DNA of 64,000 nucleotides from Escherichia coli (lineage in GTDB: Bacteria > Pseudomonadota > Gammaproteobacteria > Enterobacterales > Enterobacteriaceae), in NCBI RefSeq assembly GCF_003991155.1, contig NZ_CP031294.1; one strand, given 5' to 3'. Of the stretch, positions 1 through 64,000 are shown one piece after another (within the stretch, counting starts at the first letter, position 1; each line of letters opens with the position of its first letter). The notes beneath the pieces were generated by a model. The model saw only the letters and a list, made by a program, of their open reading frames with translations, did no database searches and was not told where the DNA came from. Both the position numbers and the translations under genes were made by a program.

Positions 1-1198
1 AAAGATTGTCGTTAATTACACATTTTATCTTAGAAATAAACTCAGATTCATTGTCCTTGAATGAGTCACTAAAAATATCCCAAACATTGTTAACCTCACA
101 TAAAGCCTTGTGTTCTTTATATTGTTTATTTTTTTCTTCTATTATACCTCGAATATTGCTTTCAGTAGAAAGATAACCATTCTTGAGATAAAAATCTATG
201 TCATCATCGAAAGCAATTTCCGCTCGTTCATAAATAATATCAAGACTATTAATAAATGAATATACAGAATCATCCTTTTTATCATCTAACATGTAATCAA
301 ATACATGTATGTTTTTAATTGATTCTTTAAACAAGGCATAATCAACACCTGGAACACCAGAATAGTAAACCACTGAAAACAGAACCAATCTATTGATAAA
401 ACTTTCTCTAACCTTATCCTCTGCCAAGCTTAGCTCATTCCTAAGATTAACCAGAGATGTTTTTATTTTATTTAATATACGGATATTTTTAATGCCTAAG
501 TCATTTGCTAAGACTTTTAACAAAAGAAAATCAGAATCAGTTTCATAAAAAACTTTACGTAAGTTCTTCTCAGGCGTAGGATCGTATTTTATTTCGACAT
601 CAATTACTTTTTCTCTGTACTCTAAAAACTGTTTTTTTGCAGTTTCATCATGTAAATTATCTTCATTTAAAATTAGAACAACTTTGCAACCTTTTCTTCT
701 TGCTAATTCATCAATTACCCCCATAATTTCTTTAACTTCTAGCGAATTACCTTTTCTTTCAACATCATCAATACAAACCAAATAATTATTAACAAATTTA
801 TACTCAAGAGATGACAGCAGGTTATCTGTTTTGAACCCAAAAAAATCGTTCTTTCCGAAATGTATTAAAAATTTTGACAAGGAGTTGTATTTCAACCATC
901 CCCAAAACCCATTTCTATAACGAATCATAGTTCGATCCGTTTCAGATAAAATTAGTTCTTTATATTTCTTTTCATTAATTGGTGTGGCACAATGATAAAG
1001 AGTTTTTTTAATATCACCAATAGAGTTAACCCCAAACAAAGAAACATACGAATATGCATTAAAATCTAATCCTTCAGAATGCTTAGTATAAAAACTATTC
1101 CAATAATGAGTTTTACCAACGCCCCAATCTCCTTTTATGACGGCAACCCGATGATCTGAAACTAGAAAATTTTTTAGAAATGATTCTATCGATTCCAT
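1..1198 (-). CDS. KAP-family P-loop NTPase; N-terminus at 1198, C-terminus runs off the window start (partial)
   Basis: Hand translation of the minus strand from ATG 1198..1196 gives MESIESFLKNFLVSDHRVAVIKGDWGVGKTHYWNSFY... A Walker A of the G-x-W-G-x-G-K-T type sits near the N-terminus and a KAP-style Walker B LVCIDDVERK follows about 150 aa later. An AAGGA RBS lies 8 nt upstream. The frame stays open to position 1. The gene is very AT-rich compared with the neighbouring par genes. Confidence 0.55.
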   Translation of the reverse strand, partial: MESIESFLKNFLVSDHRVAVIKGDWGVGKTHYWNSFYTKHSEGLDFNAYSYVSLFGVNSIGDIKKTLYHCATPINEKKYKELILSETDRTMIRYRNGFWGWLKYNSLSKFLIHFGKNDFFGFKTDNLLSSLEYKFVNNYLVCIDDVERKGNSLEVKEIMGVIDELARRKGCKVVLILNEDNLHDETAKKQFLEYREKVIDVEIKYDPTPEKNLRKVFYETDSDFLLLKVLANDLGIKNIRILNKIKTSLVNLRNELSLAEDKVRESFINRLVLFSVVYYSGVPGVDYALFKESIKNIHVFDYMLDDKKDDSVYSFINSLDIIYERAEIAFDDDIDFYLKNGYLSTESNIRGIIEEKNKQYKEHKALCEVNNVWDIFSDSFKDNESEFISKIKCVINDNL

Positions 1199-1249
1199 TA
1201 GTATCAATCCTTTAATTCATATATTGGGCGTAACAAACGCCCAATATAA

Positions 1250-1609
1250 TCAACCTTTCTTCATCAACTCTCGTTTAATTTCATCGGTACGCATCGTAAC
1301 GTCGGCAGCTGTGATCGCCTCGTTAAGCTTCACGATGTCCTCGATTTCCTGCGGTGACTTCTCTGCCAGATGGAAAATGGCTGCTCGAATCACGTCAGAA
1401 CGAGTGAACTTCTCGAAGCGAGGGATGAACTTCATCATCTCCAGCAGTTCGAAGTATTCGTCTTCCAGTGACATTGTGCGGCTTTTAATTTTCTCTTTGC
1501 CACGAGTCGGGCGTCCCTGTGGTCTGACTGGTTGGCGCAAAGGAGTTGTGTTCTTAGCCGGTGCATCAGGCTCTTTGCGCTTTGCTAGGTCACCCATTTT
1601 CATGGACAT
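1250..1609 (-). CDS. ParG-like small centromere-binding protein (basic N-terminus, C-terminal ribbon-helix-helix-like region)
   Basis: The 119-aa ORF sits directly downstream of the ParA-type ATPase and overlaps it by one codon (ATGA-type coupling). The N-terminal tail is Lys/Arg/Pro-rich and the C-terminus is a short helical domain. This layout is typical of ParF/ParG type Ib partition cassettes. Confidence 0.5.
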   Translation of the reverse strand: MSMKMGDLAKRKEPDAPAKNTTPLRQPVRPQGRPTRGKEKIKSRTMSLEDEYFELLEMMKFIPRFEKFTRSDVIRAAIFHLAEKSPQEIEDIVKLNEAITAADVTMRTDEIKRELMKKG

Positions 1610-2277
1610 TATTCTTCTTCCTCCAGACTCAACAGATAATCTACAAATTCTTCAAACTCGGCTTCCGCCTTTTTGTCGCGCTCGTTACCGGTCATTTCAA
1701 AGATAGAACGACCAGACTCTTCCGCATCATCATAGACGTTGCGGTTATATAGATTGACTGGCGCAGACTCGATGCCAAACGTCTCAACAATCTCTTTAGC
1801 CGCCAGAATGCGAGACACTTGTGATGGCAAAGCCGGGCACTGGTTCATGACCGCGCGGACCTTCACTTTATCGTTTACATTACGAACATTGTCGATAATA
1901 GGATCAATGTCACGTAAAGATTTCAAATCACGACGCTTAGGACGCAGCGGGATAATGATAACGTCAGCCATCAGCATCGCTTGTCGCTGAATTTCGGAGT
2001 CGAAGCCACCAGCATCTACCACTACAAACTCAGCTCTACCCTGAAGCGATTTTAGGTGCTTAATGATGTCATCCTGAACGTATGCAAAAGGAATCAGCTC
2101 AAGGTCTTCGTTCTGTCGACGGTCTTCACACCAGCTCGTTGTCGTGCGCTGAATATCTATATCGGTAATATAAACCTTCTTCTTCTTTTTGACTTTCAGG
2201 CAAACGGCAATTTGCTGGGCAACGGTGGATTTGCCAGGCCCGCCCTTTGTGCCGCCAACCACAAAGATCTTGGTCAT
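1609..2277 (-). CDS. parA: ParA/ParF-family partition ATPase (deviant Walker A)
   Basis: The N-terminus reads MTKIFVVGGTKGGPGKSTVAQQIA, a deviant Walker A of the KGGxGKS/T type. The size is 222 aa. An acidic C-terminus and a downstream small DNA-binding partner complete the pattern. Confidence 0.85.
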   Translation of the reverse strand: MTKIFVVGGTKGGPGKSTVAQQIAVCLKVKKKKKVYITDIDIQRTTTSWCEDRRQNEDLELIPFAYVQDDIIKHLKSLQGRAEFVVVDAGGFDSEIQRQAMLMADVIIIPLRPKRRDLKSLRDIDPIIDNVRNVNDKVKVRAVMNQCPALPSQVSRILAAKEIVETFGIESAPVNLYNRNVYDDAEESGRSIFEMTGNERDKKAEAEFEEFVDYLLSLEEEE

Positions 2278-2312
2278 TGGAGAGTTCCCTTTGCGTATAT
2301 AATTATCGTCTG

Positions 2313-2325
2313 AAACAACTTGTTT
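2313..2325. promoter_or_regulatory. Palindrome AAACAACTTGTTT followed by TTCTTAT, 36 bp upstream of the parA start. Same family as the island operators.
   Basis: Direct reading gives tataattatcgtctgAAACAACTTGTTTtcttatatg. Other copies are at 41013, 42249, 43152, 46268, 46318, 59090 and 59819. Confidence 0.45.
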
Positions 2326-2453
2326 TCTTATATGTGATATAGCCTAAATGCCTACGGCTGTGGTGTAAAGGTTAAATGGTAGGTGCTGCCTTAGAATTTT
2401 TAGGCGAGAATTAATGGCTGTTAACAAAAAAGGCGACCAAAGTCGCCTGATTT

Positions 2454-3206
2454 TTAATCTTTTAGGTATAAACCTACTGGAGTTCTTGTTTTGCGGGAGA
2501 TGATAAGTACGATAAATTTCTGAACGTTAACTTGCACTTTGTTTGGGAGCCAAGAGCTTAACTCTGCATCAAGCAACAATCCTCTGTTCCACGGCAAAAA
2601 TCCGGTTTCTTTCCCCATCCCGTACTCACCTAACACATCTTCGAACGTTTCTGTTTTGGCATTGTATATACGCACATCGCCGGTTCGCATGAGAGGCCCT
2701 GCCCAGATCTTAGCACCAGGAATGGTTTGTGTATCGTCGCAGACTAAATGCTCATACCAATGAAGAAGAAAGAGATAGGTACGGTGACACAATCCTCGCT
2801 GACGACGCTCTCTGACAGTTTCGACACCAGCTACCTGGTAACATTCGATCTCATTACCGTCTTCAACAAAACTATATTCACGCAGAGCTATCCTACCAGC
2901 GATCGTATTTTTGTTTTCGTCCAGAAGCCCGGACTGGAGCACCTCTTTGATAATCTCTTCTTCAGGGGCATCTTCATCCGCTCGATCTAAGATGAATTCG
3001 CTCAGGTCGCCTTGGTCGCGCGCACCTACACGTTCCATAGAGACATACAGGCAAATGTCATCTTCTGGTTCAATGATTTCAATTTCTGAGATTTTATAGA
3101 GGTAGGCTTCATTGATAAGAAAGCCAAAACGAACAACACGAGTCTCCCCTTTATGAGGAAACTCGCTTAGATCTTTTGAATATGCGCTATCTAGTGTAGG
3201 AGCCAT
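2454..3206 (-). CDS. hypothetical protein (250 aa)
   Basis: Long minus-strand ORF in the operon between the lysis genes and parA. No recognisable motif. Confidence 0.45.
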   Translation of the reverse strand: MAPTLDSAYSKDLSEFPHKGETRVVRFGFLINEAYLYKISEIEIIEPEDDICLYVSMERVGARDQGDLSEFILDRADEDAPEEEIIKEVLQSGLLDENKNTIAGRIALREYSFVEDGNEIECYQVAGVETVRERRQRGLCHRTYLFLLHWYEHLVCDDTQTIPGAKIWAGPLMRTGDVRIYNAKTETFEDVLGEYGMGKETGFLPWNRGLLLDAELSSWLPNKVQVNVQKFIVLIISRKTRTPVGLYLKD

Positions 3207-3574
3207 TTTGTAGCAGAATCATCAGCCTTAACCGTGCTGACAATGCTACCATGATTGCGTAAGAAGCGGCGAATAGAATGTTCAATAACCTCCGAAAAAG
3301 CCTCGATAAAACGAGACAGCTCAGGGTACTGTTTAGCTGGCTTGACTACAAAACGAACACGACCATTCAGGTAAATTGCTTCAGCTAATGGCTTCACGCT
3401 TGCACCAGCGCGCTCAACATCGTCTTTGAAGGTAACGATGAAGCGTGAGTCTTCCGGTTCAATAGCGTCATTATTGAGCTTACGTACTTCAAGCTTGTGC
3501 TGATTCAGCACATGAGTCTCGATAATACTCGTGCAATCGCGAATAGTTTGTATAGAACGTTTCTCGTTCAGCAT
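3191..3574 (-). CDS. hypothetical protein (127 aa)
   Basis: Minus-strand ORF that overlaps the next gene by 16 nt, which suggests translational coupling. No recognisable motif. Confidence 0.4.
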   Translation of the reverse strand: MLNEKRSIQTIRDCTSIIETHVLNQHKLEVRKLNNDAIEPEDSRFIVTFKDDVERAGASVKPLAEAIYLNGRVRFVVKPAKQYPELSRFIEAFSEVIEHSIRRFLRNHGSIVSTVKADDSATKWLLH

Positions 3575-3798
3575 GTGTCCACCTTAGCCGTTAACACAAG
3601 TGTCATTGCGGCACCCCTCTCGGGGTTGAAGGCTACGAGGATGCGTAGCCTGTATGTGCCCACTTACGTGGATGCCTAATAAATCTACATCAAATTACTA
3701 AATGATTCAACATGAGCTTGAGTGAACAGGCGTGTATATGAGTGAAGATGCCATCTTTAGGATAAAAGGTAAACTGAGACCACTCATCAATCATCGCC

Positions 3799-4026
3799 TC
3801 AGTTCAGGTGCCCCCACTCACACAGCCTTTCACCTATCGTATTGTGGATAAGCAACTGTCGCTCCGTTTCCTCAGTCATAAAATCCTCTCTACTCACATA
3901 GATAGGATTTGCAGCATCGCAGAATAGCACGCCTGGAGCCTGCGTCTTAATCACGCACCCATTTATCAAGCAGCTCGCGATGAACACCAGAGGCATCTTT
4001 TTGCCGCACTTCATTAACCGTTTCAT
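3799..4026 (-). CDS. Rz1-like o-spanin candidate embedded in, and extending past, the Rz-like gene in another frame
   Basis: The alternative-frame ORF encodes ...MKRLMKCGKKMPLVFIASCLINGCV..., a lipobox-like IASC after a short signal sequence. An embedded or overlapping arrangement is typical of Rz/Rz1. The start is chosen by eye. Confidence 0.3.
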   Translation of the reverse strand: MKRLMKCGKKMPLVFIASCLINGCVIKTQAPGVLFCDAANPIYVSREDFMTEETERQLLIHNTIGERLCEWGHLN

Positions 4027-4198
4027 TTTTGACATCCACTGTGCTTTGAAGTCGTTTTCTGTCTTCCTGTTTTGCCTTCTCTTCCATTGCTCGTCGCGCC
4101 GCATTTCCGCCCATCGTGTAAGCGCCGACAAGAACGAAAAGAACGGCAGCCAGCGTAATCAAAGCAACTTTTAGCTTTGTCATCAGGCTGCCTAGCAT
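3947..4198 (-). CDS. Rz-like i-spanin candidate (N-terminal TM helix plus charged coiled-coil)
   Basis: The 83-aa product reads MLGSLMTKLKVALITLAAVLFVLVGAYTMGG... followed by a K/E/R-rich helix. The gene is adjacent to the other lysis genes. Confidence 0.45.
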   Translation of the reverse strand: MLGSLMTKLKVALITLAAVLFVLVGAYTMGGNAARRAMEEKAKQEDRKRLQSTVDVKNETVNEVRQKDASGVHRELLDKWVRD

Positions 4199-4199
4199 A

Positions 4200-4919
4200 T
4201 TAGACCATCCCTTTCTGGTGTCTTCTTACCTGCGACCAGGCGATAAATCCAGCCACAACAATAGTGGCAATACCGAAGATGATGCGTACTGTATCCCCGC
4301 TAGAGATATGACCTTGTGCTTTATCCATAGCAGCGGAAACCTGCGGCATAACATCGGCCAGCTGCGCCAGACCAATACCTGCTGTAACAGTTGCGCCAGC
4401 GGTTTCTTTAGTTACAGGAACAGCCTTCACGGTTTTCACCGGCTTAACGACGCCAGCTCGACGCAGACCTTCCTCAATAACTTCTGCCGCATACCAGGTG
4501 TTCAGCGTTTTTAGTGGACCTCGACCATTCTCGTGGCGAATGATTGCCTCAACCAAAGGTCGAAGGATGTCGTAATCATGCAGATCGATGATCATGTCTG
4601 CGGTTACACCAACGGCTTTAGACACCTCATTAATGTAGGCGTCAGTGTTGTTTTCATTCGGCGGTGCCCAACGTTCAATAACTTCACGAATGGTATCGAT
4701 ACTTGAGCCGTCTTTTGCGCGACGTTTGTCGTGGTAGGTAATTAGAGTCACCGCCAGCGCACGAATCCCCCAAACAGGGTCTTTAAACGTGCAAAAGCGC
4801 GGTTCGTCTGGATTCGCAACCAGACCTTGCCACGGTGATCCTTTATCAAGATTACCGGGGTTATTATTACGAATGCCTCTCGGAGTCTTCATCCTTGATC
4901 TCCTGTTATTGCAGTCCAC
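4200..4919 (-). CDS. putative endolysin/lysis protein with a C-terminal transmembrane anchor
   Basis: The 239-aa product has an N-terminal motif GIRNNNPGNL and a hydrophobic C-terminal segment IIFGIATIVVAGFIAWSQV. It lies between the holin-like and spanin-like genes. Catalytic class not assigned from sequence. Confidence 0.45.
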   Translation of the reverse strand: MDCNNRRSRMKTPRGIRNNNPGNLDKGSPWQGLVANPDEPRFCTFKDPVWGIRALAVTLITYHDKRRAKDGSSIDTIREVIERWAPPNENNTDAYINEVSKAVGVTADMIIDLHDYDILRPLVEAIIRHENGRGPLKTLNTWYAAEVIEEGLRRAGVVKPVKTVKAVPVTKETAGATVTAGIGLAQLADVMPQVSAAMDKAQGHISSGDTVRIIFGIATIVVAGFIAWSQVRRHQKGMV

Positions 4920-5241
4920 TTTTTACGCCATACGCGGCTAACCCCAAAAGCAGTGCGGTAATAATGAACGACGTTATTTTAGAAACAATGCCGCCAAAGA
5001 ACCCACTTGAGATGGAATCTAACCGGTTAAGGAGTTTGTCCAGATTGGAGTGTTGAATACTATGTTGCGCCGGGGTCATATCACCAAAGTAGGTTTTCAG
5101 CTGATCATTGACCTCCTGGCCAATTTCTTCACGTAGCTCTTTACCTAATTTGCCAACAACCTCCCGAGCAACGATCGCGGCAATACGCTCAACTTGCTCT
5201 GTTGTAACGCCCGCCATCTCGTTCGACATGTTTTCCTCCAT
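4906..5241 (-). CDS. holin-like small membrane protein (single C-terminal TM)
   Basis: The 111-aa product is charged and helical at the N-terminus and ends ...ITSFIITALLLGLAAYGVKSGLQ. It is the first gene of the lysis cassette and overlaps the next gene by 14 nt. Confidence 0.35.
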   Translation of the reverse strand: MEENMSNEMAGVTTEQVERIAAIVAREVVGKLGKELREEIGQEVNDQLKTYFGDMTPAQHSIQHSNLDKLLNRLDSISSGFFGGIVSKITSFIITALLLGLAAYGVKSGLQ

Positions 5242-5431
5242 GAAAAGTCAAATCGGGATGGCGGATTTATATCACACTTCTCCTTTCAATTATAGGTATA
5301 TACTTACCTACCTATGCATATACCGTTTAACGGCTGTTCAAATTCGTATCTAGTAACTCACTAATATATCCCTATGATTGCGGCTGTGAGATCGCATTTT
5401 AAACCTCACAGCCATATAAATAATGTCTAAA

Positions 5432-8400
5432 TCAGTTACTTGTTGCCCCAACAGTACCTGCAAATTTCAGCCATTGACCTGACGGACTTCTATTACTACG
5501 GTAATGATAAACGAGGATTGCGTTTGTAACTCCACCGTAGTCAGCTTTATGTGACGTTGTTAAACGAATTGTATAATCACCGTTAGGTAGATTAAAAACT
5601 TCGATTATAGATTCTGCTAATTCTACAGCACCAAATCCCGTTATATTGTTGATACTGCCAGCATTGAATCCCATAGCATCGCCAAAGCCAATCCAATAAC
5701 TTTTGCTAAACGCCCCATTTGATTTTAGGTGGCTAATGAATGTGGACAAACTCATGCCCATATCCCCACCTGAAACAGAGGAAGTTCGCACAGTCATACT
5801 TGGAAGAGCACTGCTCTTCACATAGGAACTTAGAAGGTTTGTTACCTCTGTTTTCGTATAGGCATTAAGGTTAGCCGCAGTCAAAGTAATATCGGCAGAG
5901 CCATCAAACGCCACACCAGCAATTTTCCTTGCTGTCTGCAATTTTGTGGCAGTGGCAGCATTACCAGTAGTGTTCTGATTACCGGTTGTATTCACACCAG
6001 GTATTGAATCCTTAGCGGTATATACCTGCGCCCACGCAGACCATGCCGCATCAGTGGTATCTCTTCGGGAGCGAATGAAAACCGGCGCATGTGCACCGCT
6101 CGTACCACTCCAGCCAATAAGCAACTCGCCCTCACCAGCAGCACTCGCACCTTTCATGTGCAATACGTTGCCATACGTGGTCGGGTAGCTATTGCTGTAC
6201 GCCTCGTACATTTGAATGCCAGCAGTACCTTGAGCAGAACCGCTTAACGCCGTAACTCGGCCACGAGATACCAATGTATTAATGTTGATATCGCCTGAGC
6301 CATCAAACTTAACACCATTGATGTTTCTCGCTGTTTGCAACTTCGTAGCTGTTGAAGCATTACCGTTCAAACTACCATTTACGCCACCAGTCACATTTAG
6401 TCCATTACCAATTGATACAGCACCGCTGGTATTATTAATTGTAATAGGTCGCAAACCGTTCCATGAACCTAATGTGTCTCCTGATGCTGTTAGCATGAAA
6501 TATGTGTTCGATCCATCATTACGGATAAAGAACCCAAAGCTACCGTAAGCAATGCGGAAACCATTTGCATATTTTGAAATGATCTCGCCAGAAGATGTCA
6601 AACCTCCAGATAATGTACCACCGGTAAGAGGTAATGCACCGACATCAGAGGCTGTTGGTTTGTTTTTCGTGTTATATACTCTTCGCCATCCTGGAGAATA
6701 ATCTGTGCCATTAAATACATAGATAAACTCCGCATTAGTGAGAGCACCAGAGACACTCGTCGTTGTGGCCGTTGTTATACGGATCGTATAATTGTTTGAG
6801 CTACTACCGTTATTAAATACCTCTATAACAGCTCCTGCCAATGGAATAACGCCACAACCAGTTTCACTATTTGGTATGGTTGCACTATTGGCATAGGCCC
6901 ACGCACATCGAGCAATCCATGACTTTGTGTTAAATGCTCCATTATTTTGCAATAACGTCACTAACTGTGCTGTTGTTATTGCTCCGCCATTACTTCCTGT
7001 AGTTAACCAACCAGTAGGAGATGCCGGGCAACCTATATTTGCTGGCGACAAGGAAATATTTGCCGAGCCGTCAAACGACACCCCATTAATAGTACGCGCA
7101 GTCTGCAACTTCGTAGCAGTAGCCGCGTTGCCCGTTGTATTCTGATTACCAGTCGTATTAACACCTGGCAAATTAATATTCGCAGTACCATCAAAGCTCA
7201 CGCCGCCGATAGTTCTTGCCGTCTGAAGTTTTGTAGCAGTTGCAGCATTACCAGTGGTGTTCTGATTACCCGTAGTATTTACACCTGGAAGGTTGATATT
7301 TGCAGAACCGTCGAAACCAACTCCACCGATAGATCTTGCCGTCTGCAATTTCGTGGCTGTACTTGCATTACCATTCAATGAACCAGTTAATCCACCTGTA
7401 ACAGACAACGGACCTGAAACTGTTCCTCCGGTTGTTGGCAGTGCTCCAATATCTGATGGTGTAGGTTTCTGATGTGAGCTATACATCGTATAAACAACAC
7501 CATCGGTAACGCTGGAAGGCTTACTCGCTGAATATGTTGGCGAGGTATAAATAGAAACTGTCGCATTTGCAGTACAATCCCAATGGATATTTACACGAGT
7601 CGCATAATTGCCAATCTCAACGTAAATATCATATGTATCGCCGGATGTGTTGATCCAGGCGAAATTCGTTAATCCGACAGCTGTACGCTTCCACAAAGCA
7701 CCTGTAATCCCTTTGGGGTTTCCATTGCCTGCTCGTAGAACCAGTTCTGAAATGCCTGCCTGATGTGGGGAGCCGACGTTGTAACCAGCGCCACCAATCA
7801 ATGCGATGTAAACGATGGAACTCGCTTGTGGCATGGTAACCGTAGCCAGTTTGAACCACCCTGCCCCGCCAGAGAAAGACATCGTTACTGAATTTAAAGT
7901 ACCAATATCTTTCGGCGTTAATGTGATATCCGCAGTCAGTGCTTTACCGTTAACTTTTCGGTTAGATGGCACCCTGCTATTCGCATTGTCATTGGCTGCT
8001 TTAACTGCTTTTGGCGTTGCGGCCAGCGATTCACTGGTGCTGTCGACAGCACTGCTAAGTTTCACAACACCTTTAGTTGTAAGGCTTGCGTCTTCCATCG
8101 CAACTGCACCGGCAATCTCTTCAGCACGATCAGCAGCAGCTTCCGCACGGGTCGCAGCGGATTCAGCAGCAGTTTTGCTCTGAGATGCTGCCGTCGCACT
8201 GCCTGCCGCCTCTGTTGCTTTCGTGGATGCCGTCGTGGCACTGCCCTTCGCTGCTGACGCCTGTCTGGTCGCCTCATCTTTTGAAGCAGACGCAGATGAT
8301 GCCGATGACGCCGCCGAACTGGCGGACGATGCGGCAGCCGTTTTTGAGGATTCTGCGCTGGTTTCCGACGCTTTCGCGTTCGTTTCGGATGTCTTCGCTG

Positions 8401-9460
8401 CGGAAGCAGACCTCGCTGCTGCGCTGGCCTGTTCAGTGGCTTCGCCAGCCTTCGTTGTGGCTGTTGAAGCAGACGATGCGGCACTTTCTGCCGATTTTCC
8501 GGCGGCGGTGGCACTGGCTGAGGCCTGCCCGGCACTTGTTGACGCGGCACTGGCAGACGACGCAGCCGCTGTTTTTGAGCCTGCCGCAGCTGAGGCACTC
8601 TGTGCTGCTGCCGTCTCAGAAGACTTAGCGTTCGTCTCGGACGTTTTTGCCGCCTTCGCGGAATTGCCTGCCGCTGTTGCCGAGGAGGCTGCACTACTGG
8701 CGCTCAAGGATGCGTTCGTTTCTGATGATTTCGCTGCCTCTTTTGAGGCCGCCGCATCCCGGACTGAGGTGGCAGCTTCTGACGCTTTCGTGGTCGCGGT
8801 GGATGCAGAAGTGGCTGCTGATTGTTGTGACGCTGCGGCATTCGTTTCAGATTTTTTCGCAGCAGTTGCACTCGCACTTGCGGCACTTTGTGAGGATGCC
8901 GCAGCGGATGCACTTTGAGACGCTTGAGAGGCTTTTTCTCCAGCGGTATTGGCGCTTTCTGCTGCTGCGGCAGCACTGGCCGCCGCCTCACGAGCTTTGT
9001 CGCCAGCAGCATCAATCGCGTCAGTGTTATTTTTATACCACTCAACGTTTTCGTTGTGCTCGTTGACGATCTGCATTAGCGGCTTAACGGTTACTTCTGT
9101 ACCGTCTTCACGCTCGATTGTCACCTCATCCAGAGCAGTCAACCAACTGCGCATAGACTTGGAATCAGCCGACATACGCGACATTAGTGCTGTAAAGCGC
9201 GCGCTAAACTGTGTTAAGTCGCCTTCATAGGTCGTAATGATTCGGCACGGAACCTCAGACTGAGTTTCGCCGGTATAAGGTTCTGAGAGAACAATATTCG
9301 TATCGCTTATTACGCGCTTGATCTCATACAGCTTATTGTCGGGGCCAATGACGATCATCCCCGGCAACACACCATTAGCTGTTACGTTCCAGGCTGTCCC
9401 TGCCCCAACCAGAGTATTGCTACCCTGTGTAAATGTGATAGTACCTTCCCTGTACCACAT
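5432..9460 (-). CDS. stf: side tail fibre, lambda Stf-like. It has an Ala/Ser-rich low-complexity rod, five copies of the NASTATKLQTAR-x-I-x-GV-x-FDGS repeat and two related C-terminal-type modules.
   Basis: The 1342-aa product contains the stretch KKSETNAAASQQSAATSASTATTKASEAATSVRDAAASKEAAKSSETNAS..., which closely resembles the lambda Stf middle region. The motif GVNTTGNQNTTGNAATATKLQTAR recurs five times. Confidence 0.85.
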   Translation of the reverse strand: MWYREGTITFTQGSNTLVGAGTAWNVTANGVLPGMIVIGPDNKLYEIKRVISDTNIVLSEPYTGETQSEVPCRIITTYEGDLTQFSARFTALMSRMSADSKSMRSWLTALDEVTIEREDGTEVTVKPLMQIVNEHNENVEWYKNNTDAIDAAGDKAREAAASAAAAAESANTAGEKASQASQSASAAASSQSAASASATAAKKSETNAAASQQSAATSASTATTKASEAATSVRDAAASKEAAKSSETNASLSASSAASSATAAGNSAKAAKTSETNAKSSETAAAQSASAAAGSKTAAASSASAASTSAGQASASATAAGKSAESAASSASTATTKAGEATEQASAAARSASAAKTSETNAKASETSAESSKTAAASSASSAASSASSASASKDEATRQASAAKGSATTASTKATEAAGSATAASQSKTAAESAATRAEAAADRAEEIAGAVAMEDASLTTKGVVKLSSAVDSTSESLAATPKAVKAANDNANSRVPSNRKVNGKALTADITLTPKDIGTLNSVTMSFSGGAGWFKLATVTMPQASSIVYIALIGGAGYNVGSPHQAGISELVLRAGNGNPKGITGALWKRTAVGLTNFAWINTSGDTYDIYVEIGNYATRVNIHWDCTANATVSIYTSPTYSASKPSSVTDGVVYTMYSSHQKPTPSDIGALPTTGGTVSGPLSVTGGLTGSLNGNASTATKLQTARSIGGVGFDGSANINLPGVNTTGNQNTTGNAATATKLQTARTIGGVSFDGTANINLPGVNTTGNQNTTGNAATATKLQTARTINGVSFDGSANISLSPANIGCPASPTGWLTTGSNGGAITTAQLVTLLQNNGAFNTKSWIARCAWAYANSATIPNSETGCGVIPLAGAVIEVFNNGSSSNNYTIRITTATTTSVSGALTNAEFIYVFNGTDYSPGWRRVYNTKNKPTASDVGALPLTGGTLSGGLTSSGEIISKYANGFRIAYGSFGFFIRNDGSNTYFMLTASGDTLGSWNGLRPITINNTSGAVSIGNGLNVTGGVNGSLNGNASTATKLQTARNINGVKFDGSGDININTLVSRGRVTALSGSAQGTAGIQMYEAYSNSYPTTYGNVLHMKGASAAGEGELLIGWSGTSGAHAPVFIRSRRDTTDAAWSAWAQVYTAKDSIPGVNTTGNQNTTGNAATATKLQTARKIAGVAFDGSADITLTAANLNAYTKTEVTNLLSSYVKSSALPSMTVRTSSVSGGDMGMSLSTFISHLKSNGAFSKSYWIGFGDAMGFNAGSINNITGFGAVELAESIIEVFNLPNGDYTIRLTTSHKADYGGVTNAILVYHYRSNRSPSGQWLKFAGTVGATSN

Positions 9461-9553
9461 GTTGAATATGCTCCTTGATTTGGCGGGTTATCCTTGCCCG
9501 CCATTAAGTAAATACTTACCTATTTTTACCGATATAAAATTTTTTTTCCACCA

Positions 9554-12500
9554 TCACAGACGGCCAATTCTTACTCGTAGGACGTTGTTATCGTCATAAA
9601 CGTCAATCCGCTGACCATTTATAACCAATCTCCCATTGCCGCCGCTATTACCGTTGATCTCAAGCGTTCCATTTTTGCCGAACCGCCATCCAGATCTACC
9701 GCTAACAAAATTGGTAGATTGCAGATCGCCTACTTTTGCATTGGTGATTGTGCCATCCTTGATATACGCTCCATTCATATAGGCGATACTGTTTTCGATA
9801 ACAAATGGCGTTGTGATCTTCCCGTTAACAGAGTTGACCAAACCAAACCTGTCCGCCTGAACCAAAAACTGAGATAGCCCAGTGGTGTCAATACCAAGCG
9901 CAATACCGGCAACATACTTCTGCCCTCCGCTCGTTGAAGTCTCCATTTTCAACGTCCACGCGGTTGATACTTTTTTGTTGGTATCAGCAATAGCTGTTGC
10001 CTGCTGTTGAATTGTCGCGGTATTTCCATCCACCTCTGCTTTCAGAGTATCGATTCGCCCACTCAGAGCATTATCTGCCTGCGTTCTCGCTGTCGTTTCA
10101 GTTGTGACCGCCGCAGAAATGTTGGCTGCTGTTTGAGACTCTAAGTTTGTGATTTGAGTCGCCAATGCAGCATCTTGCTCTGTACGCGTTTTCGTTTCGG
10201 TTGCTACAGCCGCTTTAATATCCTCTTTGTATTGAGAGGTCAGCTTGGTGATCTGAGACGACAACGCCGAGTCAGCATCAGTTCGAGCCTGCGTTTCAAC
10301 TGCAACGGCCGCACTAATATCTTTCGCTGTCTGTGCTTTTAAACTTGAAACCTCTTTTGTTAAAGCGGTATCACCATCTGCACGAGCCGTTGTTTCTCTG
10401 GCAAGAGACGCCTCGAGATCATTAGCTTTTGCTGTAAGAGACGTAATCTGGGTAGACAATGCACTATCGGCATCAGTCCTTGCTTTTGTCTCTACAGCAA
10501 CCGCTGCGGCAATATCAGTTCCGGTTTGTGCTCGCAGGCTGTTAATTTCTCGTGAGAGCGCCTGGTCAGCACTTGCTCTGGCCTCCTGCTCCTGAGTGAT
10601 GGCCGCGGATATATCACCGTCAACCTTTGACTGAAGCTGGTTTATTTGTTTGGCTAACGCAGAGTCCCCGCTTGCTCGGGCCTCCTGCTCACTACGTATT
10701 GCAGCAGAAATATCATCATCAACCTTTGCCTGAAGTTGGGTGATCTGGCTTGCCAGAGCCGAATCTTCCGTTGCTCGGGCTTCTTGCTCTTCCTTAATAG
10801 CTGCGACGATATCGTTGCTTACTTTCGACTCAAGCTGAGTGATCTGTGTCGTCAGAGCTTCATCGGCAGATGTACGAGCCTCCTGCTCTGTACTAATCGC
10901 CGCGCTGATATCTCCTTCAAACTTAGATTGCAGCTGAGTGACACGCTTTGCCAACGCTTCATCGCCATCGGCACGAGCGGTGGACTCTTCCAGAATACTG
11001 GCCTTAATGTCTTCGCCAATTTCTACGCGAATTTCCTCAACCTTCGTGGCCATTGCAGACATATCATCAGCAAAGGTTTTCTGTGTTGTTGCGATCTTCG
11101 CGTTATTGACCATCTGCTTGTGCTGGTCTTCATCTTGACGAAGAGCCAGGTCAATATTTGTTTTGGCTAACGCCTCAATGTTCGTAGTCAGTTCTGCACT
11201 GGCACGATCGACCTCTGCAACCGTCTTTTTCATTTCTTCAACGGCAGCGGAGCTTTCCTCTACCGTTGACTGCAACACTTCCAGTTGTTTAGCGTTTGCA
11301 GCATCGCCTTCAACACGAGCCTCGCTTTCCTTAGCAATAAGAGCCGCCGCTTCATCTCTTGCAGCCTTTATTGCCTCGACTGTATTAGCGAGAGCTTTAT
11401 CGTGTTCAGATACGGTGTTTTCGATTTCAACAATTGCAGCATCAGTAGCATCAATTTTTTCAAACGCTTCATTGACCTTGTCGATCGTTGCCGAAACCTC
11501 ACCTTTAAGCTCGGTTTGTGCGTTCTCCAAAGCATCGCTACGCTCGTTGAATTTTATTTCAAAATCCGCGAGGTTATCGCTGAACTGCTTATCTAATTCA
11601 GCTATATCTTCCTTAACGTCGTTTACCGCCCCCTCCAAAGATTCGACGCTCTGGTTGATATGCTCATTTAACTCGTCAACTGCTTCTTGAGAGGCTTTGC
11701 TGTTGATGTCCTCAAGCAGAGCCTGACCAAGCTCGGAAGATGTAATTTTGCCAGTCAGGAACGACAGTACATCGCGAGTTGTCGCCTCTGTACCCAAGTT
11801 TGAGTTCGGAGGACTTAACATACCTCGCTTGTTCGATGCTCGAACCCAGTAATACCACGTTTCGCTATCCCCAAGACCAGCATGTGTAAAGGTGGTGCTT
11901 GCAGACTCTGCGATCAGTTTCGCCGTATCCAGATTGTTGGTCTGGGATGCGTAAACATTAATGTGATCAAGGTCTACCGAATCTGGATTAACCCAATTCA
12001 GTATCACATTACGATAGTCTCCAACGGCCGTTAATGACGTTGGGGCATCCGGCGGTGTCATTGTGCCCAACACCTGATAAACGGTACTGATAATCTCTGT
12101 TTTTTTACCGTTGAATGAAACCGCATACAGCTGGAAGTCGTAGCGTCCATTCTCCGCGACATTAACGATTTCGTATTGCTCTTCGGTTACACGCGCCGAT
12201 TGCCAGTTCGATACATTGTTTTCATCAGAACGTCGCCAACTGATCCAATACTCTGGAGATTTCCCTTCCCATGTTGCAGTCAGTTTTACTGACAGGTTGC
12301 CCGGGCTTGAGAGATAAGTCCCTTCAGTGATTTGCAGATTAGATGGCTTGGAGTAAGTTGGGTCCAATACCGTCGTATTCTGCGGGATCAGCGTTGCACC
12401 ATTGTCGATTGCCTCATATTTAGACGGATTGTTCTCAACAGCGGTGATGTCAAAGCTACCCGGCGTTTCCCCTTGCGCGATGTTAACGATGCGAACGCGC

Positions 12501-14287
12501 ATAGGTTCGAGGTCTGGTTCTGTAATAGTCCAGACGCCGTTCAAAACAGGCGTTTCAGCCGAAGACAGGGCTTTTGAAAACGTAACTTTTGTTATATTTT
12601 CGCCAGTTTCAAGAACATCGCGTTCAACGATTTTGCCTTCCTGATTCAGTATTCGAATAAAGCAGCCGCCTTTGGCTAACGACACAGGCGCATCGAGTGT
12701 GACGCTGTTTTTGGTAAACGCCACAATTCGACCTGAGTTACGTTTGCCTGCGCGATATTTGTTCTGAATCAGAACGGTTTCACCAGGCATCAGAAATGAC
12801 GCGTCTAAGCCGGCAGTAAATGTAATTACATCCGACTCCATTCTGGCGGTATATAAAAGCCACAAACCAACTCGGTGAGCCTGCCCTCGGCTTGTACAGC
12901 CAAATGCTACGACTTCTGTTTTACGCTCACCATAACGGCGCATTGCGTCCTGATCTTCGACGTACTCGATGTTTTGCTTATAACCGTCCTCCTTGTTGTT
13001 GTAGGTTACGAGCGCAACGGATGGGCGATCTTTACGCGCAGAACCTTTATAGGTAAACAATCCATCTTTGACGTTAGAGTTGGTAAACATCATTACCGGA
13101 TCTGATGGGCTATCCTGCATGATGTTAACCATCCCACCAGCCCAAAACACCATGCCGCGGAATGCTCCGGCAATATCCTGAATTAGCCGGTATGCGTCCT
13201 GTCGACTGGTGATCTGCGTATTGATTGCAAAGCGTTTCTCTTTGCCACCAAAGCCATCATCGACCTCTTCGTCACAATATCGACCAATCTGGTACAACTG
13301 GCCAAGGTCAATCATAGATTCCGACACATACTGACCAAGGCCATATCGAGCATTGGTCAGCAAATCAAAGAGAATCCACGCGGGGTTCGAAGAAGACAAC
13401 AGCTTAAAAGTGCCATCCCATACCCCAGCGTAAGTGTTACTGGACTCGTTATAGTTTGAAGGTACTCGAATTTTTAGGCCACGCACCAGATAAGAGCGAG
13501 ATGGCATGGTGCTGCCGAATTGCTCAGAGTTTACCTTCAATCCAACCAAAACAGAGTTTGGATAGTTCATCGGTGTATCGACAATTTCCCCGATTGAATC
13601 CACCCATGTATCGTTATAGAGATACTGGCTACTGTTATCATCGGTAATACGGACCACACGAACCTTGTATGCTCGTCCAGGCTTAGGCAGCTTCAGCTCA
13701 TAGCTACGGTAATAAACGCCGGTCTTCTTTGCTGTTAGCTTAATGCCAACGCTTTTTTCACCTTCAGCGACCACATCTACAAATGTTGAGTCGCCATTTG
13801 CTATCTGGAACTTGTACTCAACAGTCGTACCGTTCGTGTCACCAGTTTTTTTATCTATGCTTCGCAAAGAAGGAAACTTCATGATGACACGAACCCGATC
13901 AGCTTCATCGTTATCGATTGAAACCGTTACATAATGTGTTTTTTTTAACTGGATATTGACGGATTTAGGCGTTTCAACGAAATCAAAGCCAGACATTGGA
14001 GTCTGGTCTTGTGAACCGTCGCGAAAATCCCATGTGATTCCGCTGAAGTTGGAGGAACCGTCTTCATTTACAATCGGCAGATCGTCGATAAAAATAGATC
14101 TTGCGCCATTTACTAAGCCGCCAATTACCCCTTCCCCAAGAAGATCGAGGATAGCGGCCATTGCACGAGAATTTACGGTATCGTCGGCTTCAACCGGTGT
14201 ACGGCTGGAGCTTTTGCTGCTTTTTTTACCACCCGCACCGGCAATAAACAGCGGTAGCTTTTTCTTCTTGAACTGTTCCATGTTCAA
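9554..14287 (-). CDS. central tail fibre / host specificity protein (lambda J-like N-terminal two-thirds, fibronectin-III region, then a long tandem coiled-coil repeat array and a distinct C-terminal domain)
   Basis: The 1577-aa product starts MNMEQFKKKKLPLFIAGAGGKKSSKSSSRTPVEADDTVNSRAMAAILDLLGEGVIGGL, like J. The gene sits directly downstream of the I/K/L/M-like genes. At least ten about 28-aa repeats of the form DISAAI-x-QEARA-x-D-x-AL-x-QITQLQ-x-KV follow. Confidence 0.85.
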   Translation of the reverse strand: MNMEQFKKKKLPLFIAGAGGKKSSKSSSRTPVEADDTVNSRAMAAILDLLGEGVIGGLVNGARSIFIDDLPIVNEDGSSNFSGITWDFRDGSQDQTPMSGFDFVETPKSVNIQLKKTHYVTVSIDNDEADRVRVIMKFPSLRSIDKKTGDTNGTTVEYKFQIANGDSTFVDVVAEGEKSVGIKLTAKKTGVYYRSYELKLPKPGRAYKVRVVRITDDNSSQYLYNDTWVDSIGEIVDTPMNYPNSVLVGLKVNSEQFGSTMPSRSYLVRGLKIRVPSNYNESSNTYAGVWDGTFKLLSSSNPAWILFDLLTNARYGLGQYVSESMIDLGQLYQIGRYCDEEVDDGFGGKEKRFAINTQITSRQDAYRLIQDIAGAFRGMVFWAGGMVNIMQDSPSDPVMMFTNSNVKDGLFTYKGSARKDRPSVALVTYNNKEDGYKQNIEYVEDQDAMRRYGERKTEVVAFGCTSRGQAHRVGLWLLYTARMESDVITFTAGLDASFLMPGETVLIQNKYRAGKRNSGRIVAFTKNSVTLDAPVSLAKGGCFIRILNQEGKIVERDVLETGENITKVTFSKALSSAETPVLNGVWTITEPDLEPMRVRIVNIAQGETPGSFDITAVENNPSKYEAIDNGATLIPQNTTVLDPTYSKPSNLQITEGTYLSSPGNLSVKLTATWEGKSPEYWISWRRSDENNVSNWQSARVTEEQYEIVNVAENGRYDFQLYAVSFNGKKTEIISTVYQVLGTMTPPDAPTSLTAVGDYRNVILNWVNPDSVDLDHINVYASQTNNLDTAKLIAESASTTFTHAGLGDSETWYYWVRASNKRGMLSPPNSNLGTEATTRDVLSFLTGKITSSELGQALLEDINSKASQEAVDELNEHINQSVESLEGAVNDVKEDIAELDKQFSDNLADFEIKFNERSDALENAQTELKGEVSATIDKVNEAFEKIDATDAAIVEIENTVSEHDKALANTVEAIKAARDEAAALIAKESEARVEGDAANAKQLEVLQSTVEESSAAVEEMKKTVAEVDRASAELTTNIEALAKTNIDLALRQDEDQHKQMVNNAKIATTQKTFADDMSAMATKVEEIRVEIGEDIKASILEESTARADGDEALAKRVTQLQSKFEGDISAAISTEQEARTSADEALTTQITQLESKVSNDIVAAIKEEQEARATEDSALASQITQLQAKVDDDISAAIRSEQEARASGDSALAKQINQLQSKVDGDISAAITQEQEARASADQALSREINSLRAQTGTDIAAAVAVETKARTDADSALSTQITSLTAKANDLEASLARETTARADGDTALTKEVSSLKAQTAKDISAAVAVETQARTDADSALSSQITKLTSQYKEDIKAAVATETKTRTEQDAALATQITNLESQTAANISAAVTTETTARTQADNALSGRIDTLKAEVDGNTATIQQQATAIADTNKKVSTAWTLKMETSTSGGQKYVAGIALGIDTTGLSQFLVQADRFGLVNSVNGKITTPFVIENSIAYMNGAYIKDGTITNAKVGDLQSTNFVSGRSGWRFGKNGTLEINGNSGGNGRLVINGQRIDVYDDNNVLRVRIGRL

Positions 14288-14298
14288 AAAATCCTTGT

Positions 14299-14892
14299 TT
14301 ACATTAGCTGGTCAATCGTGATTGAAGAACTCACAACCTGTGAGCCAACCAGAATTTCCTCGCCATAGATAAGTTGTACTGGGTTGCCCTGGTTTTCTGT
14401 ATTTTGAGGGCCGTCGAAATAATAAGAGTTCGAGTTATCTGCCTGTCTCACACTTTCGTTAGTGGCTTGCGGCGATATGATTTGTGATATGCCGCCCATC
14501 ATCAGTGACAAACCGAGAGGTGCTAAAGCAGGCATCACTACCGCCGATACAACCAACAAAGCGGCCCCTACTACCGTCTGAAACCACCCAAAAGCAGATC
14601 CACCGCTTCCTCGCGGAACAGGTGTAATGCGGATTTTGGCAATGTTGTCAGACTGCCCCATCATCTGATATTCACTTTCGTCAACAGACCACTTGTGGCC
14701 CTGTTTATTGGTGATCTGGATGTGGTAACGGTCATAGGTTTTGATATTGCGCTTCATCCATGCTTTAAACCCAGGCTTGTTGGCCTCAATTAAATCCAGA
14801 GCCTGTTTTGTATTGCGCACCTTTAGATGCCAGTGGCGGCCAAAATGTTTGGCCATAGGGCCGCCAAGCTGCACATGAACTAACTCAGACAC
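14299..14892 (-). CDS. tail assembly protein I-like
   Basis: Synteny between K and J. The C-terminus is hydrophobic and Gly-rich (GSGGSAFGWFQTVVGAALLVVSAVVMPALAPLGLSLMMGG) as in lambda I. Confidence 0.65.
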   Translation of the reverse strand: MSELVHVQLGGPMAKHFGRHWHLKVRNTKQALDLIEANKPGFKAWMKRNIKTYDRYHIQITNKQGHKWSVDESEYQMMGQSDNIAKIRITPVPRGSGGSAFGWFQTVVGAALLVVSAVVMPALAPLGLSLMMGGISQIISPQATNESVRQADNSNSYYFDGPQNTENQGNPVQLIYGEEILVGSQVVSSSITIDQLM

Positions 14893-15704
14893 GTCTCATC
14901 TCCCTTGAGCAAGTCTCTGTGACGCAAGTGATGCGTCGTATGTTTCTGATACATTCCGCCGTAATAAGCACGACAACTAAGACGGTCGATCTGGTGATGA
15001 AGAATCATTCCATCGCCGATATAAACCGCGCAGTGATCTGGCATTTTCCCGTATTGAATAAAGAAGACGTCCCCACGTTGAGGCTCTGTTCCAGGTGCAA
15101 GCCGTACCAATCCCTCGTTTCGGTAGTTCTGGTCGAGAATGTCGTTATCGCCGGTGTACCACGATGGAATATGCAGGTGTGCGTTCGGGTTAAGCTCGAC
15201 GTTAAACTCACGCTTCAAATAGTCCCGACACAACATCCAGCAATCGAATACGCCAAATACATACGGTCTACCCAGGTATGGCATTTCGAAACCATCAGGT
15301 GTGATCACATTCATCTCGCTAAAATGGAAAGGGGCATCTCCCTCAACATTCTTGCGAATAGCCAGAATCATCCACGGAACTTCCGTCGCTTCACAGCCTG
15401 CACGATCGGCATCAGATGCTTCTGCTGATTCATCAGTATGTGAATGCCAGATTGCGATTACGTCACCTGCATCCTCTGCCGCCATAATGTCGTCAACGTG
15501 CATTACAAAAGTGTTCTGCGGGTTCTCCGAAACATTTCGCGCTTCCATAAAGCGATATTTGTCGCCATTAGTTCTCACCAGAAAGCCACACGCTTCATTA
15601 GGGTAGCGATTTATGGCGCAGAGATAGATTTGCTGCATAACATCAGAGCCAAGCTCAGGGATTGCTTTATTACCCATATCGCGTAGCTCCAATAAACCCG
15701 CCAA
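14880..15704 (-). CDS. tail assembly protein K-like (MPN/JAMM plus NlpC/P60-like). The true start is probably internal.
   Basis: Carries the JAMM-like HSHTDESAEASDAD motif and a Cys/His region (FDCWMLCRDY...H). It lies between the L-like and I-like genes. The N-terminal 35 nt overlap the upstream gene. Confidence 0.7.
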   Translation of the reverse strand: MAGLLELRDMGNKAIPELGSDVMQQIYLCAINRYPNEACGFLVRTNGDKYRFMEARNVSENPQNTFVMHVDDIMAAEDAGDVIAIWHSHTDESAEASDADRAGCEATEVPWMILAIRKNVEGDAPFHFSEMNVITPDGFEMPYLGRPYVFGVFDCWMLCRDYLKREFNVELNPNAHLHIPSWYTGDNDILDQNYRNEGLVRLAPGTEPQRGDVFFIQYGKMPDHCAVYIGDGMILHHQIDRLSCRAYYGGMYQKHTTHHLRHRDLLKGDETCLS

Positions 15705-16401
15705 AATGGATCACTCCGTTGGCAAAATAATTCCGACGCGCATTACAGGCGTCATAACGTTTTGTGCAGTAATCAGCACCAGACATAGACGTCTGCTGGT
15801 TATTTTTGTCGAAATATGGACCGGTATAGCCGCATTCTGGCCCTCGGTATTTCCACGGGCAGGTGTTTTTAATGATCTGACGATACGGCAGTTGCACCCC
15901 CATCAAATCGAACACACTGGACAATTCAAACTCGACAACCTGATGAGTTTCGAGAGTTTTCTGTTCGATAAACCACATTTCATCCGGGAAATGTTGGTTT
16001 GGATCTGCTGTTGGGTTGCCGTCTTTAAAATTAACGGCATCGAGGAAGCGAGCCAGCGTCATCTTGCGAATAATGCGGCAGCCAACAAGATCGTCGTTCG
16101 CCTGAACTTCCGCAGAGACGGTTCCGGCAAAGTTCGATACCTGAATTTTTGGACGTGGCAACGTTCCCTGGCCAGTTTTGTCAAAGCCTGATGCTTTGAT
16201 TGGCCACGGCTCGTATGTCACTCCTTGCCAGACGACCGGTTGCATCAGTTCGTTTGTTCCGGCGTGGAAGAATAACTTCCCCCCTGAAGTTGTGTTCGAC
16301 ATATCCAGTACGAACAACTCAATGAGTGCAGAGGGAGATAAGCTCTGAATATCAGCTTTAATTCCCATTGTTTCATCCTTGAAATAAGTAGGCGCTAACA
16401 T
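15670..16401 (-). CDS. minor tail protein L-like (C-terminal 4-Cys cluster)
   Basis: The C-terminus reads ...CPWKYRGPECGYTGPYFDKNNQQTSMSGADYCTKRYDACNARRNYFANGVIHFGGF, which matches the lambda L-type Cys cluster. Synteny supports the call. Confidence 0.8.
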   Translation of the reverse strand: MLAPTYFKDETMGIKADIQSLSPSALIELFVLDMSNTTSGGKLFFHAGTNELMQPVVWQGVTYEPWPIKASGFDKTGQGTLPRPKIQVSNFAGTVSAEVQANDDLVGCRIIRKMTLARFLDAVNFKDGNPTADPNQHFPDEMWFIEQKTLETHQVVEFELSSVFDLMGVQLPYRQIIKNTCPWKYRGPECGYTGPYFDKNNQQTSMSGADYCTKRYDACNARRNYFANGVIHFGGFIGATRYG

Positions 16402-16450
16402 CCTGTCAGCGCCACAATGATAGTAAATTAGTACTTACTTATCCAGATAC

Positions 16451-16786
16451 TTAAGCCTCAAATACTTGTCTGAATGTAGCAGTTAAGACACAGTACCCCT
16501 GATATCGCTTGACCGTATGACTGTCACATACAACTACAATCCGTTTTCCTCTTGGATTAACCCAATAGAACGACTCAACGCCTGCTCGCTCAGTCAGGAA
16601 GTCATCGATTGCATTAATTTCGTTGTATGATCTGGTAAAGGTTAACGACCATTCTTCTTTAATACGATTAAGACCTTGAGCCTGTCGCTGCTCGTAGTCA
16701 TCACCAAAATTAAGTACCGTTACATTCGGTTTTACGCTTTTTTCAGATTCGTAATCTGGATACCAATTAAACGTTTGTCTTTCCAT
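16451..16786 (-). CDS. minor tail protein M-like
   Basis: The 111-aa ORF lies directly downstream of the tape measure gene in the lambda M position. Confidence 0.65.
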   Translation of the reverse strand: MERQTFNWYPDYESEKSVKPNVTVLNFGDDYEQRQAQGLNRIKEEWSLTFTRSYNEINAIDDFLTERAGVESFYWVNPRGKRIVVVCDSHTVKRYQGYCVLTATFRQVFEA

Positions 16787-16828
16787 CTCACATCCTTGTG
16801 AGACTGCCCCGGTCGGGGCAGTCGATAG

Positions 16829-19800
16829 TTAGTTACGTTGAGTGTTTGGGTTGAGTGATCCGCCAGGGCGTTTCTCTTGAGCGATAGTCTCAAGCGCGAT
16901 TGCTTTCATCCGTTGAGCGGCATTGTTCCATATGCTTTCTGTATCGCCGGATTCAGTTGTGCTACCGTCACTATGGACGTTGATCTCAATTGATACAGGA
17001 GAAAGAACATTTCCTCCTCCACTCATACCATCGGTACTGAGCGTTACAGGGATTGTTCGACCATCAGGCAATGGAACATACGCCTCATTCATATCGCCTT
17101 CCCCAAACAACGCCAATTGAGGTGAGTTGGCGATACCGCCTTTCTGGTATGCCCGGAGCGGGATCACGCCGTCTTTTCCGAATATGCCACCATTTGCAAA
17201 CTTCGGAATTGCAGGAATACCATTCGTGCCATCGGCAGCAGAACTGGTCAGATTGTTGAACCCGGAAGTTGAGCCAGAAGAACCGGACATCAATCCATCG
17301 AATCCACCACCAGCCCATACTGAAACCAAACCAGATGCAACTGTCGCGCCGAAATTCAACCACTTATTACCAGAGCCGGAAGCATTAGCTCCAAGCATTG
17401 CAAACGCGGCAGACAGAGCGCCGGTAACAGAGCTGAGGTTCTGCATCGAGAAGATGGAGTCCTTCACTGCTTTTGTCTCAGCATCTTTGGCTTCGGTGCT
17501 ATTAAATAGCCCTGATACCCAGCTACCAATCGCATTTGTTGCTGTGCCAATTGCGCTGGTGGTCTGCTGTGTCGTTTGCCCCAATCCAGTTACCGAACTG
17601 GACGTCTCCTTCGTGGCTTCTCCTACCGACTTGTCGCCATTAACAGTGTTGCTTATGCGCACACCTTGATTGGCAACTGCGGAAGCAACCCCGGTGAGCA
17701 AATTACCACTCTGTGAACTACCAGCTGCGGTGGTTCCCATCCCCAACATGTTCATTAGAGGCAGCGTGATCTGCGACTTCACGACCATATTGGTGATATC
17801 TTTCAAAATGGACTGAGATAGGCTGGAGAAGCTCATCTTCCCGTTAATAACGAAATCAGTCAGGACATCAGTTAAGCCACTAAACAAATCAGTCCAGGTG
17901 CTTTCGATCTGCTCTGCCAGATTTTCGTATTCCAGTGCCAACTTCTGCGTCGCAGTCCCCGTCTCTTTAATAAGCGCGGTATTGCCAGCAGCAATCAGTT
18001 GATTGATTTTCTTTGTATAAAGCGCCACAACTTTAGGATCAGACGCCTTATCACGAAGTTCTATCAACGCTTTGAGATTGCGGTTGTAGGTGTCTTCGAA
18101 ATCAGCAACTTTCTCTTCGCGAGACGGCGTATAGCCAGCACTAATAATGGAATCCGCCTCCGGTGCCCAAGTGGAGATCATCTGCTCAACATTGCGGCGA
18201 TTAAACATCTCACGATATTCAGGTGTCGCATTTTTGAGGTCTTCAAGACGTTTTTTCGCCTTGTCGATCATCTCTTGAGTGATGAACTCGTTAGGAACCG
18301 CATTAGCCAAATCTGTCAGCGATTTCGTTGTATCGCGAAGAGACTGATCAAACGATACCGTAGCCTTAGAGCTTTCACCCATTTGCCCCATAAGCTGATC
18401 GGCTTTGTCCAGAGCCTTCTGGTATCCGGCTGCCAGTTTCTGTTGCGCTGCCTGTTCCTTCTTGGCCGCACGCTGCGAGGCGTTAGCTGATCGTTGGGCT
18501 GCTTTCTCGGCAGCTGCTGCATCCTGTTCACGAGCTTTAGTAAGTGCGGCAATGGCTGCGGCACGCTCTTCATCGCTCATTTTCTCCAGAGAGCTGGCAC
18601 TGGATGCTTTCTGCAAATTAAGCTGCGTCTTGAGTTGTTTAGGCCCAATAATCGGCTTACCTTCGAAGTCCATCATCGGAGTGCCGTCAGGCAAAGTACG
18701 CTGATAAGTCGCAGAATCCATCTGGTTTCGCATATATTGCGCCAACGCCTTCTGAGCAGCTTTATCAGTTGTACCTAACCCAAGAACAGTCCCCTGGTTT
18801 GACATTACGCCCTTACCAGTTTTGGCCGCGTTATCTCTCTCGAACTCTGCCTGAGTAAGTTCCTGAGCAACGGCTTCCAAATGCTCCTGATAACCACGAA
18901 TACTGCCTTGCAGTTTCTGGATTTGCTCGGTATTGCCATCCTTTTTGGCTTTTTCAAGCTGATCATTAAGAGTCGCGATTTGCTTCTCGGTCGCATTCTT
19001 ACGAGAAGAAAGTGAATCAACCAGTTTTTGCGCAGGCTCCAGATAGCTTTTGTTTACCGTTTCACGTAACGGTGCCAATAGCTTGTTCTTTTCGTCATCT
19101 GAAAGTGAACCGTCATCATTGATTTTCTGGATCTTATCCAGAGCCTCCTGCCGGGCTTTCACGAATGTTGCCGCGAAAATCTGGTTTTCCGCTCGAATTT
19201 TCTCAATCTGAGATTCGGCAGCCTCTTTAGCCAAACGCTTTGCTACAGCGCCGTCACCAAGAGCTATCGTGCCGGTTATCTTTTGATACTCTTCCTGATT
19301 TTTTTTCAGGCGTGCTTCGATGTCAGCCTTCGACTCTTTGTGAGTAATAACACCGGCAGAGTTAGATACGTAATTAACACCCTCACCAGTTTTTAATGCT
19401 CGTTGATCAGCAAGAATCTGCTTTTCGAGCTTTTCTGCGCGGTCGGCCATTTGTGCACGTTTGGCCGCCGTCATCGCCTCTGGTATTTTCCTAATCTCGT
19501 CAACGACCTTTGAAGTTTCGCTGCGGAGCATGGTCATGTACGTGATTAGGCCAGCAACAGCTACAGTGGCAACTGTAAATGCTGCCCCTATAGGGTTTGC
19601 TGCAATGAACGCCGTTAATCCAGCAAAAGCGCCTTTAAGCCCCGTAATCGCCCCACGGATGGCGAAAATAAGAGAGGGGATCGGAGCCAGCCCCATACGT
19701 GCCGCACGATTGAATCGGGTTACTGCTGTAGCGCCGAGGTTAAATGGAGTCTGTATGGCGGTCGCCATCGTGGCAAAGGTGCTAACCATCTGGCTGCCTG

Positions 19801-21421
19801 CGCCAACTACCCCCATGATCCCTGCTCGCATCAGTTTGAACGCAACCATCGCGGCCACGACCTTACCGAGATTAATTACCAGCTCTTGGTTCTTTGCTAA
19901 CCATTGAGCAAGCTGACGCAACCCATCGATTGCCGTCGTTAACCCCGAGCCTAAAGAATTGGCAAACGAAATCCCTTCGGCGCTATTCATGATTGAAGCC
20001 AGTTCTTTCATCCCCTTCGATAGAGAATCCAGATATCCGGCCTGACCAACCCGATCAGCAAATAACGTGAATGACGTCTGAAGTTGCGCCAGCGCACCTG
20101 TGTAGGTTTGCATCATGTCTTTCGCTGCGTTCTCATTCTCCGCACGCAGACCAACAAACATCAGAGACAACGCCTGTTTTGCCTCAACCGTACCGCTGGC
20201 AACGGCTTTAGTCAGTTCCCCCATAGTGATGCCTGCGGCGTCTGCCATTGCCTGCATCGCGTTAGGAACGGCTTCACCTAATTGCTGACGTAGCTCTTCC
20301 ATTGACACAACGCCCTTACCGGACATCTGCTGAACGGCCACAGCCGCACGTTTCAACAGCTCACTATCACCACCAAAACGAGCAACGGAGTCCACCAGCG
20401 CCTTCAGAGAACCATCGGTTGGATCTAAGCCAGCAGAACGAAACTTCACGAAGGAATCTGTTAACGCCTGCATCGCGAACGGCGCATTTTGCGCCATGTC
20501 TACGATGTACTTCATATCATCAGCGGCAGCCTGGCCCGGGTTGGACTTCTCCTTATTCAACCCTCGAAGCATCACCCGCATACGTTCCATTTCGGCCGCA
20601 GCTTCAACAATAGGCTTCTGCCACCCAAACATGATGTCAGTAACCGTTCTGGCTGCATCTCCGATCTCGCCAAGCAGGAAAATGTTGCCACGAAGGCCAG
20701 AGAACATACCTCCTTCGTTACTTTTACCGCTATGGCCAGAAGCGCCGCTACGCCGCCCGCTACCACCATCGCCACTTCCAGATGTACGAACGCGTACCGG
20801 CTTGCTAATCAGTTGCTGACGTCCGATAACTTCGTCCATCTGCTCACGAACCTTTTTCAGTCCCTCGGCAGCCTGACTCGTTGTGACACCCCAATTACTG
20901 AGTCGCTTCGTCGTGGTATTAAGGCGCGTATTCATGCCACTCACGGACGCAGAGGCTTCTTTGGCCTCCGTACCAAAGCGGCTTGCGCTTTTGCTTGCAT
21001 AGGTCGCCCAATCAGAGAAATCATTTAGCTCTGATTGCACTTTACGTAATGACGCGGTGAGTTTATCTACTGAAGAAGTTGTCGTATCGACGCGCTCAAT
21101 CAGGGCTTTAAGACCAGAATTGAGGCTGGTGATGTTGCCACGCATTTTACGCGTAGCATCTGAAGCAAGCTCAAAACCGGCAGCTACATCCTGTAGTTTA
21201 TCTGCCGTAGAATCGAGCTTGCTTTCCAGAACGCCAATGATACGGGCGACCGAACCCAAAGAGCGTTCAAAGGTTTGGATTTTTTGAGCAGGCTTTGTTA
21301 CCTGCTCACCAAATCGAGTAAGCAGTTTCCCCGCACGATCGATTGACGCTGTAAACTGTTTGTCTTCCAGCGACAGGATAAACTCTACGTTTTGTGACAT
21401 TCCCTTGTCATCCTCTGCCAA
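16829..21421 (-). CDS. tail tape measure protein (1530 aa)
   Basis: Very long, helix-rich, Ala/Gln/Lys-rich protein with a Gly-rich C-terminus. It lies downstream of the G/GT pair and upstream of M/L/K/I/J. Confidence 0.9.
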   Translation of the reverse strand: MAEDDKGMSQNVEFILSLEDKQFTASIDRAGKLLTRFGEQVTKPAQKIQTFERSLGSVARIIGVLESKLDSTADKLQDVAAGFELASDATRKMRGNITSLNSGLKALIERVDTTTSSVDKLTASLRKVQSELNDFSDWATYASKSASRFGTEAKEASASVSGMNTRLNTTTKRLSNWGVTTSQAAEGLKKVREQMDEVIGRQQLISKPVRVRTSGSGDGGSGRRSGASGHSGKSNEGGMFSGLRGNIFLLGEIGDAARTVTDIMFGWQKPIVEAAAEMERMRVMLRGLNKEKSNPGQAAADDMKYIVDMAQNAPFAMQALTDSFVKFRSAGLDPTDGSLKALVDSVARFGGDSELLKRAAVAVQQMSGKGVVSMEELRQQLGEAVPNAMQAMADAAGITMGELTKAVASGTVEAKQALSLMFVGLRAENENAAKDMMQTYTGALAQLQTSFTLFADRVGQAGYLDSLSKGMKELASIMNSAEGISFANSLGSGLTTAIDGLRQLAQWLAKNQELVINLGKVVAAMVAFKLMRAGIMGVVGAGSQMVSTFATMATAIQTPFNLGATAVTRFNRAARMGLAPIPSLIFAIRGAITGLKGAFAGLTAFIAANPIGAAFTVATVAVAGLITYMTMLRSETSKVVDEIRKIPEAMTAAKRAQMADRAEKLEKQILADQRALKTGEGVNYVSNSAGVITHKESKADIEARLKKNQEEYQKITGTIALGDGAVAKRLAKEAAESQIEKIRAENQIFAATFVKARQEALDKIQKINDDGSLSDDEKNKLLAPLRETVNKSYLEPAQKLVDSLSSRKNATEKQIATLNDQLEKAKKDGNTEQIQKLQGSIRGYQEHLEAVAQELTQAEFERDNAAKTGKGVMSNQGTVLGLGTTDKAAQKALAQYMRNQMDSATYQRTLPDGTPMMDFEGKPIIGPKQLKTQLNLQKASSASSLEKMSDEERAAAIAALTKAREQDAAAAEKAAQRSANASQRAAKKEQAAQQKLAAGYQKALDKADQLMGQMGESSKATVSFDQSLRDTTKSLTDLANAVPNEFITQEMIDKAKKRLEDLKNATPEYREMFNRRNVEQMISTWAPEADSIISAGYTPSREEKVADFEDTYNRNLKALIELRDKASDPKVVALYTKKINQLIAAGNTALIKETGTATQKLALEYENLAEQIESTWTDLFSGLTDVLTDFVINGKMSFSSLSQSILKDITNMVVKSQITLPLMNMLGMGTTAAGSSQSGNLLTGVASAVANQGVRISNTVNGDKSVGEATKETSSSVTGLGQTTQQTTSAIGTATNAIGSWVSGLFNSTEAKDAETKAVKDSIFSMQNLSSVTGALSAAFAMLGANASGSGNKWLNFGATVASGLVSVWAGGGFDGLMSGSSGSTSGFNNLTSSAADGTNGIPAIPKFANGGIFGKDGVIPLRAYQKGGIANSPQLALFGEGDMNEAYVPLPDGRTIPVTLSTDGMSGGGNVLSPVSIEINVHSDGSTTESGDTESIWNNAAQRMKAIALETIAQEKRPGGSLNPNTQRN

Positions 21422-21677
21422 ATATTTGCATCAGTTGCTCTTTGGCGTCAGGGTCTGCCTTATCCTGGCTTGGATCGTAGACTTTATCTGTTACGACTGG
21501 TCTTCCAATCCTGAGTTGCAAACCCTCCATGAACGCCTTCACAGCCTCGCCATCCGCCTGGGACGCACGAGCGACTTGTAAGTTGCGGACATCCTCTTCC
21601 GCACGCAGACGGTCTATATTGCGACTGAGCATCCAGAACATCGTGAGAGGAACGTTCAGTAGCTCTAATGGCGACAC
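21408..21677 (-). CDS. T portion of a probable G-T programmed -1 frameshift product (the frame is open upstream of this Met, to about 21780)
   Basis: By coordinate arithmetic this ORF is in the -1 frame relative to the G-like gene and overlaps its 3' end. An A-rich stretch GAAAACGAAAAAGCG lies near the G stop. Position and size match lambda T. Confidence 0.45.
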   Translation of the reverse strand: MSPLELLNVPLTMFWMLSRNIDRLRAEEDVRNLQVARASQADGEAVKAFMEGLQLRIGRPVVTDKVYDPSQDKADPDAKEQLMQIFGRG

Positions 21678-21757
21678 GGCGTAGTGAGCAACTACACGAC
21701 TGAAATAGAATCCGAGATCTATTGAGACGGTCCTTGTCCCGGATTCATCGCGGGAAA

Positions 21758-22075
21758 TTACTTTGCCCCTTCGCCAGCCGCTTTTTCGTTTTCTTCATCA
21801 ATCACTTCCATAGCGAAGGTGAAGATCTGCTGGAGTTGCGGAACAGTCAGTTTTTCAAGAACTTCGTCAGGTACTGAAGGGATAACCTTACGAACCAGAT
21901 CTGCATAAGCTGTCACTTGCTCAACAGGAGACATGTTCATGAGATCTTTGCCTTCCATCTGCTTGATGGAAACGAACAGACCTACCGTCATTTCAACGAT
22001 GGGATATTCCTGACCGCCAAATTTGATGCTTTTCTTCGGAGGCAGAATGGAATCGAGATCGAGTAATTTGGTCAT
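21758..22075 (-). CDS. tail assembly chaperone G-like
   Basis: The 105-aa acidic protein lies between the major tail protein and the tape measure gene. The next ORF is in the -1 frame and runs on from its 3' end. Confidence 0.6.
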   Translation of the reverse strand: MTKLLDLDSILPPKKSIKFGGQEYPIVEMTVGLFVSIKQMEGKDLMNMSPVEQVTAYADLVRKVIPSVPDEVLEKLTVPQLQQIFTFAMEVIDEENEKAAGEGAK

Positions 22076-22130
22076 TGGTTAAAATCCTTTTAAAAGAGAG
22101 GCCCATCCTGAGCCTCTGCTTAATTACTGA

Positions 22131-22913
22131 TTAATCTGCGGGGTTAATCGTTACTGACTTAGTTGCCTTCTTACCACCGCTATTGCTGGTGAAGGAGATA
22201 TTTGTAGAACCCTGCGCCACACCACGTACCAGACCCGTTTGATCTACCGTGGCCTTTTCCTGGTCTTCGGATTCCCAAACACCGGTTTTGTCTGCGGCAT
22301 CAGCTGGAGTGATTTCGGCTGTCAGTTGCACAGTTTCTCCAGCTTTTACGGTTGGAGATTCCGGTGAGATCGACACAGTTTTTACCGGTTTAGGACCGCT
22401 CATTTTGCCCAGAACGCCTTCATCATCCGGGTATGCGCTGAACTGAACAGAGAACACACGAACATCATCAGACTGGTAGGTCATAGTGAAGTTGCCCGCG
22501 GTTGCCGCTTTCGGGATGGTCAACACATAGTCGGTGGTGTCCTGCGGAGTCAGAACCAGCTCCTTCGCCACATCAATCAGGTTAACGCCCTGTGCAGATG
22601 TGATCGTGACAGAGTTGTCATCTTCGCTCAGAGTAGAACCAGGCATCAGGTCAACCATGTTTTGGAGTACAGACTCAGCCAGAGGCGCGGTGATGGTAAT
22701 GTTGCGCCCCTGAACTAATTCGGAAATTACGGTCTGCCCCAACTGATCGACGGTGACTTTCAGCGTTTCAGTGGCTACTTCAACCTGAACACCACCTTTG
22801 GTGTAACCCAAATCCACACCACCAAACGACACCTTACAGGCACCAAGTTTGATGTTTTTTACATGGGTATTAGACATTGATGGAAAACTCCTTTTTCCGT
22901 TAATTCTACGCAT
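22131..22913 (-). CDS. major tail protein V-like with a C-terminal Ig-like (Big_2-type) domain
   Basis: The 260-aa product ends in a TVSISPESPTVKAGETVQLTAEITPADA...ATVDQTGLVRGVAQGSTNISFTS Ig-like segment. AAGGAG RBS. The gene lies upstream of the G/GT pair. Confidence 0.7.
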   Translation of the reverse strand: MRRINGKRSFPSMSNTHVKNIKLGACKVSFGGVDLGYTKGGVQVEVATETLKVTVDQLGQTVISELVQGRNITITAPLAESVLQNMVDLMPGSTLSEDDNSVTITSAQGVNLIDVAKELVLTPQDTTDYVLTIPKAATAGNFTMTYQSDDVRVFSVQFSAYPDDEGVLGKMSGPKPVKTVSISPESPTVKAGETVQLTAEITPADAADKTGVWESEDQEKATVDQTGLVRGVAQGSTNISFTSNSGGKKATKSVTINPAD

Positions 22914-22925
22914 TCATTGCGCTAA

Positions 22926-22945
22926 TAGTAAGTATATACTTACTA
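22926..22945. promoter_or_regulatory. perfect palindrome TAGTAAGTATATACTTACTA upstream of the major tail gene
   Basis: Read directly. Same family as the copy at 62923. Confidence 0.55.
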
Positions 22946-22951
22946 ATTGAG

Positions 22952-23335
22952 TTAATTCAATAAATAGCCAGCAAATTCAACAGGAATGCCTGCTTCTATT
23001 AATGCCCCATCATTTTTGGGATAAATGATTGGCATCGCCATCGGTCGTACAAGTCGAAAATAAACACCACCAGATTCCGTTTCCTCTACTGGAAACATCT
23101 CAATGATTTTATGGGCTTTCTCAACCGTCGTAGTAATTGACGAACCACGCACAATGATTGTGAATGATTCGTGATAAAAGCCCTGTAGCTCATGATCGAT
23201 GCTGATGCCGGTATTTGGGTTAATAAGCAGGACGCCAGATTTCACATTGGCAGGCAAGTAGTGACAGAAAATGTCAGTCCCGACCGTGCCAATCTTTGCC
23301 TTCTGCATCAAACTTGCAAACGCTTCAATAAACAC
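22952..23335 (-). CDS. tail terminator U-like protein. The start is reassigned to the GTG at 23335.
   Basis: The six-frame ORF overlaps the upstream gene by 122 nt. The in-frame GTG at 23335 is preceded by GAGAGG and lies immediately after the upstream stop. The resulting product is 128 aa, in the position before V. Confidence 0.4.
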   Translation of the reverse strand: MFIEAFASLMQKAKIGTVGTDIFCHYLPANVKSGVLLINPNTGISIDHELQGFYHESFTIIVRGSSITTTVEKAHKIIEMFPVEETESGGVYFRLVRPMAMPIIYPKNDGALIEAGIPVEFAGYLLN

Positions 23336-23336
23336 A

Positions 23337-23810
23337 TTAACCTCTCGTAAATCCGGCTTTTCTGGCAGCCTCAAGAATCGCTTCTGAGAACTGCTTCTCG
23401 CTAATTTCCACCGCTCTTTCCAGAAAGTGTGGCCCAACACGGGGTTTAACACCGGCAATTGGTGGGTTTGTCACGTTCTTCATTCGAGAAAGATAACCGA
23501 GTCGGTATTTACCCAGCTCCATGTACTTAGCATAGTCACCTACTTCTACGCCCGGATGCCCCTGACGTGGTTTTGCTCCAGACACAGAAAGCTCAATACG
23601 CAGCCCTGAATAACCTTCTTTAATCACCCTGGCAAAGATGGCTGTCTCCAGAGATCCGGTTTCCAGCGGGGCCATTGCACGGCTGAGACGCTCAACCAAA
23701 CGCGCCAGCTTTTCCATGTCCCGGATAAGATATCGCTTAAATGCTTTCTGGCTGTTGTTGAGTCGATTCCCCGCACGTTTGAACTGATGCGCATCGTATT
23801 TCAGACCCAT
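23337..23810 (-). CDS. tail completion / head-tail joining protein (Z-like position)
   Basis: Synteny between the connector genes and the U-like gene. No motif-level evidence. Confidence 0.35.
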   Translation of the reverse strand: MGLKYDAHQFKRAGNRLNNSQKAFKRYLIRDMEKLARLVERLSRAMAPLETGSLETAIFARVIKEGYSGLRIELSVSGAKPRQGHPGVEVGDYAKYMELGKYRLGYLSRMKNVTNPPIAGVKPRVGPHFLERAVEISEKQFSEAILEAARKAGFTRG

Positions 23811-24241
23811 ATATTCGCCCCTACTTCAAGATGCCCAGGTCTTCCTCGTAGCCCCCAGCGGCGATGAACACTGGACACCTTTAATTTTTGACCTTCAAGG
23901 ATCAGCACATCATCAAGTTGTACAGCCGCTTCTAAAGGGACAACTAACACAGCATCAAACAGCTCCAGACTCGCCTTACCACGACTACCAGAGCTATCAG
24001 CACGAACTGACGATTTCTCATTACTCTGTTCGAACTTAACCACGCCGACATTCGTCTTCCTGACGAATTGTAATTGCGCCTCGCCGTAAACGTTCTTTGC
24101 GCCAAAGCGGTAGATCGCAATTTCTGTTTGCCACGAAATATTCATGCTCTCTCTCTGTTGTTGTCGGTCGCTCTCATTACTGGCCAAAAACCCTTTCGAC
24201 CAAAAGTAAATAATGCGACTGGCGTTACGCACGGCGAACAA
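23801..24241 (-). CDS. head-tail adaptor/connector protein candidate
   Basis: Synteny only. Confidence 0.3.
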   Translation of the reverse strand: MFAVRNASRIIYFWSKGFLASNESDRQQQRESMNISWQTEIAIYRFGAKNVYGEAQLQFVRKTNVGVVKFEQSNEKSSVRADSSGSRGKASLELFDAVLVVPLEAAVQLDDVLILEGQKLKVSSVHRRWGLRGRPGHLEVGANIWV

Positions 24242-25058
24242 TCATACGGTTGTTGATGTAACTGACCAGCAAGCGCCAGGTACTGCGAGCCACATGAACG
24301 TTTGCAGCTTTACCGGTACGGTACATGTTGGTTGTTTCACCGATTGACTCTGACAAAATGCCATCCTCTCGTGCTGCGGCAACATCATTGCCATTTGCGA
24401 TCTCACACGCTTCGTTGACAACGGCAAGCATCAACGCTTCTTTGAAGTAGTCAGGGAACTCTTCAAACTTCTCCTGCGTCATCTTTTCCCAATCGACTAA
24501 ATCATGCCGGTACGCTCCATCTGCTCCCCACGGAATGTCATACACATTCAGCATATTTTGAGGGCGATCGTATCGGTCAAAGTCGATACGTAGAATTTTG
24601 CGGATTGAGAACGGTAAAGTTTTAATTCGTCTGGTAGCCTCAATGAGACGCTTGCGCATTAAGCCTTCACCATCCGACAGCAAAGTGTCCCCATTCAGCA
24701 TATCGATCGCCTGCATTTGAGCATCAGCGACAGTTGCAAACGACTGTTCTGGTATCGACAGTTCAAAACTATTCAGCAGAACATACATTTGCCGCTCTTC
24801 ATGCGTCAGACCCGATGCAACAGCCTTCACAATGACGTACCGCAGATCGCGTTCTTTCTCAGAGAGCTGGTTATATTCAGCCGACACGACAACCGGAATC
24901 GACATTTGACCGCTGGTAATTTCTAGCGGCTCGCCATCAACGAGAATAGCCCCGGTGCTGTCCTTTACTGTGTAGGTAGCAGATTCGATATCCAGCACGT
25001 TGAAGGCAAATGAAAGGGAAACAGCTTCACCGCTACGATACGAGTCGATCTGCGCCAT
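24225..25058 (-). CDS. hypothetical virion protein (277 aa)
   Basis: Large ORF in the head-completion region, co-directional and tightly packed. Confidence 0.4.
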   Translation of the reverse strand: MAQIDSYRSGEAVSLSFAFNVLDIESATYTVKDSTGAILVDGEPLEITSGQMSIPVVVSAEYNQLSEKERDLRYVIVKAVASGLTHEERQMYVLLNSFELSIPEQSFATVADAQMQAIDMLNGDTLLSDGEGLMRKRLIEATRRIKTLPFSIRKILRIDFDRYDRPQNMLNVYDIPWGADGAYRHDLVDWEKMTQEKFEEFPDYFKEALMLAVVNEACEIANGNDVAAAREDGILSESIGETTNMYRTGKAANVHVARSTWRLLVSYINNRMIVRRA

Positions 25059-25492
25059 TACTCACCGCCTTGTGCTTTCAGGATGCCTTCAATCATCTCG
25101 ACAATTCCTTTCGCTTTGACACCAACCTGATTACCAATCACACGTAGACCGGCAATGCCTTCATTGTCTGCAATTGACTCCAACTCTTCTCGTGTGAAAG
25201 TCTGGATCTGTTTGGCCGGTTCATCTGGTGTCCCACGTTTCATTGGCACAATGTCAGGTGCTGCTGGCTCGGTAATCAGGTCTGCGGTCAACTCGCCACG
25301 ATCACTGTATGCGGCAGACGGAGAAACATTTTTGCCCTCGACTGTTGATGCTCGCATTGAGGCACAAATCCTTTGCTGATCGATAAAAGGCAACTCCGCT
25401 ACGGACACCCCGTTCTCGAACTGAACGCCGCACAACATTCCCGAATAACCGGAAAATTGCGGTTCTAATAAAACAATTTTTGCTGGTTTCAT
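25058..25492 (-). CDS. hypothetical virion protein (144 aa)
   Basis: Start and stop overlap the neighbouring gene (coupled). Function not inferable. Confidence 0.35.
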   Translation of the reverse strand: MKPAKIVLLEPQFSGYSGMLCGVQFENGVSVAELPFIDQQRICASMRASTVEGKNVSPSAAYSDRGELTADLITEPAAPDIVPMKRGTPDEPAKQIQTFTREELESIADNEGIAGLRVIGNQVGVKAKGIVEMIEGILKAQGGE

Positions 25493-25536
25493 AACGCATT
25501 CTCTCTACATGGGCGGCTTTCGCCGCCCAATATTGA

Positions 25537-26457
25537 TTATTCCTGTGCAGCAGTGACTTCTACGGTCGCTGTCGCTTTGTGGCTACCATCTTGGGTAGTA
25601 ACCTCGATTGTGGCAGTACCAGCCGCAACGCCAGTTACAACACCGGTTTCGCTATCCACCGTTGCAAACTCGGTATTTTTGGATTCCCAAGTAACGGTTT
25701 TATTTGTTGCTCCTGCCGGCTCGACATTTGCGGTCAGCTGAACAGTTTTGTTTGCCTCAACGGTTGTGCTATTTGGGTCGATTTCGACGCCGGTAACAGC
25801 CACAACAGGCGCAGTTACTTCCACCGTTGCAGTTCCCTTTTTGCTGCCATCTTGGGAAACGATCTCAATCGTCGCAGTGCCAACTTCTACACCAGTAACG
25901 TTCCCGCTCTGGTCTACCGTTGCCTTGTCTTCATTTTTGGAAGACCAAGTAACTGCCTTATTCGTCGCATTTGACGGCTGAACATTCGCTTTCAGACTGA
26001 CTGATTTCCCTTTCTCAACAGAGGTTGAGTCTGGCGTTACCGTTACGGATTGAACGGCTACCGGATTTACGGTGACTTCCACTGACGCGGAAAGCTGGGT
26101 TTCCTGATCAGTTGCGGTAATTTTCACTTTGCCTGGTGCTACGCCAGTTACTAATCCAGTGCCGTTGACGGTTGCAATTTGATCATTGGCTGACTTCCAG
26201 GTGAATGAACTGGCACTCTTACCCATAGTAATACCTGCACTAAGTTGAACAGTTTTCCCAACCAAAACTGACGGTGAAGCCGGGGTTATGTTTACGGATT
26301 GGGAGAAGGGAACCGCCTGCAAACAAGCAGATAGCTGACTTTGTTGTCGCTCGGTTAAAGGTTCATCGGAGATAGAATTGGTAAATCCGGCACGGCACAT
26401 ATGCCCCGTAAAATCCGAAAATGCCTCTTCCGTAATCTTCATCTTTTGTTCTGGCAT
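25537..26457 (-). CDS. Ig-like (three Big_2-type repeats) surface/decoration protein
   Basis: Three repeats of about 90 aa share the pattern ...VTPxSxSVxxGKTVQLSAxVxPxxATNKxVTWxSxNxxxATVDxxGxVTGVxxGxxxIxxT... The gene lies directly downstream of the capsid gene. Confidence 0.6.
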   Translation of the reverse strand: MPEQKMKITEEAFSDFTGHMCRAGFTNSISDEPLTERQQSQLSACLQAVPFSQSVNITPASPSVLVGKTVQLSAGITMGKSASSFTWKSANDQIATVNGTGLVTGVAPGKVKITATDQETQLSASVEVTVNPVAVQSVTVTPDSTSVEKGKSVSLKANVQPSNATNKAVTWSSKNEDKATVDQSGNVTGVEVGTATIEIVSQDGSKKGTATVEVTAPVVAVTGVEIDPNSTTVEANKTVQLTANVEPAGATNKTVTWESKNTEFATVDSETGVVTGVAAGTATIEVTTQDGSHKATATVEVTAAQE

Positions 26458-26530
26458 TTCTCGCTCCTACAAAAAGGGTGGGCGTATAGCCCACCCTTTA
26501 ACATAGATAATTACTTATCTACTTCACTGA

Positions 26531-27406
26531 TTAAATTTTTACATTGGTCAGTGCAGCGATAGCCTTATCGTGCTTATTCGCCAGAGAGCAGTACCACTTC
26601 ACACGGGTACGTACTGCGTCTTTGTTCTGTACAGTACCAATGTTTTCAACAACGATACCTGCGTTGTCGCCGCCATACAGACCAGTAACGCCGTTCTCTT
26701 CTGACAGATGCAGGCAGTAGATGCTTGCTTTGCCAGAATCGGTCGGGATGAAGTCGTTGATGATGAACGGAACGCCGTTATGACACAGCATCGGACGACC
26801 GAAGTTCTCCATCATGATTTCAGACGGACCTACGTTTACTGTACGCAGCAGCGCACGGTAAGCACGCAGGTGCTCTGAACGCATCATGATGCAGTCAGCA
26901 CCAAGATCTTTCACCGCATCGACCAGTTCGTCGAACATAGAGAAAGTCATAGATGCACCGGCGATATCGATCTTCTGATCTGCGTGCATCAGGCGTGGAA
27001 TGCCGTCAAACGCCTTGTTGTTGGAGCTGGAGTCACCCAAAATCAGGTTGCGACGGAACGCACGAGCCAGACCTTTAACTTTCTGACGAACCTGAATAGC
27101 CAACTGGTTGTTGGTGTCGGCCATAGTGGTCGCCAGGAATTTATCAACGTCTACGTCACCAGCCAGAATACGCAGTTTCGCAACGCATTCTTCGAAGGTT
27201 GCTGCACCTTCAGGGATGGTGTCGTTAACGTCGATGAAGGTAGCTTCACTCAGCGTTTTTTCACGGTTGTACAGATATGCCTTTGAATTAATTTTCATAA
27301 AAGGCAGGATGGCAAACAGGTCATCGCGATCGATGATAGTTTCGATCACACCCTGTTCAAGTTCGTTGTTAGACAGCTTTTCAGCTTCTTCACGCAGTAA
27401 TGGCAT
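26531..27406 (-). CDS. major capsid protein candidate (291 aa)
   Basis: Sits after the scaffold-like gene and before the decoration-like gene. Size and position fit a major capsid protein. The HK97-fold assignment is inference, not a motif match. Confidence 0.55.
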   Translation of the reverse strand: MPLLREEAEKLSNNELEQGVIETIIDRDDLFAILPFMKINSKAYLYNREKTLSEATFIDVNDTIPEGAATFEECVAKLRILAGDVDVDKFLATTMADTNNQLAIQVRQKVKGLARAFRRNLILGDSSSNNKAFDGIPRLMHADQKIDIAGASMTFSMFDELVDAVKDLGADCIMMRSEHLRAYRALLRTVNVGPSEIMMENFGRPMLCHNGVPFIINDFIPTDSGKASIYCLHLSEENGVTGLYGGDNAGIVVENIGTVQNKDAVRTRVKWYCSLANKHDKAIAALTNVKI

Positions 27407-27431
27407 CTATCAATTCCCTTTGATTTAGATG

Positions 27432-28319
27432 TTACTTAAGTCCAATTTTCCCCAGACCGGAGGCCAACTTATCCATAGTCGACTTGTTCTTCGGTTGGGA
27501 TATTGTGTAGGTCGATTTGGAATGTGAGCCTACACCCTGCTTGGCTTCGCTACGCATCAATGCGTCAGCTTCCGGATCTGCCCGCACAATGCGTTCAATC
27601 GCGGATTCAAACGGCAACGGCTTACCTTCACCGTCAACCAGAACAGCTCGTTCTTTGTGACCTGCCGGTTTGTCATAACCCACTACGCTACCGTCTTCAC
27701 CCACTTCAAAATGAGAACCGTAGATCACGCGGGCTTTTGCCGGGGTCATCAGAACTTTGTCACGTAGGAAGAGAGAGTTACTGAAGGAAGCGCCCACGGT
27801 CATCTCGACTAATTGAGATTTCAGTGATGCGTTTTCACTTTCCAGTGCTGCATAACGTTCGTCACGCTGTGCCAGCTCTGCCTGGTGTGCTTCGATCATC
27901 TGTTTTTTAACAGCATCGAACTCACCACGACGCTCCAGTTCAGCTTGCTCCGCCTCACGACGTGCGTTTTCTGCGGCCTGTTCAGCTTCTAAAAGCTGGC
28001 GAGCACGAGCCGGATCGATATCACCGTACTGAGCAAGCTGATCGGCCAATGTGCGCTCTTTCTCTTTGCGCTTCATGTTCTCCTTCAGCAGTTCAGCACC
28101 AGCTTTCTTGGTTTTACGAAGTTCGGCCAGTAACTCTTCCTGAGTCATGCCAGCGTATTCGTCATCGCCCTTCGGCTGCTCTTTTTGTTCACCCTGTTTG
28201 TCAGGATCTTGTGTACTCTGCTCATTATCAGCAGCTACACCGCCAGCGCCTCCACGCTCATGCGCTTCAGCGACATCCATCAGACCACGACGGGCCAAAA
28301 GCATTTGCCACAGATTCAT
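27432..28319 (-). CDS. scaffolding protein candidate
   Basis: Highly charged, coiled-coil-rich 295-aa protein (AELLKENMKRKEKERTLADQLAQ..., EAEQAAENARREAEQAELERRGE) between the portal and capsid genes. Confidence 0.55.
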   Translation of the reverse strand: MNLWQMLLARRGLMDVAEAHERGGAGGVAADNEQSTQDPDKQGEQKEQPKGDDEYAGMTQEELLAELRKTKKAGAELLKENMKRKEKERTLADQLAQYGDIDPARARQLLEAEQAAENARREAEQAELERRGEFDAVKKQMIEAHQAELAQRDERYAALESENASLKSQLVEMTVGASFSNSLFLRDKVLMTPAKARVIYGSHFEVGEDGSVVGYDKPAGHKERAVLVDGEGKPLPFESAIERIVRADPEADALMRSEAKQGVGSHSKSTYTISQPKNKSTMDKLASGLGKIGLK

Positions 28320-28340
28320 AAAAATTCCTTTTGTTACTTA

Positions 28341-29915
28341 TCACTCGTTCTCTTGAGTAGATGAGTCCCCATTCCCTCGGGGTTGATCTTGCCCGCTTTC
28401 TTGGGCTGCACCACGATCATAAGTAAGTACTGACTTATTTTCAAGGGTATTTAGATCATTTTTTGGAGGAAAATTCAAGAGATCTTTATCAAATTCCTTT
28501 TTCATCGCCTCAGTAATGTTCGGGAAAATCTTCTCAATAAGCATTTCCATCTGGTGACGACGTACAGAGTCCGGTGCCTGAAGTAATGACAGTTTCTCGG
28601 CAACAGAAAATTCATCAGTAAGGCCACGAATATCGAAACTTTCTGGATATGCAATTAAAGAGTGGTCTTCGTCCAGATCTACCCCCATCCATTTCGCAAC
28701 CAGTAGCATGATTTGGCGTTCAGCCCTTTCCAGACGCTCTGCTTTTGTGACAAGCAAGCTATTTACACGCTGGAAGTCATACATTTTTGCGGCACCAGAT
28801 GAATTATCGATTCCCTGTGCGTTGTCCTGCTTCGTTCGCTCACCAGCTACACCAACTGAATGGTAGATTTCGTTAATCACCGTCTTAATCGTAGTGATGA
28901 TCATCTGAGCTTGTTTCGGGTCTGGTGACAGATAAAACGGCTGGTTTCCACCTTCAGAATCGTAGGTGAAGACTCGCTTTGTGCCCATTTCAAGCACTTT
29001 AGTGTGGTTTTCATCACCAGGTAAAAGCGACTGTACCGGTATAGCCAACTGGCTAAATGTCTGATCCTGAATAATGGCATCAAGGTTTGACAGATAGTTT
29101 GCAACCGCACGATCAAGATAAGCGATATCATCGATCAACGATGGGCTGAAATACGGTGATTCACTTTCTCCAATACAATCAACAGGAAACACAGGAACTA
29201 CGCCGAGATTATGCTCACCGCTATCCTCTAAAATAACTTTTGCCTGACGGCGACCTGCTCCACCAGCGCCCTTCTTCACTTCCTCACGGAACAGATACCA
29301 CTCGTTTTGTGTCCACAGACGATAACGTTGGTATTCCTGACCTGTAGAAGTAAAAGGATCTGCGTCATCACGAGCGACTTCCACAATTAACGCCCACAAC
29401 ATATTCCCGTCGTCGTCCCATGCCACATCCAGCATTTGCTGAGGTGAAATCCAGTAGGCGTAGGCGCGAGCATCTTTCTTTTTCTCGTCAGCTACTGACT
29501 CAACATCACCACTCATCGTGCTATCGACAACAACCCATATGCGACCGTAAATAGACGACTGCAAATCAATAGCGGCCATAAATGAGTCAATAGAGGCATT
29601 CTGGCGAGTCGCACGTTTCCAGAAATTGCGGATCTGCTCTGGTGCCTCTTCGATATTTCTATGAATGTCTTCTTTAAAGAGATATTTGTTGATGAGGTTT
29701 ACCACCTCACGAGTGTGGTTGAAGCGATAAGCACGTTCAACTCGCTCCTTAAACTCCTGATCTCCCTCTTTAAAGTAACGAAAGATATTGTCTGTAAACC
29801 AACCACGCCCGCCAGCGTAAGTGCTGGCGAGGAAGTCCCAATGTTCTTTTTTCTTTTCGTATTCCGGGTGGCGTCGCGCCACCAGATCCTTAATTTGTTT
29901 GTCGTTCAATTCCAT
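28341..29915 (-). CDS. portal protein
   Basis: The 524-aa ORF lies immediately downstream of the large terminase. Size and position are typical. Confidence 0.7.
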   Translation of the reverse strand: MELNDKQIKDLVARRHPEYEKKKEHWDFLASTYAGGRGWFTDNIFRYFKEGDQEFKERVERAYRFNHTREVVNLINKYLFKEDIHRNIEEAPEQIRNFWKRATRQNASIDSFMAAIDLQSSIYGRIWVVVDSTMSGDVESVADEKKKDARAYAYWISPQQMLDVAWDDDGNMLWALIVEVARDDADPFTSTGQEYQRYRLWTQNEWYLFREEVKKGAGGAGRRQAKVILEDSGEHNLGVVPVFPVDCIGESESPYFSPSLIDDIAYLDRAVANYLSNLDAIIQDQTFSQLAIPVQSLLPGDENHTKVLEMGTKRVFTYDSEGGNQPFYLSPDPKQAQMIITTIKTVINEIYHSVGVAGERTKQDNAQGIDNSSGAAKMYDFQRVNSLLVTKAERLERAERQIMLLVAKWMGVDLDEDHSLIAYPESFDIRGLTDEFSVAEKLSLLQAPDSVRRHQMEMLIEKIFPNITEAMKKEFDKDLLNFPPKNDLNTLENKSVLTYDRGAAQESGQDQPRGNGDSSTQENE

Positions 29916-29941
29916 TTGAATAACCTTAGATAATTACTTAC

Positions 29942-31198
29942 CTATCGAGAACCACCAAGAATAACACGGTTTTTGACTGGATACCTACGATGTACTGGAT
30001 AGCCCAATGCGTCTGCACTATGCTCAATGCCACCTGTCTTATCCATATCTCGTGTTCCAGGCTTGTAGATGACTTTTTCCAGTGAATCAATCAAATGCTT
30101 GCACTTCGGATCGATATACAGCCGGATATCTCCAGATGCGGTCATCAGCATTCGGTTAACAGCATTAACACGATCCGCAATTGGCGGGTGCTTTTTCGAA
30201 TAATCGACACGTAAGAATCCCTTCTCTTTGAATATGTCGACGTCAGACTCCCCGCGAGCATGTTGGCGATAAGCACCTGCCGGATCTGGAAATACCGTTA
30301 TCTGTGATTTCCAGCGCCAGAAGCGTCTCTCAAGCTCATCACAAACCTCTGCCGTGTTAGAGGAAAAGAGCACCAATTCATCAATTGCCCATAGCTCACC
30401 ATTTGGCTGAGGTTGCAAAATTACTGAAGACATCGGGTCAATGTTGAAGTCCTGCCCTACCCATATAGGCAACCGAGGGTTGAACTGAAGCGGTTTTACA
30501 TGCACGTTACGATCGAACGGGTAGTAAACGCGCCCGGACATGTTCTCAAAGCTCGCCAGGTACTCCTGAGCGAACGATTTCGGGTCCATATCGTTCTTAG
30601 CAGCTTCAATTTCCGCCGTAGGTACAAACGGAGAATCGGCAGTTACAAACTGCCAGCTCTTCCACTGTCCCTTTCTTTGCAGCTCTACGTTCTGGCCTAT
30701 AGTCCACAGTTTGTGAAATTCCGAGAAGCCTTTTGGCGTACCAATGATCAGTGCACCGCCGCGTGTCGATGAAAGAGTAGGTCGTAACACCTTGTACCAG
30801 GTGTCAGCCTTCATATCCTGAAATTCATCAAGCACTACAAAATGCAACGCTACGCCGCGCAGAGTGTCAGGCTTATCAGCACCTTTGAGGGCGATCTCCG
30901 AACCGTTCTTCAACACGATTGTCATCGTGGTGTCGTTCTTTTTCCTAACCCACTTACGAGGCAGAACTTCCTGTAGATCGTCCCACAAAATCTGGCGAGC
31001 CATCTGGTAAGTAGGAGCGACATACCAGACTCTTTGCTTTTTTTCCTTTGCCGCCGCACGAATAATAGTGGAGATCGACAACCGGGATTTTCCCCAGCGT
31101 CGACCAGCACAAACAACTTTAAATCGATGCGGAGACTGGAAGACTTTCATCTGTCCAGAATGCAGTTGCACAAGACTGAGCGAGGACGGGATTGCCAT
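29942..31198 (-). CDS. terminase large subunit
   Basis: The 418-aa product has an N-terminal ATPase region (…GRRWGKSRLS…, a Walker A-like GKS, and …VLDEFQDM…, a Walker B-like hhhhDE) and a C-terminal acidic nuclease-like region. It is coupled to the upstream small subunit by ATGA overlap. Confidence 0.8.
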   Translation of the reverse strand: MAIPSSLSLVQLHSGQMKVFQSPHRFKVVCAGRRWGKSRLSISTIIRAAAKEKKQRVWYVAPTYQMARQILWDDLQEVLPRKWVRKKNDTTMTIVLKNGSEIALKGADKPDTLRGVALHFVVLDEFQDMKADTWYKVLRPTLSSTRGGALIIGTPKGFSEFHKLWTIGQNVELQRKGQWKSWQFVTADSPFVPTAEIEAAKNDMDPKSFAQEYLASFENMSGRVYYPFDRNVHVKPLQFNPRLPIWVGQDFNIDPMSSVILQPQPNGELWAIDELVLFSSNTAEVCDELERRFWRWKSQITVFPDPAGAYRQHARGESDVDIFKEKGFLRVDYSKKHPPIADRVNAVNRMLMTASGDIRLYIDPKCKHLIDSLEKVIYKPGTRDMDKTGGIEHSADALGYPVHRRYPVKNRVILGGSR

Positions 31199-31830
31199 TA
31201 TTCGTCCTCCCCTTCACTTCCATCATCTGTCGCATCAAATTCGCTTAGAGCTTCTTCTTCCAACGTCTCAAGCAATTCGTCATCGATGATTTCAGGCTCG
31301 TCGTCTTCCTGACGTAATTTCGCCACCTGGGAAGGCGTAAGCTCACCAAATACCAGGTTCGGAATTTCTTCCTCGTCATTTTCCGCATGATCCATGCCCA
31401 ATGCTTTGGACGAAACTTCAAAGCATTTTGCAAGGGTATTACTGGCTCTCTGTAAGCTCTTGAGAGAATCCTCAATCGCCCCTAAAGGCTTACCCTCACG
31501 TTTGGCCGTAGTGACTTCGACCATCACCATCTGCCCCAACGCATACGCCCAGCCGTCATAACGTGTACGACGTTCTTCTATCTTTTCCGCACGGGCTTTA
31601 GCGCGAAGCTCTGCGTCAGATTTAAGAGACTCACGAACCATCTTCCCAACAGAGTCCGCGCCTTTCTCTAATCCTCGCTTTTTGAAATGTCTGGAGAGTG
31701 TTTCACGACGAATGCCGTACTCTTCCTCCAGCTTTGAGAGTGTATATTCGCCTGACGTCCATTTGGCTTCAGCTTCGGCCCACTCCGCTGGTGTCAGGCG
31801 AGTTTTTACCTCGTCTTTTTCGACCGTCAT
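31198..31830 (-). CDS. terminase small subunit candidate (N-terminal HTH)
   Basis: The 210-aa product has an N-terminal helix-turn-helix-like region LSKLEEEYGIRRETLSRHFKKRG and an acidic C-terminus. It lies immediately upstream of the large subunit. Confidence 0.55.
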   Translation of the reverse strand: MTVEKDEVKTRLTPAEWAEAEAKWTSGEYTLSKLEEEYGIRRETLSRHFKKRGLEKGADSVGKMVRESLKSDAELRAKARAEKIEERRTRYDGWAYALGQMVMVEVTTAKREGKPLGAIEDSLKSLQRASNTLAKCFEVSSKALGMDHAENDEEEIPNLVFGELTPSQVAKLRQEDDEPEIIDDELLETLEEEALSEFDATDDGSEGEDE

Positions 31831-31966
31831 AGATCCCTCTAAAACACACAGAGCGCGTCCATGCGCTCTAAAACAACTTGTTTACTGCATCTGCTAACCA
31901 ACTTGTTTTCTGGGGTGTTTAATTAGGTCTGGCATGTCTTACGAAGCCTGCTTCCGTATATATTTA

Positions 31967-31981
31967 ATAAGTTACTTATTA
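31967..31981. promoter_or_regulatory. perfect palindrome AATAAGTTACTTATT upstream of the terminase genes
   Basis: Read directly, in the AT-rich gap between the 88-aa gene and the small terminase gene. Confidence 0.45.
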
Positions 31982-32025
31982 TTTATATATACAGATGCAG
32001 GTCTTTAAATAAGCTCCCAGACCGA

Positions 32026-32292
32026 TTACATCACCAGTAACTTCGCTTTGGCTCGACCTAAAGTGGTTAACCCAAGAGTCCGGCGGTGATAGCGATTGTC
32101 ACTGCGTTGGCGCGTATGCCCTTTCTCCACCAGCCCCTTTTTTATCAGAGCGCGAATTGAGAACTGGATACTTTGCTTGGTTGTCTTGTACGGCAAAACT
32201 TCAAGCAATTCGTCCAGGTCAAGTAGATGACCTCGCTCATAACCGAGATTGAGCGTTTTGATGATGTCCTTTTGTTTGTCGGTTAACGTCAT
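32026..32292 (-). CDS. small winged-helix DNA-binding protein candidate
   Basis: The 88-aa product contains ...TTKQSIQFSIRALIKKGLVEKGHTRQ... (wHTH-like). It lies between the ParB-like operon and the terminase genes. Confidence 0.35.
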   Translation of the reverse strand: MTLTDKQKDIIKTLNLGYERGHLLDLDELLEVLPYKTTKQSIQFSIRALIKKGLVEKGHTRQRSDNRYHRRTLGLTTLGRAKAKLLVM

Positions 32293-32301
32293 GGCAAATC
32301 C

Positions 32302-33192
32302 TTATGCCGGTAAAGCAATTTCTAACGGTTTATCCAAAGGTTGTTTGTCGAATGCCAGCAGTGGCAGCGTGTCAGGCAGTCGACGGCCAAAGTCAGGGTT
32401 TCGGTACACACCATACAACGGAGACGTAAAGCTCAGGTTGTGAATGTCCTTGAGCAGCTTCACAATGCTGGCCTCGTCCACCAGACTGTCGGCAATGTCC
32501 TGAATCGTCGTGCCACGATTCCGCCCAGCTTTTGCCAGGGAACTGTTCTTATGGTAGTCCGCCACCAAATCGCGCAGCGCACGGCGACGACGAGACTCGC
32601 TCATAGCGAACAACTCTTTGACGATCGCCTCGTTATCACCCGGGTCGGAGCGGAAATGGCGCTGGAACACACGCAGTGCACTTTCATAGCTCTTCGGTCG
32701 CTCAGGGCGGATGAACTTAAACCCTGCTTTCATGGCGAAGGGATTGTATTTGCTCATCGAGGACTGGATCTCAATGATTGGCCGGTCATGCATCCTGCTA
32801 ACCAGGTTAATCATTCTATAAGAGACGCCTACGCCACGATACTGAGTATCCACAACTGAGCGACTGATCACCGCAAAGTTGTTATTCACGTACCGACCCC
32901 AGTACTGGTTAGCCACGGTGGTATTAGTGGTTGGTTTCAACTTAGGAAACATGCGGTGGCGAGGTGCCAACAGTAGTTTCGGGTAAGCCATAACCACGAC
33001 GCCCACCAGACGGTCATCAAGTTCGCAGCGATAGTAAGTTGGCGCGAAAGGTTTGCCGTCTGTTTTGTAGTGAAGCGACTTAAGAGCGTGCCAGTCCTCT
33101 ACAGTTCCCTTTGTAACAGTCATTCGCTCCAGAAAGTCCAGATGACGCGGAAACTCTTCAGGGCGGTAGCGTTTAATGATGATGTCCGTCAT
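32302..33192 (-). CDS. hypothetical protein (296 aa), cotranscribed with the ParB-like and ATPase genes
   Basis: ORF only. Overlap-coupled with the upstream ATPase gene. Confidence 0.4.
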   Translation of the reverse strand: MTDIIIKRYRPEEFPRHLDFLERMTVTKGTVEDWHALKSLHYKTDGKPFAPTYYRCELDDRLVGVVVMAYPKLLLAPRHRMFPKLKPTTNTTVANQYWGRYVNNNFAVISRSVVDTQYRGVGVSYRMINLVSRMHDRPIIEIQSSMSKYNPFAMKAGFKFIRPERPKSYESALRVFQRHFRSDPGDNEAIVKELFAMSESRRRRALRDLVADYHKNSSLAKAGRNRGTTIQDIADSLVDEASIVKLLKDIHNLSFTSPLYGVYRNPDFGRRLPDTLPLLAFDKQPLDKPLEIALPA

Positions 33193-33854
33193 GAATGGAC
33201 CTCATCATGACTACCATTGTGATATTCCACCTTCACGCGTTCTTTGTAGTGCTTGGTGATCTGCATATCAGGGCGCAGCGCGTTCTTCAGGTCTTCGTGA
33301 GTCGTCGCCACCATTACCGTCGCACCAACCTTTCGAGCGGCACGCTGGAGGTTAGACGCCACAACCTGAGCGGTTACACGGTCGAGAACAGCGCCGAACT
33401 CGTCAGCAGCCCATACTTTAGCGCCTGACTCAATCAGTTTGGCAATCTTGAGACGATATTTCTGGCCGTCTGACATTTCAGAAGGCTTGCGAACAAACAG
33501 ATATGCATCGTTCAGACCAGCCATAGATAACAACCCAAGCGCATCACTGGTCGTTTTGCCCAACTGATCGATGACGTTAACCTCATTATCGAAGGTAAAA
33601 TCATCGATGGAGGCTACAGACAGCCCTTCATCCTTCATCTGTCGTTGCAACTCGCGCAGCACAACGGATTTGCCGGAACCGGATTGGCCGGTGATGTACA
33701 CCACATCGCCCTGCTTCACTTCCAGCTCCAGATTGTCGTAAAGCGTCCACTCTTTTTCGTCCAGGCCAAGCCCGAACGACTCAGCGATTTCCAACGTGCG
33801 CGTGGTTTTATTTACGCGTGTCTGAAACGATACGTTGATGATGTATTTGCTCAT
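33189..33854 (-). CDS. ABC-type ATPase (Walker A GQSGSGKS, signature-like SDGQK, Walker B VWAADEFGAVLD)
   Basis: Motifs read directly from the translation. Confidence 0.6.
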   Translation of the reverse strand: MSKYIINVSFQTRVNKTTRTLEIAESFGLGLDEKEWTLYDNLELEVKQGDVVYITGQSGSGKSVVLRELQRQMKDEGLSVASIDDFTFDNEVNVIDQLGKTTSDALGLLSMAGLNDAYLFVRKPSEMSDGQKYRLKIAKLIESGAKVWAADEFGAVLDRVTAQVVASNLQRAARKVGATVMVATTHEDLKNALRPDMQITKHYKERVKVEYHNGSHDEVHS

Positions 33855-34552
33855 GCAGCCATCTCCCCGGAAGAGATCTTCTCCGCATATGCCACAAATG
33901 CGTCTACCCCGCTTTCTCCCGTCATTTCTTCCATATGGGCAAGCAAATCACCAACAACAATGGCAGAGCCAGCAGGGAGCGTTTTAAAGCCCAATACGTC
34001 GACAACACGTACTTCTTCCGCTGCAACTTCACGACTGATCTCGGTGTGTTCATCCTTCTGTCGTTTAGTTTCTTCGCCAAGATCGATAACTAGCGAGTCG
34101 GTGTCCATTTCTTCTGTCATACTGCCAACGAGAACATTCAACTCACGCTCTTCAAAGCCGAAAACCTCGATATCGTCCAGAACAAGCGACTCAAGCTCTT
34201 TCTGTAGCTTAATTGCATCGTAATCAATGCTGGCAAGTCGGTTATCTTCAAGGCGCTTCGCACGAACCTCGTCATCACTGAGATCATCGCGAACAATAAC
34301 CGGTACGCGCTCAAGTCCAGCAAAAATTGCAGCCTCACGGCGGCCGTGGCCAGTAATAATTACGTCGTTCTTATCGACCGTAATTGGCTGGTCAAATCCG
34401 CGCTTTTTAATGGCTGCGGCTAGATCTCGGATCTGCTGTTCATCATGCTTTTTGGCATTCATCTCATAGGGAATAAGATCTGCCGGGTCGCGATATACGA
34501 TTTCAAACTTTTTGGTCATTACATACGCTCCTTGTAGTAGTCGACCAGCCAC
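33851..34552 (-). CDS. ParB-like nuclease-domain protein
   Basis: The N-terminal region ...DLIPYEMNAKKHDEQQIRDLAAAIKKRGFDQPITVDKNDVIITGHGRREAAIFAGLERVPVIV carries the ParB/Srx-fold GxxRxxA motif. Confidence 0.6.
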   Translation of the reverse strand: MAGRLLQGAYVMTKKFEIVYRDPADLIPYEMNAKKHDEQQIRDLAAAIKKRGFDQPITVDKNDVIITGHGRREAAIFAGLERVPVIVRDDLSDDEVRAKRLEDNRLASIDYDAIKLQKELESLVLDDIEVFGFEERELNVLVGSMTEEMDTDSLVIDLGEETKRQKDEHTEISREVAAEEVRVVDVLGFKTLPAGSAIVVGDLLAHMEEMTGESGVDAFVAYAEKISSGEMAA

Positions 34553-35217
34553 ACCAGAGCCTCACCAGCGTTCTCCATTTCATTACCGGTGTTAATAGCC
34601 TGCTCTTTGATGATGTTTTTTATGGTTTCTGCAACACGATCTGACGCATCGAAAGTTACTTTGAAGCGCATGGTCTGATGTTCCGCACCCACACGTTCGG
34701 TTTTCTCTCGTTTGTCGGTATCGACAGGCTCATCACTACCACGAGACAACGCCTCCAGTGCTTCAAGGTCGATTGCCGCCTCTTTTGCTAAAACCATCGA
34801 GATTTCGTCGTCATACGGAGCGATTTCAGACAGTTGATAGTCAAGTTCTGACTGAATTTCTTCAATGAAGCGTTGCAATGCGATTTGGTCGTCTTCACCG
34901 TATCGCTCGTTGTCCACCAGTGACATCTGTTTAGCTACGACATCGCTAATTTTGCCCACAGAAAGCACCGGAACCGTTGAAATTCCTTGCTCAATAGCAG
35001 CACGCCAGCGATGTTCGCCGCCGAGGATTTCAAAAAATCCATCTTCAAGTTCACGAGCCAAAATTGGCTTAAAAAAGCCCAATTTTTCGATAGAACCTTT
35101 CAGTTTTTCAAAATTCTGCGCACCAACCGAATTGGTGTTCCAGGTATTCGGGCGAAGGTTGGCAACATCAACCTGCAAAATCGTGATTTTTACATCCATT
35201 TTATTGCTACAATCCAC
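34519..35217 (-). CDS. ParB-like nuclease-domain protein (second paralogue)
   Basis: ...FKPILARELEDGFFEILGGEHRWRAAIEQGISTVPVLSV shows the same motif class as the downstream gene. Confidence 0.6.
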   Translation of the reverse strand: MDCSNKMDVKITILQVDVANLRPNTWNTNSVGAQNFEKLKGSIEKLGFFKPILARELEDGFFEILGGEHRWRAAIEQGISTVPVLSVGKISDVVAKQMSLVDNERYGEDDQIALQRFIEEIQSELDYQLSEIAPYDDEISMVLAKEAAIDLEALEALSRGSDEPVDTDKREKTERVGAEHQTMRFKVTFDASDRVAETIKNIIKEQAINTGNEMENAGEALVWLVDYYKERM

Positions 35218-35281
35218 TAAGTAATCACTTACTTATTATAATAGCCAAATAACATACAAAAGGCACTAAGGAAAGAGGTTT

Positions 35282-36841
35282 ATGACTGTTCGGATTGTAT
35301 CTAACGCAGTAAATGCGCTTATTTCTGGCGCAGATGACAAGGTAAAGCAACTGGTGCAGCAAATGTTGAGCTACGAAGTCGAGACTGGCGACTGGAAGGG
35401 CACAAGCACGATGTTCAACTGGAGTAAAAACTCGTTCCCTGCTGGCTTTGCCAAGCCTGTAGCGGCGAACTTGAACAAGGCGGGCATCAAATGTGTTCAT
35501 ATCCGCAAAGACAAAGCCCCGGCGCTTGGTAAACCAAATCCTGCGGTTAACCCATTCCCATACAATCCTGATTATGCGTATCAGGATCAGACTGTGGAAA
35601 CACTGGTTCGAGAGGGAATGATGATTGCGCAGATCGCTACTGGTGGCGGGAAATCTAACGTTGCCTGCAAAGCAGCTGCACGTATCGGTCGAATGACATT
35701 ATTTTTAACAACCCGCTCTGTTCTGATGTTTCAAATGGCCGAAAACTTCCAGAGATCCATCGACTACCGCGCCGAAAATGGCGAACCGTGGTTAAAAGAC
35801 CAAAAGGTTGGAGTCATTGGCTCGGGTGAGTTCCAGGTATCACGACATATCAACGTCGCTACAGTTCAAACTCTTGCAAGTTTCCTCGAAGAACCACCAC
35901 GCGATGCAACACCAGATAAGAAAAGCTACCACCTCAAACGTCGGGAGTTGGTGAAACGCTTCCTTTCAAGTGTCTCTCTTCTTATTCTGGAAGAGGCGCA
36001 TGAGTCTTCAGGCTCAAATTTCTATGACATCGCCAGATTATGTGTGAACGCAGACTATCGTCTGGCGCTTACAGCCACGCCGTTCATGAAGGATTCGACG
36101 GAAGCCAACATGCGCCTGATGGCGGTGGCCGGGCGAATTGAAATTAAAGTCACAGAAAAGTACCTGATTGATCGAGGCATTCTGGCAAAGCCGTACTTCC
36201 TTTATCATAAAGTTGCCTACAAGCCAGACGAGGCCAGAATCAAGGCCGAACTTGCCAACAAACACCTCAATTTTAGAGTTGGTATGAGCACCGCCTACCA
36301 AAAGGCTTATCAGTTGGGGATCGTGTATAATTTGGGACGTAACGAGGCCATAGTGCGCGAGGCATTGCTTTATAAGCAACATTCACTCAACTGCATGACT
36401 CTGGTTCGTCTTAAACGCCACGGGCAAATCCTGATGGAGATGATGAAGGAGTCAGGTCTTAAAGTTGATTTCATCTATGGGGAATCTAACCAGACGACAA
36501 GGCAAGCAAAGCTGAATAGTTTAGCGTCTGGTGAAATAGATGTTTTAATAGGCTCGACTATTCTGGATGTTGGTGTTGATGTGCCAAGCGTTGGTGCGGT
36601 CATTCTTGCTGGTGGTGGGAAAGCAGAAGTTGAAATGAGACAGCGTGTCGGTCGTGGCTTACGAGCCAAAAAAAATCAGGCAAACGTGTGTTTTATCACC
36701 GATTTCATTGACATTAGCAACAAATACCTGTTGTCTCACTCTTATGAGCGAAAACACATCATCGACACCACACCTGGCTTTGCAGAAGGTGTATTGCCTA
36801 TTGATGGAGCATTCGATTTTGGAGTTCTGAAACGAGATTAG
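35282..36841 (+). CDS. DEAD/DEAH-box superfamily-2 helicase
   Basis: Walker A ATGGGKSNVA, DEAH-like LILEEAHE, SAT-like LTATP and C-terminal helicase motifs. AGGAAAGAGG RBS. Divergent from the ParB operon. Confidence 0.8.
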   Translation: MTVRIVSNAVNALISGADDKVKQLVQQMLSYEVETGDWKGTSTMFNWSKNSFPAGFAKPVAANLNKAGIKCVHIRKDKAPALGKPNPAVNPFPYNPDYAYQDQTVETLVREGMMIAQIATGGGKSNVACKAAARIGRMTLFLTTRSVLMFQMAENFQRSIDYRAENGEPWLKDQKVGVIGSGEFQVSRHINVATVQTLASFLEEPPRDATPDKKSYHLKRRELVKRFLSSVSLLILEEAHESSGSNFYDIARLCVNADYRLALTATPFMKDSTEANMRLMAVAGRIEIKVTEKYLIDRGILAKPYFLYHKVAYKPDEARIKAELANKHLNFRVGMSTAYQKAYQLGIVYNLGRNEAIVREALLYKQHSLNCMTLVRLKRHGQILMEMMKESGLKVDFIYGESNQTTRQAKLNSLASGEIDVLIGSTILDVGVDVPSVGAVILAGGGKAEVEMRQRVGRGLRAKKNQANVCFITDFIDISNKYLLSHSYERKHIIDTTPGFAEGVLPIDGAFDFGVLKRD

Positions 36842-36843
36842 TT

Positions 36844-37122
36844 ATGAGTGAAAAGAAAACAACTTACTGTCAGGTAGCATTGTCTGATAAGGCCAATGAC
36901 AAACTTGGAAAGTTTCAAGTGAAACTAAAAGAAAAAAATATCAAAATGTCTAAGGCTGAAGTCATAAATACCATTCTGGAACAATTGACAATGGCCGACT
37001 TTGACAAGGTTATATCTTCTGTCGGGGCTTCCGCTAAGACTCGTGAGAAAATCATGCGTATCTATGAGAACTCTAATATGACAAAGGAAGATCTCAAAAC
37101 GCTATTAAGCAGATTAAAATAA
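36844..37122 (+). CDS. hypothetical small protein (92 aa)
   Basis: Start overlaps the helicase stop. Confidence 0.35.
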   Translation: MSEKKTTYCQVALSDKANDKLGKFQVKLKEKNIKMSKAEVINTILEQLTMADFDKVISSVGASAKTREKIMRIYENSNMTKEDLKTLLSRLK

Positions 37123-37190
37123 TCACGCTATCAATTAGGGAGACAAAGATGAAGTCTCCCATACTGTTCACTTTCTGTTCTAAAACTATC

Positions 37191-37613
37191 ATGAAATACT
37201 CGCTTCTCCCTCTACTAACGTTACCAGTGTTGATGCTTGCCGCGTGCCAATCACACCCAATATCAATCCATGACGCCAAACCAGCACCGCAGGCCAAAGT
37301 GTTCAAGTATCAAAGCGCAGCGCCAGCTACGTTGGTGGTAATGAGAGACACAGGTTTTGTAGGAGCTGGATGTGATGCTTCCATTTTCATCAACGGCGAA
37401 ACTGTCGCAAAACTGGCTACAGGCGAAAAAGCGACTTTCCATTTAAATGCCGGAGAATTAATTGTGGGTGCATCTCTTGAAGGTGCAGGTTTATGTGCTC
37501 TAAACCCCGCTCGTCAAGAGCGAGAAACGACTCTGAAGAATGGAGACACAAAAGCGTTCAGGGTGTTTACCAGCAATTCTGGTGACATCGACATTCTGCC
37601 AACAACTCTGTGA
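37191..37613 (+). CDS. lipoprotein (signal peptide with lipobox LAAC)
   Basis: MKYSLLPLLTLPVLMLAACQSHP... The start is moved to the internal ATG, which gives a canonical lipoprotein signal sequence. Confidence 0.55.
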   Translation: MKYSLLPLLTLPVLMLAACQSHPISIHDAKPAPQAKVFKYQSAAPATLVVMRDTGFVGAGCDASIFINGETVAKLATGEKATFHLNAGELIVGASLEGAGLCALNPARQERETTLKNGDTKAFRVFTSNSGDIDILPTTL

Positions 37614-37615
37614 TG

Positions 37616-38142
37616 ACATGACAACCAAAGATATTACCTACGGTATCCAAGCTGAACTCTGGCCGCGAGATTACACTAACGTTGAAAAACTACTGATGTT
37701 CTGGCGCAGAGAACAAATTCCTGTAAGGGTCACTCTCGAAGATGGCCAGGCGTTTTGCATGTACGTTTATGGCCTCATGCCATCTCGTAACAAAGTTGAC
37801 CTTTGCCCAGCCCCTTTTGACAAAGAAAATCGTATAAGGCTCCCACTTGAACGCATTAGTACAATTGAATCAGGTGTGGTTGACAGTATCGCTCACGATT
37901 TCAAAGGTCGACTAACAGTTCACCCTGATTATGTCGATAATCGGCCATCACGCCGCGATTTTTTTGCAATTTGCAACCAAGCCTACAAAGCAAACAAATC
38001 TATAAGGGTGTACATGGCGGATGGCCGTGAAATTGAGGGGGTGTCAGCAGGCGCAGATGCTTGTCAGGTTACACTACGTGTCGAGAACGGTAGAAAAATA
38101 GTTGTTTTGTTCGATTGGGTTGAACGAATTTTGCCTTTTTGA
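37616..38142 (+). CDS. hypothetical protein (about 175 aa)
   Basis: The ORF begins MTTKDITYGIQAELWPRDY... The start is chosen at the first ATG after the lipoprotein stop. Confidence 0.4.
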
Positions 38143-38145
38143 GTT

Positions 38146-38454
38146 ATGAAATCGATATTGTTACCACCATTATTTTTACTTTGCTCAGTTGCGGCAAATG
38201 CAATGGACTATAAGCCTGTCATTCAGTCGCTGATGAATGACGTGTGCTCAACGTCTCAGAATGTATCAGTTTGCATGTATCAATTTTCGGCAGCCGTAAA
38301 AGCAGGAAAAGCGATAGGCGAGAATGTGGAACTGTGTAAGAAAGTGGCAAATGAAGAACGGGCAATGTTGGATTGCGAATCTAGCGAGTCATCGGCACAG
38401 TTCGTTGATGCGCTATTTGACACCAATCGTAAGGCTGTAGAGTCTGTTCAATAA
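38146..38454 (+). CDS. small secreted Cys-containing protein (signal peptide)
   Basis: MKSILLPPLFLLCSVAANA followed by a hydrophilic domain with four Cys. The start is 4 nt after the preceding stop. Confidence 0.5.
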   Translation: MKSILLPPLFLLCSVAANAMDYKPVIQSLMNDVCSTSQNVSVCMYQFSAAVKAGKAIGENVELCKKVANEERAMLDCESSESSAQFVDALFDTNRKAVESVQ

Positions 38455-38465
38455 ATCTATAAGGT

Positions 38466-38495
38466 TAATAACCGGCTAAGTCCGGTTATTATTTT
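38466..38495 (+). terminator. rho-independent terminator (TAACCGGCTAAGTCCGGTTA plus T-run)
   Basis: Perfect 7-bp stem followed by TTATTTTT, 12 nt after the stop codon. Confidence 0.6.
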
Positions 38496-38645
38496 TCACA
38501 TCACTTCTTTATATCTACAAATCAAATAACCTAAATATATATAAGGTCTAAAGCCGCAATCAATTATTTATTTAGGGAACACCTTCGACGATCTCGCTTT
38601 TATTTCTAGGACTTTCATCCCTGCAAAAAATTTAAAAAAAAACAC

Positions 38646-38673
38646 TTGCAATCTTTTTTCGCATATCGATAAT
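38646..38673 (+). promoter_or_regulatory. sigma70-like promoter of the AT-rich cassette (TTGCAA, 16 nt, GATAAT) with an upstream A-tract
   Basis: Read directly from aaaaaatttaaaaaaaaacacTTGCAAtcttttttcgcatatcGATAATtgaac. An AAGGAAAAA RBS precedes the ATG at 38739. Confidence 0.5.
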
Positions 38674-38738
38674 TGAACTCGTCGAAAGCGAAGACGCTAA
38701 CGACAATAAATTTTAAATTTACATAAGGAAAAATTATC

Positions 38739-39389
38739 ATGGCTAACATTATCATTTCTAAAAAATCCATCATTGAAGCTGCTTCCATTGTATCCGATGA
38801 ACTGCGCGAAAAAGCAGATCTGGCAACTCAAACATATAACGAACATTATAAAAATGGTACGCACACTAAAGCAGACAAAGCAAATATGCAAGCTGCGACC
38901 ACTAAACTTGCTTACTTCATCAACAACGTCGTAAACGCAGTAGAAGACGAAAAATTATGCTCTGTTTTCTACTATGCGATTAAAGCAAGCAAACAAGCGC
39001 CAGAAGTATTTTTCCGTGATGCAATGACTAATAGTTATTCTCTGGAAAAACTGGTTTATCTGGTTAAATCAATTAAATCTGGTAAATGCGTTTATTCCAT
39101 CGCTGATATGTCTGGATCTCGTGTATTCGCTTTAATCGATATGATTAACGACGAGATCGACACGTTCACTAATGGCGCTGTTTTCGATTTAATGAATGAA
39201 GCTAAAAAAGCGTGTGAAATTAAATTGGACGCTGGTTATACTCAAGCCAACCAGTTGATCAATCTTTGCGAACGTCTTGGACTTGTTGAAAAAGTCAAAG
39301 GAGCTGGGAGCGCGAAAGCTGGTACTCAGCAATATCGCTTCATTAAAAATGATTTCTACAATTATTTAGCTGATGCTTTCAAAGCGTAA
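38739..39389 (+). CDS. hypothetical protein (216 aa), first gene of the AT-rich cassette
   Basis: Good RBS and own promoter. Terminator hairpin 12 nt after the stop. Confidence 0.55.
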   Translation: MANIIISKKSIIEAASIVSDELREKADLATQTYNEHYKNGTHTKADKANMQAATTKLAYFINNVVNAVEDEKLCSVFYYAIKASKQAPEVFFRDAMTNSYSLEKLVYLVKSIKSGKCVYSIADMSGSRVFALIDMINDEIDTFTNGAVFDLMNEAKKACEIKLDAGYTQANQLINLCERLGLVEKVKGAGSAKAGTQQYRFIKNDFYNYLADAFKA

Positions 39390-39401
39390 TTAATGGAATC
39401 A

Positions 39402-39426
39402 AGCGCCCACTATGGGCGCTTTAAAG
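39402..39426 (+). terminator. hairpin AGCGCCCACTATGGGCGCT plus TTT (copy 1 of a duplicated terminator)
   Basis: Perfect 7-bp GC-rich stem. An identical hairpin sits at 39898. Confidence 0.55.
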
Positions 39427-39437
39427 GAGCTTTGAAA

Positions 39438-39641
39438 ATGGTCAGCTATGACAAGATCCGCGCGGAATATCGCGCAAAGTATCGCGCTTATAAACTAGAA
39501 TTAATCGATGATTTAATCGCGCAACGCGACCAATTAAATTTTACGTTTTCTGATTTGCTTAACAGCAAGCGAGATTGCAAGCGCAAACGTGAATACTTAC
39601 GTTTAAGCGCATTAATCGGAAAACTTCAAAATTCTATTTAA
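39438..39641 (+). CDS. small basic helical protein (67 aa)
   Basis: The AAAGGAG RBS lies immediately after the terminator hairpin. The start is reassigned from the track ORF, whose first codons lie inside the hairpin. Confidence 0.45.
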   Translation: MVSYDKIRAEYRAKYRAYKLELIDDLIAQRDQLNFTFSDLLNSKRDCKRKREYLRLSALIGKLQNSI

Positions 39642-39661
39642 TTTTTTTAAGGAGCTTAATC

Positions 39662-39892
39662 ATGTTTGTTCTTATCGCTGGCGTTAACGTCCATAACGAA
39701 TATTATGTTAATCGCATCGCTGGGATCGCTGGTTACGCTGGGCGCGCAGTCGAGTTTATCGATGAAACAACGCGTAAAATTGATTTATTGAGCGACCAGG
39801 AGCGAAAAAAAGCAGACGTGAACGACGCTGATATATTTTTAATGTTAAAAGCGTTTGTAGAAATGGGATTTAAAATCAGTTTACACAAATAA
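39662..39892 (+). CDS. hypothetical small protein (76 aa)
   Basis: TTAAGGAGC RBS. Followed by a terminator. Confidence 0.45.
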   Translation: MFVLIAGVNVHNEYYVNRIAGIAGYAGRAVEFIDETTRKIDLLSDQERKKADVNDADIFLMLKAFVEMGFKISLHK

Positions 39893-39896
39893 AATC

Positions 39897-39921
39897 GAGC
39901 GCCCACTATGGGCGCTTTTTT
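39897..39921 (+). terminator. rho-independent terminator (copy 2 of AGCGCCCACTATGGGCGCT, plus TTTTTT)
   Basis: Identical hairpin to the one at 39402, followed by six T. Confidence 0.7.
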
Positions 39922-39942
39922 CGTTTCCAATACTTCCACAAT

Positions 39943-39970
39943 AACGCGCCATTGATGGCGCGTTTTTTAT
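39943..39970 (+). terminator. second tandem terminator (AACGCGCCATTGATGGCGCGTT plus TTTTTT)
   Basis: Perfect 8-bp stem plus T-run. Confidence 0.6.
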
Positions 39971-40379
39971 TGTCTTTAACTCACTCCAACAACATAAAAA
40001 TAAGCGCCAAAATAACGCCATAAACGCGCTTTTATATCCTTACCAGTACATACCCATTACTTAACACATTAACGCGCTTAAAACGCGTTATATTGCGCTA
40101 TAGCGTATGGTTAATCATTGGCTTTTAGTCTTGCTATGTGATCCGCGTTTATTTGTCGGCGCGGATCGGCATTTTGTTTTGTTCCGTATCCGCTCGCGTA
40201 TTATGTGCGCGTGATTTTTCACATAATCACACCACTTAATCACGTATGTGATTATGCTACGAAAGAAATCTGGATGTCTCAGGCGACGAAAGTCATCATA
40301 ATTTTCCCCGCTCGCCTGTCCGACAACCGCTGGTTGGATTCCACCAGCTTCCCGATGTTTTTTTCTACATAAAGGCGAA

Positions 40380-40500
40380 TGCAGCCGTTTCCCGAAAAAA
40401 TCCTGGCCGTTTCCCGTCGGCTCATGAATACGTTCCTCGCCGTTTCTGAAAATTTCCCTGCGGCAGCTGGTGGCTATAGAGAAAGGGCCGTTTCTGGCCC
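40380..40500. repeat. iteron cluster 1: four copies of GCCGTTTC(C/T) followed by CGAAAA/TGAAAA-type sequence
   Basis: The copies are gcagccgtttcccgaaaaaatcc, tggccgtttcccgtcgg, ctcgccgtttctgaaaatttccctg and gggccgtttctggccc. Confidence 0.5.
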
Positions 40501-40509
40501 TCTTCTCAG

Positions 40510-40992
40510 TTACACGCCATCAAGGATGTGGATGCGGTTGCTTGCGTATACATTCAGCATAAAGTTAGCGCAAAACAGTTTCCATGTATCAACGCCAGCG
40601 GTATACGTAATGTTTTTGCATTTAATCGCATTGTTGGCGATCCGCATCCCCTGCGATACTGCTTCATCGTCGGAAAATTTGAACGACGATTGAGTTTTAA
40701 TCCAGACAGAAATCTGCGTAGCGAACTCAATCAGCTTGGACTGGCAGAATCGCCCGGAGCGCACCGGAAAGACGAACGTTCCGAATCCAGAATTTACCAC
40801 ATATGCTTTCTCAAATACCCGCGAGTAACGACGATTGCCAATGATGTCGCGTGCAATAATGCATTTTTCTTGTGCTGACAGTTCTACCGTCTCATTGTCG
40901 CGCCATGCACCAAGTACTCGTTTTTCAATGTCAGAGAACGTTACAGCGATATTGCCATGTGCGGGTGCGTTTACAGTAGCGATAAAATTCAT
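40510..40992 (-). CDS. hypothetical protein (160 aa)
   Basis: AAGGAAT RBS. The operator element lies 20 to 55 bp upstream. Confidence 0.5.
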   Translation of the reverse strand: MNFIATVNAPAHGNIAVTFSDIEKRVLGAWRDNETVELSAQEKCIIARDIIGNRRYSRVFEKAYVVNSGFGTFVFPVRSGRFCQSKLIEFATQISVWIKTQSSFKFSDDEAVSQGMRIANNAIKCKNITYTAGVDTWKLFCANFMLNVYASNRIHILDGV

Positions 40993-41010
40993 GATTAATT
41001 CCTTATCGTA

Positions 41011-41046
41011 AATAACAAATTGTTTTCTTGTTGGTGTTAATTATCG
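41011..41046. promoter_or_regulatory. island operator/promoter element ATAACAAATTGTTTTCTTGTTGGTGTTAATTATCG
   Basis: The core palindrome is AACAAATTGTT. On the coding strand it gives GATAAT or TAATTA (a -10-like hexamer), then about 12 nt, then the palindrome, then the RBS. Confidence 0.5.
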
Positions 41047-41165
41047 TTGTACGAATAAGGCGTCAAAGTGGAAAGTTGCGGTAGCCGGACGGGAACAGGT
41101 GGGTTTGTCGGTTGCCTGGAGGTAAGAGGTTGGTGTTTTTAGCCTGCGGGAAACAGGATGGTCAT

Positions 41166-41193
41166 TTAAGGCCACCAGCATTGGTGGCCTTAA
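41166..41193. terminator. hairpin TTAAGGCCACCAGCATTGGTGGCCTTAA (copy 1)
   Basis: Perfect 11-bp stem. A near-identical copy with an inverted loop is at 41637. Confidence 0.5.
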
Positions 41194-41196
41194 TCT

Positions 41197-41480
41197 TTAG
41201 TGGAGCAGACCGATGTCGATGGTATCCCCTGAATCATCCACACGGATCATCAGCATGGCAAAGGCGTTTAGTGGATAGCTTGCGTGCCATTCAGGGAAGC
41301 GGTCATCTCGCATGAAGTCGGCAATGTCGTAAACGCATCCCTCAAAGTGGAAGAATCGCGTGCTTACCTGCTCGTCATAATCCACATGATCCATTTCTTG
41401 CTGTTCTGTTTCCGGCAAGTCCAGCCATGATTCAAGAAATACATTTTGTGCTTTAGGGGTAATGGTGAAATCAGTCATGA
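41197..41480 (-). CDS. small acidic protein (about 94 aa)
   Basis: The start is reassigned to the ATG at 41480, preceded by GAGGAT. Reads MLMTDFTITPKAQNVFLESWLDLPETEQQEMDHVDYDEQ... Strongly acidic. Confidence 0.45.
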
Positions 41481-41507
41481 GCATATCCTCACTGCGTAAA
41501 CATGTTG

Positions 41508-41540
41508 TTTTCTTGTTGGTGTAATTATCGCAGTGTAGAT
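41508..41540. promoter_or_regulatory. operator element variant AAACATGTTGTTTTCTTGTTGGTGTAATTATCG
   Basis: Same downstream half (TTTTCTTGTTGGTGT-AATTATCG) as the copy at 41011. The palindromic core is AACATGTT. Confidence 0.45.
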
Positions 41541-41636
41541 AAGGCATAAAAGAAGTTAATACAGGCTGAATACACAAGAAAGGTTCTGGAAGTTGATAGC
41601 CAGGTTTCAAACTAACCTTCGGTTATTAAAAGTCAT

Positions 41637-41664
41637 TTAAGACCACCAATGCTGGTGGCCTTAA
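41637..41664. terminator. hairpin TTAAGACCACCAATGCTGGTGGCCTTAA (copy 2)
   Basis: See the copy at 41166. Both are preceded by GTCATTTAA. Confidence 0.5.
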
Positions 41665-41813
41665 TAATTATCGCCCGATTACGCTAAGGATCTTTTCCTC
41701 AACTGATTTGTTGTTGCGACTAAACTGCCTTGCGTATCTGATGACAGAAGAGGCGTTTTGCTTTCTGACCATCTCGGCTCTTTCCTTCAGGCGTTTCTTG
41801 AAATCGCCCATAT

Positions 41814-42188
41814 TTACCACCAGGCGCAGAAGGTCAGTCTGTTATTGTGAAAGTCGTGGTTCTTAATCAGATCTTCCACAAGCTCTTTCAACTCCCCCAC
41901 ATCATGCCAGTAACCTTCATCGTACTCCTGACTGCCGAAGAAAAAACCTTCCCGGGTAGGCAAGTACTCTTCGCAATTACTTTCGTTTATGTGCATCAAA
42001 TGAGCCTTCAGAAAACAAATGTCATTCATCGTTAATTCTAAAAGCTCACAATTTTCGACTTCACCTACGTTGCGCTCCATCCACCCAACGAGCGCATTGA
42101 ACTTACGGAAGTAAGCAACCTGCTTTCTGGATGCCTCGTTATTCAGATCGTTTTTAGGCTGTGTCTCGATATAGATATCAAGTCCCAT
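41814..42188 (-). CDS. hypothetical acidic protein (about 124 aa)
   Basis: The start is reassigned to MGLDIYIETQ..., preceded by AAGGAAACC. An operator-like AAACAAATTGTTAT lies at 42247. Confidence 0.45.
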   Translation of the reverse strand: MGLDIYIETQPKNDLNNEASRKQVAYFRKFNALVGWMERNVGEVENCELLELTMNDICFLKAHLMHINESNCEEYLPTREGFFFGSQEYDEGYWHDVGELKELVEDLIKNHDFHNNRLTFCAWW

Positions 42189-42305
42189 GATGGTTTCCTT
42201 ATTAAGTTGCTTCAGTGAAATCATTTTCACAAATCAGATAAGGCAGAAAACAAATTGTTATCGGGCATAAGAAAATGGCGCGGTTTACGCGCCATTCAAA
42301 GAGGA

Positions 42306-42698
42306 TTAAGCGAATACGCTTTCAGGGATTAAGGTGTCAGCAGGAATGCCGGAGGTAATGCGCAGGCCGTACTGACCAATCCAGGTAGTGTTGGTATTCA
42401 GGCTGGAGGCGAATACGGTGTTAACCATATTCATCATGGTTTCAAACACCTCTTCATCAACCTGGCGGAAGTAGTTCTCGATTTTCAGCAGCAGCGGGTC
42501 AGTTGCATCGAAAATAGACTGGTATTGAGTCGCGTACTCGCCGCCGGAGGCATCACCTTTACGCACGATCGTACTGGCCTGGACTTCGGCACCAGTTTCG
42601 GTGTTGTACGTAACAACGGTGATTTTTGCCACATTCTTACCTTCGGCGGTTTCAGAGGCATAGTAAACATCAACTGTCAGTTTTTCGCGTTTAACGGT
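42306..42698 (-). CDS. hypothetical protein (about 131 aa)
   Basis: The start is reassigned to MTVKREKL..., preceded by GGAGAGTG. The palindrome GTAAGTATGTACTTAC lies upstream at 42745. Confidence 0.45.
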   Translation of the reverse strand, partial: TVKREKLTVDVYYASETAEGKNVAKITVVTYNTETGAEVQASTIVRKGDASGGEYATQYQSIFDATDPLLLKIENYFRQVDEEVFETMMNMVNTVFASSLNTNTTWIGQYGLRITSGIPADTLIPESVFA

Positions 42699-42827
42699 CA
42701 TTTCACTCTCCGTAGTGTTTTGGTTATTTTTATATTCTATGATCGTAAGTATGTACTTACAATACAAAAAAGCCCCGTAAGGATGGCGGGGCTGTCGTAC
42801 TGTCGACTAATTACCACTTGCACATTA

Positions 42828-43139
42828 TCAGGCTATTGCCATCACTGATGCTCTCTGAATCTCTTGCTGGGCCACGCGGTTAACTTCCATCAAAGCCAGT
42901 TCGAGCTGATGTTCCGGCCACATTCTTTGAAATGCCACCCAGCCTTTTCCACGCTGGCGACGAACATTCATTACATAACGAGTAAAGGTGTATTTATCGA
43001 AAGACACCGCTGTTTCACGGAACAGACGAATAGAGGTTCCATTGGCAACGATGTCCAGCAAAGTTAATTGAGCAACCAGCGCAGGCTTCTCTTTTCTCTT
43101 CTGGTCTTTGTCCAGACCAAGAACCAATGATTTTTTCAT
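42828..43139 (-). CDS. hypothetical protein (about 103 aa)
   Basis: The operator AAACAACTTGTTT at 43152 lies just upstream of the MKKSLVLG start. Confidence 0.4.
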   Translation of the reverse strand: MKKSLVLGLDKDQKRKEKPALVAQLTLLDIVANGTSIRLFRETAVSFDKYTFTRYVMNVRRQRGKGWVAFQRMWPEHQLELALMEVNRVAQQEIQRASVMAIA

Positions 43140-43292
43140 CACAACTCCGTAAACAACTTGTTTTCTCAATGGCGTAAATAATACCAGTAAGAAAACGGCT
43201 ACAAAGCATATTGATCAGGTGCATGAGCGATATGCAGGTTCTTCCCTGCGGCTATAGAGAAATTAAGCCAGCATTGCTGGCTTTGGTTAGGT

Positions 43293-43622
43293 TTACTCGA
43301 ATACTTCAAGAAACTCCTGAACGTCCCAATGCTGGACAAGGTGAAGATAGACCTTAGAAATAACATCATTCTCGCTATCGCATGTGAAGTAGTACTTCTG
43401 GCTGCGGTTGTATGTGTCCACACAAAATTCGCTCATATCCATAAAGTCAGCATCTTCACCCATGTCGCAAATCATCAAAGCAGGTGCGTCATCACGAGTC
43501 ATCAGCTCAAGCACCCACCGCGAATTGATCAGAGTGGAAGACCAACCTTCTAACTCATAAAACTGATCAAACTCTTTTTGAGTTAATTTCTTGATTTGGT
43601 TGATGTCGATATTTGCAAACAT
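43293..43622 (-). CDS. small acidic protein (about 110 aa)
   Basis: The product begins MFANIDINQIKKL... and has high Asp/Glu content. The operator lies at 43633. Confidence 0.45.
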   Translation of the reverse strand: MFANIDINQIKKLTQKEFDQFYELEGWSSTLINSRWVLELMTRDDAPALMICDMGEDADFMDMSEFCVDTYNRSQKYYFTCDSENDVISKVYLHLVQHWDVQEFLEVFE

Positions 43623-43699
43623 AAAGCAATCCTTAAACAACATGTTTTCTTGATGGTGTTATTATCGCAATAACGCACAGGTGAAAAAGGATTTTATTC

Positions 43700-45170
43700 C
43701 GGTGAATGTGGTTTTGGCAGTGAGTTTTCAGGTTCAGTACCGAGTACACTTTTTACATTATTCTGATTTAGTGGCCGAAGGTGGCTGGTGGGCAGAATAA
43801 TCCTCTCCCCGAAAACCTACTGAAATCGATTGTGACCCGTTGGCTGTCTGGCACAATTACGCTGTAACTGGGCATTCAGAGGGAATCCAGCGGTAAGTAA
43901 GTTCGCCTGCACGTGAGCGCCTCTCTTCTTCCCGCACATTACAGGTGGGTAGCCGCAACTCTCCCTCTCGCTATACCGGTACGCCGCCGTTCCTGAACCG
44001 GCATCGAGCCTTCTCCCGAAATCCACACAGGCAACTCGACCGTTTCCCTGAAAACCTCCAGCCGTTCCCCGAAGGCAACCCAGCCGTTTCTGTAGCGGGA
44101 TGCAACCTTTTCCCTGTATGGACCGAAGGCTGACCGTAGGGGTGTTACGGGGGATAAAATCAGGAGTTGAATAAATACGAAAAAGGAGGCGACACCCCTC
44201 CTTCTCTCCCCACTTATACATACCTGGCTTCTTCGCTATACATGTTGTGTTTTATTCGTGTTTTATCTGTCTCAACCTCTCTATGGACGTTAATACTCAC
44301 TCCTTCCAGAACGTTCTATACGGCGACTAATTCTGTTGGTGAATTGGGTGTGTTGTTCTCTCTGTCGGTGTATGTGGTTTCGTTCGTTTTGCGGTGGTTC
44401 TTCTATGGGGTGTTCTCGTCGTTTTGGTGATTGTTCTTCTCCGTGTATGGAGTAATGGCAGGTGGGCGATTCCTTTCGTTATTGTGTTTGAGTTGTTTGT
44501 CTGGAGTGCGTGAAGGGCTTTTGTAGTTATTCGTGTGTTGGGTAATGGCGTTTCCCGTGATTGTTCTGTTTCGTGTCTTTTGGGATTGAGAGAAACCTTG
44601 CGGTTACAGGCTTCGTTGGGGTTTCAGTGATTCTGGTGTTTCTTCGCTGTTTGGGTAATGGCGTGTCGTGGGTATCGCGCGTATGGAAGTTTCGAATTGC
44701 CTGTGAAAGTTAGGTTGGTTGTCCGGTAGCCTGAGAAGAAGAGGTGGGTCTTTTCGGTAGCCTGCCATAAAGAGGTTGGTTGTTTTTGGTAATGGCATAT
44801 GTGTTATTTAGTTGTTTTGTTATGCCTGAAAATAAGTTGTTTATATGGTTATGTAACGCAACGGGAACGATTTTGAGCGTGTGTTTTTGTTGGTAGTGTG
44901 TTGGGTCGTCTGTGGTGAAAATTGGACGCTGTGGCGCTGTCTGCTGCGTAGAATTACGGGTATAAGCAGTGATGTGTGAAAACGTCAATTTTTTAGACCA
45001 AATCGGGTGAAAGCGTTGATGTTTCGTTGATCTGTTATTCAGTTGTTTTCTTATTGGTATAAACAACTGTAACCTATTGATATTTAAGGATGTGATTCCA
45101 GGCATGGAAGGGGAGTAGTGGCGATCAACGGATTCTTATAGAAAAGAATCAAATTGTGACCGCCATTATC
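43700..45170. repeat. 1.4-kb non-coding region: iteron cluster 2 (about 43,960-44,130, the same CCGTTTCCC-GAAAA family as 40380-40500) plus a strongly G/T-skewed segment (about 44,230-44,800) with GGTAATGGC repeated four times and CGGTAGCCTG repeated twice
   Basis: No ORF with a credible start or RBS. The repeats were read directly (ctctccccgaaaacc, ccttctcccgaaatcc, cgaccgtttccctgaaaacc, cagccgttccccgaagg, cagccgtttctgtagcg, aaccttttccctgtatgg). The plus strand between 44,340 and 44,800 has very few A. Confidence 0.6.
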
Positions 45171-45176
45171 AATGTT

Positions 45177-45911
45177 TTACTTAGTTTTGTTTAGCAGAGA
45201 GAGAATTTCATCACTAATTTCACTCGCCTGTTTGATAGCCAATGCAGTTACCTCTTCTATGGTTGGTGACTGTTGATGCTCATATTTGGTTTCGGTTATG
45301 ACAATGTGTTCTTCACCAGAATTTGCGCATAGTGCCGCATTGACGATAAGGTTTGAGTAAGAATTTAGCAGAGCACTGTTGATGAACGCTTTCACGGTAT
45401 TACTGTCTGCACCAAATACATCTTTTCTGACCGCTTCAGCCTCACAGCGAACCCCTGCAGCAACATCGTGAAGAACATGTATGGCCTTGGAGCTTGTTTG
45501 TTCACAGTACTCAATCATTATTGTCGAATTGTTCTGTTCAACAAACGATCTGATGCCTGACGATTTACCCATAGCATCGAAGGCAGCGTGACCCGCACTA
45601 GTAGAGATATCTTCATAGAGTTCTTCATCGCTATCTTTTTCTTCAGGTGTCGAGGTGTCTTCATCGTCGTAATAGATATTGCCTTTAATCAGTGTCTTGG
45701 ACACTTGATATAAACAATAAGAAACGAGATTTAAGCATTGGATTTTAGCTGTATTGTCCTTTGTCGCCTCGCTATTCAGTTCTTTCGCTTCTTCAGTAAG
45801 GCTGTTGATAAGACTTTGTATTTTTTCCAACGCGTTAGGTGCACACTCCGCGTTGTCCATAAAGAATTTATAACCAGTCCCAGGGATTTCTAAACTTTTC
45901 AACTTTTTCAT
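45177..45911 (-). CDS. hypothetical acidic protein (244 aa)
   Basis: Good ORF. The Asp/Glu-rich central segment reads DDEDTSTPEEKDSDEELYEDIS. Confidence 0.5.
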   Translation of the reverse strand: MKKLKSLEIPGTGYKFFMDNAECAPNALEKIQSLINSLTEEAKELNSEATKDNTAKIQCLNLVSYCLYQVSKTLIKGNIYYDDEDTSTPEEKDSDEELYEDISTSAGHAAFDAMGKSSGIRSFVEQNNSTIMIEYCEQTSSKAIHVLHDVAAGVRCEAEAVRKDVFGADSNTVKAFINSALLNSYSNLIVNAALCANSGEEHIVITETKYEHQQSPTIEEVTALAIKQASEISDEILSLLNKTK

Positions 45912-45956
45912 TTCTTTGATAATCCTAAAAACAAACTACCAATGCTTTAATATCTG

Positions 45957-46256
45957 TTACCAGTTCCAGCACTCAAGCCCTTCAACGACCGGCGCACCAC
46001 AATCAAAATGTACAGAGTCAAAGCCTACATCAAGTACTTTCTGAATGTTAGCAATCGCGCCTTCGGATATACCATATCGACGCAAGTCCTCTTTCCAGAC
46101 ATCATCCTGTAACCCAGCGTGGACAATACAACCGCCGTCAATTTGTGAAACCCAATCCAGCTCATTGCTTGCGATCATGAATCGGCGAGCATCTTCCTCT
46201 GATGTATGAGATGAGCTGATCAATGCCACCTGGTAGGCTTGGGTAATGTTCAACAT
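45957..46256 (-). CDS. small acidic protein (99 aa)
   Basis: Two operator palindromes lie immediately upstream. Confidence 0.45.
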   Translation of the reverse strand: MLNITQAYQVALISSSHTSEEDARRFMIASNELDWVSQIDGGCIVHAGLQDDVWKEDLRRYGISEGAIANIQKVLDVGFDSVHFDCGAPVVEGLECWNW

Positions 46257-46265
46257 TTCAACAAC

Positions 46266-46336
46266 TCCGAAACAATTTGTTTTCTTATGTGGCTTATTAT
46301 CTCAATCAACAAAAGGTAGAAAACAAATTGTTTTAG
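46266..46336. promoter_or_regulatory. tandem operators AAACAATTTGTTT (46268) and AAACAAATTGTTT (46318)
   Basis: Read directly. The first is followed by TCTTATGTGGCTTATTATCTC, as in the other copies. Confidence 0.5.
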
Positions 46337-46417
46337 GGTTTGTTAAAGTCAGAAGGGGTTGTGTCTATATGAAAATGCCCAGCGTGTTGCCGGGCATTGC
46401 GAACAGAGGTTGTTTAA

Positions 46418-48451
46418 TTACTTAACCTGGTGGCCTGGTTTAGCACCAGCATCCGGGCTTAACAGGAAGATATCTTTCCCGCCGGGGCCAGCAGCCATCA
46501 CCATGCCTTCGGAGATACCGAAGCGCATTTTACGCGGAGCCAGGTTAGCCACCATAATGGTGTGACGACCAATCAGTGCCTGTGGGTCTGGATAAGCAGA
46601 ACGGATGCCTGAGAAGACATTACGCTTTTCACCACCGAGATCCAGTGTCAGACGCAGCAGTTTGTCAGAACCTTCGACAAACTCCGCGTTTTCAATCAGC
46701 GCCACACGCAGGTCAACTTTGGCGAAGTCGTCAAAGGTGATGGTTTCCTGAATCGGGTCGTCAGCCAGTGGGCCAGTTACCGGTGCAGCTGTGGCTTTCA
46801 CTTCTTCTTTGGATGCTTCCACCAGTGCTTCCACCTGTTTCATATCGATACGGTTATACAATGCCTTGAACGGATTCACTTTATGGCCCAGCAGCGGTTG
46901 CTGGATACCATCCCAGGTCAGTTCTGTATTCAGGAATGCTTCTGCACGTTCAGTCAGTTTCGGCAGTACCGGTTTCAAGTACGTCATCAGCACGCGGAAC
47001 AGGTTAATGCCCATAGAGCAAATCGCCTGCAGATCGGCATCGCGTCCTTCCTGCTTCGCCACCACCCACGGAGCCTGTTCATCGACATATCGGTTAGCCA
47101 GGTCAGCCAATGCCATGATTTCACGGATAGCTTTACCAAATTCGCGGCTTTCCCATGCTTCGCCAATCACTTCAGCGGCATCAGTAAAGGTTTTGTACAG
47201 TTGCGGGTCAGCCAGTTCGCTTGCCAGCACGCCGTCAAAACGCTTGTTGATAAAGCCTGCATTACGGGAGGCCAGGTTAACCACTTTGTTCACGATATCG
47301 GCATTCACGCGCTGAACGAAATCCTCCAGGTTGAGATCGATATCATCAATGCGCGAAGAGAGTTTCGCAGTGTAGTAGTAACGCAGGCTGTCGGCGTCAA
47401 AATGATTCAGCCAGGTGCTGGCTTTAATAAAGGTGCCGCGAGACTTGGACATCTTCGCGCCGTTCACCGTCACATAGCCGTGAACAAACAGGTTGGTCGG
47501 CTTGCGGAAGTTGCTGCCTTCCAGCATGGCAGGCCAGAACAGGCTGTGGAAGTAAACAATATCTTTACCGATGAAGTGGTACAGCTCGGCTGTGGAGTCT
47601 TTCTTCCAGTATTCATCGAAGCTGGTGGTATCGCCGCGCTTGTCGCACAGATTCTTGAAGGAACCCATGTAGCCAATCGGCGCGTCCAGCCAGACGTAGA
47701 AATATTTGCCCGGCGCGTTCGGAATTTCAAAACCGAAGTAAGGCGCATCGCGGGAGATATCCCACTGTTGCAGGCCGGATTCAAACCACTCCTGCATTTT
47801 GTTCGCCACCTGCTCCTGCAACGCACCGCTGCGGGTCCATGCCTGCAACATTTCGCTGAAAGAGGGCAGATCAAAGAAGAAGTGTTCGGAATCACGCATT
47901 ACCGGGGTAGCGCCAGAAACCACCGATTTCGGCTCGATCAATTCAGTCGGGCTATATGTTGCGCCGCAGACTTCACAGTTATCGCCGTATTGATCTGGCG
48001 CTTTACATTTCGGGCAGGTGCCTTTCACAAAACGATCCGGCAGGAACATGCCTTTTTCCGGGTCGTACAACTGAGAGATAGTGCGGTTTTTAATAAAACC
48101 GTTCTCTTTCAGGCGAGTATAGATAAGCTCAGACAGCTGGCGGTTCTCTTCGCTGTGCGTCGAGTGATAGTTGTCATAGCTGATGTTAAAGCCTGCGAAA
48201 TCAGTCTGGTGTTCCTGACTCATTTCGCCAATCATCTGCTCCGGTGTGATACCAAGCTGCTGTGCTTTCAGCATGATCGGCGTACCGTGGGCATCGTCGG
48301 CACAGATGAAATTAACCTCGTGGCCGCGCATTCGCTGGTAACGAACCCAGACATCAGCCTGGATGTGCTCCAGCATATGGCCGAGGTGGATTGAGCCGTT
48401 AGCGTACGGCAGCGCGCACGTCACCAGAATTTTCTTCGCGACTTGGGTCAT
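46418..48451 (-). CDS. metG: methionyl-tRNA synthetase
   Basis: Translation from [35 protein letters not shown]... carries the class I HIGH motif and KMSKS (…GAKMSKSRG…). The full-length product is 677 aa with a C-terminal tRNA-binding domain. A terminator hairpin follows the stop. Confidence 0.95.
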
Positions 48452-48608
48452 AGTAGGCATTACTTCTTTGTAGTGAAAAGGGGCTTGATAGTAACAAAAT
48501 GGCCTTATGTCTGCCATGTGATAACAGCATTTCTCATAAATGATTAAATGTCGTAGCTGGAGTACACTACAAGGCGACAATTGCGCAAATTAAAATAAAG
48601 GAGACGGG

Positions 48609-49709
48609 ATGAGCGAGTCCAAATCGCCGGATGCCCTGAGAGCAATGGTAGCCGGTACGCTGGCTAATTTTCAGCACCCAACCCTGAAACACAACCTGAC
48701 TACGCTTAAAGCGTTACACCATGTTGCGTTGATGGATGACACACTGCATGTCGAACTAATCATGCCTTTCGTGTGGAATAAGCCTTTTGAAGACCTGAAA
48801 GAGCAATGTAGTGGTGATCTGCTCCGTATCACTGGCGCAAAGGCTATTGACTGGAAGCTGTCGTACAACATTGCCACGCTTAAGCGCGTCAAAAACCAAC
48901 CAGGCATTAATGGCGTTAAGAACATTATCGCCGTCAGCTCAGGCAAGGGCGGCGTGGGTAAATCCTCCACGGCGGTAAACCTGGCACTGGCGTTGGCTGC
49001 TGAAGGTGCGAAAGTTGGTATTTTGGATGCCGATATCTATGGTCCATCAATTCCAACCATGCTGGGCGCGGAAAACCAACGTCCAACCTCACCTGACGGT
49101 ACTCACATGGCACCTATCATGTCTCATGGCCTGGCAACCAACTCTATTGGTTATCTGGTCACCGACGACAATGCAATGGTGTGGCGTGGACCGATGGCCA
49201 GCAAGGCGCTGATGCAGATGTTGCAGGAAACTCTATGGCCTGATCTGGACTATCTCGTTCTCGATATGCCGCCGGGCACTGGTGATATTCAGTTGACGCT
49301 GGCGCAGAACATTCCTGTAACTGGTGCGGTTGTGGTAACTACGCCGCAAGACATCGCGCTGATCGATGCGAAGAAAGGCATTGTGATGTTCGAAAAAGTC
49401 GAAGTGCCGGTACTGGGTATCGTCGAAAACATGAGTGTGCATATTTGCAGTAACTGCGGTCATCACGAGCCAATTTTTGGCACCGGTGGCGCACAGAAAC
49501 TGGCCGAGAAATACAACACGCAGTTGTTAGGCCAAATGCCACTTCATATCTCTCTTCGTGAAGATCTGGATAACGGAACACCAACCGTTATTAGTCGTCC
49601 AGATAGCGAATTTACGGCTATTTATCGTGACCTCGCAGATCGCGTTGCCGCCCAAATGTATTGGCAAGGTGAAGTAATACCTGGCGAAATCGCATTCCGC
49701 GCAGTGTGA
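48609..49709 (+). CDS. mrp: Mrp/ApbC Fe-S cluster carrier ATPase
   Basis: MSESKSPDALRAM... The P-loop reads VSSGKGGVGKSSTAVNLA. The CxxC pair reads CSNCGHHEP. Divergent from metG with a 157-bp intergenic region. A terminator hairpin follows. Confidence 0.93.
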   Translation: MSESKSPDALRAMVAGTLANFQHPTLKHNLTTLKALHHVALMDDTLHVELIMPFVWNKPFEDLKEQCSGDLLRITGAKAIDWKLSYNIATLKRVKNQPGINGVKNIIAVSSGKGGVGKSSTAVNLALALAAEGAKVGILDADIYGPSIPTMLGAENQRPTSPDGTHMAPIMSHGLATNSIGYLVTDDNAMVWRGPMASKALMQMLQETLWPDLDYLVLDMPPGTGDIQLTLAQNIPVTGAVVVTTPQDIALIDAKKGIVMFEKVEVPVLGIVENMSVHICSNCGHHEPIFGTGGAQKLAEKYNTQLLGQMPLHISLREDLDNGTPTVISRPDSEFTAIYRDLADRVAAQMYWQGEVIPGEIAFRAV

Positions 49710-49745
49710 TAAAAGGCGGTGCATTGCACCGCCTAATCAGTTCTC

Positions 49746-50135
49746 CTACATCACGGGACAATCATCAAACTCGCCACTTCTTGCGTCGTTGATAATGTGA
49801 GTGATCACACCAAACACGGCATTGCTGCCCGTGCATCCATCGTCATCCTTTGGCAATGCTTCCTTCTTACCGGTTCTTAAATCCTCCAGATGCTGACGTG
49901 GGTACTTCCGGTATCTTTTTACGCGATATTCCCCATCCAGAGCGCATACAAGCAGAGAACCATCAACCGGGGTAAGTGAGGAATCGACCACCAGCAATGC
50001 ACCCTGTAATATTCCCTCACGATGATGACTATCAGCTGCCCTCATGAAGTAGGTCGCTGAAGGATGTCTAATTATCTGCTGATCAAGAGAAATACGGCTC
50101 TCAGCATAATCCGCCGCAGGAGAAGGGAAGCCCAT
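49746..50135 (-). CDS. UmuD/LexA-like S24 peptidase-domain protein (orphan, no umuC partner in the window)
   Basis: The 129-aa product has a C-terminal S24-like domain ...DGSLLVCALDGEYRVKRYRKYP.... A LexA box lies 19 bp upstream. Confidence 0.65.
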   Translation of the reverse strand: MGFPSPAADYAESRISLDQQIIRHPSATYFMRAADSHHREGILQGALLVVDSSLTPVDGSLLVCALDGEYRVKRYRKYPRQHLEDLRTGKKEALPKDDDGCTGSNAVFGVITHIINDARSGEFDDCPVM

Positions 50136-50153
50136 AGCGTTTTCACCTCAGAG

Positions 50154-50173
50154 TACTGTTTATCCATACAGTA
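50154..50173. promoter_or_regulatory. LexA (SOS) box TACTGTTTATCCATACAGTA
   Basis: Perfect CTGT-N8-ACAG with TA flanks, read directly at 50154-50173. Confidence 0.8.
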
Positions 50174-50233
50174 TACATTAAAGATGCTTGAAGTGTGCAA
50201 TAGCGCGATGCTTTGCGCTCGTCTGGTGGCGCG

Positions 50234-50485
50234 TTATTTTTTGGCTATATCTTCTTTCTGATATACCGGATCGTTTCCTTTTGGCAGCAGGAGGCTTAAC
50301 TGCCGGTAGTGCCGTAGCCGTTCCATGAAATAGGTGCGCAGGTTCTCAGGTTGCTCACGGGCTACCTGTTCCGCTATGACGGGTATGTTCAATCGCTCTT
50401 TGTAGGCAACCCCCCTGGCAGCCAGGTCAACGTTAACTTTATTCCTTTCTTCCTGGCTTTTGGCTGCTATGTTCCAGTTGCTCAT
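50234..50485 (-). CDS. hypothetical protein (83 aa)
   Basis: ORF adjacent to the next small ORF. No motif. Confidence 0.4.
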
Positions 50486-50487
50486 GT

Positions 50488-50676
50488 TTAAGGCTCACAT
50501 TTCCAGATGGTATTCTGAACACCCGTACCAGGCGCAAGATGAGGGTTAGCGTTCGCGCTATGCAGATATACAGCTTTAGACTTTCCGTATTGCTGACAGG
50601 CTTTATCTGCGTTTTTTGGCAGGCTATCCAAGCCAATACCAGCCATCGAACTGGATGCTAACCTTTTCACCGTCAT
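50488..50676 (-). CDS. hypothetical small protein (about 62 aa)
   Basis: Weak. Start chosen at MTVKRL. Confidence 0.25.
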
Positions 50677-50837
50677 TGTATTGCACCATCGCACACCCAG
50701 ACATAGCTAAAATCGCACCGACAATACCGCTTTTCCAAAAAGCTCTAATTAGGTCATTCGTTACCTAATGTCCGAACTGCTAAAGCATCCAAGTTGCTGT
50801 AGAATCACATCCAATTACTTAAACCTGAAATAAGTGG

Positions 50838-52396
50838 ATGAAAATGACAAGTATTCAACAACGTGCAGAGCTTCATCGCCAGATCTGGCAAATTGCTAAC
50901 GATGTCAGGGGTTCAGTCGATGGATGGGATTTTAAGCAGTACGTTTTGGGCGCGCTTTTTTACCGTTTTATCAGCGAAAATTTTTCCAGTTATATTGAAG
51001 CCGGTGATGACAGTATCTGTTATGCGAAACTGGATGACAGCGTAATTACTGATGACATTAAAGACGATGCCATCAAAACTAAAGGCTACTTCATCTACCC
51101 CAGTCAGCTTTTCTGCAACGTAGCTGCGAAAGCAAATACTAATGACAGACTGAATGCAGATTTAAACAGCATCTTCGTTGCTATCGAAAGTTCTGCTTAC
51201 GGTTATCCTTCAGAAGCTGACATCAAAGGTTTGTTTGCTGATTTCGATACCACCAGTAACCGCCTGGGTAACACCGTTAAAGATAAAAATGCCCGCTTGG
51301 CTGCGGTTCTGAAAGGGGTTGAAGGGCTAAAACTTGGTGACTTCCATGAACATCAGATTGACCTGTTCGGTGACGCCTATGAGTTCCTGATTTCTAACTA
51401 TGCGGCGAATGCCGGTAAGTCCGGCGGCGAGTTCTTTACACCGCAGCACGTCTCTAAGCTGATTGCACAACTGGCTATGCACGGGCAGACCCACGTTAAC
51501 AAAATCTACGACCCGGCAGCAGGCTCCGGTTCGCTGTTGTTGCAGGCGAAAAAACAGTTTGATGACCATATCATCGAAGAAGGTTTTTTTGGTCAGGAAA
51601 TCAACCATACGACCTATAACCTGGCGCGTATGAACATGTTTTTGCACAACATCAACTACGACAAGTTTGATATCAAGCTGGGTAATACACTGACTGAGCC
51701 GCACTTCAGAGATGAAAAACCGTTTGATGCCATCGTTTCTAACCCGCCGTATTCGGTGAAATGGATTGGCAGCGATGACCCGACGCTGATTAACGATGAA
51801 CGTTTTGCCCCGGCTGGCGTTCTGGCCCCCAAATCCAAAGCTGACTTTGCGTTTGTATTACATGCGCTGAACTATCTTTCGGCCAAAGGTCGCGCTGCGA
51901 TTGTCTGCTTCCCAGGCATTTTTTACCGTGGCGGCGCGGAGCAGAAAATCCGTCAGTATCTGGTCGACAATAACTATGTCGAAACCGTGATTTCACTGGC
52001 ACCGAATCTGTTCTTTGGCACCACTATTGCCGTCAATATTCTGGTGCTGTCTAAACATAAAACGGATACCAAAGTTCAGTTTATTGATGCCAGCGAACTG
52101 TTCAAAAAAGAGACTAACAACAACATTCTGACCGATGCTCATATCGAACAGATTATGCAGGTATTTGCCAGCAAGGAAGATGTTGCTCATCTGGCGAAAT
52201 CTGTTGCGTTTGAGACTGTTGTCGCGAATGACTATAACCTGTCGGTGAGCAGCTATGTGGAAGCGAAAGATACTCGCGAAATTATCGATATCGCTGAGCT
52301 GAATGCTGAGCTGAAAACCACGGTCAGCAAAATCGACCAGTTGCGTAAAGATATTGATGCGATTGTTGCTGAGATTGAAGGTAGCGAGGTACAGGC

Positions 52397-52400
<4 letters not shown>
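50838..52400 (+). CDS. hsdM: type I restriction-modification methyltransferase subunit HsdM (type IC, EcoR124-family)
   Basis: [25 protein letters not shown]... An AdoMet-binding region and a catalytic SNPPYSVKW (NPPY) motif are present. The stop overlaps the hsdS start. Confidence 0.9.
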
Positions 52401-53656
<1,256 letters not shown>

Positions 53657-53777
53657 TTGACCATTGCTACCGACCGGATCACCTTAACATCCGGTCTATA
53701 TAGAGACTATTTTTTACACGCCGGAAGTCGCCCTTAAAGCCCTTCCGGCCCTTGCCAGACGGCACAAAGGATGCGCT

Positions 53778-56700
53778 ATGACTCATCAGACACACACCAT
53801 TGCTGAATCCAATAACTTTATCGTTCTTGATAAGTACATCAAAGCCGAGCAAACAGGCGACAGCTACCAGAGCGAATCGGACCTGGAACGTGAACTGATT
53901 CAGGATCTGCGGAATCAGGGCTATGAATTTATTTCCGTAAAATCTCAGTCGGCGATGCTGGCCAACGTTCGGGAACAGCTTCAGAGCCTCAATGGTGTGA
54001 TGTTTAATGACAGCGAGTGGCGGCGCTTCACGGAGCAGTATCTGGACAACCCCAGCGATGGTATTCTGGATAAAACCCGTAAAATCCATATCGACTATAT
54101 CTGCGACTTTATTTTTGACGACGGGCGACTTGAGAACATCTATTTGATAGATAAAAAGAATCTCATGCGCAATAAGGTGCAGATTATCCAGCAGTTTGAA
54201 CAGACGGGTTCTCATGCTAACCGTTATGACGTCACGATCCTGGTTAATGGTTTACCGCTGGTGCAAATCGAACTAAAAAAACGCGGGGTGGCGATTCGTG
54301 AGGCTTTCAACCAGATACATCGTTACAGTAAAGAGAGTTTTAACAGCGAAAATTCCCTGTTTAAGTATCTGCAACTGTTTGTCATTTCTAACGGCACCGA
54401 TACCCGTTATTTTGCCAACACGACAAAGCGCGATAAAAACAGTTTTGACTTCACCATGAATTGGGCGAAATCAGACAACACGCTGATTAAAGACCTCAAA
54501 GACTTTACCGCTACCTTTTTCCAGAAACATACTCTGCTGAATGTTCTGGTGAACTACAGCGTTTTTGACAGTAGTCAGACGCTACTGGTGATGCGACCGT
54601 ACCAGATTGCCGCCACCGAGCGCATTCTGTGGAAAATTAAGAGTTCCTTTACAGCGAAGAACTGGTCAAAACCGGAAAGCGGTGGGTATATCTGGCATAC
54701 TACCGGTTCTGGTAAAACCCTCACCAGCTTTAAAGCCGCGCGTCTGGCAACAGAGCTGGACTTTATTGATAAAGTCTTCTTTGTGGTCGACAGGAAAGAC
54801 CTCGATTACCAGACCATGAAGGAATATCAGCGTTTTTCGCCAGACAGCGTCAACGGCTCGGAAAATACCGCAGGCCTTAAACGAAATCTGGATAAGGACG
54901 ATAACAAAATTATCGTCACTACTATTCAGAAACTCAATAACCTGATGAAAGCAGAAAGCGACCTGCCTGTATATAATCAGCAAGTGGTGTTTATATTTGA
55001 TGAATGCCACCGCAGCCAGTTTGGAGAAGCGCAGAAAAACCTGAAGAAGAAATTCAAACGCTATTATCAGTTTGGTTTTACCGGCACCCCTATTTTCCCG
55101 GAAAACGCTTTAGGCTCAGAAACGACCGCCAGCGTATTTGGTCGTGAATTGCATTCGTATGTAATTACCGATGCGATTCGTGATGAAAAAGTGCTCAAAT
55201 TCAAGGTGGACTACAACGATGTGCGGCCACAGTTTAAATCTTTAGAGACAGAAACCGACGAGAAAAAACTGAGTGCGGCTGAAAATCAGCAGGCATTTCT
55301 TCATCCCATGCGTATACAGGAAATTACGCAATATATTCTGAATAACTTCCGCCAGAAGACCCACCGTACTTTCCCAGGTTCCAAAGGCTTTAATGCCATG
55401 CTGGCAGTGAGTAGCGTGGATGCCGCGAAAGCCTATTACGCGACGTTTAAACGGTTACAAGAGGAAGCAGCTAATAAATCGGCTACCTATAAACCGCTGC
55501 GTGTTGCAACAATCTTCTCCTTTGCCGCCAATGAAGAACAAAATGCCATTGGTGAAATTTCCGATGAAACTTTTGATACCAGCGCAATGGACAGCAGTGC
55601 TAAAGAGTTTCTTGACGCTGCAATTCGTGAGTATAACAGCTATTTTAAAACTAACTTCAGCACCGACAGTAACGGTTTTCAGAACTACTATCGTGATTTA
55701 GCCCAACGGGTTAAAAATCAGGATATCGATCTGTTAATTGTCGTTGGGATGTTTTTAACCGGCTTCGACGCTCCAACATTGAACACGCTATTCGTCGATA
55801 AAAACTTGCGTTTTCACGGCCTGATGCAGGCATTCTCCCGTACCAACCGCATTTATGACGCTACTAAAACCTTCGGTAACATCGTCACTTTTCGGGATCT
55901 GGAACGCTCAACCATTGATGCCATAACGCTGTTTGGTGATAAAAATACTAAAAATGTGGTGTTAGAAAAGAGTTATGCTGAGTATATGGAAGGCTTTACA
56001 GATGCTGCCACTGGTGAAGCTAAACGCGGCTTTATGGCAGTAGTTTCAGAACTGGAACAACGGTTCCCTGACCCTGCCAGTATTGAAAGTGAAAAACAGA
56101 AGAAAGACTTCGTAAAACTGTTTGGTGAATACCTGCGTGCCGAGAACATCCTGCAAAACTATGATGAATTTGCCACGCTGAAAGCCCTGCAACAAATCGA
56201 TCTTAGCGATCCTGTTGCGGTAGAAAAATTCAAAGCAGAACATTATGTGGATGATGAAAAGTTCGCTGAATTGCAAACAATTCGTCTCCCTGCTGAACGC
56301 AAGATTCAGGATTATCGTTCTGCCTATAACGATATTCGCGACTGGCAGCGCCGTGAGAAAGAAGCTGAGAAAAAAGAGAAATCAACCACTGACTGGGATG
56401 ACGTAGTTTTTGAGGTCGATTTGCTGAAGTCTCAGGAAATAAACCTGGATTATATCCTTGGACTGATTTTCGAACACAACAGACAAAATAAAGGCAAGGG
56501 CGAAATGATCGAAGAGGTCAAACGCTTAATTCGTTCAAGCCTGGGGAACCGGGCGAAAGAGGGCCTGGTGGTCGATTTTATTCAGCAAACGAACCTGGAT
56601 GATTTACCAGACAAAGCCAGTATCATTGAGGCATTCTTTACGTTTGCTCAACGCGAACAGCAACGTGAAGCAGAAGCATTGATAAAAGAAGAAAATCTCA

Positions 56701-56894
56701 ATGAAGAGGCGGCGAAACGCTATATTCGCACGTCTTTAAAACGCGAATACGCCACCGAAAATGGCACAGAATTAAACGAGACATTACCAAAACTTAGTCC
56801 GTTAAACCCGCAATATAAAACGAAAAAACAGACCGTTTTCCAGAAAATCGTCACGTTTATTGAAAAGTTCAAAGGAGTAGGTGGGCAGATATAG
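53778..56894 (+). CDS. hsdR: type I restriction enzyme endonuclease/translocase subunit HsdR
   Basis: The 1038-aa product has an SF2 helicase Walker A …TGSGKT…, a DEAH/DECH-like …[16 protein letters not shown]… and helicase C-terminal motifs. It lies 122 bp after hsdS. Confidence 0.9.
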
Positions 56895-56952
56895 TGTATT
56901 AATCTGAACCAGATCTGGCAGACATCTGTGCAAATTGCAGATAGCTGTCAGA

Positions 56953-57363
56953 TCAAACCATCGTAGGGATGTTTGTATCCACTTTGAACTCAGGTACACC
57001 AACGAACTCTTTAACCTTCATCTGGTAGCCGGTTCTGTCAGTTTTGATGACTTCCTGTTTGCCCTCTATAAACTGCTCACGCCACTCGTCGCGACGGGAA
57101 GCTGGCATGATCAGCAAAACGTTAGTCATATCCGTGACCTTCCTCCAGTACTCGGCCCAAATATTCTGTTTCACCCATTCCAGATCGACTTTATCCAGCC
57201 AAGCTCGATTCAAACGTGAGCGTTCTTCATCTGGTCGATGGTTTAGTCTCAGCAGGCGATTAATCATGTTGTGGCGTTCGTCGCCATAAACGAAGTCGTG
57301 TACCTGATACATGAAGGCGATCTCTTTCTCGCACTCGGCCACGATTTCGTGGATGACATTCAT
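56953..57363 (-). CDS. hypothetical protein (136 aa) convergent with hsdR
   Basis: The product begins MNVIHEIVAECEKEIAFMYQVH... A heptamer tandem repeat abuts its RBS and a 16-bp perfect inverted repeat lies upstream. Confidence 0.5.
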   Translation of the reverse strand: MNVIHEIVAECEKEIAFMYQVHDFVYGDERHNMINRLLRLNHRPDEERSRLNRAWLDKVDLEWVKQNIWAEYWRKVTDMTNVLLIMPASRRDEWREQFIEGKQEVIKTDRTGYQMKVKEFVGVPEFKVDTNIPTMV

Positions 57364-57371
57364 TTCCTGCC

Positions 57372-57399
57372 GATAGTCGATAGTCGATAGTCGATAGCA
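57372..57399. repeat. heptanucleotide tandem repeat (GATAGTC) x3.5, 9 bp upstream of the ATG at 57363
   Basis: Read directly: ccgatagtcgatagtcgatagtcgatagc. Confidence 0.85.
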
Positions 57400-57442
57400 G
57401 CGTTTGAGTTGGGATCGTCGATGATGGAAAGGGCTGTATTCA

Positions 57443-57485
57443 TAATAGCACCATTAAGAAGTGATTTGTTTAATGGTGCTATTAT
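57443..57485. promoter_or_regulatory. 16-bp perfect inverted repeat ATAATAGCACCATTAA-N11-TTAATGGTGCTATTAT
   Basis: Read directly. It lies about 80 to 120 bp upstream of the 136-aa gene. Confidence 0.6.
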
Positions 57486-57546
57486 TTCAAAAATGAAAAG
57501 GTACTAAATAGAAATAAACAGGCAATCCTTCAAATAAAGGCATTGG

Positions 57547-58218
57547 CTAATCATACTTGGAGGTATTTATCACCAGAATTTTGTTTGTATAAATCTTCTT
57601 AATATCCCATGTGACATTACCGGAATACCATTGACCGTTATATACTTGGTTTCCAGTTGCACCTGTCATTGTTACATAGACAGGTCTGTCGTAATCGGTT
57701 CGTCTATAGTTATATACTCCAACCATAGCAGGCATTACCGCACATGGATACCCCATATCTATTGTAAATTGAGGGTCAGAAATAGTGATAAGTTTCGCAT
57801 CAAGGGGCATCATCTCACCGTGATACACCATTGCGCCTGCGCTGTTATACATGGCAATGCCATAGCCAGAATGTGGTAACACCATATCAGAAAAAGCATA
57901 AACTGTTATTGTTCCGGGGCTACCATTTACCTGATGCAATCTGAGAGCATTGTATCCGTTACTATGTTCATGAATAAACATCATGTTCGCCTTATTACTG
58001 CTTTTTATGAAAAAAAAACATGATTTGTTTGATGGGATTGATGTTTGAAAAACAGAACCTTTAGATGTAGACATTGTCCCTTTATTAATCAGATTTTGCG
58101 GAGTAAATTCAGGACTCATCCACAAACTTCCATCTGATTGAGTAATTGACATCCCGAACATAATTATCCCCAGTATGTGTATATGTAAGAACCAAGCCCC
58201 GTATATAAATTTGACCAA
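57547..58218 (-). CDS. Gly/Tyr/Asn-rich protein (223 aa). Possibly the distal part of a frameshifted gene that continues from 58164-58445.
   Basis: Composition is beta-rich and fibre or lectin-like (…TGATGNQVYNGQWYSGNVTW…). It overlaps the upstream ORF by 55 nt in a different frame. Confidence 0.35.
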   Translation of the reverse strand: MVKFIYGAWFLHIHILGIIMFGMSITQSDGSLWMSPEFTPQNLINKGTMSTSKGSVFQTSIPSNKSCFFFIKSSNKANMMFIHEHSNGYNALRLHQVNGSPGTITVYAFSDMVLPHSGYGIAMYNSAGAMVYHGEMMPLDAKLITISDPQFTIDMGYPCAVMPAMVGVYNYRRTDYDRPVYVTMTGATGNQVYNGQWYSGNVTWDIKKIYTNKILVINTSKYD

Positions 58219-58445
58219 CTAACCGTATTTCCATTAATAGTAACATTTGGAACAGGTAAATTGATGTAGTTGTCGTTGTTAAGAGGCATTAATGACCACA
58301 CGGCATGTAGTGATTTACCCGGTGGCGGATTAGAGTACGTCTTAGAGCCTGATGACGCCGTAAATCGATCAAGAAAAAAAATAGGTGTAAGGAAGCCAGT
58401 AACGTTAATTCCTTTATTGTTGTAAATCCCTGTACCGTATGCCAT
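58164..58445 (-). CDS. Gly/Tyr/Asn-rich ORF (93 aa), possible proximal part of the same disrupted gene
   Basis: MAYGTGIYNNKGINVTGFLTPIFF...GLGSYIYTYWG. Composition is similar to the downstream ORF. Confidence 0.3.
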   Translation of the reverse strand: MAYGTGIYNNKGINVTGFLTPIFFLDRFTASSGSKTYSNPPPGKSLHAVWSLMPLNNDNYINLPVPNVTINGNTVSWSNLYTGLGSYIYTYWG

Positions 58446-58499
58446 TTTTCACCCTTGTTTTTATCAACACAATATGGCCGATCATGCGGCCATATCAGA

Positions 58500-59069
58500 T
58501 CAATTAGAGCTTTGAAAGACTTTGTGTGGTTGTGTTGCGAGGTTATGTCGATGGCTTAACTCACGCATCATGTCTTCAAGGCGACTCTTTGTGTCGTCGA
58601 GTTGGTCGGCCATTGCTCCCAAAAGCTGACGAACGGCCATAGGATCATCGCTGTTTAGTGATGGCATTTTATAACCCGCCTGAGAAGACATAAGATTGAA
58701 CGCAGACATCAACATCGTTAGAGAGGATTTAAGCCCAGCAATTTCACGATCTTTGCTGGCAATAATCGTCTCACTCTTGTTAGTGTCATCAGTTCGTTGA
58801 GTCTCGCTCACCATATCCAAAGTCGCCTGCAACTTATCAGCGCGCTCTTTTTCAGCAAGATAATGAACACCGAAATGATGTGCTAAAGCTACAACCTGAG
58901 TTGGCTCTTCAAAGGTGGACTCAAAATTAAGTGCTGTAACCACTCTCTCAAATATGGAAACGTCTTCTATTCCTCGAAGAATGGCTAACATTTTGACCAG
59001 TTCATTAGCATCCATTTCTTCGAATAAGGCGTTTTGTTCATCAGCTATCGCTTTGCATTTCTTGCACAT
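58500..59069 (-). CDS. hypothetical acidic protein (189 aa)
   Basis: The operator AAACAAGTTGTTT-TCTTATTGG-CTTTATTGTGA lies 20 bp upstream of the start. Confidence 0.5.
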   Translation of the reverse strand: MCKKCKAIADEQNALFEEMDANELVKMLAILRGIEDVSIFERVVTALNFESTFEEPTQVVALAHHFGVHYLAEKERADKLQATLDMVSETQRTDDTNKSETIIASKDREIAGLKSSLTMLMSAFNLMSSQAGYKMPSLNSDDPMAVRQLLGAMADQLDDTKSRLEDMMRELSHRHNLATQPHKVFQSSN

Positions 59070-59087
59070 GTGTTTTTCCTAATTCTT

Positions 59088-59125
59088 AAACAAGTTGTTT
59101 TCTTATTGGCTTTATTGTGATGTGG
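59088..59125. promoter_or_regulatory. operator element copy (AAACAAGTTGTTTTCTTATTGGCTTTATTGTGATG)
   Basis: Same family as the copies at 41011, 43150, 43633 and 46268. Confidence 0.5.
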
Positions 59126-59366
59126 CATAAAAGGGGAGCAAGCTAAACGTAAAGGTGCAAACTCTCTATTTCGGTCAACGAAACACAAGGGCCATTTGGC
59201 CCTTGTTATTAACACGTTGCTTTACGGACTAGCGGATAAGCGAAGTAGATCGCCAGACCAATGAGGACGCCATCAGAAATGACAGACATCATCTTTCCCG
59301 TAAAATCCACCAACACCGCCATCACCAGAAGAGCAATGACGATCACAAGCCGGAATCTCTCAAGCA

Positions 59367-59792
59367 TTAGAGATAAGCATCCAGTGACAACTGAAGCGCC
59401 TGGGCGATCTTTTTCAGTGCCTGCTCTTCTTGTTCACCAATGCCATCCTGATCGGCAATATCAAGGCACAGACACAGAACATCGACCGCCTCTGGAGTAC
59501 CCGCAATATCAGACAGCTCACGAATAGCCTGTGCATTAGCAGAACGAGGGGACGCTTCGTAACGAGCACGGATATTGGCGCTCATTTGGGCAATTTCACC
59601 AGCAAACGGAGAAAACGCAGGCAGAGCTGCAATTGTCTTCTCAAGAATGGCAATTTCTTTTGCGTCACATGTGCCGTCGGCATAGGAGATCATGTACGCG
59701 CCCCACACGGTGGCCTCAACCGCATCACGGTTCTCCATTTTTTTGACTTCGATAACTGCTTTACGAGTTTTCTTTTTGAAGAAACCTAACAT
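59367..59792 (-). CDS. TerB-like (tellurite-resistance TerB / DjlA N-terminal type) domain protein
   Basis: The 141-aa product has a helical acidic repeat pattern …AYMISYADGTCDAKEIAILEKTIAAL… and …VLCLCLDIADQDGIGEQEEQALKKIAQALQL…, consistent with the TerB fold. The call is from memory. An operator lies upstream at 59817. Confidence 0.4.
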   Translation of the reverse strand: MLGFFKKKTRKAVIEVKKMENRDAVEATVWGAYMISYADGTCDAKEIAILEKTIAALPAFSPFAGEIAQMSANIRARYEASPRSANAQAIRELSDIAGTPEAVDVLCLCLDIADQDGIGEQEEQALKKIAQALQLSLDAYL

Positions 59793-59816
59793 GTGTTTTC
59801 CTTTTGTTATTTGTCA

Positions 59817-59850
59817 AAACAAGTTGTTTTATAGTTTCATAAATTGCTTA
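59817..59850. promoter_or_regulatory. operator element copy (AAACAAGTTGTTTTATAGTTTCATAAATTGC)
   Basis: The palindrome AAACAAGTTGTTT lies 25 bp upstream of the ATG at 59792. Confidence 0.45.
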
Positions 59851-59885
59851 CGCAAAGATGGTCAATGCATATGCACTAACAGCCG

Positions 59886-60074
59886 TCAGAAATAACCAAG
59901 TACCGAACCGACTGGAAAAACAAAAATCCCAACTACACGAGCCAAGGTCATGCCAGCCTGAAACTGGAGATCGCCAGAGCAAACAAGTTTTATAATGTTC
60001 GATACCCAACCGGCGGCCATGAGGGCAAGAATTGCCAGCCAAATTTTTCCAAAGTGATTTGAAAACCAGTTCAT
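59886..60074 (-). CDS. small two-TM membrane protein (62 aa)
   Basis: MNWFSNHFGKIWLAILALMAAGWVSNIIKLV...VVGIFVFPVGSVLGYF. ATGA overlap with the upstream ORF. Confidence 0.35.
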   Translation of the reverse strand: MNWFSNHFGKIWLAILALMAAGWVSNIIKLVCSGDLQFQAGMTLARVVGIFVFPVGSVLGYF

Positions 60075-60322
60075 ACAACCGCCTTAGTCACAGCATGATC
60101 CTGAGTAACCGGATGAACTTGAGGTATCGCATCCACCGTCATCCCATCCAGAGTGACAGGACGCTCTACTGGAGTGGTGGTAATTGTCGTCGACGGAGGT
60201 GTGGTGATGGATGAACCCGGCATCAAAAGGCTCTGGCCGGCTGGAACGGCTACCGTCGCCAGTGAAACTATAATGAGAACGTAGGCCATTGGTTTCAGCC
60301 TCTTTCTTTGAAAATTTTCCAT
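60071..60322 (-). CDS. small protein with an N-terminal TM/signal-like helix and a Thr/Pro-rich region (83 aa). It lies in the alternative frame of the 60084-60578 ORF.
   Basis: MENFQRKRLKPMAYVLIIVSLATVAVPAG...TTPPSTTITTTP... Confidence 0.3.
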   Translation of the reverse strand: MENFQRKRLKPMAYVLIIVSLATVAVPAGQSLLMPGSSITTPPSTTITTTPVERPVTLDGMTVDAIPQVHPVTQDHAVTKAVV

Positions 60323-60578
60323 TCGAACTGTCCTTGTTGTTTTTCTCCTTCACTAAAGGCCGTGTACTTTTCGCTTCGCGTGAAGAACCAGAGGCAACAA
60401 TCGCCCCCACGTTCGCAACAACTGACGCTTGATTATCTAAACGTTCATTCAGCAACCGAACGGTAGTCTCTAGTTCATCAAGACGTGACATAACACGACC
60501 GCTAAACAATTCGGCCAAAATTTGACGTAAAGAACGAGGACGTTTAGTTGCAGAAGTGAAATAGGTTTGACGTGCCAT
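60084..60578 (-). CDS. ORF whose N-terminal about 85 aa look genuine (charged coiled-coil MARQTYFTSATKRPRSLRQILAELFSGRVMSRLDELETTVRLLNERLDNQ). The distal part overlaps the 60071-60322 ORF and is low-complexity.
   Basis: Two overlapping frames are open. Which one is translated downstream of about 60330 cannot be decided from sequence alone. Confidence 0.3.
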   Translation of the reverse strand: MARQTYFTSATKRPRSLRQILAELFSGRVMSRLDELETTVRLLNERLDNQASVVANVGAIVASGSSREAKSTRPLVKEKNNKDSSNGKFSKKEAETNGLRSHYSFTGDGSRSSRPEPFDAGFIHHHTSVDDNYHHSSRASCHSGWDDGGCDTSSSSGYSGSCCD

Positions 60579-60723
60579 GTGGACTCCATCCAGTGTCAGA
60601 AAGAGTTGCGGCTGGCGATTGCCAGCCGCCTTTCTCGTTCCATCCTGGAACTGTGTCTTACCGACACATTGTCATCCTGACGCTGATAAGATACATGATT
60701 TAAAATGATAGGTAAACACTTAC

Positions 60724-61368
60724 TTACCACTTGTTATAAACAAAACCAATATCTTTCTTGTGAGGCATATCTGCTGCTGAAAAAGCTGCGATCTTCGCGA
60801 GTCGATCACATATTTCATTTTCACGATGCCCGGCGTGACCTTTAACCCACTTCCAGCGAACATTATGTCGACTTGCGGCCTCATCCAGACGTTTCCACAG
60901 ATCAACATTCTTTACCGGTTTTTTATCAGAAGTCATCCATCCATTACGTTTCCACCATTTCATCCACTGTGTCATGCCGTTTTTCAGATACTGGCTATCA
61001 GAGTACAAAATAACGTTGCATGGATATTTCAAACGCTCCAGCCCGATAAGTGCGCCCATCATCTCCATGCGGTTATTGGTGGTGCTATGAAAACCATCTG
61101 AGAACTCGCGTTCCTCACCACGATACTGGAGAACGATACCGTAACCGCCCGGGCCACCCGGATTTTTAAGGCAAGAGCCATCACTAAAGATTTTCACGGT
61201 TTTGAGCTGGGGATTGAACTCTACGACAGGCGTTGTGGGATTGGTGCGGGGAGAATTTTTGTTTTTGGCTTTTTTGCGAGTTTTTGCTTGCGATCGGGCT
61301 GGTGTCTTCGTCGTCATATAAACTCCTGAATCAAGCGCCGCGCCGATTTTTTCCTCGCGCGTGCGCAC
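60724..61368 (-). CDS. RNase HI homologue with a 45-aa basic N-terminal extension
   Basis: …[25 protein letters not shown]…[16 protein letters not shown]…[23 protein letters not shown]…[17 protein letters not shown] aligns residue-by-residue with E. coli RnhA catalytic motifs (the catalytic Asp/Glu/Asp/Asp positions are present). Confidence 0.8.
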
Positions 61369-61439
61369 ACGCGTGCGTGTTAATAATTATTAAAATAAAC
61401 AAATTACTTCCCAGAACAGGTTTTTTATAAACCTGAACT

Positions 61440-61890
61440 GAACGAACGAAGTGAGTGAAGTTCACCTCGAACGAAGTGAGAGGTTGTCTTTTCAGGTAAT
61501 ACTCTCCCAGGGAGGTGAGTATAAAATTCCTCACCAACCTGGTCGTTTCATAACCTGAAAAGCTATGGTCTAAGTCTACTGCCAGCTTAGACTTGGGAAG
61601 TTATGGATGACAGCACCCCAGAACCGAGATCTTCCCACACTTTATGAAGGGGAGTACTGGATTCAACCTCTCGAAACACCCCAGACTCGACAATCATAAA
61701 GTGACCCTTGTCTCTGCTCACTTTGGTTCCCCCTTCCCCGACACCTAAACGGCACCGGTTCTACGCTGGTAGTGAGCTTTTTTAAACCTGACGCCAGTGA
61801 CGCTTACCCCCACCCATCAGGTCGAGTCTCCAGTCTACGACTGGAAACTATCAGATCTTAGCACTTACAATTCACTTTATGAATAGTTTG
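61440..61890. other. about 450-bp non-coding region with direct repeats (CGAACGAAGTGAG x2) and several short inverted repeats. No ORF.
   Basis: The repeats are aacctgaactgaaCGAACGAAGTGAGtgaagttcacctCGAACGAAGTGAGaggttgtc..., ctcccagggaggtgag...ctcacc and ctacgctggtag plus a T-run. No tRNA-like T-arm was recognised. Confidence 0.4.
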
Positions 61891-61900
61891 TACTTATCTA

Positions 61901-62155
61901 TCATTTCGATTGATTATTTTTTCGACCATGTAGTTGAACATTCAAGGCAAACACCTCGTTGATCAACTCACCTAAAAGCTGTTCAACAAGTTCGCGATGC
62001 TCCCCAAGATGCAAGCACTTAATTGCCCATTCGTACAAGTTGAAAGCCTGCTCACGATCTTTCATCATTTCACGAGCCTGGGCCAGAAAATCGCTCTCTA
62101 CGAGCGCAACGACATTAGTCGGATATGACATGTTGGTTTCCTTAAAGTGGTTCAT
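61901..62155 (-). CDS. hypothetical small protein (84 aa)
   Basis: ORF only. Confidence 0.35.
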   Translation of the reverse strand: MNHFKETNMSYPTNVVALVESDFLAQAREMMKDREQAFNLYEWAIKCLHLGEHRELVEQLLGELINEVFALNVQLHGRKNNQSK

Positions 62156-62317
62156 AAAATCGATTTTAAAGCGTCTGGGAAGGGGTTCTAGTGGATTCTG
62201 TAGTGGTGTTCAGGTCTGGGAGTCTCTGATATAAAACAGCCTGCTTCCGTATATTAATAATTAATATGTAGTTATTTATATATACAGAAGCAGGCTAATT
62301 ACAGACGCCAGAACAAA

Positions 62318-62911
62318 CTAAGCAGCCTTCTTTGATGGTCTTTTTTTCCTGATCACATTCGCAGGATCATACCCTCCCAGACTTTTCATGACGTCCAAAG
62401 GGATCTTGCTTATAGAGTGCCCAGCGTCCTGACAGAATCCTCGAAAAACAACGAGCATACTGCCACCGGGGTTGATGTTTACTTCTACCTGACCCAAATT
62501 GACGTCAGGCTCGACAAACGCTACGCGGCCACCAGACAGAATAATCGTCTCATTCGCACACTCTGTTGCACGCTCATACCACTTTGTATCGAGGGATTGA
62601 GGAATTAGCATCACTGTTGTAACTCCGCGAGCCTGCTCACGTATAGCCGCATCAATCCAGGGGGAGATTTTGGAGTAGGGTGGATTGAGGAAGGCAATTG
62701 TACCTGGCTGTCCCCATTCAGATTTCAAAGCATCACGCTCAACGCCTATGAAATTAGGCAGCTTCGCATTGTCCTTGTTGCAGGCAACGTCAACATCAAA
62801 TGTCACTCCAAGATAACGTTGAATGGCAGAAAACAGCCAGTCAGGTGTTCTCCAGAGGTCACGAAGAGAGTTGTCGCGCTTTCGCTGTTTGATTTTTTCG
62901 GCTGCAATCAT
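62318..62911 (-). CDS. phage-type DNA N6-adenine methyltransferase (Dam family)
   Basis: The 197-aa product carries the catalytic motif IAFLNPPYS (NPPY) in the arrangement typical of small phage Dam methyltransferases. N-terminal …WRTPDWLFSAIQRYLG… motif. Confidence 0.75.
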   Translation of the reverse strand: MIAAEKIKQRKRDNSLRDLWRTPDWLFSAIQRYLGVTFDVDVACNKDNAKLPNFIGVERDALKSEWGQPGTIAFLNPPYSKISPWIDAAIREQARGVTTVMLIPQSLDTKWYERATECANETIILSGGRVAFVEPDVNLGQVEVNINPGGSMLVVFRGFCQDAGHSISKIPLDVMKSLGGYDPANVIRKKRPSKKAA

Positions 62912-62922
62912 CTTCTTTCTCG

Positions 62923-62942
62923 ATAGGTAAGTGATTACCTAT
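62923..62942. promoter_or_regulatory. perfect palindrome ATAGGTAAGTGATTACCTAT, 12 bp upstream of the methyltransferase start
   Basis: Read directly. It belongs to the second palindrome family (see findings). Confidence 0.55.
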
Positions 62943-63094
62943 TTTTGCATTTGATTTTATGTCTGACAATCAAATAAAACGCGCCAGAAATGCAAACGAG
63001 AAGCTCTCTGGCGCGTTTTTGTGGTGCTGGATATGTGATTGGCTTACCCAGCACTATAAAGCTCTCTATGGGCTTTATTTTCAGTAGGGGGACG

Positions 63095-63904
63095 TCATCC
63101 AATAGTGTACTCCGCTACAAACTTCTTAACGATCGGTGATTCTTCGTTCAATGTTAGATTTCCACCGTCTCTAACGGCAATTCCTGTCGCTGGAAATACA
63201 GCCATCATTTGCCCAGCCTGAGTTGACGCAGTGTTAAGCGGATACGGTTTTTCTGGATTGCTCATTAAAGCAATCTTAATACTATTACTTGTAGCCTTCT
63301 TTTCTGTGAGAAGGTGTCTCATGGAAATTACCGTGTAAACACTAATATCTGGACCTCCGCTAAACCAATTAAGAAGGTTTAATATCTTATCCTTTGCTTT
63401 GACAGGCGCGTTTTCGTAAGCGTCTAAGAAAATATCTGTTTCTAAGCCTGCTTTATTGAAAAACGAATCATCTTTATCACTTAAAGTAAAACGAGGACCT
63501 CTTGCAGTACGCGCTTTTTTATTTGTGTTGCTATCATTTGACTGTTGAACTTTTAATTCATCATTAACATCAACACACTCTTCAACCTCAATCAATCCCA
63601 ATTGTTCTGGCTCGTTTTCGGCAGATTCAACACTTTCAGCGTTAATTACGTTTATAGGCTCATGCGCTAACTCCAACTCATTTAAAGCAGAGCTGAAATC
63701 ACCTGCTTTTTCTTCATTGAACAGTTCTTCGGCAACATCATCAGAACTCATGGCTACGCCAGCATCGAGGCCGAGCAGCAGATCGTCAATATCATCAGTA
63801 TTTTCAACCTGTGCGGCTTTTTTTACTGGCTCATCAAGTGATTGCAACATGGCTGTCAGCTCGTCCAGATCATCATTTGCCATTACATTTTCAACCGAAC
63901 TCAT
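63095..63904 (-). CDS. hypothetical highly acidic protein (269 aa)
   Basis: The N-terminal 130 aa are about 35% Asp/Glu (…DDLDELTAMLQSLDEPVKK…ENTDDIDDLLLGLD…). The C-terminal half is neutral. Confidence 0.5.
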   Translation of the reverse strand: MSSVENVMANDDLDELTAMLQSLDEPVKKAAQVENTDDIDDLLLGLDAGVAMSSDDVAEELFNEEKAGDFSSALNELELAHEPINVINAESVESAENEPEQLGLIEVEECVDVNDELKVQQSNDSNTNKKARTARGPRFTLSDKDDSFFNKAGLETDIFLDAYENAPVKAKDKILNLLNWFSGGPDISVYTVISMRHLLTEKKATSNSIKIALMSNPEKPYPLNTASTQAGQMMAVFPATGIAVRDGGNLTLNEESPIVKKFVAEYTIG

Positions 63905-64000
63905 GTAAGTCTCCTTCTGCTTGGTTACATTTGCGTTTCGATAGCTACATTTTGACTAAACCTATCAGGCGGAAAAGTATTAAATACAGGCAGGAAATGA

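Follow-up and report, generated by a model that had tools for sequence, protein, structure and literature searches.

A KAP-family NTPase gene in an exchangeable cargo slot of an SSU5-like Escherichia coli phage-plasmid is a candidate single-gene immunity determinant

What would a stand-alone, strikingly AT-rich gene for a KAP-family P-loop NTPase be doing beside the partition genes of a mobile element? The question is raised by one edge of the window, a 64,000-nt stretch of Escherichia coli DNA (contig NZ_CP031294.1) that represents an SSU5/pHCM2-like phage-plasmid. An earlier note, drawn up from the letters of the window, had recognized the NTPase motifs and had pointed out that stand-alone KAP NTPases recur in defence islands and prophage morons. 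We have examined the gene, its product, its position in related elements and its likeness to KAP proteins with tested functions.

The gene and its product

The gene is encoded on the minus strand at 1–1198 of the window; from an ATG at 1198–1196, its frame stays open for 399 codons (2–1198). These codons (the 5' 1,197 nt) are 399 of a total of 564; the other 165 and the stop codon lie beyond the left edge, in agreement with the earlier placement of the C-terminus outside the window. Records that are 100% identical to the window over 1–5400 supplied the full-length check that had been suggested, and in them the ORF is intact and encodes a protein of 564 aa (WP_000443723.1), which rules out a truncated gene or pseudogene. 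Such a 564-aa gene is present, for instance, at 31504–33198 of NZ_OW849379.1. This protein matches phrog_4740 over its full length (E 7e-166). A Shine-Dalgarno sequence AAGGA (1208–1212, minus strand), read directly 9 nt upstream of the ATG, bears out the claim that the gene has a ribosome-binding site of its own. Its GC content, about 0.29–0.31 (0.293 over 1–1198), is as low as had been claimed relative to parA/parG (about 0.47–0.49), the value for the whole window being 0.46. The same tendency was seen in all seven contexts checked (7/7), where the gene or its homologues (GC 0.27–0.42) are AT-richer than their surroundings.

The NTPase domain (aa 1–254; 437–1198, minus strand) comprises a P-loop core and a helical lid. 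Both of its diagnostic motifs can be read directly from the sequence: Walker A, GDWGVGKT with its conserved Trp (aa 23–30; 1109–1132, minus strand), and a KAP-type Walker B, CIDDVERK (aa 142–149; 752–775, minus strand). No variation is seen at residues G23, W25, G26, G28, K29, T30, C142, D144, D145, E147 and R148 among 39 homologues (27–77% identical), so the motifs described in the earlier note are not due to chance. They conform to the KAP-type signature GxWGxGKT plus DDxER; the aligned segments of PifA are GAWGSGKT and MDDLDR, and Walker B also aligns with IIDDLER of Reve. The HMM search that had been proposed places the protein above the 20-bit gathering cut-off of Pfam PF07693 (KAP_NTPase), with 25.6 bits for the part in the window and 24.8 bits for the full length (aa 12–254), and the same profile is matched by 38 of the 39 homologues (best E 6.8e-14). 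Relatives of this type form a large family of ~570-aa proteins (1,655 clusters at 50% identity, E<=1e-30).

Many, albeit not all, prokaryotic KAP proteins have TM helices in or beside the NTPase domain. No TM segment was found anywhere in the present protein (the top 19-residue Kyte-Doolittle mean is 1.35), so a TM-anchored KAP is ruled out by hydropathy; a value of 1.6 is reached by only one of the 39 homologues, and there outside the insert. On the same scale the maxima of PifA (1.27) and Reve (1.22) indicate that these proteins lack TM helices as well, which places our protein in a TM-less subgroup rather than outside the KAP family. The site of the TM helices in classic KAP proteins is occupied here by a variable insert between Walker A and Walker B (aa 97–126; 821–910, minus strand; pLDDT <50; 20% mean family identity), which is aromatic-rich and has too little hydrophobicity for a membrane span. 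The earlier note had named the lack of KAP insertions or TM segments, combined with a match to a housekeeping ATPase, as grounds for giving up the assignment. Half of this combination is indeed seen, in that TM helices and a hydrophobic insert are absent; the other half is not, since a housekeeping ATPase is ruled out by the lack of any NCBIfam match and by a Pfam result limited to KAP, AAA_22 and weak STAND hits.

An AF2 model (mean pLDDT 84) shows an ATPase core resembling those of ORC, Cdc6, TnsC, RdrA and NLR proteins, with Cdc6/ORC AAA+ initiators and TnsC as the best structural matches. The C-terminal region (aa 255–564, of which aa 255–399 lie at 2–436, minus strand) is modeled as helices only. 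Its 310 residues gave no match to a known domain, a Pfam family, a PDB sequence or a fold, and no nuclease, protease or pore domain is recognizable in the protein as a whole. This is also the least conserved part (25–28% identity). Against a second E. coli allele (P0032), identity is 90–96% over aa 1–250 but drops to 56–64% over aa 351–564. Judged from sequence, such a fast-evolving region, mosaic between the two E. coli alleles, would be as expected for a specificity domain, and aa 255–564 are presumed to be a specificity or sensor region.

The cargo slot and its alternative occupants

Immediately to the right of the gene lie a ParG-like small partition protein of 117–119 aa (1250–1609, minus strand; phrog_5111, E 1e-78), which forms the right flank of the slot described below and has a weak match, well under the cut-off, to NCBIfam aCcr1_fam (E 2e-4), and a small ParA partition ATPase of 222 aa (1609–2277, minus strand; NF041546 ParA_partition, E 2e-33; Pfam MipZ, AAA_31 and CbiA; ParA-like phrog_164). 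The description of the gene as a neighbor of the partition cassette is thus accurate: it stands alone, has a foreign composition and is inserted beside parG/parA of the phage-plasmid. The 51-nt spacer between parG and the KAP gene (1199–1249) contains a perfect 10-bp inverted repeat (1221–1230 and 1238–1247) corresponding to a GC-rich, cassette-specific hairpin with a 7-nt loop (1221–1247; dG −19.8 kcal/mol, z −3.65). The hairpin claimed for this spacer is therefore present. As an intrinsic terminator it is unsupported, since no U-tract follows it and the terminator scan did not call it. The promoter scan gave no convincing KAP-specific sigma-70 promoter (its sole minus-strand match overlaps the start codon), and there are no tRNA genes or Rfam matches in the window.

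Comparison with related elements revealed that the gene sits in a sharply bounded cargo slot. One limit is the stop codon of parG, exactly where homology begins, so that the right end of the exchangeable cassette is at ~1249/1250; the other is a conserved terminator hairpin with a 17-bp stem (dG −28.7, z −7.9) and a U-tract, upstream of the replication module. The KAP gene occupies this slot in 22 of the 730 plasmid records (PLSDB) that share at least part of the flanks, and in 22 of ~250 E. coli/Shigella elements. Flanks of the sister E. coli elements are 94–98% identical (~97% in most) over the aligned half of the query, and each alternative cargo brings a different hairpin at the position of that at 1221–1247. 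One sister element carries a PD-T7-5 homologue (E 2e-139) together with a DUF2971 protein. Others have a PD-T4-3-like GIY-YIG protein (E 1e-23), a DUF2971/PDC-S31 protein (E 1e-40; PDC-S31 being a candidate of the same kind as PDC-S49, see below) or, frequently, a 352-aa protein. The latter has no defence signature, hence the cargo of the slot need not always be defensive. An identical ParG-like protein (WP_160378290.1) is found beside the KAP cargo and beside the PD-T4-3 cargo, and in fact the same ParA (WP_000161228.1) and ParG occur both with and without the KAP gene, which means that this type Ib (ParA/ParG) partition system does not need it. A KAP homologue with 40% identity was found in the same slot of a Klebsiella phage-plasmid.

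Both PD-T7-5 and PD-T4-3 are validated for defence and are credited to Vassallo et al. 2022 in PMC10952713. DefenseFinder matches to the two have been reported in SSU5-group phage-plasmids, in a survey of these elements that does not list the KAP gene (bioRxiv 10.1101/2025.09.12.675607).

Beyond this group of elements, KAP homologues were always solitary, and in mobile or defence contexts, at the loci examined. In Salmonella ICEs the homologue lies between DtrJ-like and RAQPRD genes, accompanied once by AbiEi/AbiEii and once by RVT_1 plus AAA_21 and SymE. In Shewanella it is three genes away from an OLD-family nuclease, and in Oleispira its vicinity includes an IS66 element and a T5orf172 gene. 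In the phage collection the gene itself was present in only one record, a phage-plasmid; other phages encode distant KAP-domain proteins only. The setting in defence islands and morons, which the earlier note had stated in general terms, is supported for this gene by the swaps with PD-T7-5 and PD-T4-3 in the slot, by homologues near AbiE, near a reverse transcriptase with an ATPase and near OLD, and by Reve, a related single-gene KAP protein.

Relation to KAP proteins of tested function

The closest experimentally tested relative is Reve, a single-gene defence determinant from hotspots of P4-like satellites that cuts the plaquing of Drexlerviridae by up to ~10^5–10^6-fold (bioRxiv 10.64898/2026.02.27.708500). 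The two proteins have much in common: each is the product of a single gene (586 aa for Reve vs 564 aa) with a GC content of ~0.30, starts with a TM-less KAP NTPase whose Walker A is at residue 26 (Reve) or 23, and shares the motifs GxWGVGKT, YxSxxGxNSx, DDxER, xxEKVIxxEI and xNIRIxN. Both match PADLOC PDC-S49 at the N-terminus only, in addition to Pfam KAP, both have an ORC ATPase module as their best structural match, and both occupy cargo hotspots of E. coli mobile elements. A profile comparison between Reve and the NTPase domain of our family gave an hhalign probability of 95.8% (E 8e-9, 206 columns) and 17.8 bits in hmmsearch --max. On the other hand, the NTPase domains are only ~25% identical, the C-terminal ~330 aa are not alignable and have no detectable similarity, and Reve is carried by a P4 satellite rather than by an SSU5-like phage-plasmid. 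By sequence comparison, Reve and the KAP protein thus appear to be related by architecture rather than orthologous.

Two further KAP proteins with antiphage activity are instructive. EF_KAP, which defends Enterococcus faecalis, consists of a KAP NTPase and a C-terminal region, and requires both its Walker B and the C-terminal region (PMC13552941). Its described architecture, a KAP NTPase followed by a ~300-aa region without a known domain, is that of our protein. In contrast, it has two TM helices, a Firmicutes host and a linked small serine recombinase, none of which applies here (no such recombinase was found among the neighbors of the KAP gene). T7 is excluded by PifA of plasmid F, a KAP protein without TM helices (PMC13001434). 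PifA is likewise plasmid-borne and located near maintenance genes, and has GxWGxGKT and DDxxR in common with our protein. It differs in its length (741 aa), in its pairing with the repressor PifC and in its C-terminus; no pifC is present beside the KAP gene, whose neighbors are parG and the phrog_2500 gene. Homology between the two is borderline (BLASTP E 0.08 over 17 residues; hhalign 41%, 72 columns), which rules out orthology with PifA.

Other assignments could be set aside. The N-terminal 220 residues match PADLOC PDC-S49 (E 2e-22 to 5e-22), but only positions 8–214 of the 624 in the profile are aligned and the C-terminal two-thirds are unlike, so membership is ruled out; PDC-S49 is itself a computational candidate only, and no mention of it was found in the literature searched. 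The Qat partners QatB, QatC (QueC-like) and QatD (TatD) are absent beside the KAP gene in all loci examined, and the locus also differs from RADAR in that the RdrB partner of RdrA is absent. The nSTAND3 score of 16–17.3 bits compares with a cut-off of 27.2, and there is no room for an N-terminal effector domain, unlike in STAND/Avs proteins, because Walker A begins at residue 23. Overall, the protein is a new candidate member of the class that combines a KAP NTPase with a C-terminal region without a known domain, single-gene KAP defence proteins having only just been described as a class. Neither specificity nor mechanism can be transferred from Reve, PDC-S49 or PifA, since the likeness is confined to the NTPase domain.

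Function, alternatives and significance

Taken together, these observations describe an intact cytosolic NTPase without TM helices that travels as swappable cargo of a phage-plasmid slot and most likely provides single-gene anti-phage/anti-MGE immunity. We infer the defence function from context and relatedness. Several other roles were weighed against it. An accessory factor in plasmid maintenance or replication might be suspected, for example a helicase loader, an initiator of the ORC/Cdc6 kind or a protein that assists partition together with ParA/ParG or with the adjacent DnaB-like helicase. The gene follows parG by 51 nt and has the partition operon on one side and the replication module (which encodes a primase, a DnaB-like helicase and the phrog_2500 protein) on the other, all on one strand, and the best structural matches are Cdc6/ORC and TnsC. 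We consider this highly improbable, as the gene is missing from more than 90% of related phage-plasmids with identical ParA/ParG and near-identical flanks, where unrelated genes take its place; moreover, its homologues reside in ICE transfer regions and chromosomal islands without par or rep genes, its composition is foreign (GC 0.31 vs 0.49), and the ORC-like match is limited to the generic ATPase core, with no winged-helix domain and no sequence match found. A role as silent or decaying selfish cargo without a current function, for example as an AT-rich gene silenced by H-NS, seems very unlikely. It would fit the very low GC content (which could by itself mean H-NS silencing), the lack of a clear promoter of its own, and two records with copies one nucleotide longer or shorter, length differences that may reflect decay in these few copies. 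Yet many records contain the ORF in intact form, with an identity of at least 98%, a single cluster (a variant named from S. sonnei) was seen on 928 contigs, and the catalytic residues are invariant in the family of 1,655 clusters, a combination that points to purifying selection.

It is conceivable, if unlikely, that the protein acts on competing mobile elements rather than on lytic phages, for example by keeping out conjugative plasmids or other phage-plasmids, or through addiction to or stabilization of its carrier. KAP genes are carried by a phage-plasmid and, within transfer regions, by ICEs; curing of an SSU5-like plasmid of Klebsiella raised both phage plaquing and plasmid uptake, an effect seen at the level of the whole plasmid (PMC8969562); and QatA, another KAP NTPase, binds DNA. 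Nevertheless, the tested relatives Reve, EF_KAP and PifA all act on phages, the other identifiable occupants of the slot match PD-T7-5 and PD-T4-3, which the literature describes as phage-defence systems, and nothing points specifically to plasmid targeting. A counter-defence or host-takeover factor used in the lytic cycle of the phage-plasmid would be in keeping with the anti-defence genes that variable slots of temperate phages also hold and with the Rad anti-retron system carried by SSU5-group elements (bioRxiv 10.1101/2025.09.12.675607); we give it very little credence, given that many homologues are in non-phage contexts (ICEs, chromosomal islands), that no similarity to known anti-defence proteins was detected, and that architecture and motifs agree with validated defence KAP proteins.

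Returning to immunity against phages and other mobile elements, a working model can be outlined by analogy with Reve, EF_KAP and PifA. The gene is probably transcribed together with parA-parG, by polymerases that read through the weak hairpin of the spacer and stop at the conserved U-tract hairpin. The variable C-terminal helical region would recognize a phage component. Binding and hydrolysis of a nucleotide at Walker A and B would follow and shift the ORC/STAND-like ATPase to another conformation or oligomeric state, in which it would block replication of the phage. Such immunity would protect the lysogen and so the phage-plasmid.

A broader reading, which we put forward as a tentative and rather doubtful proposal, has two parts: that the ~570-aa TM-less KAP family, Reve and PDC-S49-like proteins constitute a widespread form of effector-less single-protein immunity, and that the slot between parG and the terminator is a previously undescribed site for the exchange of defence cassettes. 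In the former, the ORC/Cdc6-like ATPase would itself act as effector, for instance clamping or remodeling intermediates of phage replication or packaging in a nucleotide-dependent way, with phage specificity set by the swappable C-terminal helical domain. In the latter, expression of the cargo at the end of the partition operon would couple immunity to plasmid maintenance.

Clinical E. coli, Shigella sonnei, Salmonella Typhi and Klebsiella commonly carry SSU5-like phage-plasmids. If the gene blocks phages, it would be a trait of lysogenic conversion that goes unnoticed by standard tools. The natural allele pairs, with a conserved N-terminus and a diverged C-terminus, are useful material for mapping specificity, and the sharply bounded slot by parG is a simple place to seek further possible defence genes, such as that for the 352-aa protein; both are relevant to phage therapy against these bacteria. 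If the proposed function is true, a large family of 1,655 clusters would be added to the newly recognized class of KAP-NTPase immunity.

A KAP-family NTPase gene beside the partition genes

The minus-strand reading frame adjoining the parG-like gene (1250-1609, minus strand) runs from an ATG at 1198-1196 through 399 stop-free codons and leaves the window at its left end, with a Walker A motif (GDWGVGKT, codons 23-30, 1109-1132) and a Walker B motif (CIDDVERK, codons 142-149, 752-775) on the same strand. In identical plasmid records it continues for 165 further codons and yields an intact protein of 564 aa (WP_000443723.1, annotated as "P-loop NTPase fold protein"). The C-terminus thus lies beyond the window, as the earlier note had stated, and the pseudogene that it had named as a refuting option is excluded. 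The GC content of 1-1198 is 0.293 (the window as a whole has 0.46, and the neighbouring parG-like and parA genes 0.47-0.49), and the AT-rich block of ~1.75 kb coincides exactly with the extent of the gene, both flanks returning to ~0.49. The ATG is preceded, at a distance of 9 nt, by an AAGGA, and the 51-nt spacer to the preceding gene contains a perfect 10-bp inverted repeat (1221-1247; -19.8 kcal/mol as RNA, z = -3.65), which is not followed by a U-tract and was not called as a terminator in our scan. All of these features (both Walker motifs, AT-richness, ribosome-binding site and spacer hairpin) were found where the earlier reading had placed them. Two other copies of the 1,695-nt gene differ from it by one nucleotide in length, one of 1,696 nt with a split annotation (NZ_CP053233.1, 31049-32744) and an unannotated one of 1,694 nt in Shigella sonnei (CP022461.1, 50764-52457), reflecting either frameshift decay or sequencing errors.

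The KAP region is 100% identical in several ~110 kb E. coli plasmids (including NZ_OW849379.1, NZ_AP027572.1, NZ_CP029421.1 and NZ_AP025215.1) and 99.5% identical in "Escherichia phage CMS-2020a". These are phage-plasmids of the SSU5/pHCM2-like type, whose backbone recurs in the S. Typhi plasmid pHCM2 and in numerous plasmids of Klebsiella. Elsewhere in the window, a tail-fibre ORF of 1,342 aa (5432-9460, minus strand) contains several copies of a 'NTTGNQNTTGNAATATKLQTAR...DGS' repeat unit and a long Ala/Ser-rich low-complexity stretch, in which the GC content reaches 0.62 around 8200-8800.

The proposed assignment to the KAP family was borne out by the HMM search. Residues 12-254 score 24.8-25.6 bits with Pfam KAP_NTPase (PF07693; cut-off 20), a model that also matches 38 of 39 diverse homologues. 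The protein belongs over its full length to phrog_4740 (function unknown) and matches the PADLOC candidate single-gene system PDC-S49 (E ~5e-22) only over the NTPase domain (profile positions 8-214 of 624); the NCBIfam search gave no match. No transmembrane segment was detected by the 19-residue Kyte-Doolittle mean (maximum 1.35), and such segments are absent from its family as a whole, as they are from the KAP NTPases PifA and Reve. The original KAP interpretation is therefore supported, with the correction that this is a KAP protein of the TM-less kind. In an AlphaFold2 model (39-sequence input, mean pLDDT 84), aa 1-254 form an alpha/beta P-loop core and its helical lid, aa 97-126 a disordered and poorly conserved insert at the position of the TM helices of classic KAP proteins, and aa 255-564 a C-terminal region that is helical throughout. 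Invariant across the family are GxWGxGKT, W33, the YSYxSLFG strand, Y139, C142, DDxER, N178, Y194-R-E-K197 and N238-x-R240, along with G341, W504 and R557 of the C-terminal region.

A variable cargo slot between parG and a conserved hairpin

Plasmid records were searched with the stretch that reaches from the phrog_2500 gene as far as parA (1609-2277, minus strand); 730 of them matched, of which only 22 carry the KAP gene. E. coli elements with ~94-98% identical flanks have different cargo at exactly the same position: a 251-aa DUF2971 protein (PADLOC candidate PDC-S31, E 1e-40; 26 plasmid records), a 255-aa GIY-YIG protein (PD-T4-3, E 1e-23; 136 records), a 390-aa protein together with a DUF2971 protein (PD-T7-5, E 2e-139; 11 records) or a 352-aa protein with no defence match (139 records, 27 of these Escherichia), the counts referring to each gene at any location and not to the slot alone. 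The ~352-aa protein (1331-2389 and 2070-3125, both plus strand, in the compared stretches L006 and L010) occurs in Klebsiella, Salmonella, E. coli and Citrobacter, pHCM2 included, and is a frequent occupant of this slot; it has no Pfam or PADLOC match and may represent a further candidate for defence. PMC10952713 credits the defence systems PD-T4-3 and PD-T7-5 to Vassallo et al. 2022. A DefenseFinder survey of clinical phage-plasmids (bioRxiv 10.1101/2025.09.12.675607) reported both in SSU5-group elements of E. coli/Shigella, without mention of the KAP gene or of a hotspot. Within the literature that we could search, this locus does not appear to have been described as a cargo slot.

Alignment of seven elements defined two sharp edges. 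On the replication side, homology extends through a conserved hairpin with a 17-bp stem (GACCTGCTTCCGTATA...TATACAGAAGCAGGTC; dG -28.7 kcal/mol, z -7.9), followed by UUUC on the cargo-gene strand, and ends right after it. This hairpin lies just left of the window (8440-8495 in the compared stretch L001; ~31970-32025 in NZ_AP025215.1) and is conserved among the phage-plasmids of E. coli and Klebsiella and in pHCM2. It is probably the terminator of the par/cargo transcript, but could alternatively be a recombination or regulatory site. On the partition side, homology starts exactly at the parG stop codon, and the short GC-rich hairpin after parG is a different one with each cargo. Since each cargo brings its own hairpin, the hairpin-bounded spacer characterises the slot in general. 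The equivalent slot of a Klebsiella phage-plasmid (NZ_CP140291.1) contains a KAP homologue of 40% identity (L009, 2243-4006), with the order of stop, hairpin, ribosome-binding site and ATG conserved. Its annotated start overlaps parG and the post-parG hairpin and is probably ~15 codons too far upstream; the E. coli arrangement is better matched by an AGGAG and an ATG located ~15 codons further down.

A second variable slot (2278-3946; cf. 11278-12562 in L001) adjoins parA on its opposite side and contains ORFs of 250 aa (2454-3206) and 127 aa (3191-3574), both on the minus strand and without Pfam or PADLOC matches. It is occupied by a DUF1778/GNAT toxin-antitoxin pair in NZ_AP025215.1 and by a plus-strand ORF of ~185 aa in the Klebsiella and pHCM2 elements.

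Family distribution and divergence of the C-terminal region

A word-indexed search with the KAP protein returned 1,588 matches. Full-length relatives (~575 aa, 30-44% identity) are found on Klebsiella and Salmonella contigs of phage-plasmid size, on Salmonella chromosomes, and in Pragia, Shewanella, Pseudomonas-group bacteria, Oleispira and Desulfobacterales. When 1.84 billion cluster representatives were searched exhaustively with a profile, 6,704 proteins passed E<=1e-3, and 1,655 passed E<=1e-30, the top matches being nearly all of 540-600 aa and aligned end to end. The family is large and fixed in architecture, without a characterised member. Mean identity to the query is 39% in aa 1-96, 20% in the insert, 50% in aa 131-254 and 25-28% in the C-terminal region. 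E. coli also has a second allele (four plasmid records: NZ_CP031136.1, NZ_CP020118.1, AP026520.1 and MF554642.1; 83.6% nucleotide identity), which is 90-96% identical to the query type in aa 1-250 and only 56-64% in aa 351-564. This allele is a mosaic, which suggests that its C-terminal domain has been replaced or has rapidly diverged.

Salmonella ICEs carry the homologue in a comparable slot of their transfer region, flanked by a DtrJ-like gene and a RAQPRD gene (ICE loci L018, 1783-3466, and L017, 5094-7387). There it is found once beside AbiEi/AbiEii, and on a related contig beside a SymE toxin and a reverse transcriptase accompanied by an AAA_21 ATPase; this slot looks like a defence hotspot. 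The Shewanella homologue lies three genes from an OLD-family nuclease, that of Oleispira in a variable stretch near an IS66 element and a T5orf172 gene, and those of Pragia and Vreelandella are solitary inserts between housekeeping genes. No conserved partner gene was found across the contexts examined, and in 7/7 of them the KAP gene is AT-richer than its surroundings (e.g. GC 0.31 vs 0.53 in a Salmonella ICE and 0.27 vs 0.44 in Pragia).

Relation to known KAP systems and proposed function

A 2004 prediction that KAP NTPases act against foreign DNA is cited in PMC13552941. This 2026 PLoS Biology study showed that E. faecalis is defended by stand-alone KAP NTPases in which the NTPase is fused to a ~300-aa region of unknown function; they require both Walker B and the C-terminal region and act otherwise than by abortive infection (PMC13552941). 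The E. faecalis protein EF_KAP has two TM helices (PMC13552941), whereas the protein described here has none. PifA of F, also TM-less, aborts T7 infection (PMC13001434). It is only marginally related to our protein, with a BLASTP E of 0.08 and an hhalign probability of 41% across 72 columns surrounding Walker B. QatA is the KAP NTPase of the four-gene Qat system, whose partner genes are absent at our locus. The closest tested relative that we could find is Reve, which consists of one gene and comes from hotspots of P4-like satellites (bioRxiv 10.64898/2026.02.27.708500), the sequence of which was taken from the supplement of that preprint. Reve (586 aa, GC 0.297, also without a TM segment) has the motifs GEWGVGKT, IIDDLER, HKEKVISDEI and ETNIRIINRV, scores 21.1 bits with Pfam KAP and matches PDC-S49 by its N-terminus only. 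Its hhalign match to our family profile (95.8% probability, E 8e-9, 206 columns) covers the NTPase domain only, the C-terminal halves being unalignable. The top Foldseek match of both proteins is the human ORC ATPase module, as its authors reported for Reve. Protection by Reve is reported against Drexlerviridae and/or Siphoviridae, with Drexlerviridae plaquing down to 2.5e-6 and lambda unaffected (bioRxiv 10.64898/2026.02.27.708500).

We consider it likely that the KAP protein is a single-gene anti-phage (or anti-MGE) cargo of lysogenic conversion. This assessment draws on the intact gene, KAP membership, the lack of a TM segment, the slot boundaries together with the defence genes that fill the slot in other elements, the solitary placement of the gene in mobile and defence contexts, conservation of the catalytic site, a fast-evolving mosaic C-terminus and an NTPase domain homologous to that of a validated defence protein. 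Competing MGEs as the target, in line with the ICE contexts, seem an unlikely alternative beside the phage protection reported for Reve. Silent cargo, conceivable for a gene of such low GC content, is improbable next to an intact frame and an invariant catalytic site. A maintenance or replication factor would suit the position next to parA and parG and is rated slightly lower still; identical ParA (WP_000161228.1) and ParG-like (WP_160378290.1) proteins accompany KAP and other cargos alike, so that the KAP gene does not belong to the partition machinery. Least probable is counter-defence, many homologues lying in non-phage contexts such as ICEs.

If the protein is defensive, its C-terminal helical region could sense a phage component, upon which nucleotide binding and hydrolysis would switch or oligomerise an ORC/STAND-like ATPase, and infection would be blocked. 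No nuclease, protease or pore domain was found in the protein, and the effector step could fall to a host partner or to the ATPase itself, with phage DNA or complexes of phage proteins as its substrate. We infer that the gene is probably transcribed by read-through from parA-parG over the weak spacer hairpin, stopping at the conserved terminator.

Overall, the combination of a KAP NTPase with an unknown C-terminal region is of a kind already known, and the existence of such a protein would not surprise a specialist; the one described here is a new candidate member. Its appeal is that it would be cheap to test, is common in elements of clinical Shigella and E. coli, and is missed by standard defence annotation.

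Follow-up and report, generated by a model that had tools for sequence, protein, structure and literature searches.

The phage-plasmid and its palindrome family

The window, i.e., the whole 64,000-nt stretch of Escherichia coli DNA analysed here, belongs throughout to a single SSU5-like phage-plasmid of ~110 kb, which is ~98% identical to Escherichia phage Cyrano. Phage-plasmids of the SSU5/pHCM2/Cyrano type, which carry resistance genes, are frequently found in E. coli, Klebsiella, and Salmonella. The metG and mrp/apbC genes of the window are phage-plasmid genes (Cyrano CYRAN_100 and 99), while hsdMSR is an accessory insertion devoid of good palindrome copies, and Cra, TciA/B, and S-fibre homologues are common to Cyrano and P1. 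A prophage flanked by islands was ruled out. The palindromes described below had been taken, in a reading made from the sequence only, to link a right-hand island to a left-hand prophage, but as both are parts of one phage-plasmid, this link is trivial and an artefact of that reading.

The palindromes (Table 1) are symmetric motifs of 20-28 bp, with the form (ATGAT)AGGTAAGT/ACTTACCT(ATCAT), composed of 4-nt TA-R-G units with a GTAAGT/ACTTAC core and ATAGG/CCTAT outer arms, and are present in ~27 copies per genome. Neither arm is better than the other (14:9 and 10:10), and the sequence of the arms is conserved while the centre varies. The AAGT/ACTT arms are separated by 0 nt in ~9 copies, by 4 nt in ~8, and rarely by 1 nt, and the GTAAG..CTTAC half-sites fall into two spacing classes 4 bp apart (2 or 6, occasionally 10), an arrangement that fits a rigid dimer awkwardly.

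Each of the 11 positions listed in the sequence-only reading holds an imperfect AT-rich palindrome of the type described, and all 11 were recovered by a weight matrix, which also added 28414-28443 (inside the portal gene) and 61877-61906, with 62255-62284 doubtful. The consensus proposed in that reading, ATAGGTAAGT-N2-4-ACTTACCTAT, has no exact match in its literal form, but its relaxed forms are strongly over-represented, with 21 matches to TAAGTANNTACTTA at up to two mismatches, versus 1.96 +/- 1.45 in dinucleotide shuffles, and 10 matches to TAGGTAAGNNCTTACCTA at up to three mismatches, versus 0.14 expected. Across the full Cyrano genome, 31 of the 36 motif matches are intergenic, where intergenic DNA makes up 13% of the genome. 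Sense coding DNA cannot accommodate the motif, which has stops in three frames, and the intergenic DNA was therefore resampled separately, which returned 25 loci versus 1.23 +/- 1.14 expected (maximum of 6 in 300 resamplings).

Chance matches in low-complexity DNA, equally frequent in coding regions and non-phage DNA, had been named as the outcome that would refute the family, and the AT-rich spacers and the imperfection of individual copies speak for them; the copies are instead mostly intergenic, the 10- to 70-fold excess was reached by no shuffle, and the copies are conserved at orthologous positions, so that coincidence, already refuted by the shuffles, retains a negligible likelihood. The palindromes are a conserved set of DNA control sites. 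In a search of 2.9 million viral contigs, the exact pattern was mostly confined to SSU5-like contigs, and no description of the motif was found in the searchable literature.

Table 1. Palindrome copies and candidate DNA-binding proteins in the window.
Feature	Position	Strand	Location	Details
Copy	5292-5316		Between stf stop (5432) and holin-like gene start (5241)	Core TAGGTATATACTTACCTA; 25.6 bits; orthologue Cyrano 26652-26681
Copy	9505-9525		Between J-like gene stop (9554) and stf start (9460)	27.6 bits; SSU5 orthologue 21932
Copy	16418-16447	-	Between M-like and L-like genes	In spacer of promoter-like TGGATA-17-TATCAT (16445-16417, minus)
Copy	22923-22952	-	Before major tail gene	Perfect 20-bp palindrome 22926-22945
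Copy	26498-26527		Between major capsid gene stop (26531) and capsid terminator hairpin (26496-26480); upstream of Ig-like gene	
Copy	28414-28444	-	Inside portal gene	In spacer of near-consensus promoter TTGAAA (28444-28439) -17- TATGAT (28421-28416); 29.9 bits
Copy	29921-29950		Overlaps terminase large subunit stop codon; 11 nt before portal start (29915)	26.8 bits
Copy	31962-31991		Upstream of terminase small subunit gene	Weak, 13.5 bits; within ~45-bp AT-rich palindrome
Copy	35212-35241	+	Divergent parB / uvsW-helicase region	In spacer of TCCACT (35212-35217) -18- TATAAT (35236-35241)
Copy	42734-42769	-	Directly after terminator	Perfect 7-N2-7 (42745-42760); overlaps TTGTAA (42762-42757) -17- TAGAAT (42739-42734)
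Copy	60703-60732		Overlaps RNase H-like gene stop codon (60724)	25.9 bits
Copy	61877-61906			Added by matrix; left arm good, GATAGATAAGTA, right arm degenerate; 24.3 bits; Cyrano 78472-78501
Copy	62918-62947		12 nt before adenine methyltransferase start (62911)	Perfect 8-N4-8 (62923-62942); 30.1 bits
Candidate trans factor	36844-37122	+	Second gene of helicase operon, beside divergent copy	92 aa
Second candidate	32026-32292	-	Encoded directly upstream of terminase genes	88-aa winged-helix protein

Placement, conservation, and promoter overlap

The copies had been described as lying immediately upstream of many operon starts; they are indeed tied to gene starts, but lie between genes rather than strictly before operons. 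Usually, the upstream stop codon is 3-28 nt ahead of the centre of a copy (and in many cases falls within the motif itself), with the following start codon 11-170 nt beyond that centre. In the complete relatives (Cyrano and SSU5), copies precede the uvsY, gp32, nrdA, thyX, sbcD, cobS, and methyltransferase genes, and also the portal, tail, stf, and holin genes. The copies in divergent gaps face lytic genes, and the six gaps that separate minus-strand genes (plasmid or lysogeny functions) contain none. A hairpin or terminator comes after the palindrome in five gaps, and a GC hairpin follows the 9505-9525 copy on the gene strand.

Copies occupy the same gaps in ~80 related contigs, and the one between the capsid and Ig-like genes is present in 50 of 52 distinct orthologous sequences. 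The arms change in concert within lineages, being TAGGTRG/CYACCTA at three sites in the L072 group and GTATGTA/TACATAC at three sites in L083, which implies the existence of a sequence-specific trans factor. The palindrome between the M-like and L-like genes is absent in L072/L073/L076-L079, and the promoter geometry is kept wherever this palindrome is present, including L083 (TTGATA-17-TAACAT).

Approximately one-third of the copies form the 17-18 bp spacer of conserved predicted sigma-70-like promoters or overlap one of their hexamers (-35 or -10). Sense-strand matches of at least 9/12 were found at 8 of 28 Cyrano sites and 7 of 23 SSU5 sites, versus four and three on the antisense strand, one of the antisense matches being the helicase-operon promoter (TATAAT) in the divergent region; under lenient thresholds, antisense promoter-likeness is nearly as common (10/27 vs 13/27), given that the arms themselves resemble hexamers. 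The other two-thirds or so, including the terL-portal, capsid-Ig, J-stf, and holin copies, have no convincing promoter.

The copy inside the portal gene is conserved in its nucleotides where the flanking amino acids vary, and TTGAAA and TAT(G/C)AT (TATTAT in one lineage) are kept throughout the recovered lineages (all but L077/L078 and L083), with the spacer palindrome following the lineage-specific arm, as in the L072 lineage, where both hexamers persist and the arms are changed. The major tail copy overlaps a promoter-like TTGAAT-18-TATACT (22960-22931, minus), with GTATATACTTAC kept in all lineages, the promoter at 35212-35241 faces the helicase operon and is the same in SSU5, and that at 42734-42769 has the SSU5 counterpart TTGTAA-17-TAATAT. 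Near-consensus hexamers at optimal spacing would be constitutive unless repressed. The right arm lies 3, 3, 6, 6, 6, or 7 nt from the -10 hexamer, a variation which is tolerated by occlusion and is not expected of an activator that contacts the polymerase.

Possible operators, activator boxes, or hairpins

Most likely, one putative phage protein switches the whole lytic programme through the palindromes. We infer its binding, its action by repression rather than activation, and its identity, and assign a probability of about one half to the palindromes being operators of a phage-plasmid repressor. Under this arrangement, one sequence-specific oligomeric phage-plasmid protein would bind the palindromes as double-stranded DNA, at ~27 sites covering both the early (replication and nucleotide metabolism) and late (virion and lysis) modules. 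The protein bound at promoter-embedded copies would exclude RNA polymerase, and the promoter-less copies would be auxiliary sites for roadblocking or looping, whereby the ~100-kb lytic programme would be kept silent during plasmid maintenance and released together on induction. Simple occlusion leaves the palindrome-then-terminator order of the five gaps unexplained.

The main rival, which we consider somewhat unlikely, is an activator box of phage-specific lytic promoters, in which an activator on the palindrome (at about -20) would recruit the host polymerase to the -10, replacing a good -35. Part of the earlier proposal of a late-gene activator site survives here, in that the palindromes are a genuine cis-regulatory family and an activator box is a live possibility, given that the AAGT/ACTT core arms are those of the P1 late-promoter -22 box, but they are not confined to late genes. 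Annotated late promoters of P1 have AAGT(G/T)ACTT, then 4 nt, and then TANNNT, and there are 11 such Lpa-type promoters in P1, with late genes being under positive control in the well-studied phages (PMC10695390). The terS-upstream copy is exactly AAGTAACTT, its core, ATAAGTAACTTAT, being the P1-type AAGTNACTT box, and in copies whose right arm is followed by TATCAT or TATTAT, the centre of the palindrome is at about -19.5; the homologues shared by P1 and Cyrano also favour this rival. In both systems, a short AAGT/ACTT palindrome centred ~20 bp before the start takes the place of the -35/spacer region or overlaps it, and is dispersed in many copies over a ~100-kb enterobacterial phage-plasmid, although the present palindrome is longer and often accompanied by -35-like hexamers. 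Against the activator, no Lpa homologue was found by phmmer --max in 123 Cyrano proteins (best E-value 0.024) or by tblastn in three genomes (E-value of at least 0.7), and the Lpa families PF25716 and phrog_1704 (Pfam, PHROG) matched P1 Lpa alone in a scan covering part of the window proteins. The arm spacing is rarely that of P1, with the exact box restricted to the weak terS-upstream copy, and the gap between box and -10 varies from 3 to 7 nt rather than being fixed at 4. Several copies have a good -35 (TTGAAA, TTGATA, or TTGAAT), which P1-type promoters lack, many have no -10 at the expected place, and early genes have copies as well as the late operons.

Sense-strand RNA hairpins acting after transcription, as RNase processing sites, 3'-stabilising elements, or the target of an RNA-binding repressor, are improbable. 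This mechanism would account for the copies that lie just past stop codons and, in five of the gaps, immediately ahead of a terminator hairpin, and the sense folds are slightly more stable than the antisense ones (18:9), with G.U exceeding A.C in the orthologue comparisons (109 vs 71), which are not independent. In the capsid-Ig gap, the single-lineage variants inspected by eye were G.T, with no A.C, and an automated tally gave 14 G.U versus 10 A.C. A possible RNA-binding repressor would be the conserved FljA-like protein encoded at 37540-38142 (PF03614, E 2.5e-84), considering that Salmonella FljA represses the translation of the fliC mRNA (PMC2652032), although the motif is absent from the E. 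coli fliC leader. The stems are weak (mean of -5.0 kcal/mol sense vs -3.8 antisense), however, and some copies cannot fold. Among the copies within a genome, the mismatches are strand-neutral, with A.C at least as frequent as G.U on the sense strand (28:31 and 21:31 G.U:A.C), and the Klebsiella-type terL-portal copy has an A.C mismatch in all loci. Sequence conservation is found in the stem and not in the loop, whereas hairpins bound by proteins typically show the reverse, and the stem register slides by 2 nt per arm relative to the loop. With no consistent sense-strand mismatch bias and no Rfam match at the gathering threshold in the window, the RNA processing or translation-control hairpin suggested at the outset is not supported. 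Intrinsic terminators were rejected, as the AT-rich stems (-2 to -10 kcal/mol) are not followed by a T tract, and terminator-like sites are separate and downstream of the copies. Non-regulatory palindromes, such as REP-like selfish or structural repeats, recombination or packaging signals, or multi-frame stop-codon "insulators", are very improbable. Like REP elements, the copies are intergenic and just past stop codons, their 4-nt TA periodicity (TAG-N-TAA-N-TAA) gives stops in all six frames, and many genes end in TAAGTAA. The copies are, on the other hand, fixed at orthologous gaps across lineages, unlike the mobile, copy-number-variable REP/BIME repeats, the mosaic breakpoints that distinguish the window from Cyrano lie elsewhere, and one copy is maintained inside a gene together with its promoter hexamers. 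The concerted arm changes imply a reader, and, in the viral contigs searched, the exact motif is hardly found outside the SSU5-like group.

Candidate repressors and known dispersed operators

A more specific form of the repressor reading, which we judge unlikely, would have a single small repressor, the candidate 36844-37122 protein, silence the entire 100-kb lytic programme, early and late, through ~27 symmetric TA-R-G sites, acting as operators in promoter spacers (one in the portal coding sequence) and elsewhere as promoter-less roadblocks just before terminators. The operon of this gene is headed by one of the palindromes, and its Cyrano orthologue, CYRAN_117, is expressed in the lysogen at 12x over background (PMC9928086). 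The protein, a candidate trans factor, has a ribbon-helix-helix-like pattern (strand YCQVAL plus two helices). It is very variable between lineages and has no sequence match in the PDB, its structure model is of too low a quality (pLDDT 51) to verify the predicted fold, and the strand that would read the DNA follows the arm variants imperfectly. The winged-helix protein, modelled with a MarR/MepR-like fold (pLDDT 82, TM ~0.75), is a weak candidate for the cognate factor, with a predicted recognition helix that is invariant across lineages with differing arms and does not co-vary with the motif.

Ribbon-helix-helix operators (P22 Arc, MetJ, and omega of pSM19035) are arrays of short inverted sub-sites bound by dimers of dimers. 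Such dimers of dimers would tolerate the 4-bp register classes seen here, a likeness that we offer as a lead only for the candidate protein, whose ribbon-helix-helix fold is putative.

SSU5-type phage-plasmids silence ~100 kb of lytic genes as plasmids. A genome-wide family of sites that marks predicted promoters and putative operators offers direct access to their lysis-lysogeny circuit, supplies annotators with a ready-made promoter map, and defines a regulon that can be tested, and the cognate protein, once found, should identify the master switch. As dispersed phage operators and activator boxes are well known as a kind, the family adds a useful example to that kind and introduces no new principle.

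The more than 12 dispersed C1 operators of P1 are comparable in that one repressor silences the scattered lytic promoters of a plasmid prophage, with operators that overlap the hexamers, although these are asymmetric 17-bp sites serving early functions only, whereas the present sites are symmetric, unrelated in sequence, and also found in the virion module. The stoperators of the Cluster A mycobacteriophages are similar in being ~25-35 copies of a short site in short intergenic gaps, among early and late genes, and the small-repressor reading, if true, would provide their symmetric, promoter-embedded counterpart in the enterobacterial phage-plasmids. Stoperators are asymmetric 13-mers in one orientation relative to transcription, which block elongation, whereas the sites described here are palindromic, with a third of them at predicted promoters. 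When asymmetry and a single orientation were looked for, the arms proved to be symmetric, and the strand bias of the k-mers came from solitary stop-codon contexts.

Occurrence, anatomy and conservation of the palindrome family

An imperfect palindrome is present at each of the 11 positions at which the sequence-only reading had placed a copy. The literal consensus offered there has no exact match, and its list was incomplete, as a weight matrix adds two missed copies, giving 13 good ones in the window and about 27 in the related phage-plasmid Cyrano. In the window, a search allowing two mismatches finds TAAGTANNTACTTA at 21 sites where 1.96 would be expected, and one allowing three finds TAGGTAAGNNCTTACCTA at 10 sites where the expectation is 0.14. 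An unbiased comparison of 7-mers in Cyrano returned ATAAGTA in 16 intergenic and 4 coding positions, and a relaxed pattern had 31 of its 36 matches in intergenic DNA, which makes up 13% of that genome. Given that the TAG-N-TAA-N-TA.. motif carries stops in three frames and is thus barred from sense coding DNA, a control was run on intergenic DNA alone, where 25 loci were observed against 1.23 ± 1.14 in resampling. The equal frequency inside coding DNA that had been named as evidence of a mere coincidence was therefore not seen. None of the mosaic breakpoints between the window and Cyrano coincides with a copy.

The aligned copies read (ATGAT)AGGTAAGT/ACTTACCT(ATCAT); this palindrome spans at most 28 bp and is built from 4-nt TA-R-G units, with ATAGG-N10-CCTAT in most copies, and a second class has four extra central base pairs (GTAAGTAn/nTACTTAC). 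Ambiguity of register by 4 nt is common, and the left and right arms are of equal quality. The half-sites lean towards the sense strand (TAAGTA 23, TACTTA 11), a bias due to isolated stop-codon contexts (TGATAAGTAA in the portal/g4 gap is one) and missing from the true copies. Many gene ends (e.g., 28319-28341 and 27406-27432) carry TAAGTAA or TGATAAGTAA as tandem stops in two frames with no right arm, and these ends are conserved across lineages; the full palindrome has stop codons in all six frames.

Copies occupy 22 of the 60 gaps of at least 15 nt between plus-sense lytic genes, with both modules covered, and none of the gaps between the minus-strand plasmid and lysogeny genes; in divergent gaps they face lytic genes. 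The phage-plasmid SSU5 has copies at orthologous gaps. Conservation was followed in 80 IMG/VR loci around the capsid gene, counted as distinct sequences per gap (see table); in these loci the palindrome was never present in the portal/g4, g4/capsid, Ig/g7, tail/g13 and TMP/M gaps, which hold GC hairpins only.

The arms drift between lineages without loss of symmetry, and inside each lineage the sites change together. TAGGTRG/CYACCTA is the arm pair of the L072 group at terL/portal, at capsid/Ig and in a copy internal to the portal gene, lineage L083 has GTATGTA/TACATAC at capsid/Ig, at M/L and near the tail gene, and the arms of L077 are AATAGGTATT/AATACCTATT. Because the arms change in concert across sites, the alignments imply that all copies would be read by a single sequence-specific factor.

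Dispersed operators and activator boxes in large temperate phages are known in principle from P1 and from the stoperators of mycobacteriophages. Unusual in the anatomy of the present family are its 4-nt unit structure, its two spacing classes and the one copy embedded in coding sequence. No description of the motif was found in searches of the literature on SSU5, and among 2.9 million viral contigs an exact match to the 16-base pattern is seen in 44 stretches, mostly in SSU5-like contigs, the remainder being near chance expectation. That the family is a new example of dispersed phage control sites is well supported.

Features of the window and of the orthologous gaps, with positions in the window
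Feature	Position	Strand	Observation
terL/portal gap			palindrome in 37 of 46 distinct sequences
capsid/Ig gap			palindrome in 35 of 35 distinct sequences
Tc1/tail gap			palindrome in 42 of 44 distinct sequences
M/L gap			palindrome in 26 of 27 distinct sequences
88-aa protein	32026-32292		upstream of terS
92-aa protein	36844-37122		after the helicase gene
FljA-family protein	37540-38142	+	Pfam Flag1_repress, E 2.5e-84
hsdM	50838-52400		type I restriction-modification operon
hsdS	52397-53656		type I restriction-modification operon
hsdR	53778-56894		type I restriction-modification operon

DNA site, RNA hairpin, operator or activator box

An RNA processing or translation-control hairpin had also been proposed, and the comparison of folds, the strand-specific counts of wobble pairs, both inside genomes and across them, and the Rfam search gave no consistent sense-strand signature for it. 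The predicted hairpins are weak and part of the copies cannot fold, Rfam returned zero matches, and the sense-strand G.U to A.C mismatches among copies within a genome are strand-neutral, at 28:31 in Cyrano and 21:31 in SSU5. Among orthologues the ratio is 109:71, from counts that are non-independent, and its direction depends on the site (27:33 at terL/portal, 35:10 at M/L). These mismatches are better explained by an R/Y-degenerate position in either half-site than by RNA wobble, and the balance of evidence is for recognition as DNA.

A GC hairpin lies directly after the tail-gene palindrome (22880-22925, minus strand) and in the orthologous Tc1/tail gaps of lineages L007-L086, where its stem co-varies (GCGCA/TGCGT, GCACC/GGTGC, GTGTC/GACAC, CCGCA/TGCGG). 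The hairpin, separate from the palindrome, is a genuine structure of RNA or terminator type; five gaps share this order, with the palindrome invariably first.

In the virion module (15000-33000), a simple scanner finds 8 sigma-70-like sites against 19.5 ± 5 in shuffles, i.e., a depletion, and three of the 8, each of them on the gene strand, coincide with palindromes. When at least 9 of 12 hexamer matches were required, with the palindrome centre in the spacer, the sense strand yielded 8 of 28 copies in Cyrano and 7 of 23 in SSU5, and the antisense strand 4 and 3; the promoter-like pairs are conserved between the two, and the antisense match in the parB/helicase gap is a predicted TATAAT promoter facing the divergent helicase operon. 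The most telling case of overlap is the portal-internal copy, CTTGAAAATAAGTCAGTACTTACTTATGAT, the nucleotides of which are conserved in every recovered lineage amid variable flanking residues, and in L072 TTGAAA and TATGAT are kept while the spacer has become ATAGGTTGTCAACTACC, the arm type of that lineage. The M/L copy has T(G/A/T)GATA-17-TAT(C/T)AT or TAACAT in every lineage with a palindrome there. At nrdA and capsid/Ig, the -10 hexamers adjoin the 5' arm of terminator hairpins, so that upstream transcripts would end at the hairpin and new ones start within its stem. Around two-thirds of the copies have no convincing promoter, and at lenient thresholds antisense promoter-likeness nearly equals that of the sense strand, given that the arms themselves resemble hexamers. 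No -10 element at a fixed offset was found, the apparent hexamers being mostly the arms, equally frequent in antisense.

The favoured reading is that the palindromes are repressor operators, since the palindrome is the only conserved element in near-consensus promoters that must stay off. In a plasmid prophage, the promoters before the capsid, tail and replication genes would have to be held off, a palindrome lying inside one of them would act as the operator, and the copies without a promoter would be auxiliary sites. A serious rival is binding by an activator similar to Lpa, the late promoter activator of P1, because the palindrome core shares its AAGT/ACTT arms with the annotated P1 late promoters, AAGT(G/T)ACTT-N4-TANNNT, of which Lpa binds 11 (PMC10695390). 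However, no Lpa homologue is detectable, the arm spacing is unlike that of P1, ACTT lies a variable 3 to 7 nt from the -10 hexamer, and good -35 hexamers at the optimal 17-bp spacing require no activator. The late-gene activator site of the sequence-only reading thus keeps the likeness of its arms to P1, while its restriction to late genes is lost, early genes being also among those with copies.

Candidate binding proteins

The 88-aa protein has a MarR-like winged helix, a fold confirmed in the structure model (pLDDT 82), and was rejected as the reader because its recognition helix stays the same where a lineage has changed its arms. The 92-aa protein has a predicted ribbon-helix-helix-like pattern, is unusually variable and holds its position in every lineage, in an operon headed by a predicted palindrome-containing promoter; its Cyrano orthologue is expressed in the lysogen 12-fold above background (PMC9928086). 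Its structure model (pLDDT 51) is too poor for use, its profile found no relative among PDB sequences, and its putative DNA-reading strand at the N-terminus fails to follow the arm variants; it stays a candidate.

The third candidate is a protein of the FljA family, whose Salmonella member FljA represses the translation of fliC mRNA (PMC2652032). It is conserved, being 78-82% identical in Cyrano and SSU5, with a weak Hfq/Sm-like match and the PHROG annotation 'transcriptional repressor'. Repression of host flagellin and a part in phage control are both possible roles, and the protein is conceivable as a reader at the RNA level; a link through flagellin was dropped, as the motif is absent from the fliC leader of E. 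coli, which bears no resemblance to it. When the divergence of neighbouring proteins was compared across lineages, no outlier emerged. The segment 37094-38452 differs too much from Cyrano for megablast to align it, and has a lipoprotein-like gene (37149-37613) followed directly by the FljA-like gene, where Cyrano has a different 199-aa gene and a lipoprotein gene on the opposite strand.

The replicon and its other elements

By megablast, the segment 20000-32000 is 99.6% identical to Escherichia phage Cyrano (OV696614, 108,379 bp) and 79-82% identical to Salmonella phage SSU5 and Klebsiella relatives. Blast of the whole window found Cyrano colinear in reverse orientation, apart from brief stretches of divergence and from 50176-56981, which encodes a type I restriction-modification system and takes the place of the Ea22/Ead-like segment of Cyrano (83382-89273). 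This arrangement recurs in E. coli plasmids of about 110 kb at up to 99.8% identity, for example in NZ_OW849379.1 (99.8%), and by mismatch counts and weight matrix the insertion holds no palindrome copies above chance and no good one. A full-length methionyl-tRNA synthetase gene and one for an ApbC/Mrp-type iron-sulfur carrier ATPase lie divergently at 46418-49709, as in Cyrano; these phage-borne genes mimic the chromosomal metG-mrp locus and had been taken for chromosomal DNA, when they are CYRAN_100 and CYRAN_99. Given the colinearity, the hsd arrangement in plasmids and the origin of metG and mrp, the window is 64 kb of a single phage-plasmid, and what had been described as a prophage with separate islands is one replicon.

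AGTGGAT/ATCCACT is the other word enriched between genes; in Cyrano its copies gather around repA (60199-62336, a region beyond the window) and look like iterons. Single copies lie at 35212 and 62190 in the window, one of them abutting the palindrome in the parB/helicase gap. Upstream of terS, an AT-rich palindrome of about 45 bp (GCTTCCGTATATAT..ATATATACAGATGC, 31950-31995) encloses a weak copy; a second element like it lies before CYRAN_31 in Cyrano (31160-31210) and at 33468 in SSU5. A role as a site of pac or origin type is possible.

Follow-up and report, generated by a model that had tools for sequence, protein, structure and literature searches.

On the minus strand of the window (the whole 64-kb stretch of DNA analyzed here), a long gene J has L, K-like, and I-like genes immediately upstream and is followed by a side tail fibre gene and then a holin (Table 1). 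The order M-L-K-I-J-fibre, as annotated in the phage-plasmid Cyrano (pLF82), is shared with lambda. A scan for promoters and terminators between J and the side fibre found none. The side fibre includes an Ala/Ser-rich stretch, which we take to resemble that of lambda Stf. RefSeq and ENA records start J two codons further in than we do, at ATG 14281, giving 1575 aa.

Table 1. Features of the J region and of the candidate receptor-binding pair (window coordinates)
Feature	Position	Strand	Details
Side tail fibre, downstream of J	5432..9460	-	1342 aa; T4 gp34-type trimerisation domain
Gene J, tail-tip hub and central fibre	9554..14287	-	1577 aa from TTG 14287; stop 9554-9556
J: hub and fibronectin-III-like domains, aa 1-834	11786..14287	-	Collinear with lambda J 2-808
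J: fn3, aa 747-826	11810-12049	-	Pfam
J: non-repetitive alpha-helical shaft, aa 835-1092	11012..11785	-	Hydrophobic period 3.56; no proline
J: ten tandem units, aa 1093-1421	10025..11011	-	33 aa in nine, 32 aa in one
J: central-straight-fibre (CSF, beta-prism) domain, aa 1422-1577	9557..10024	-	PF09327 at 1425-1559, E 1.4e-41
J: T1/DEV-type terminal cap, aa 1515-1577	9557..9745	-	...GWRFGKNGTLEING...LRVRIGRL
I-like gene	14299-14892	-	phrog_32
K-like gene	14880-15704	-	JAB and NlpC/P60 domains
L gene	15670-16401	-	
Candidate receptor-binding pair	57547..58445	-	93 aa, 58164-58445, phrog_557; 204 aa, 57547-58161, phrog_425

The J reading frame is unbroken over its whole span, real, intact, and under purifying selection. 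Substitutions relative to three relatives gather at the third codon position of the J frame, and this excess holds within the repeat array as well (197 vs. 93 and 43). The PLSDB plasmid NZ_OW849379.1 carries the gene at 100% identity, and Cyrano J is 99% identical to it. PLSDB includes 471 J genes in all. Because the same 4734-nt span is common to most PLSDB records among the matches listed (the class with at least 95% identity), we exclude both a frameshift and an assembly error, and J stands as the single gene assumed when the sequence was first read. Opposite-strand open reading frames across J had been put down to the repeat. Six of them had no Pfam match, and one or more relatives have stop codons that interrupt most of them, in line with artefacts. 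However, they overlap mostly that part of the helix which is rich in Ala and Glu and not repetitive, so composition rather than the repeat explains them.

In BLASTP, J aa 20-861 aligned with lambda J 2-835 at 32% identity over 860 aa (E 7e-116); the solved lambda chain 8iyk_J was a further match (E 2e-124). With Pfam matches to FNIII-A_GpJ (PF24801, 104-238), Phage-tail_3 (PF13550, 360-523), and fn3, this bears out a J-like N-terminus with a fibronectin-III segment, as noticed from the letters alone. The NCBIfam lambda_TipJ score was 527, far under the cut-off of 1950. We follow the domain names and boundaries published for lambda J (PMC11101478). The gene codes for J, the tail-tip protein, in an SSU5-like phage-plasmid of E. 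coli, and the product is not a new kind of protein.

A helical shaft of 33-residue units

The repeat in J has a period of 99 nt by Tandem Repeats Finder, and autocorrelation of the protein peaks at 33, 66, and 99 residues, with 50% identity at lag 33. The sequence-only reading had the motif, the approximate copy number of ten, and the helical character right, but its 28-residue unit gives way to one of 33 residues. The consensus is D-I-S-A-A-I-x-x-E-T/Q-x-A-R-A/T-x-A-D-x-A-L-x-x-Q-I-T-x-L-x-S/A-K-V-x-x, and a degenerate single copy lies at aa 979-1011 within the non-repetitive part of the shaft. Each unit matched the unit HMM at E 1e-15 to 4e-20, although these values are circular because the HMM was built from the same ten units; independent support comes from the lag-33 identity and from matches in relatives.

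Several features point to a continuous helix. J contains no proline between residues 828 and 1493, and AF2 (as a monomer) predicted an unbroken helix over aa 1094-1386 with pLDDT 70-79. By Fourier analysis, the hydrophobic period of the array is 3.65-3.67, with a power of 61-106 there vs. 3 at period 3.5, which rules out the heptad register implicit in the sequence-only reading. The best period, 3.65, exceeded the shuffle maximum by a modest margin (106 vs. 88). Each unit instead comprises three hendecads (33 = 3 x 11), with a hydrophobic period of ~3.67. Unit positions 2, 6, 20, 24, 27, and 31 are always of I/L/V type, while E9, R13, and D17 are invariant mid-unit at expected core positions, so the core is partly polar. 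Our literature searches for repeats in SSU5 or Cyrano J, or for hendecads in phage J proteins, returned nothing specific.

Unit number varies among relatives, supporting the earlier suggestion that it is a variable of fibre length. Ten units are present in the window, Cyrano, and CMS175, nine in PhiR41_1 and AH02, six in pMT1, five in SSU5 and TUM12368, and one in a class of 1229-aa J proteins. All repeat indels among these relatives are in register and involve full units of 33 aa. In plasmid AH02, one unit is a hybrid in which nt 1-51 of R4 are joined to nt 52-99 of R5. Unit number thus evolves by in-register gain or loss of entire units. No correlation with side-fibre length was apparent in the very small sample of five relatives (units/side-fibre aa: 10/1342, 9/597, 6/962, 5/1260, and 5/784).

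The distal end and a candidate receptor-binding pair

The last 155 aa of J contain 20 Gly and 14 Asn, matching the Gly/Asn-rich terminal domain first described. This domain was also said to be unrelated to the lambda J C-terminus, which is correct only in part. Its PF09327 region is homologous to lambda J 841-972, BLASTP aligns aa 1422-1510 with lambda 841-931, and solved lambda J fibre chains match it in sequence as well as fold. Foldseek matched the beta domain to the lambda J fibre (8xcj, 8xci) and to the SU10 tip fibre (E 1e-7 to 2e-5). By contrast, lambda's last 130 residues have no counterpart: Pfam did not find PF12421 (lambda J 1001-1132), the Ig-like LamB-binding end of lambda J, in window J, which ends 18 aa past PF09327. 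A T1/DEV-type cap replaces the distal end of the lambda CSF, and the chain then stops. The Ig-like receptor-binding domain of lambda is therefore absent and not replaced, and the supposed swapped "non-J" tip is the conserved J beta-prism.

Exchange of tips within the family does have some basis, as a further domain of ~120 aa follows the shared beta-prism at the distal end of pMT1 J.

Phage T1 and F-type pyocins already exemplify the class to which window J belongs, and J is an unremarkable, if rather long, representative. It shares the order hub, FNIII, alpha-helical shaft (AHS), and CSF with lambda gpJ (8IYK, 8XCJ), but the lambda AHS has only ~53 residues (809-861) vs. ~600 in the window, about a ten-fold difference, and the ~560 extra residues of window J fall inside this ~50-residue segment. 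In T1 gp33 (9L9P), hub and FNIII domains are likewise followed by a helical shaft whose 33-residue units carry the window J motif (39% identity at lag 33), then by a beta-prism and the cap seen in window J, ending ...LRVxIGRL; neither protein has a covalent receptor-binding domain. Its chain 9l9p_S matches the C-terminal half of J to the last residue (E 5e-30), with 986-1168 aligned to J aa 1389-1577 (domain E 8.5e-22). However, gp33 has ~3-4 units in a ~190-aa shaft and 1172 aa in total; its C-terminal 352 aa are predicted to protrude ~370 Å (PMC11945409). Annotation notes in the T1 record list N15 gp21 and HK022 gp24 as J proteins similar to gp33.

Two further solved proteins match the C-terminal half of J. 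In the F2 pyocin protein PyoF10, a long AHS makes up a coiled coil of three strands, followed by a beta-prism, without a receptor-binding domain (PMC13455828). PyoF10 (25VF, chain 25vf_A, E 1e-24) resembles window J in its J-like hub, much elongated AHS, predicted terminal beta-prism, and lack of that domain, and its last shaft unit aligns with window J. Yet the PyoF10 shaft is not as long, and it carries an insertion domain as well as a side-fibre-binding Gly kink, neither of which is evident in window J. Gp56 of Pseudomonas phage DEV (9ZE4, chain 9ze4_N) shares the unit motif, in a coiled-coil segment, and the C-terminal cap (gp56 367-427) with window J, and it recruits the receptor-binding proteins gp55/gp54 (PMC12892993). 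Still, DEV is a podovirus, its gp56 is just 429 aa and far shorter than J, and its receptor-binding protein genes come next in the same operon.

The concept of a receptor-binding protein (RBP) locus has been developed for T1-like phages (PMC8594841; bioRxiv 10.64898/2026.04.02.716166). The T1 gene order is gp33, gp32, gp31, cor, and in phage tonn a gp32/gp31-type pair adjoins the 3' end of J. In the window, by contrast, no such locus adjoins J, and the interval from J or the side fibre to the holin contains no RBP-like gene; the homologous pair is 43 kb from J, and tblastn of T1 and SSU5 Cor against the 64-kb window found no cor. The two proteins fall in the same PHROG families as T1 gp32/gp31 and SSU5_023/024 but are only 24-28% identical to T1 gp31/gp32. 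In SSU5, the pair sits in the tail module beside a Cor-like gene, and plasmid relatives carry either the SSU5-position or the window-position allele. Yersinia pMT1-type plasmids, with their extra distal J domain, lack homologues of the pair. Stx podophages carry the pair as well, and its PHROG category is moron. PDB sequence searches with both proteins found no match, and a Foldseek search with the AF2 model of the 204-aa protein (pLDDT 79) gave no significant PDB match (Bas18 RBP-LptDE, 9rpt_C, E 0.26). From sequence, we infer that this pair is the best candidate for a separately encoded RBP, although an unproven one.

A probable long fibre with a putative separate receptor-binding protein

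We consider it likely that window J is a gpJ-type trimeric fibre of ~90 nm, with an expanded AHS, no lambda receptor-binding domain, and probably a separate RBP. In its hub and FNIII region, and again at the beta-prism, the protein is collinear with lambda J, and the AHS between them is expanded to ~600 residues made up of the non-repetitive helical part and the ten units. Because solved homologues are all trimeric (C3 hubs) and the F2 pyocin shaft is three-stranded, the shaft most likely consists of three parallel chains in a nearly straight coiled coil ~90 nm long, which would hold the beta-prism tip far ahead of the tail cone. The unbroken AF2 helix, the proline-free stretch, and the solved pyocin coiled coil all favor the elongated, J-anchored helical fibre envisaged by the sequence-only reading. 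The 1342-aa side fibre would make the first, reversible contact, and binding of the terminal receptor probably falls to the product of a separate gene, docked on the J cap. Display of an RBP on a J-like fibre has been shown for DEV gp56 (PMC12892993) and proposed for T1-like phages. Against this model, a published micrograph analysis of Cyrano reported a tail of 259 nm vs. 230 nm expected from the tape measure and does not mention a ~90-nm distal fibre.

The strongest alternative is that there is no separate RBP, with the cap contacting the outer membrane or LPS, or the side fibre setting all specificity, and the pair being an unrelated moron. This is somewhat improbable but carries real weight. 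It fits the lack of RBP-like genes between J or the side fibre and the holin, the lack of a Cor homologue, and the occurrence of the pair in Stx podophages, and SSU5 reportedly depends on the LPS core. However, the same cap recruits an RBP complex in DEV, in T1-like phages it accompanies a neighbouring RBP locus that comprises these two families, and the pair lies in the tail module of SSU5 by the Cor-like gene, with relatives carrying either allele position.

The helical region could also serve mainly as a rail on which side fibres dock, as happens in the F2 pyocin, whose AHS has a Gly kink to which three side-fibre trimers attach (PMC13455828), or it could fold back into a shorter, thicker bundle. 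The window shaft does contain 14 Gly, several at unit boundaries. Moreover, the side-fibre N-terminus is conserved regardless of the J distal end or unit number (76% identity over the N-terminal 200 aa in pMT1, despite its different J distal end), suggesting that it docks on a conserved part of J. Yet the unit has no fixed-position Gly or Pro, and the AF2 helix is unbroken over nine units. A PDB sequence search with the side-fibre N-terminal domain also failed to match the pyocin side fibre; a search with the side fibre for a pyocin-like OB anchor matched only Mu/P1 S and T4 gp34 segments. The 1229-aa J class, with one unit, would imply that docking does not need the repeats, provided its fibre is of the same type. 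We regard either version as unlikely.

A heptad coiled coil (4 x 7 = 28) bearing a receptor-binding domain from outside the J family is very improbable: its motif and copy number were read correctly and distal modules do vary within the family, as in pMT1, but the 33-aa period, the negligible power at 3.5, the PF09327 match with its lambda alignment, and an end point shared with T1 gp33 and DEV gp56 all speak against it. That J is instead two genes joined by an assembly error, or a misassembled repeat, can be set aside; many public J fragments do stop within the helical shaft or repeats, indicating that short-read assemblies break there, but the full span recurs in most of the listed complete-plasmid records, the codon bias runs on through the array, and the units are just 52% identical at the DNA level, so the array is not prone to collapse.

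A more far-reaching reading, which is possible although doubtful, is that SSU5-like phage-plasmids form a natural fibre-length series (1, 5, 6, 9, and 10 units) with near-identical tips and perhaps an unlinked RBP. To open its tip, lambda turns its short shaft over by ~180 degrees and refolds part of it. A ~90-nm shaft could not flip in this way, so under this reading the receptor signal would have to be passed along the coiled coil or independently of it, and shaft length might match the depth of the host surface layer. Because copy number shifts by whole units, close phage-plasmids supply ready-made length variants, which are suited to asking what fibre length does to adsorption and by what route the trigger signal is relayed. 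As these clinically common E. coli phage-plasmids have no covalent receptor-binding domain, host-range prediction should look to the side fibre and the unlinked pair rather than to the J C-terminus. The chief value of our analysis is nevertheless corrective, in that J is an ordinary homologue of the T1 and F-pyocin class and its "foreign tip" a conserved J domain. The 33-residue unit itself is very widespread (1811 cluster representatives), and public data include J proteins with ~20 units.

Gene J and its relation to lambda J

Gene J, which encodes the tail-tip hub and central fibre protein of an SSU5-like phage-plasmid, shares 99.2% DNA identity with its counterpart in Escherichia phage Cyrano, an SSU5-like siphovirus that is the phage-plasmid pLF82 of E. 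coli LF82, and the gene on plasmid NZ_OW849379.1 is 100% identical. In PLSDB, at least 80% of the gene is present in 164 plasmids, and nearly all listed records of at least 95% identity share the 4734-nt J span. Relative to three relatives, substitutions fall mostly at position 3 of J-frame codons (585 vs. 213 and 93), an excess that persists within the repeat array (197 vs. 93 and 43). With the same span across plasmids and this bias throughout, a hidden frameshift or stop that would make the long frame two genes can be excluded. The start codon is ambiguous, though unimportant, because the AAGGA Shine-Dalgarno precedes the TTG by 5 nt and the ATG at 14281 by 11 nt; this ATG, two codons later, is the start in annotated relatives. 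Directly upstream are L, K-like, and I-like genes; downstream are the side fibre gene and then lysis genes.

Features of the tail-tip region and candidate receptor-binding pair
Feature	Position	Strand	Description
Gene J ORF	9554..14287	-	uninterrupted, 1577 aa from TTG
K-like gene	14880-15704	-	JAB/MPN and NlpC/P60 domains joined; overlaps L and I-like genes on either side
J-fibre gap	9461-9553		93 nt; GC-rich hairpin ggcggg...cccgcc without T-run, then strong AAGGAG ribosome-binding site; no promoter or terminator called by pattern scan
Side tail fibre	5432-9460	-	1342 aa; T4 gp34-type trimerisation domain, P1/Mu S-like segments
Candidate gene 1	58164..58445	-	93 aa, phrog_557, family of T1 gp32
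Candidate gene 2	57547..58161	-	204 aa, phrog_425, family of T1 gp31

On one E. coli plasmid, the J gene is broken by an IS100 (IS21-family) element (NZ_CP035843.1 51616-58305). Dozens of public entries labelled “host specificity protein J, partial” stop at varied points in the helical shaft or repeats (relatives of window 10900-11700), so this region regularly breaks short-read assemblies.

The sequence-only reading had correctly recognized a J-like N-terminus with a fibronectin-III segment. Residues 20-861 align with lambda J 2-835 (BLASTP, 32% identity, E 7e-116), Pfam identifies FNIII-A_GpJ, Phage-tail_3, and fn3 domains, and this part matches the solved tips of lambda, T1, F2 pyocin, and others by sequence. 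The C-terminal domain had been called unrelated to lambda J; instead, it is not foreign to J. PF09327 (Phage_Tail_Tip) covers aa 1425-1559 (E 1.4e-41) and lambda J 845-972, BLASTP pairs aa 1422-1510 with 841-931 of lambda J, and the AF2 model of the C-terminal part is beta-rich and, in Foldseek, closest to the SU10 tail-tip fibre and the central tail fibre of lambda (E 1e-7 to 2e-5). About five residues separate the two aligned blocks in lambda J vs. about 560 here, so the extra material is an expansion of the alpha-helical shaft. Lambda J also has a receptor-binding domain (PF12421, 1001-1132), whereas window J has no counterpart and ends 18 residues past PF09327.

The best lambda fold matches are open-state chains. 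Lambda segment 841-861 is a helix while the tip is closed and turns into beta-sheet once LamB binds; its homologue here, aa 1414-1451 (about nt 9935-10048), is modelled by AF2 as strands at low confidence.

The repeat array and helical shaft

About ten tandem copies are present, as first described, but the unit is 33 residues (99 nt) rather than 28: TRF gives a period of 99, and comparing J with itself gives maxima at lags of 33, 66, and 99 residues, the first of them at 50% identity. Ten units, one of them 32 residues, span aa 1093-1421, and an eleventh, degenerate copy lies at aa 979-1011. Unit scores (E 1e-15 to 4e-20 each) are circular because the HMM was built from the same ten units; independent support comes from the lag-33 identity and matches in relatives. 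The units are 48% identical in protein and just 52% in DNA, with a longest identical in-register run of 12 nt, which makes this an old array and not a recently amplified one.

Unit positions 2, 6, 20, 24, 27, and 31 are I/L/V-type without exception, and A4, E9, R13, D17, and A19 are invariant. Array hydrophobicity peaks at a period of 3.65 residues (power 106 vs. 88 for the best of 200 shuffles), with almost none at 3.5 (power 3). Thus, the repeats are not in heptad register, and the 33 residues are three hendecads. Since coiled coils built on hendecads are well established as a class, this result overturns the heptad assumption and nothing more. The expected helicity was recovered: AlphaFold2 (monomer run, 21-sequence alignment) predicts a single continuous helix over aa 1094-1386 (pLDDT 70-79), and proline is absent over aa 828-1493. 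The 230 residues before the array (aa 862-1092) are non-repeating but helical in character, contain no Pro, Trp, or Cys, and have a hydrophobic period of 3.56 (power 162 vs. a shuffle maximum of 105).

The opposite-strand ORFs across J, previously ascribed to the repeat, do appear spurious, as none has a Pfam match and most contain stop codons in one or more relatives. Still, most of their overlap is with the non-repetitive helical region rich in Ala, Glu, and Leu, so they are explained by codon composition rather than by the repeat itself.

The T1/F-pyocin class and unit number among relatives

The C-terminal half of J is matched by T1 gp33 to that protein’s last residue (9l9p_S, E 5e-30), by F2 pyocin PyoF10 (25vf_A, E 1e-24), and by cap residues 367-427 of DEV gp56 (9ze4_N). 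The same motif also recurs in T1 gp33 as 33-residue units (39% identity at lag 33), and the C-terminal 352 aa of gp33 are flexible, with a predicted protrusion of ~370 A (PMC11945409). In F2 pyocin, side fibres attach at the shaft kink (PMC13455828). In DEV, the receptor-binding proteins are gp55/gp54, which gp56 recruits (PMC12892993). Searching the ten-unit array against 1.84 billion cluster representatives returned 1811 proteins at E <= 1e-3 and 118 at E <= 1e-30. The best 145 of the 1811 include J proteins of 2040-2138 aa with identical Pfam architecture and 19-21 units (up to 18 in tandem), placing ten units mid-range for the family. Window J is a long yet ordinary member of the T1/F-pyocin class. 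We found no description of the 33-residue hendecad unit or its copy-number series in SSU5-like phage-plasmids in the searchable literature; they are a small addition rather than a new kind of system.

The analysis establishes the domain order, helicity, and periodicity of J, its lack of a covalent receptor-binding domain, and its T1-type cap. As all solved homologues are C3-symmetric, and by analogy with the three-stranded pyocin shaft, three J helices would run in parallel and make up an almost straight coiled coil. With a rise of 0.148-0.15 nm per residue, a shaft of ~608 residues would extend roughly 90 nm and hold the beta-prism tip far in front of the tail cone. The elongated, J-anchored trimeric fibre proposed earlier is thus retained as the likely form, but its supposedly swapped tip is a conserved J domain. 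The Cyrano paper reports a tail of 259 nm, where the tape measure would predict 230 nm, and makes no mention of such a distal fibre; this speaks neither for nor against our model because thin coiled coils are easily missed.

As anticipated, repeat number varies among related J proteins, and by whole units.

J length and unit number among relatives
Source	J (aa)	Units	Remark
Window, Cyrano	1575	10	
CMS-2020a (SCU-175)	1568	10	
PhiR41_1	1535	9	single clean 33-aa gap vs. CMS-2020a
Plasmid AH02	1541	9	
pMT1 (Y. pestis)	1531	6	extra distal domain
SSU5	1385	5	
TUM12368	1386	5	
Recurrent E. coli class	1229	1	hybrid of first/last unit

The AH02 deletion fused nt 1-51 of the fourth unit to nt 52-99 of the fifth inside a common GAC codon. 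Within the PLSDB group of at least 95% identity, the number is almost always ten. Unit number is a matter of slow evolutionary tuning, with no rapidly switching locus. Klebsiella relatives have a J of 4056 aa (plasmid NZ_CP022128.1 5238-17408), and in J of the related Klebsiella phage p4727, the FNIII domains are separated from the same beta-prism by a very large insertion that contains proline. Because this insertion sits at the same place, the junction of FNIII and central straight fibre (CSF) seems to serve as a general site for insertions across this family of plasmids.

In pMT1 J (Y. pestis pMT1 3007-8272), the beta-prism is followed by a ~120-aa extra distal domain with no Pfam match. 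From “DGTITNAK” on, lambda-like distal CSF sequence replaces the T1-type cap, and a DUF4376 gene follows J.

Receptor binding and the side fibre

In T1-like phages, J without a covalent receptor-binding domain is proposed to display a separately encoded receptor-binding protein from the locus adjoining J (PMC8594841, bioRxiv 10.64898/2026.04.02.716166), which in T1 comprises gp32, gp31, and cor. We found no such locus between J, fibre, and holin in the window, and no Cor-like gene within it. The candidate pair sits 43 kb from J and is 24-28% identical to the T1 gp31/gp32 proteins. Its members are homologues of SSU5_023/024, located in the SSU5 tail module right before a Cor-like gene, and in phage tonn the same pair directly adjoins the J 3′ end. 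Homologues occur on 182 Escherichia and 40 Enterobacter plasmids but on none of the Yersinia pMT1-type plasmids, where J has an additional distal domain of its own. In some plasmid relatives, the pair is replaced by a divergent allele (26% identity) that sits, like that of SSU5, downstream of the J and fibre genes. For the 204-aa protein, the AF2 model had no significant match among solved structures. On this circumstantial evidence, J may bind its receptor through a protein supplied in trans, a reading we consider plausible while leaning slightly against it.

Despite the different J end, pMT1 retains the first 200 aa of the side fibre at 76% identity, so the docking site of the fibre is a conserved portion of the tip and not the cap (aa 1515-1577). 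No tail-fibre assembly gene follows the side fibre; the holin is next. The fibre also contains a long Ala/Ser-rich stretch, which presumably resembles lambda Stf and is the source of several long spurious ORFs on both strands.
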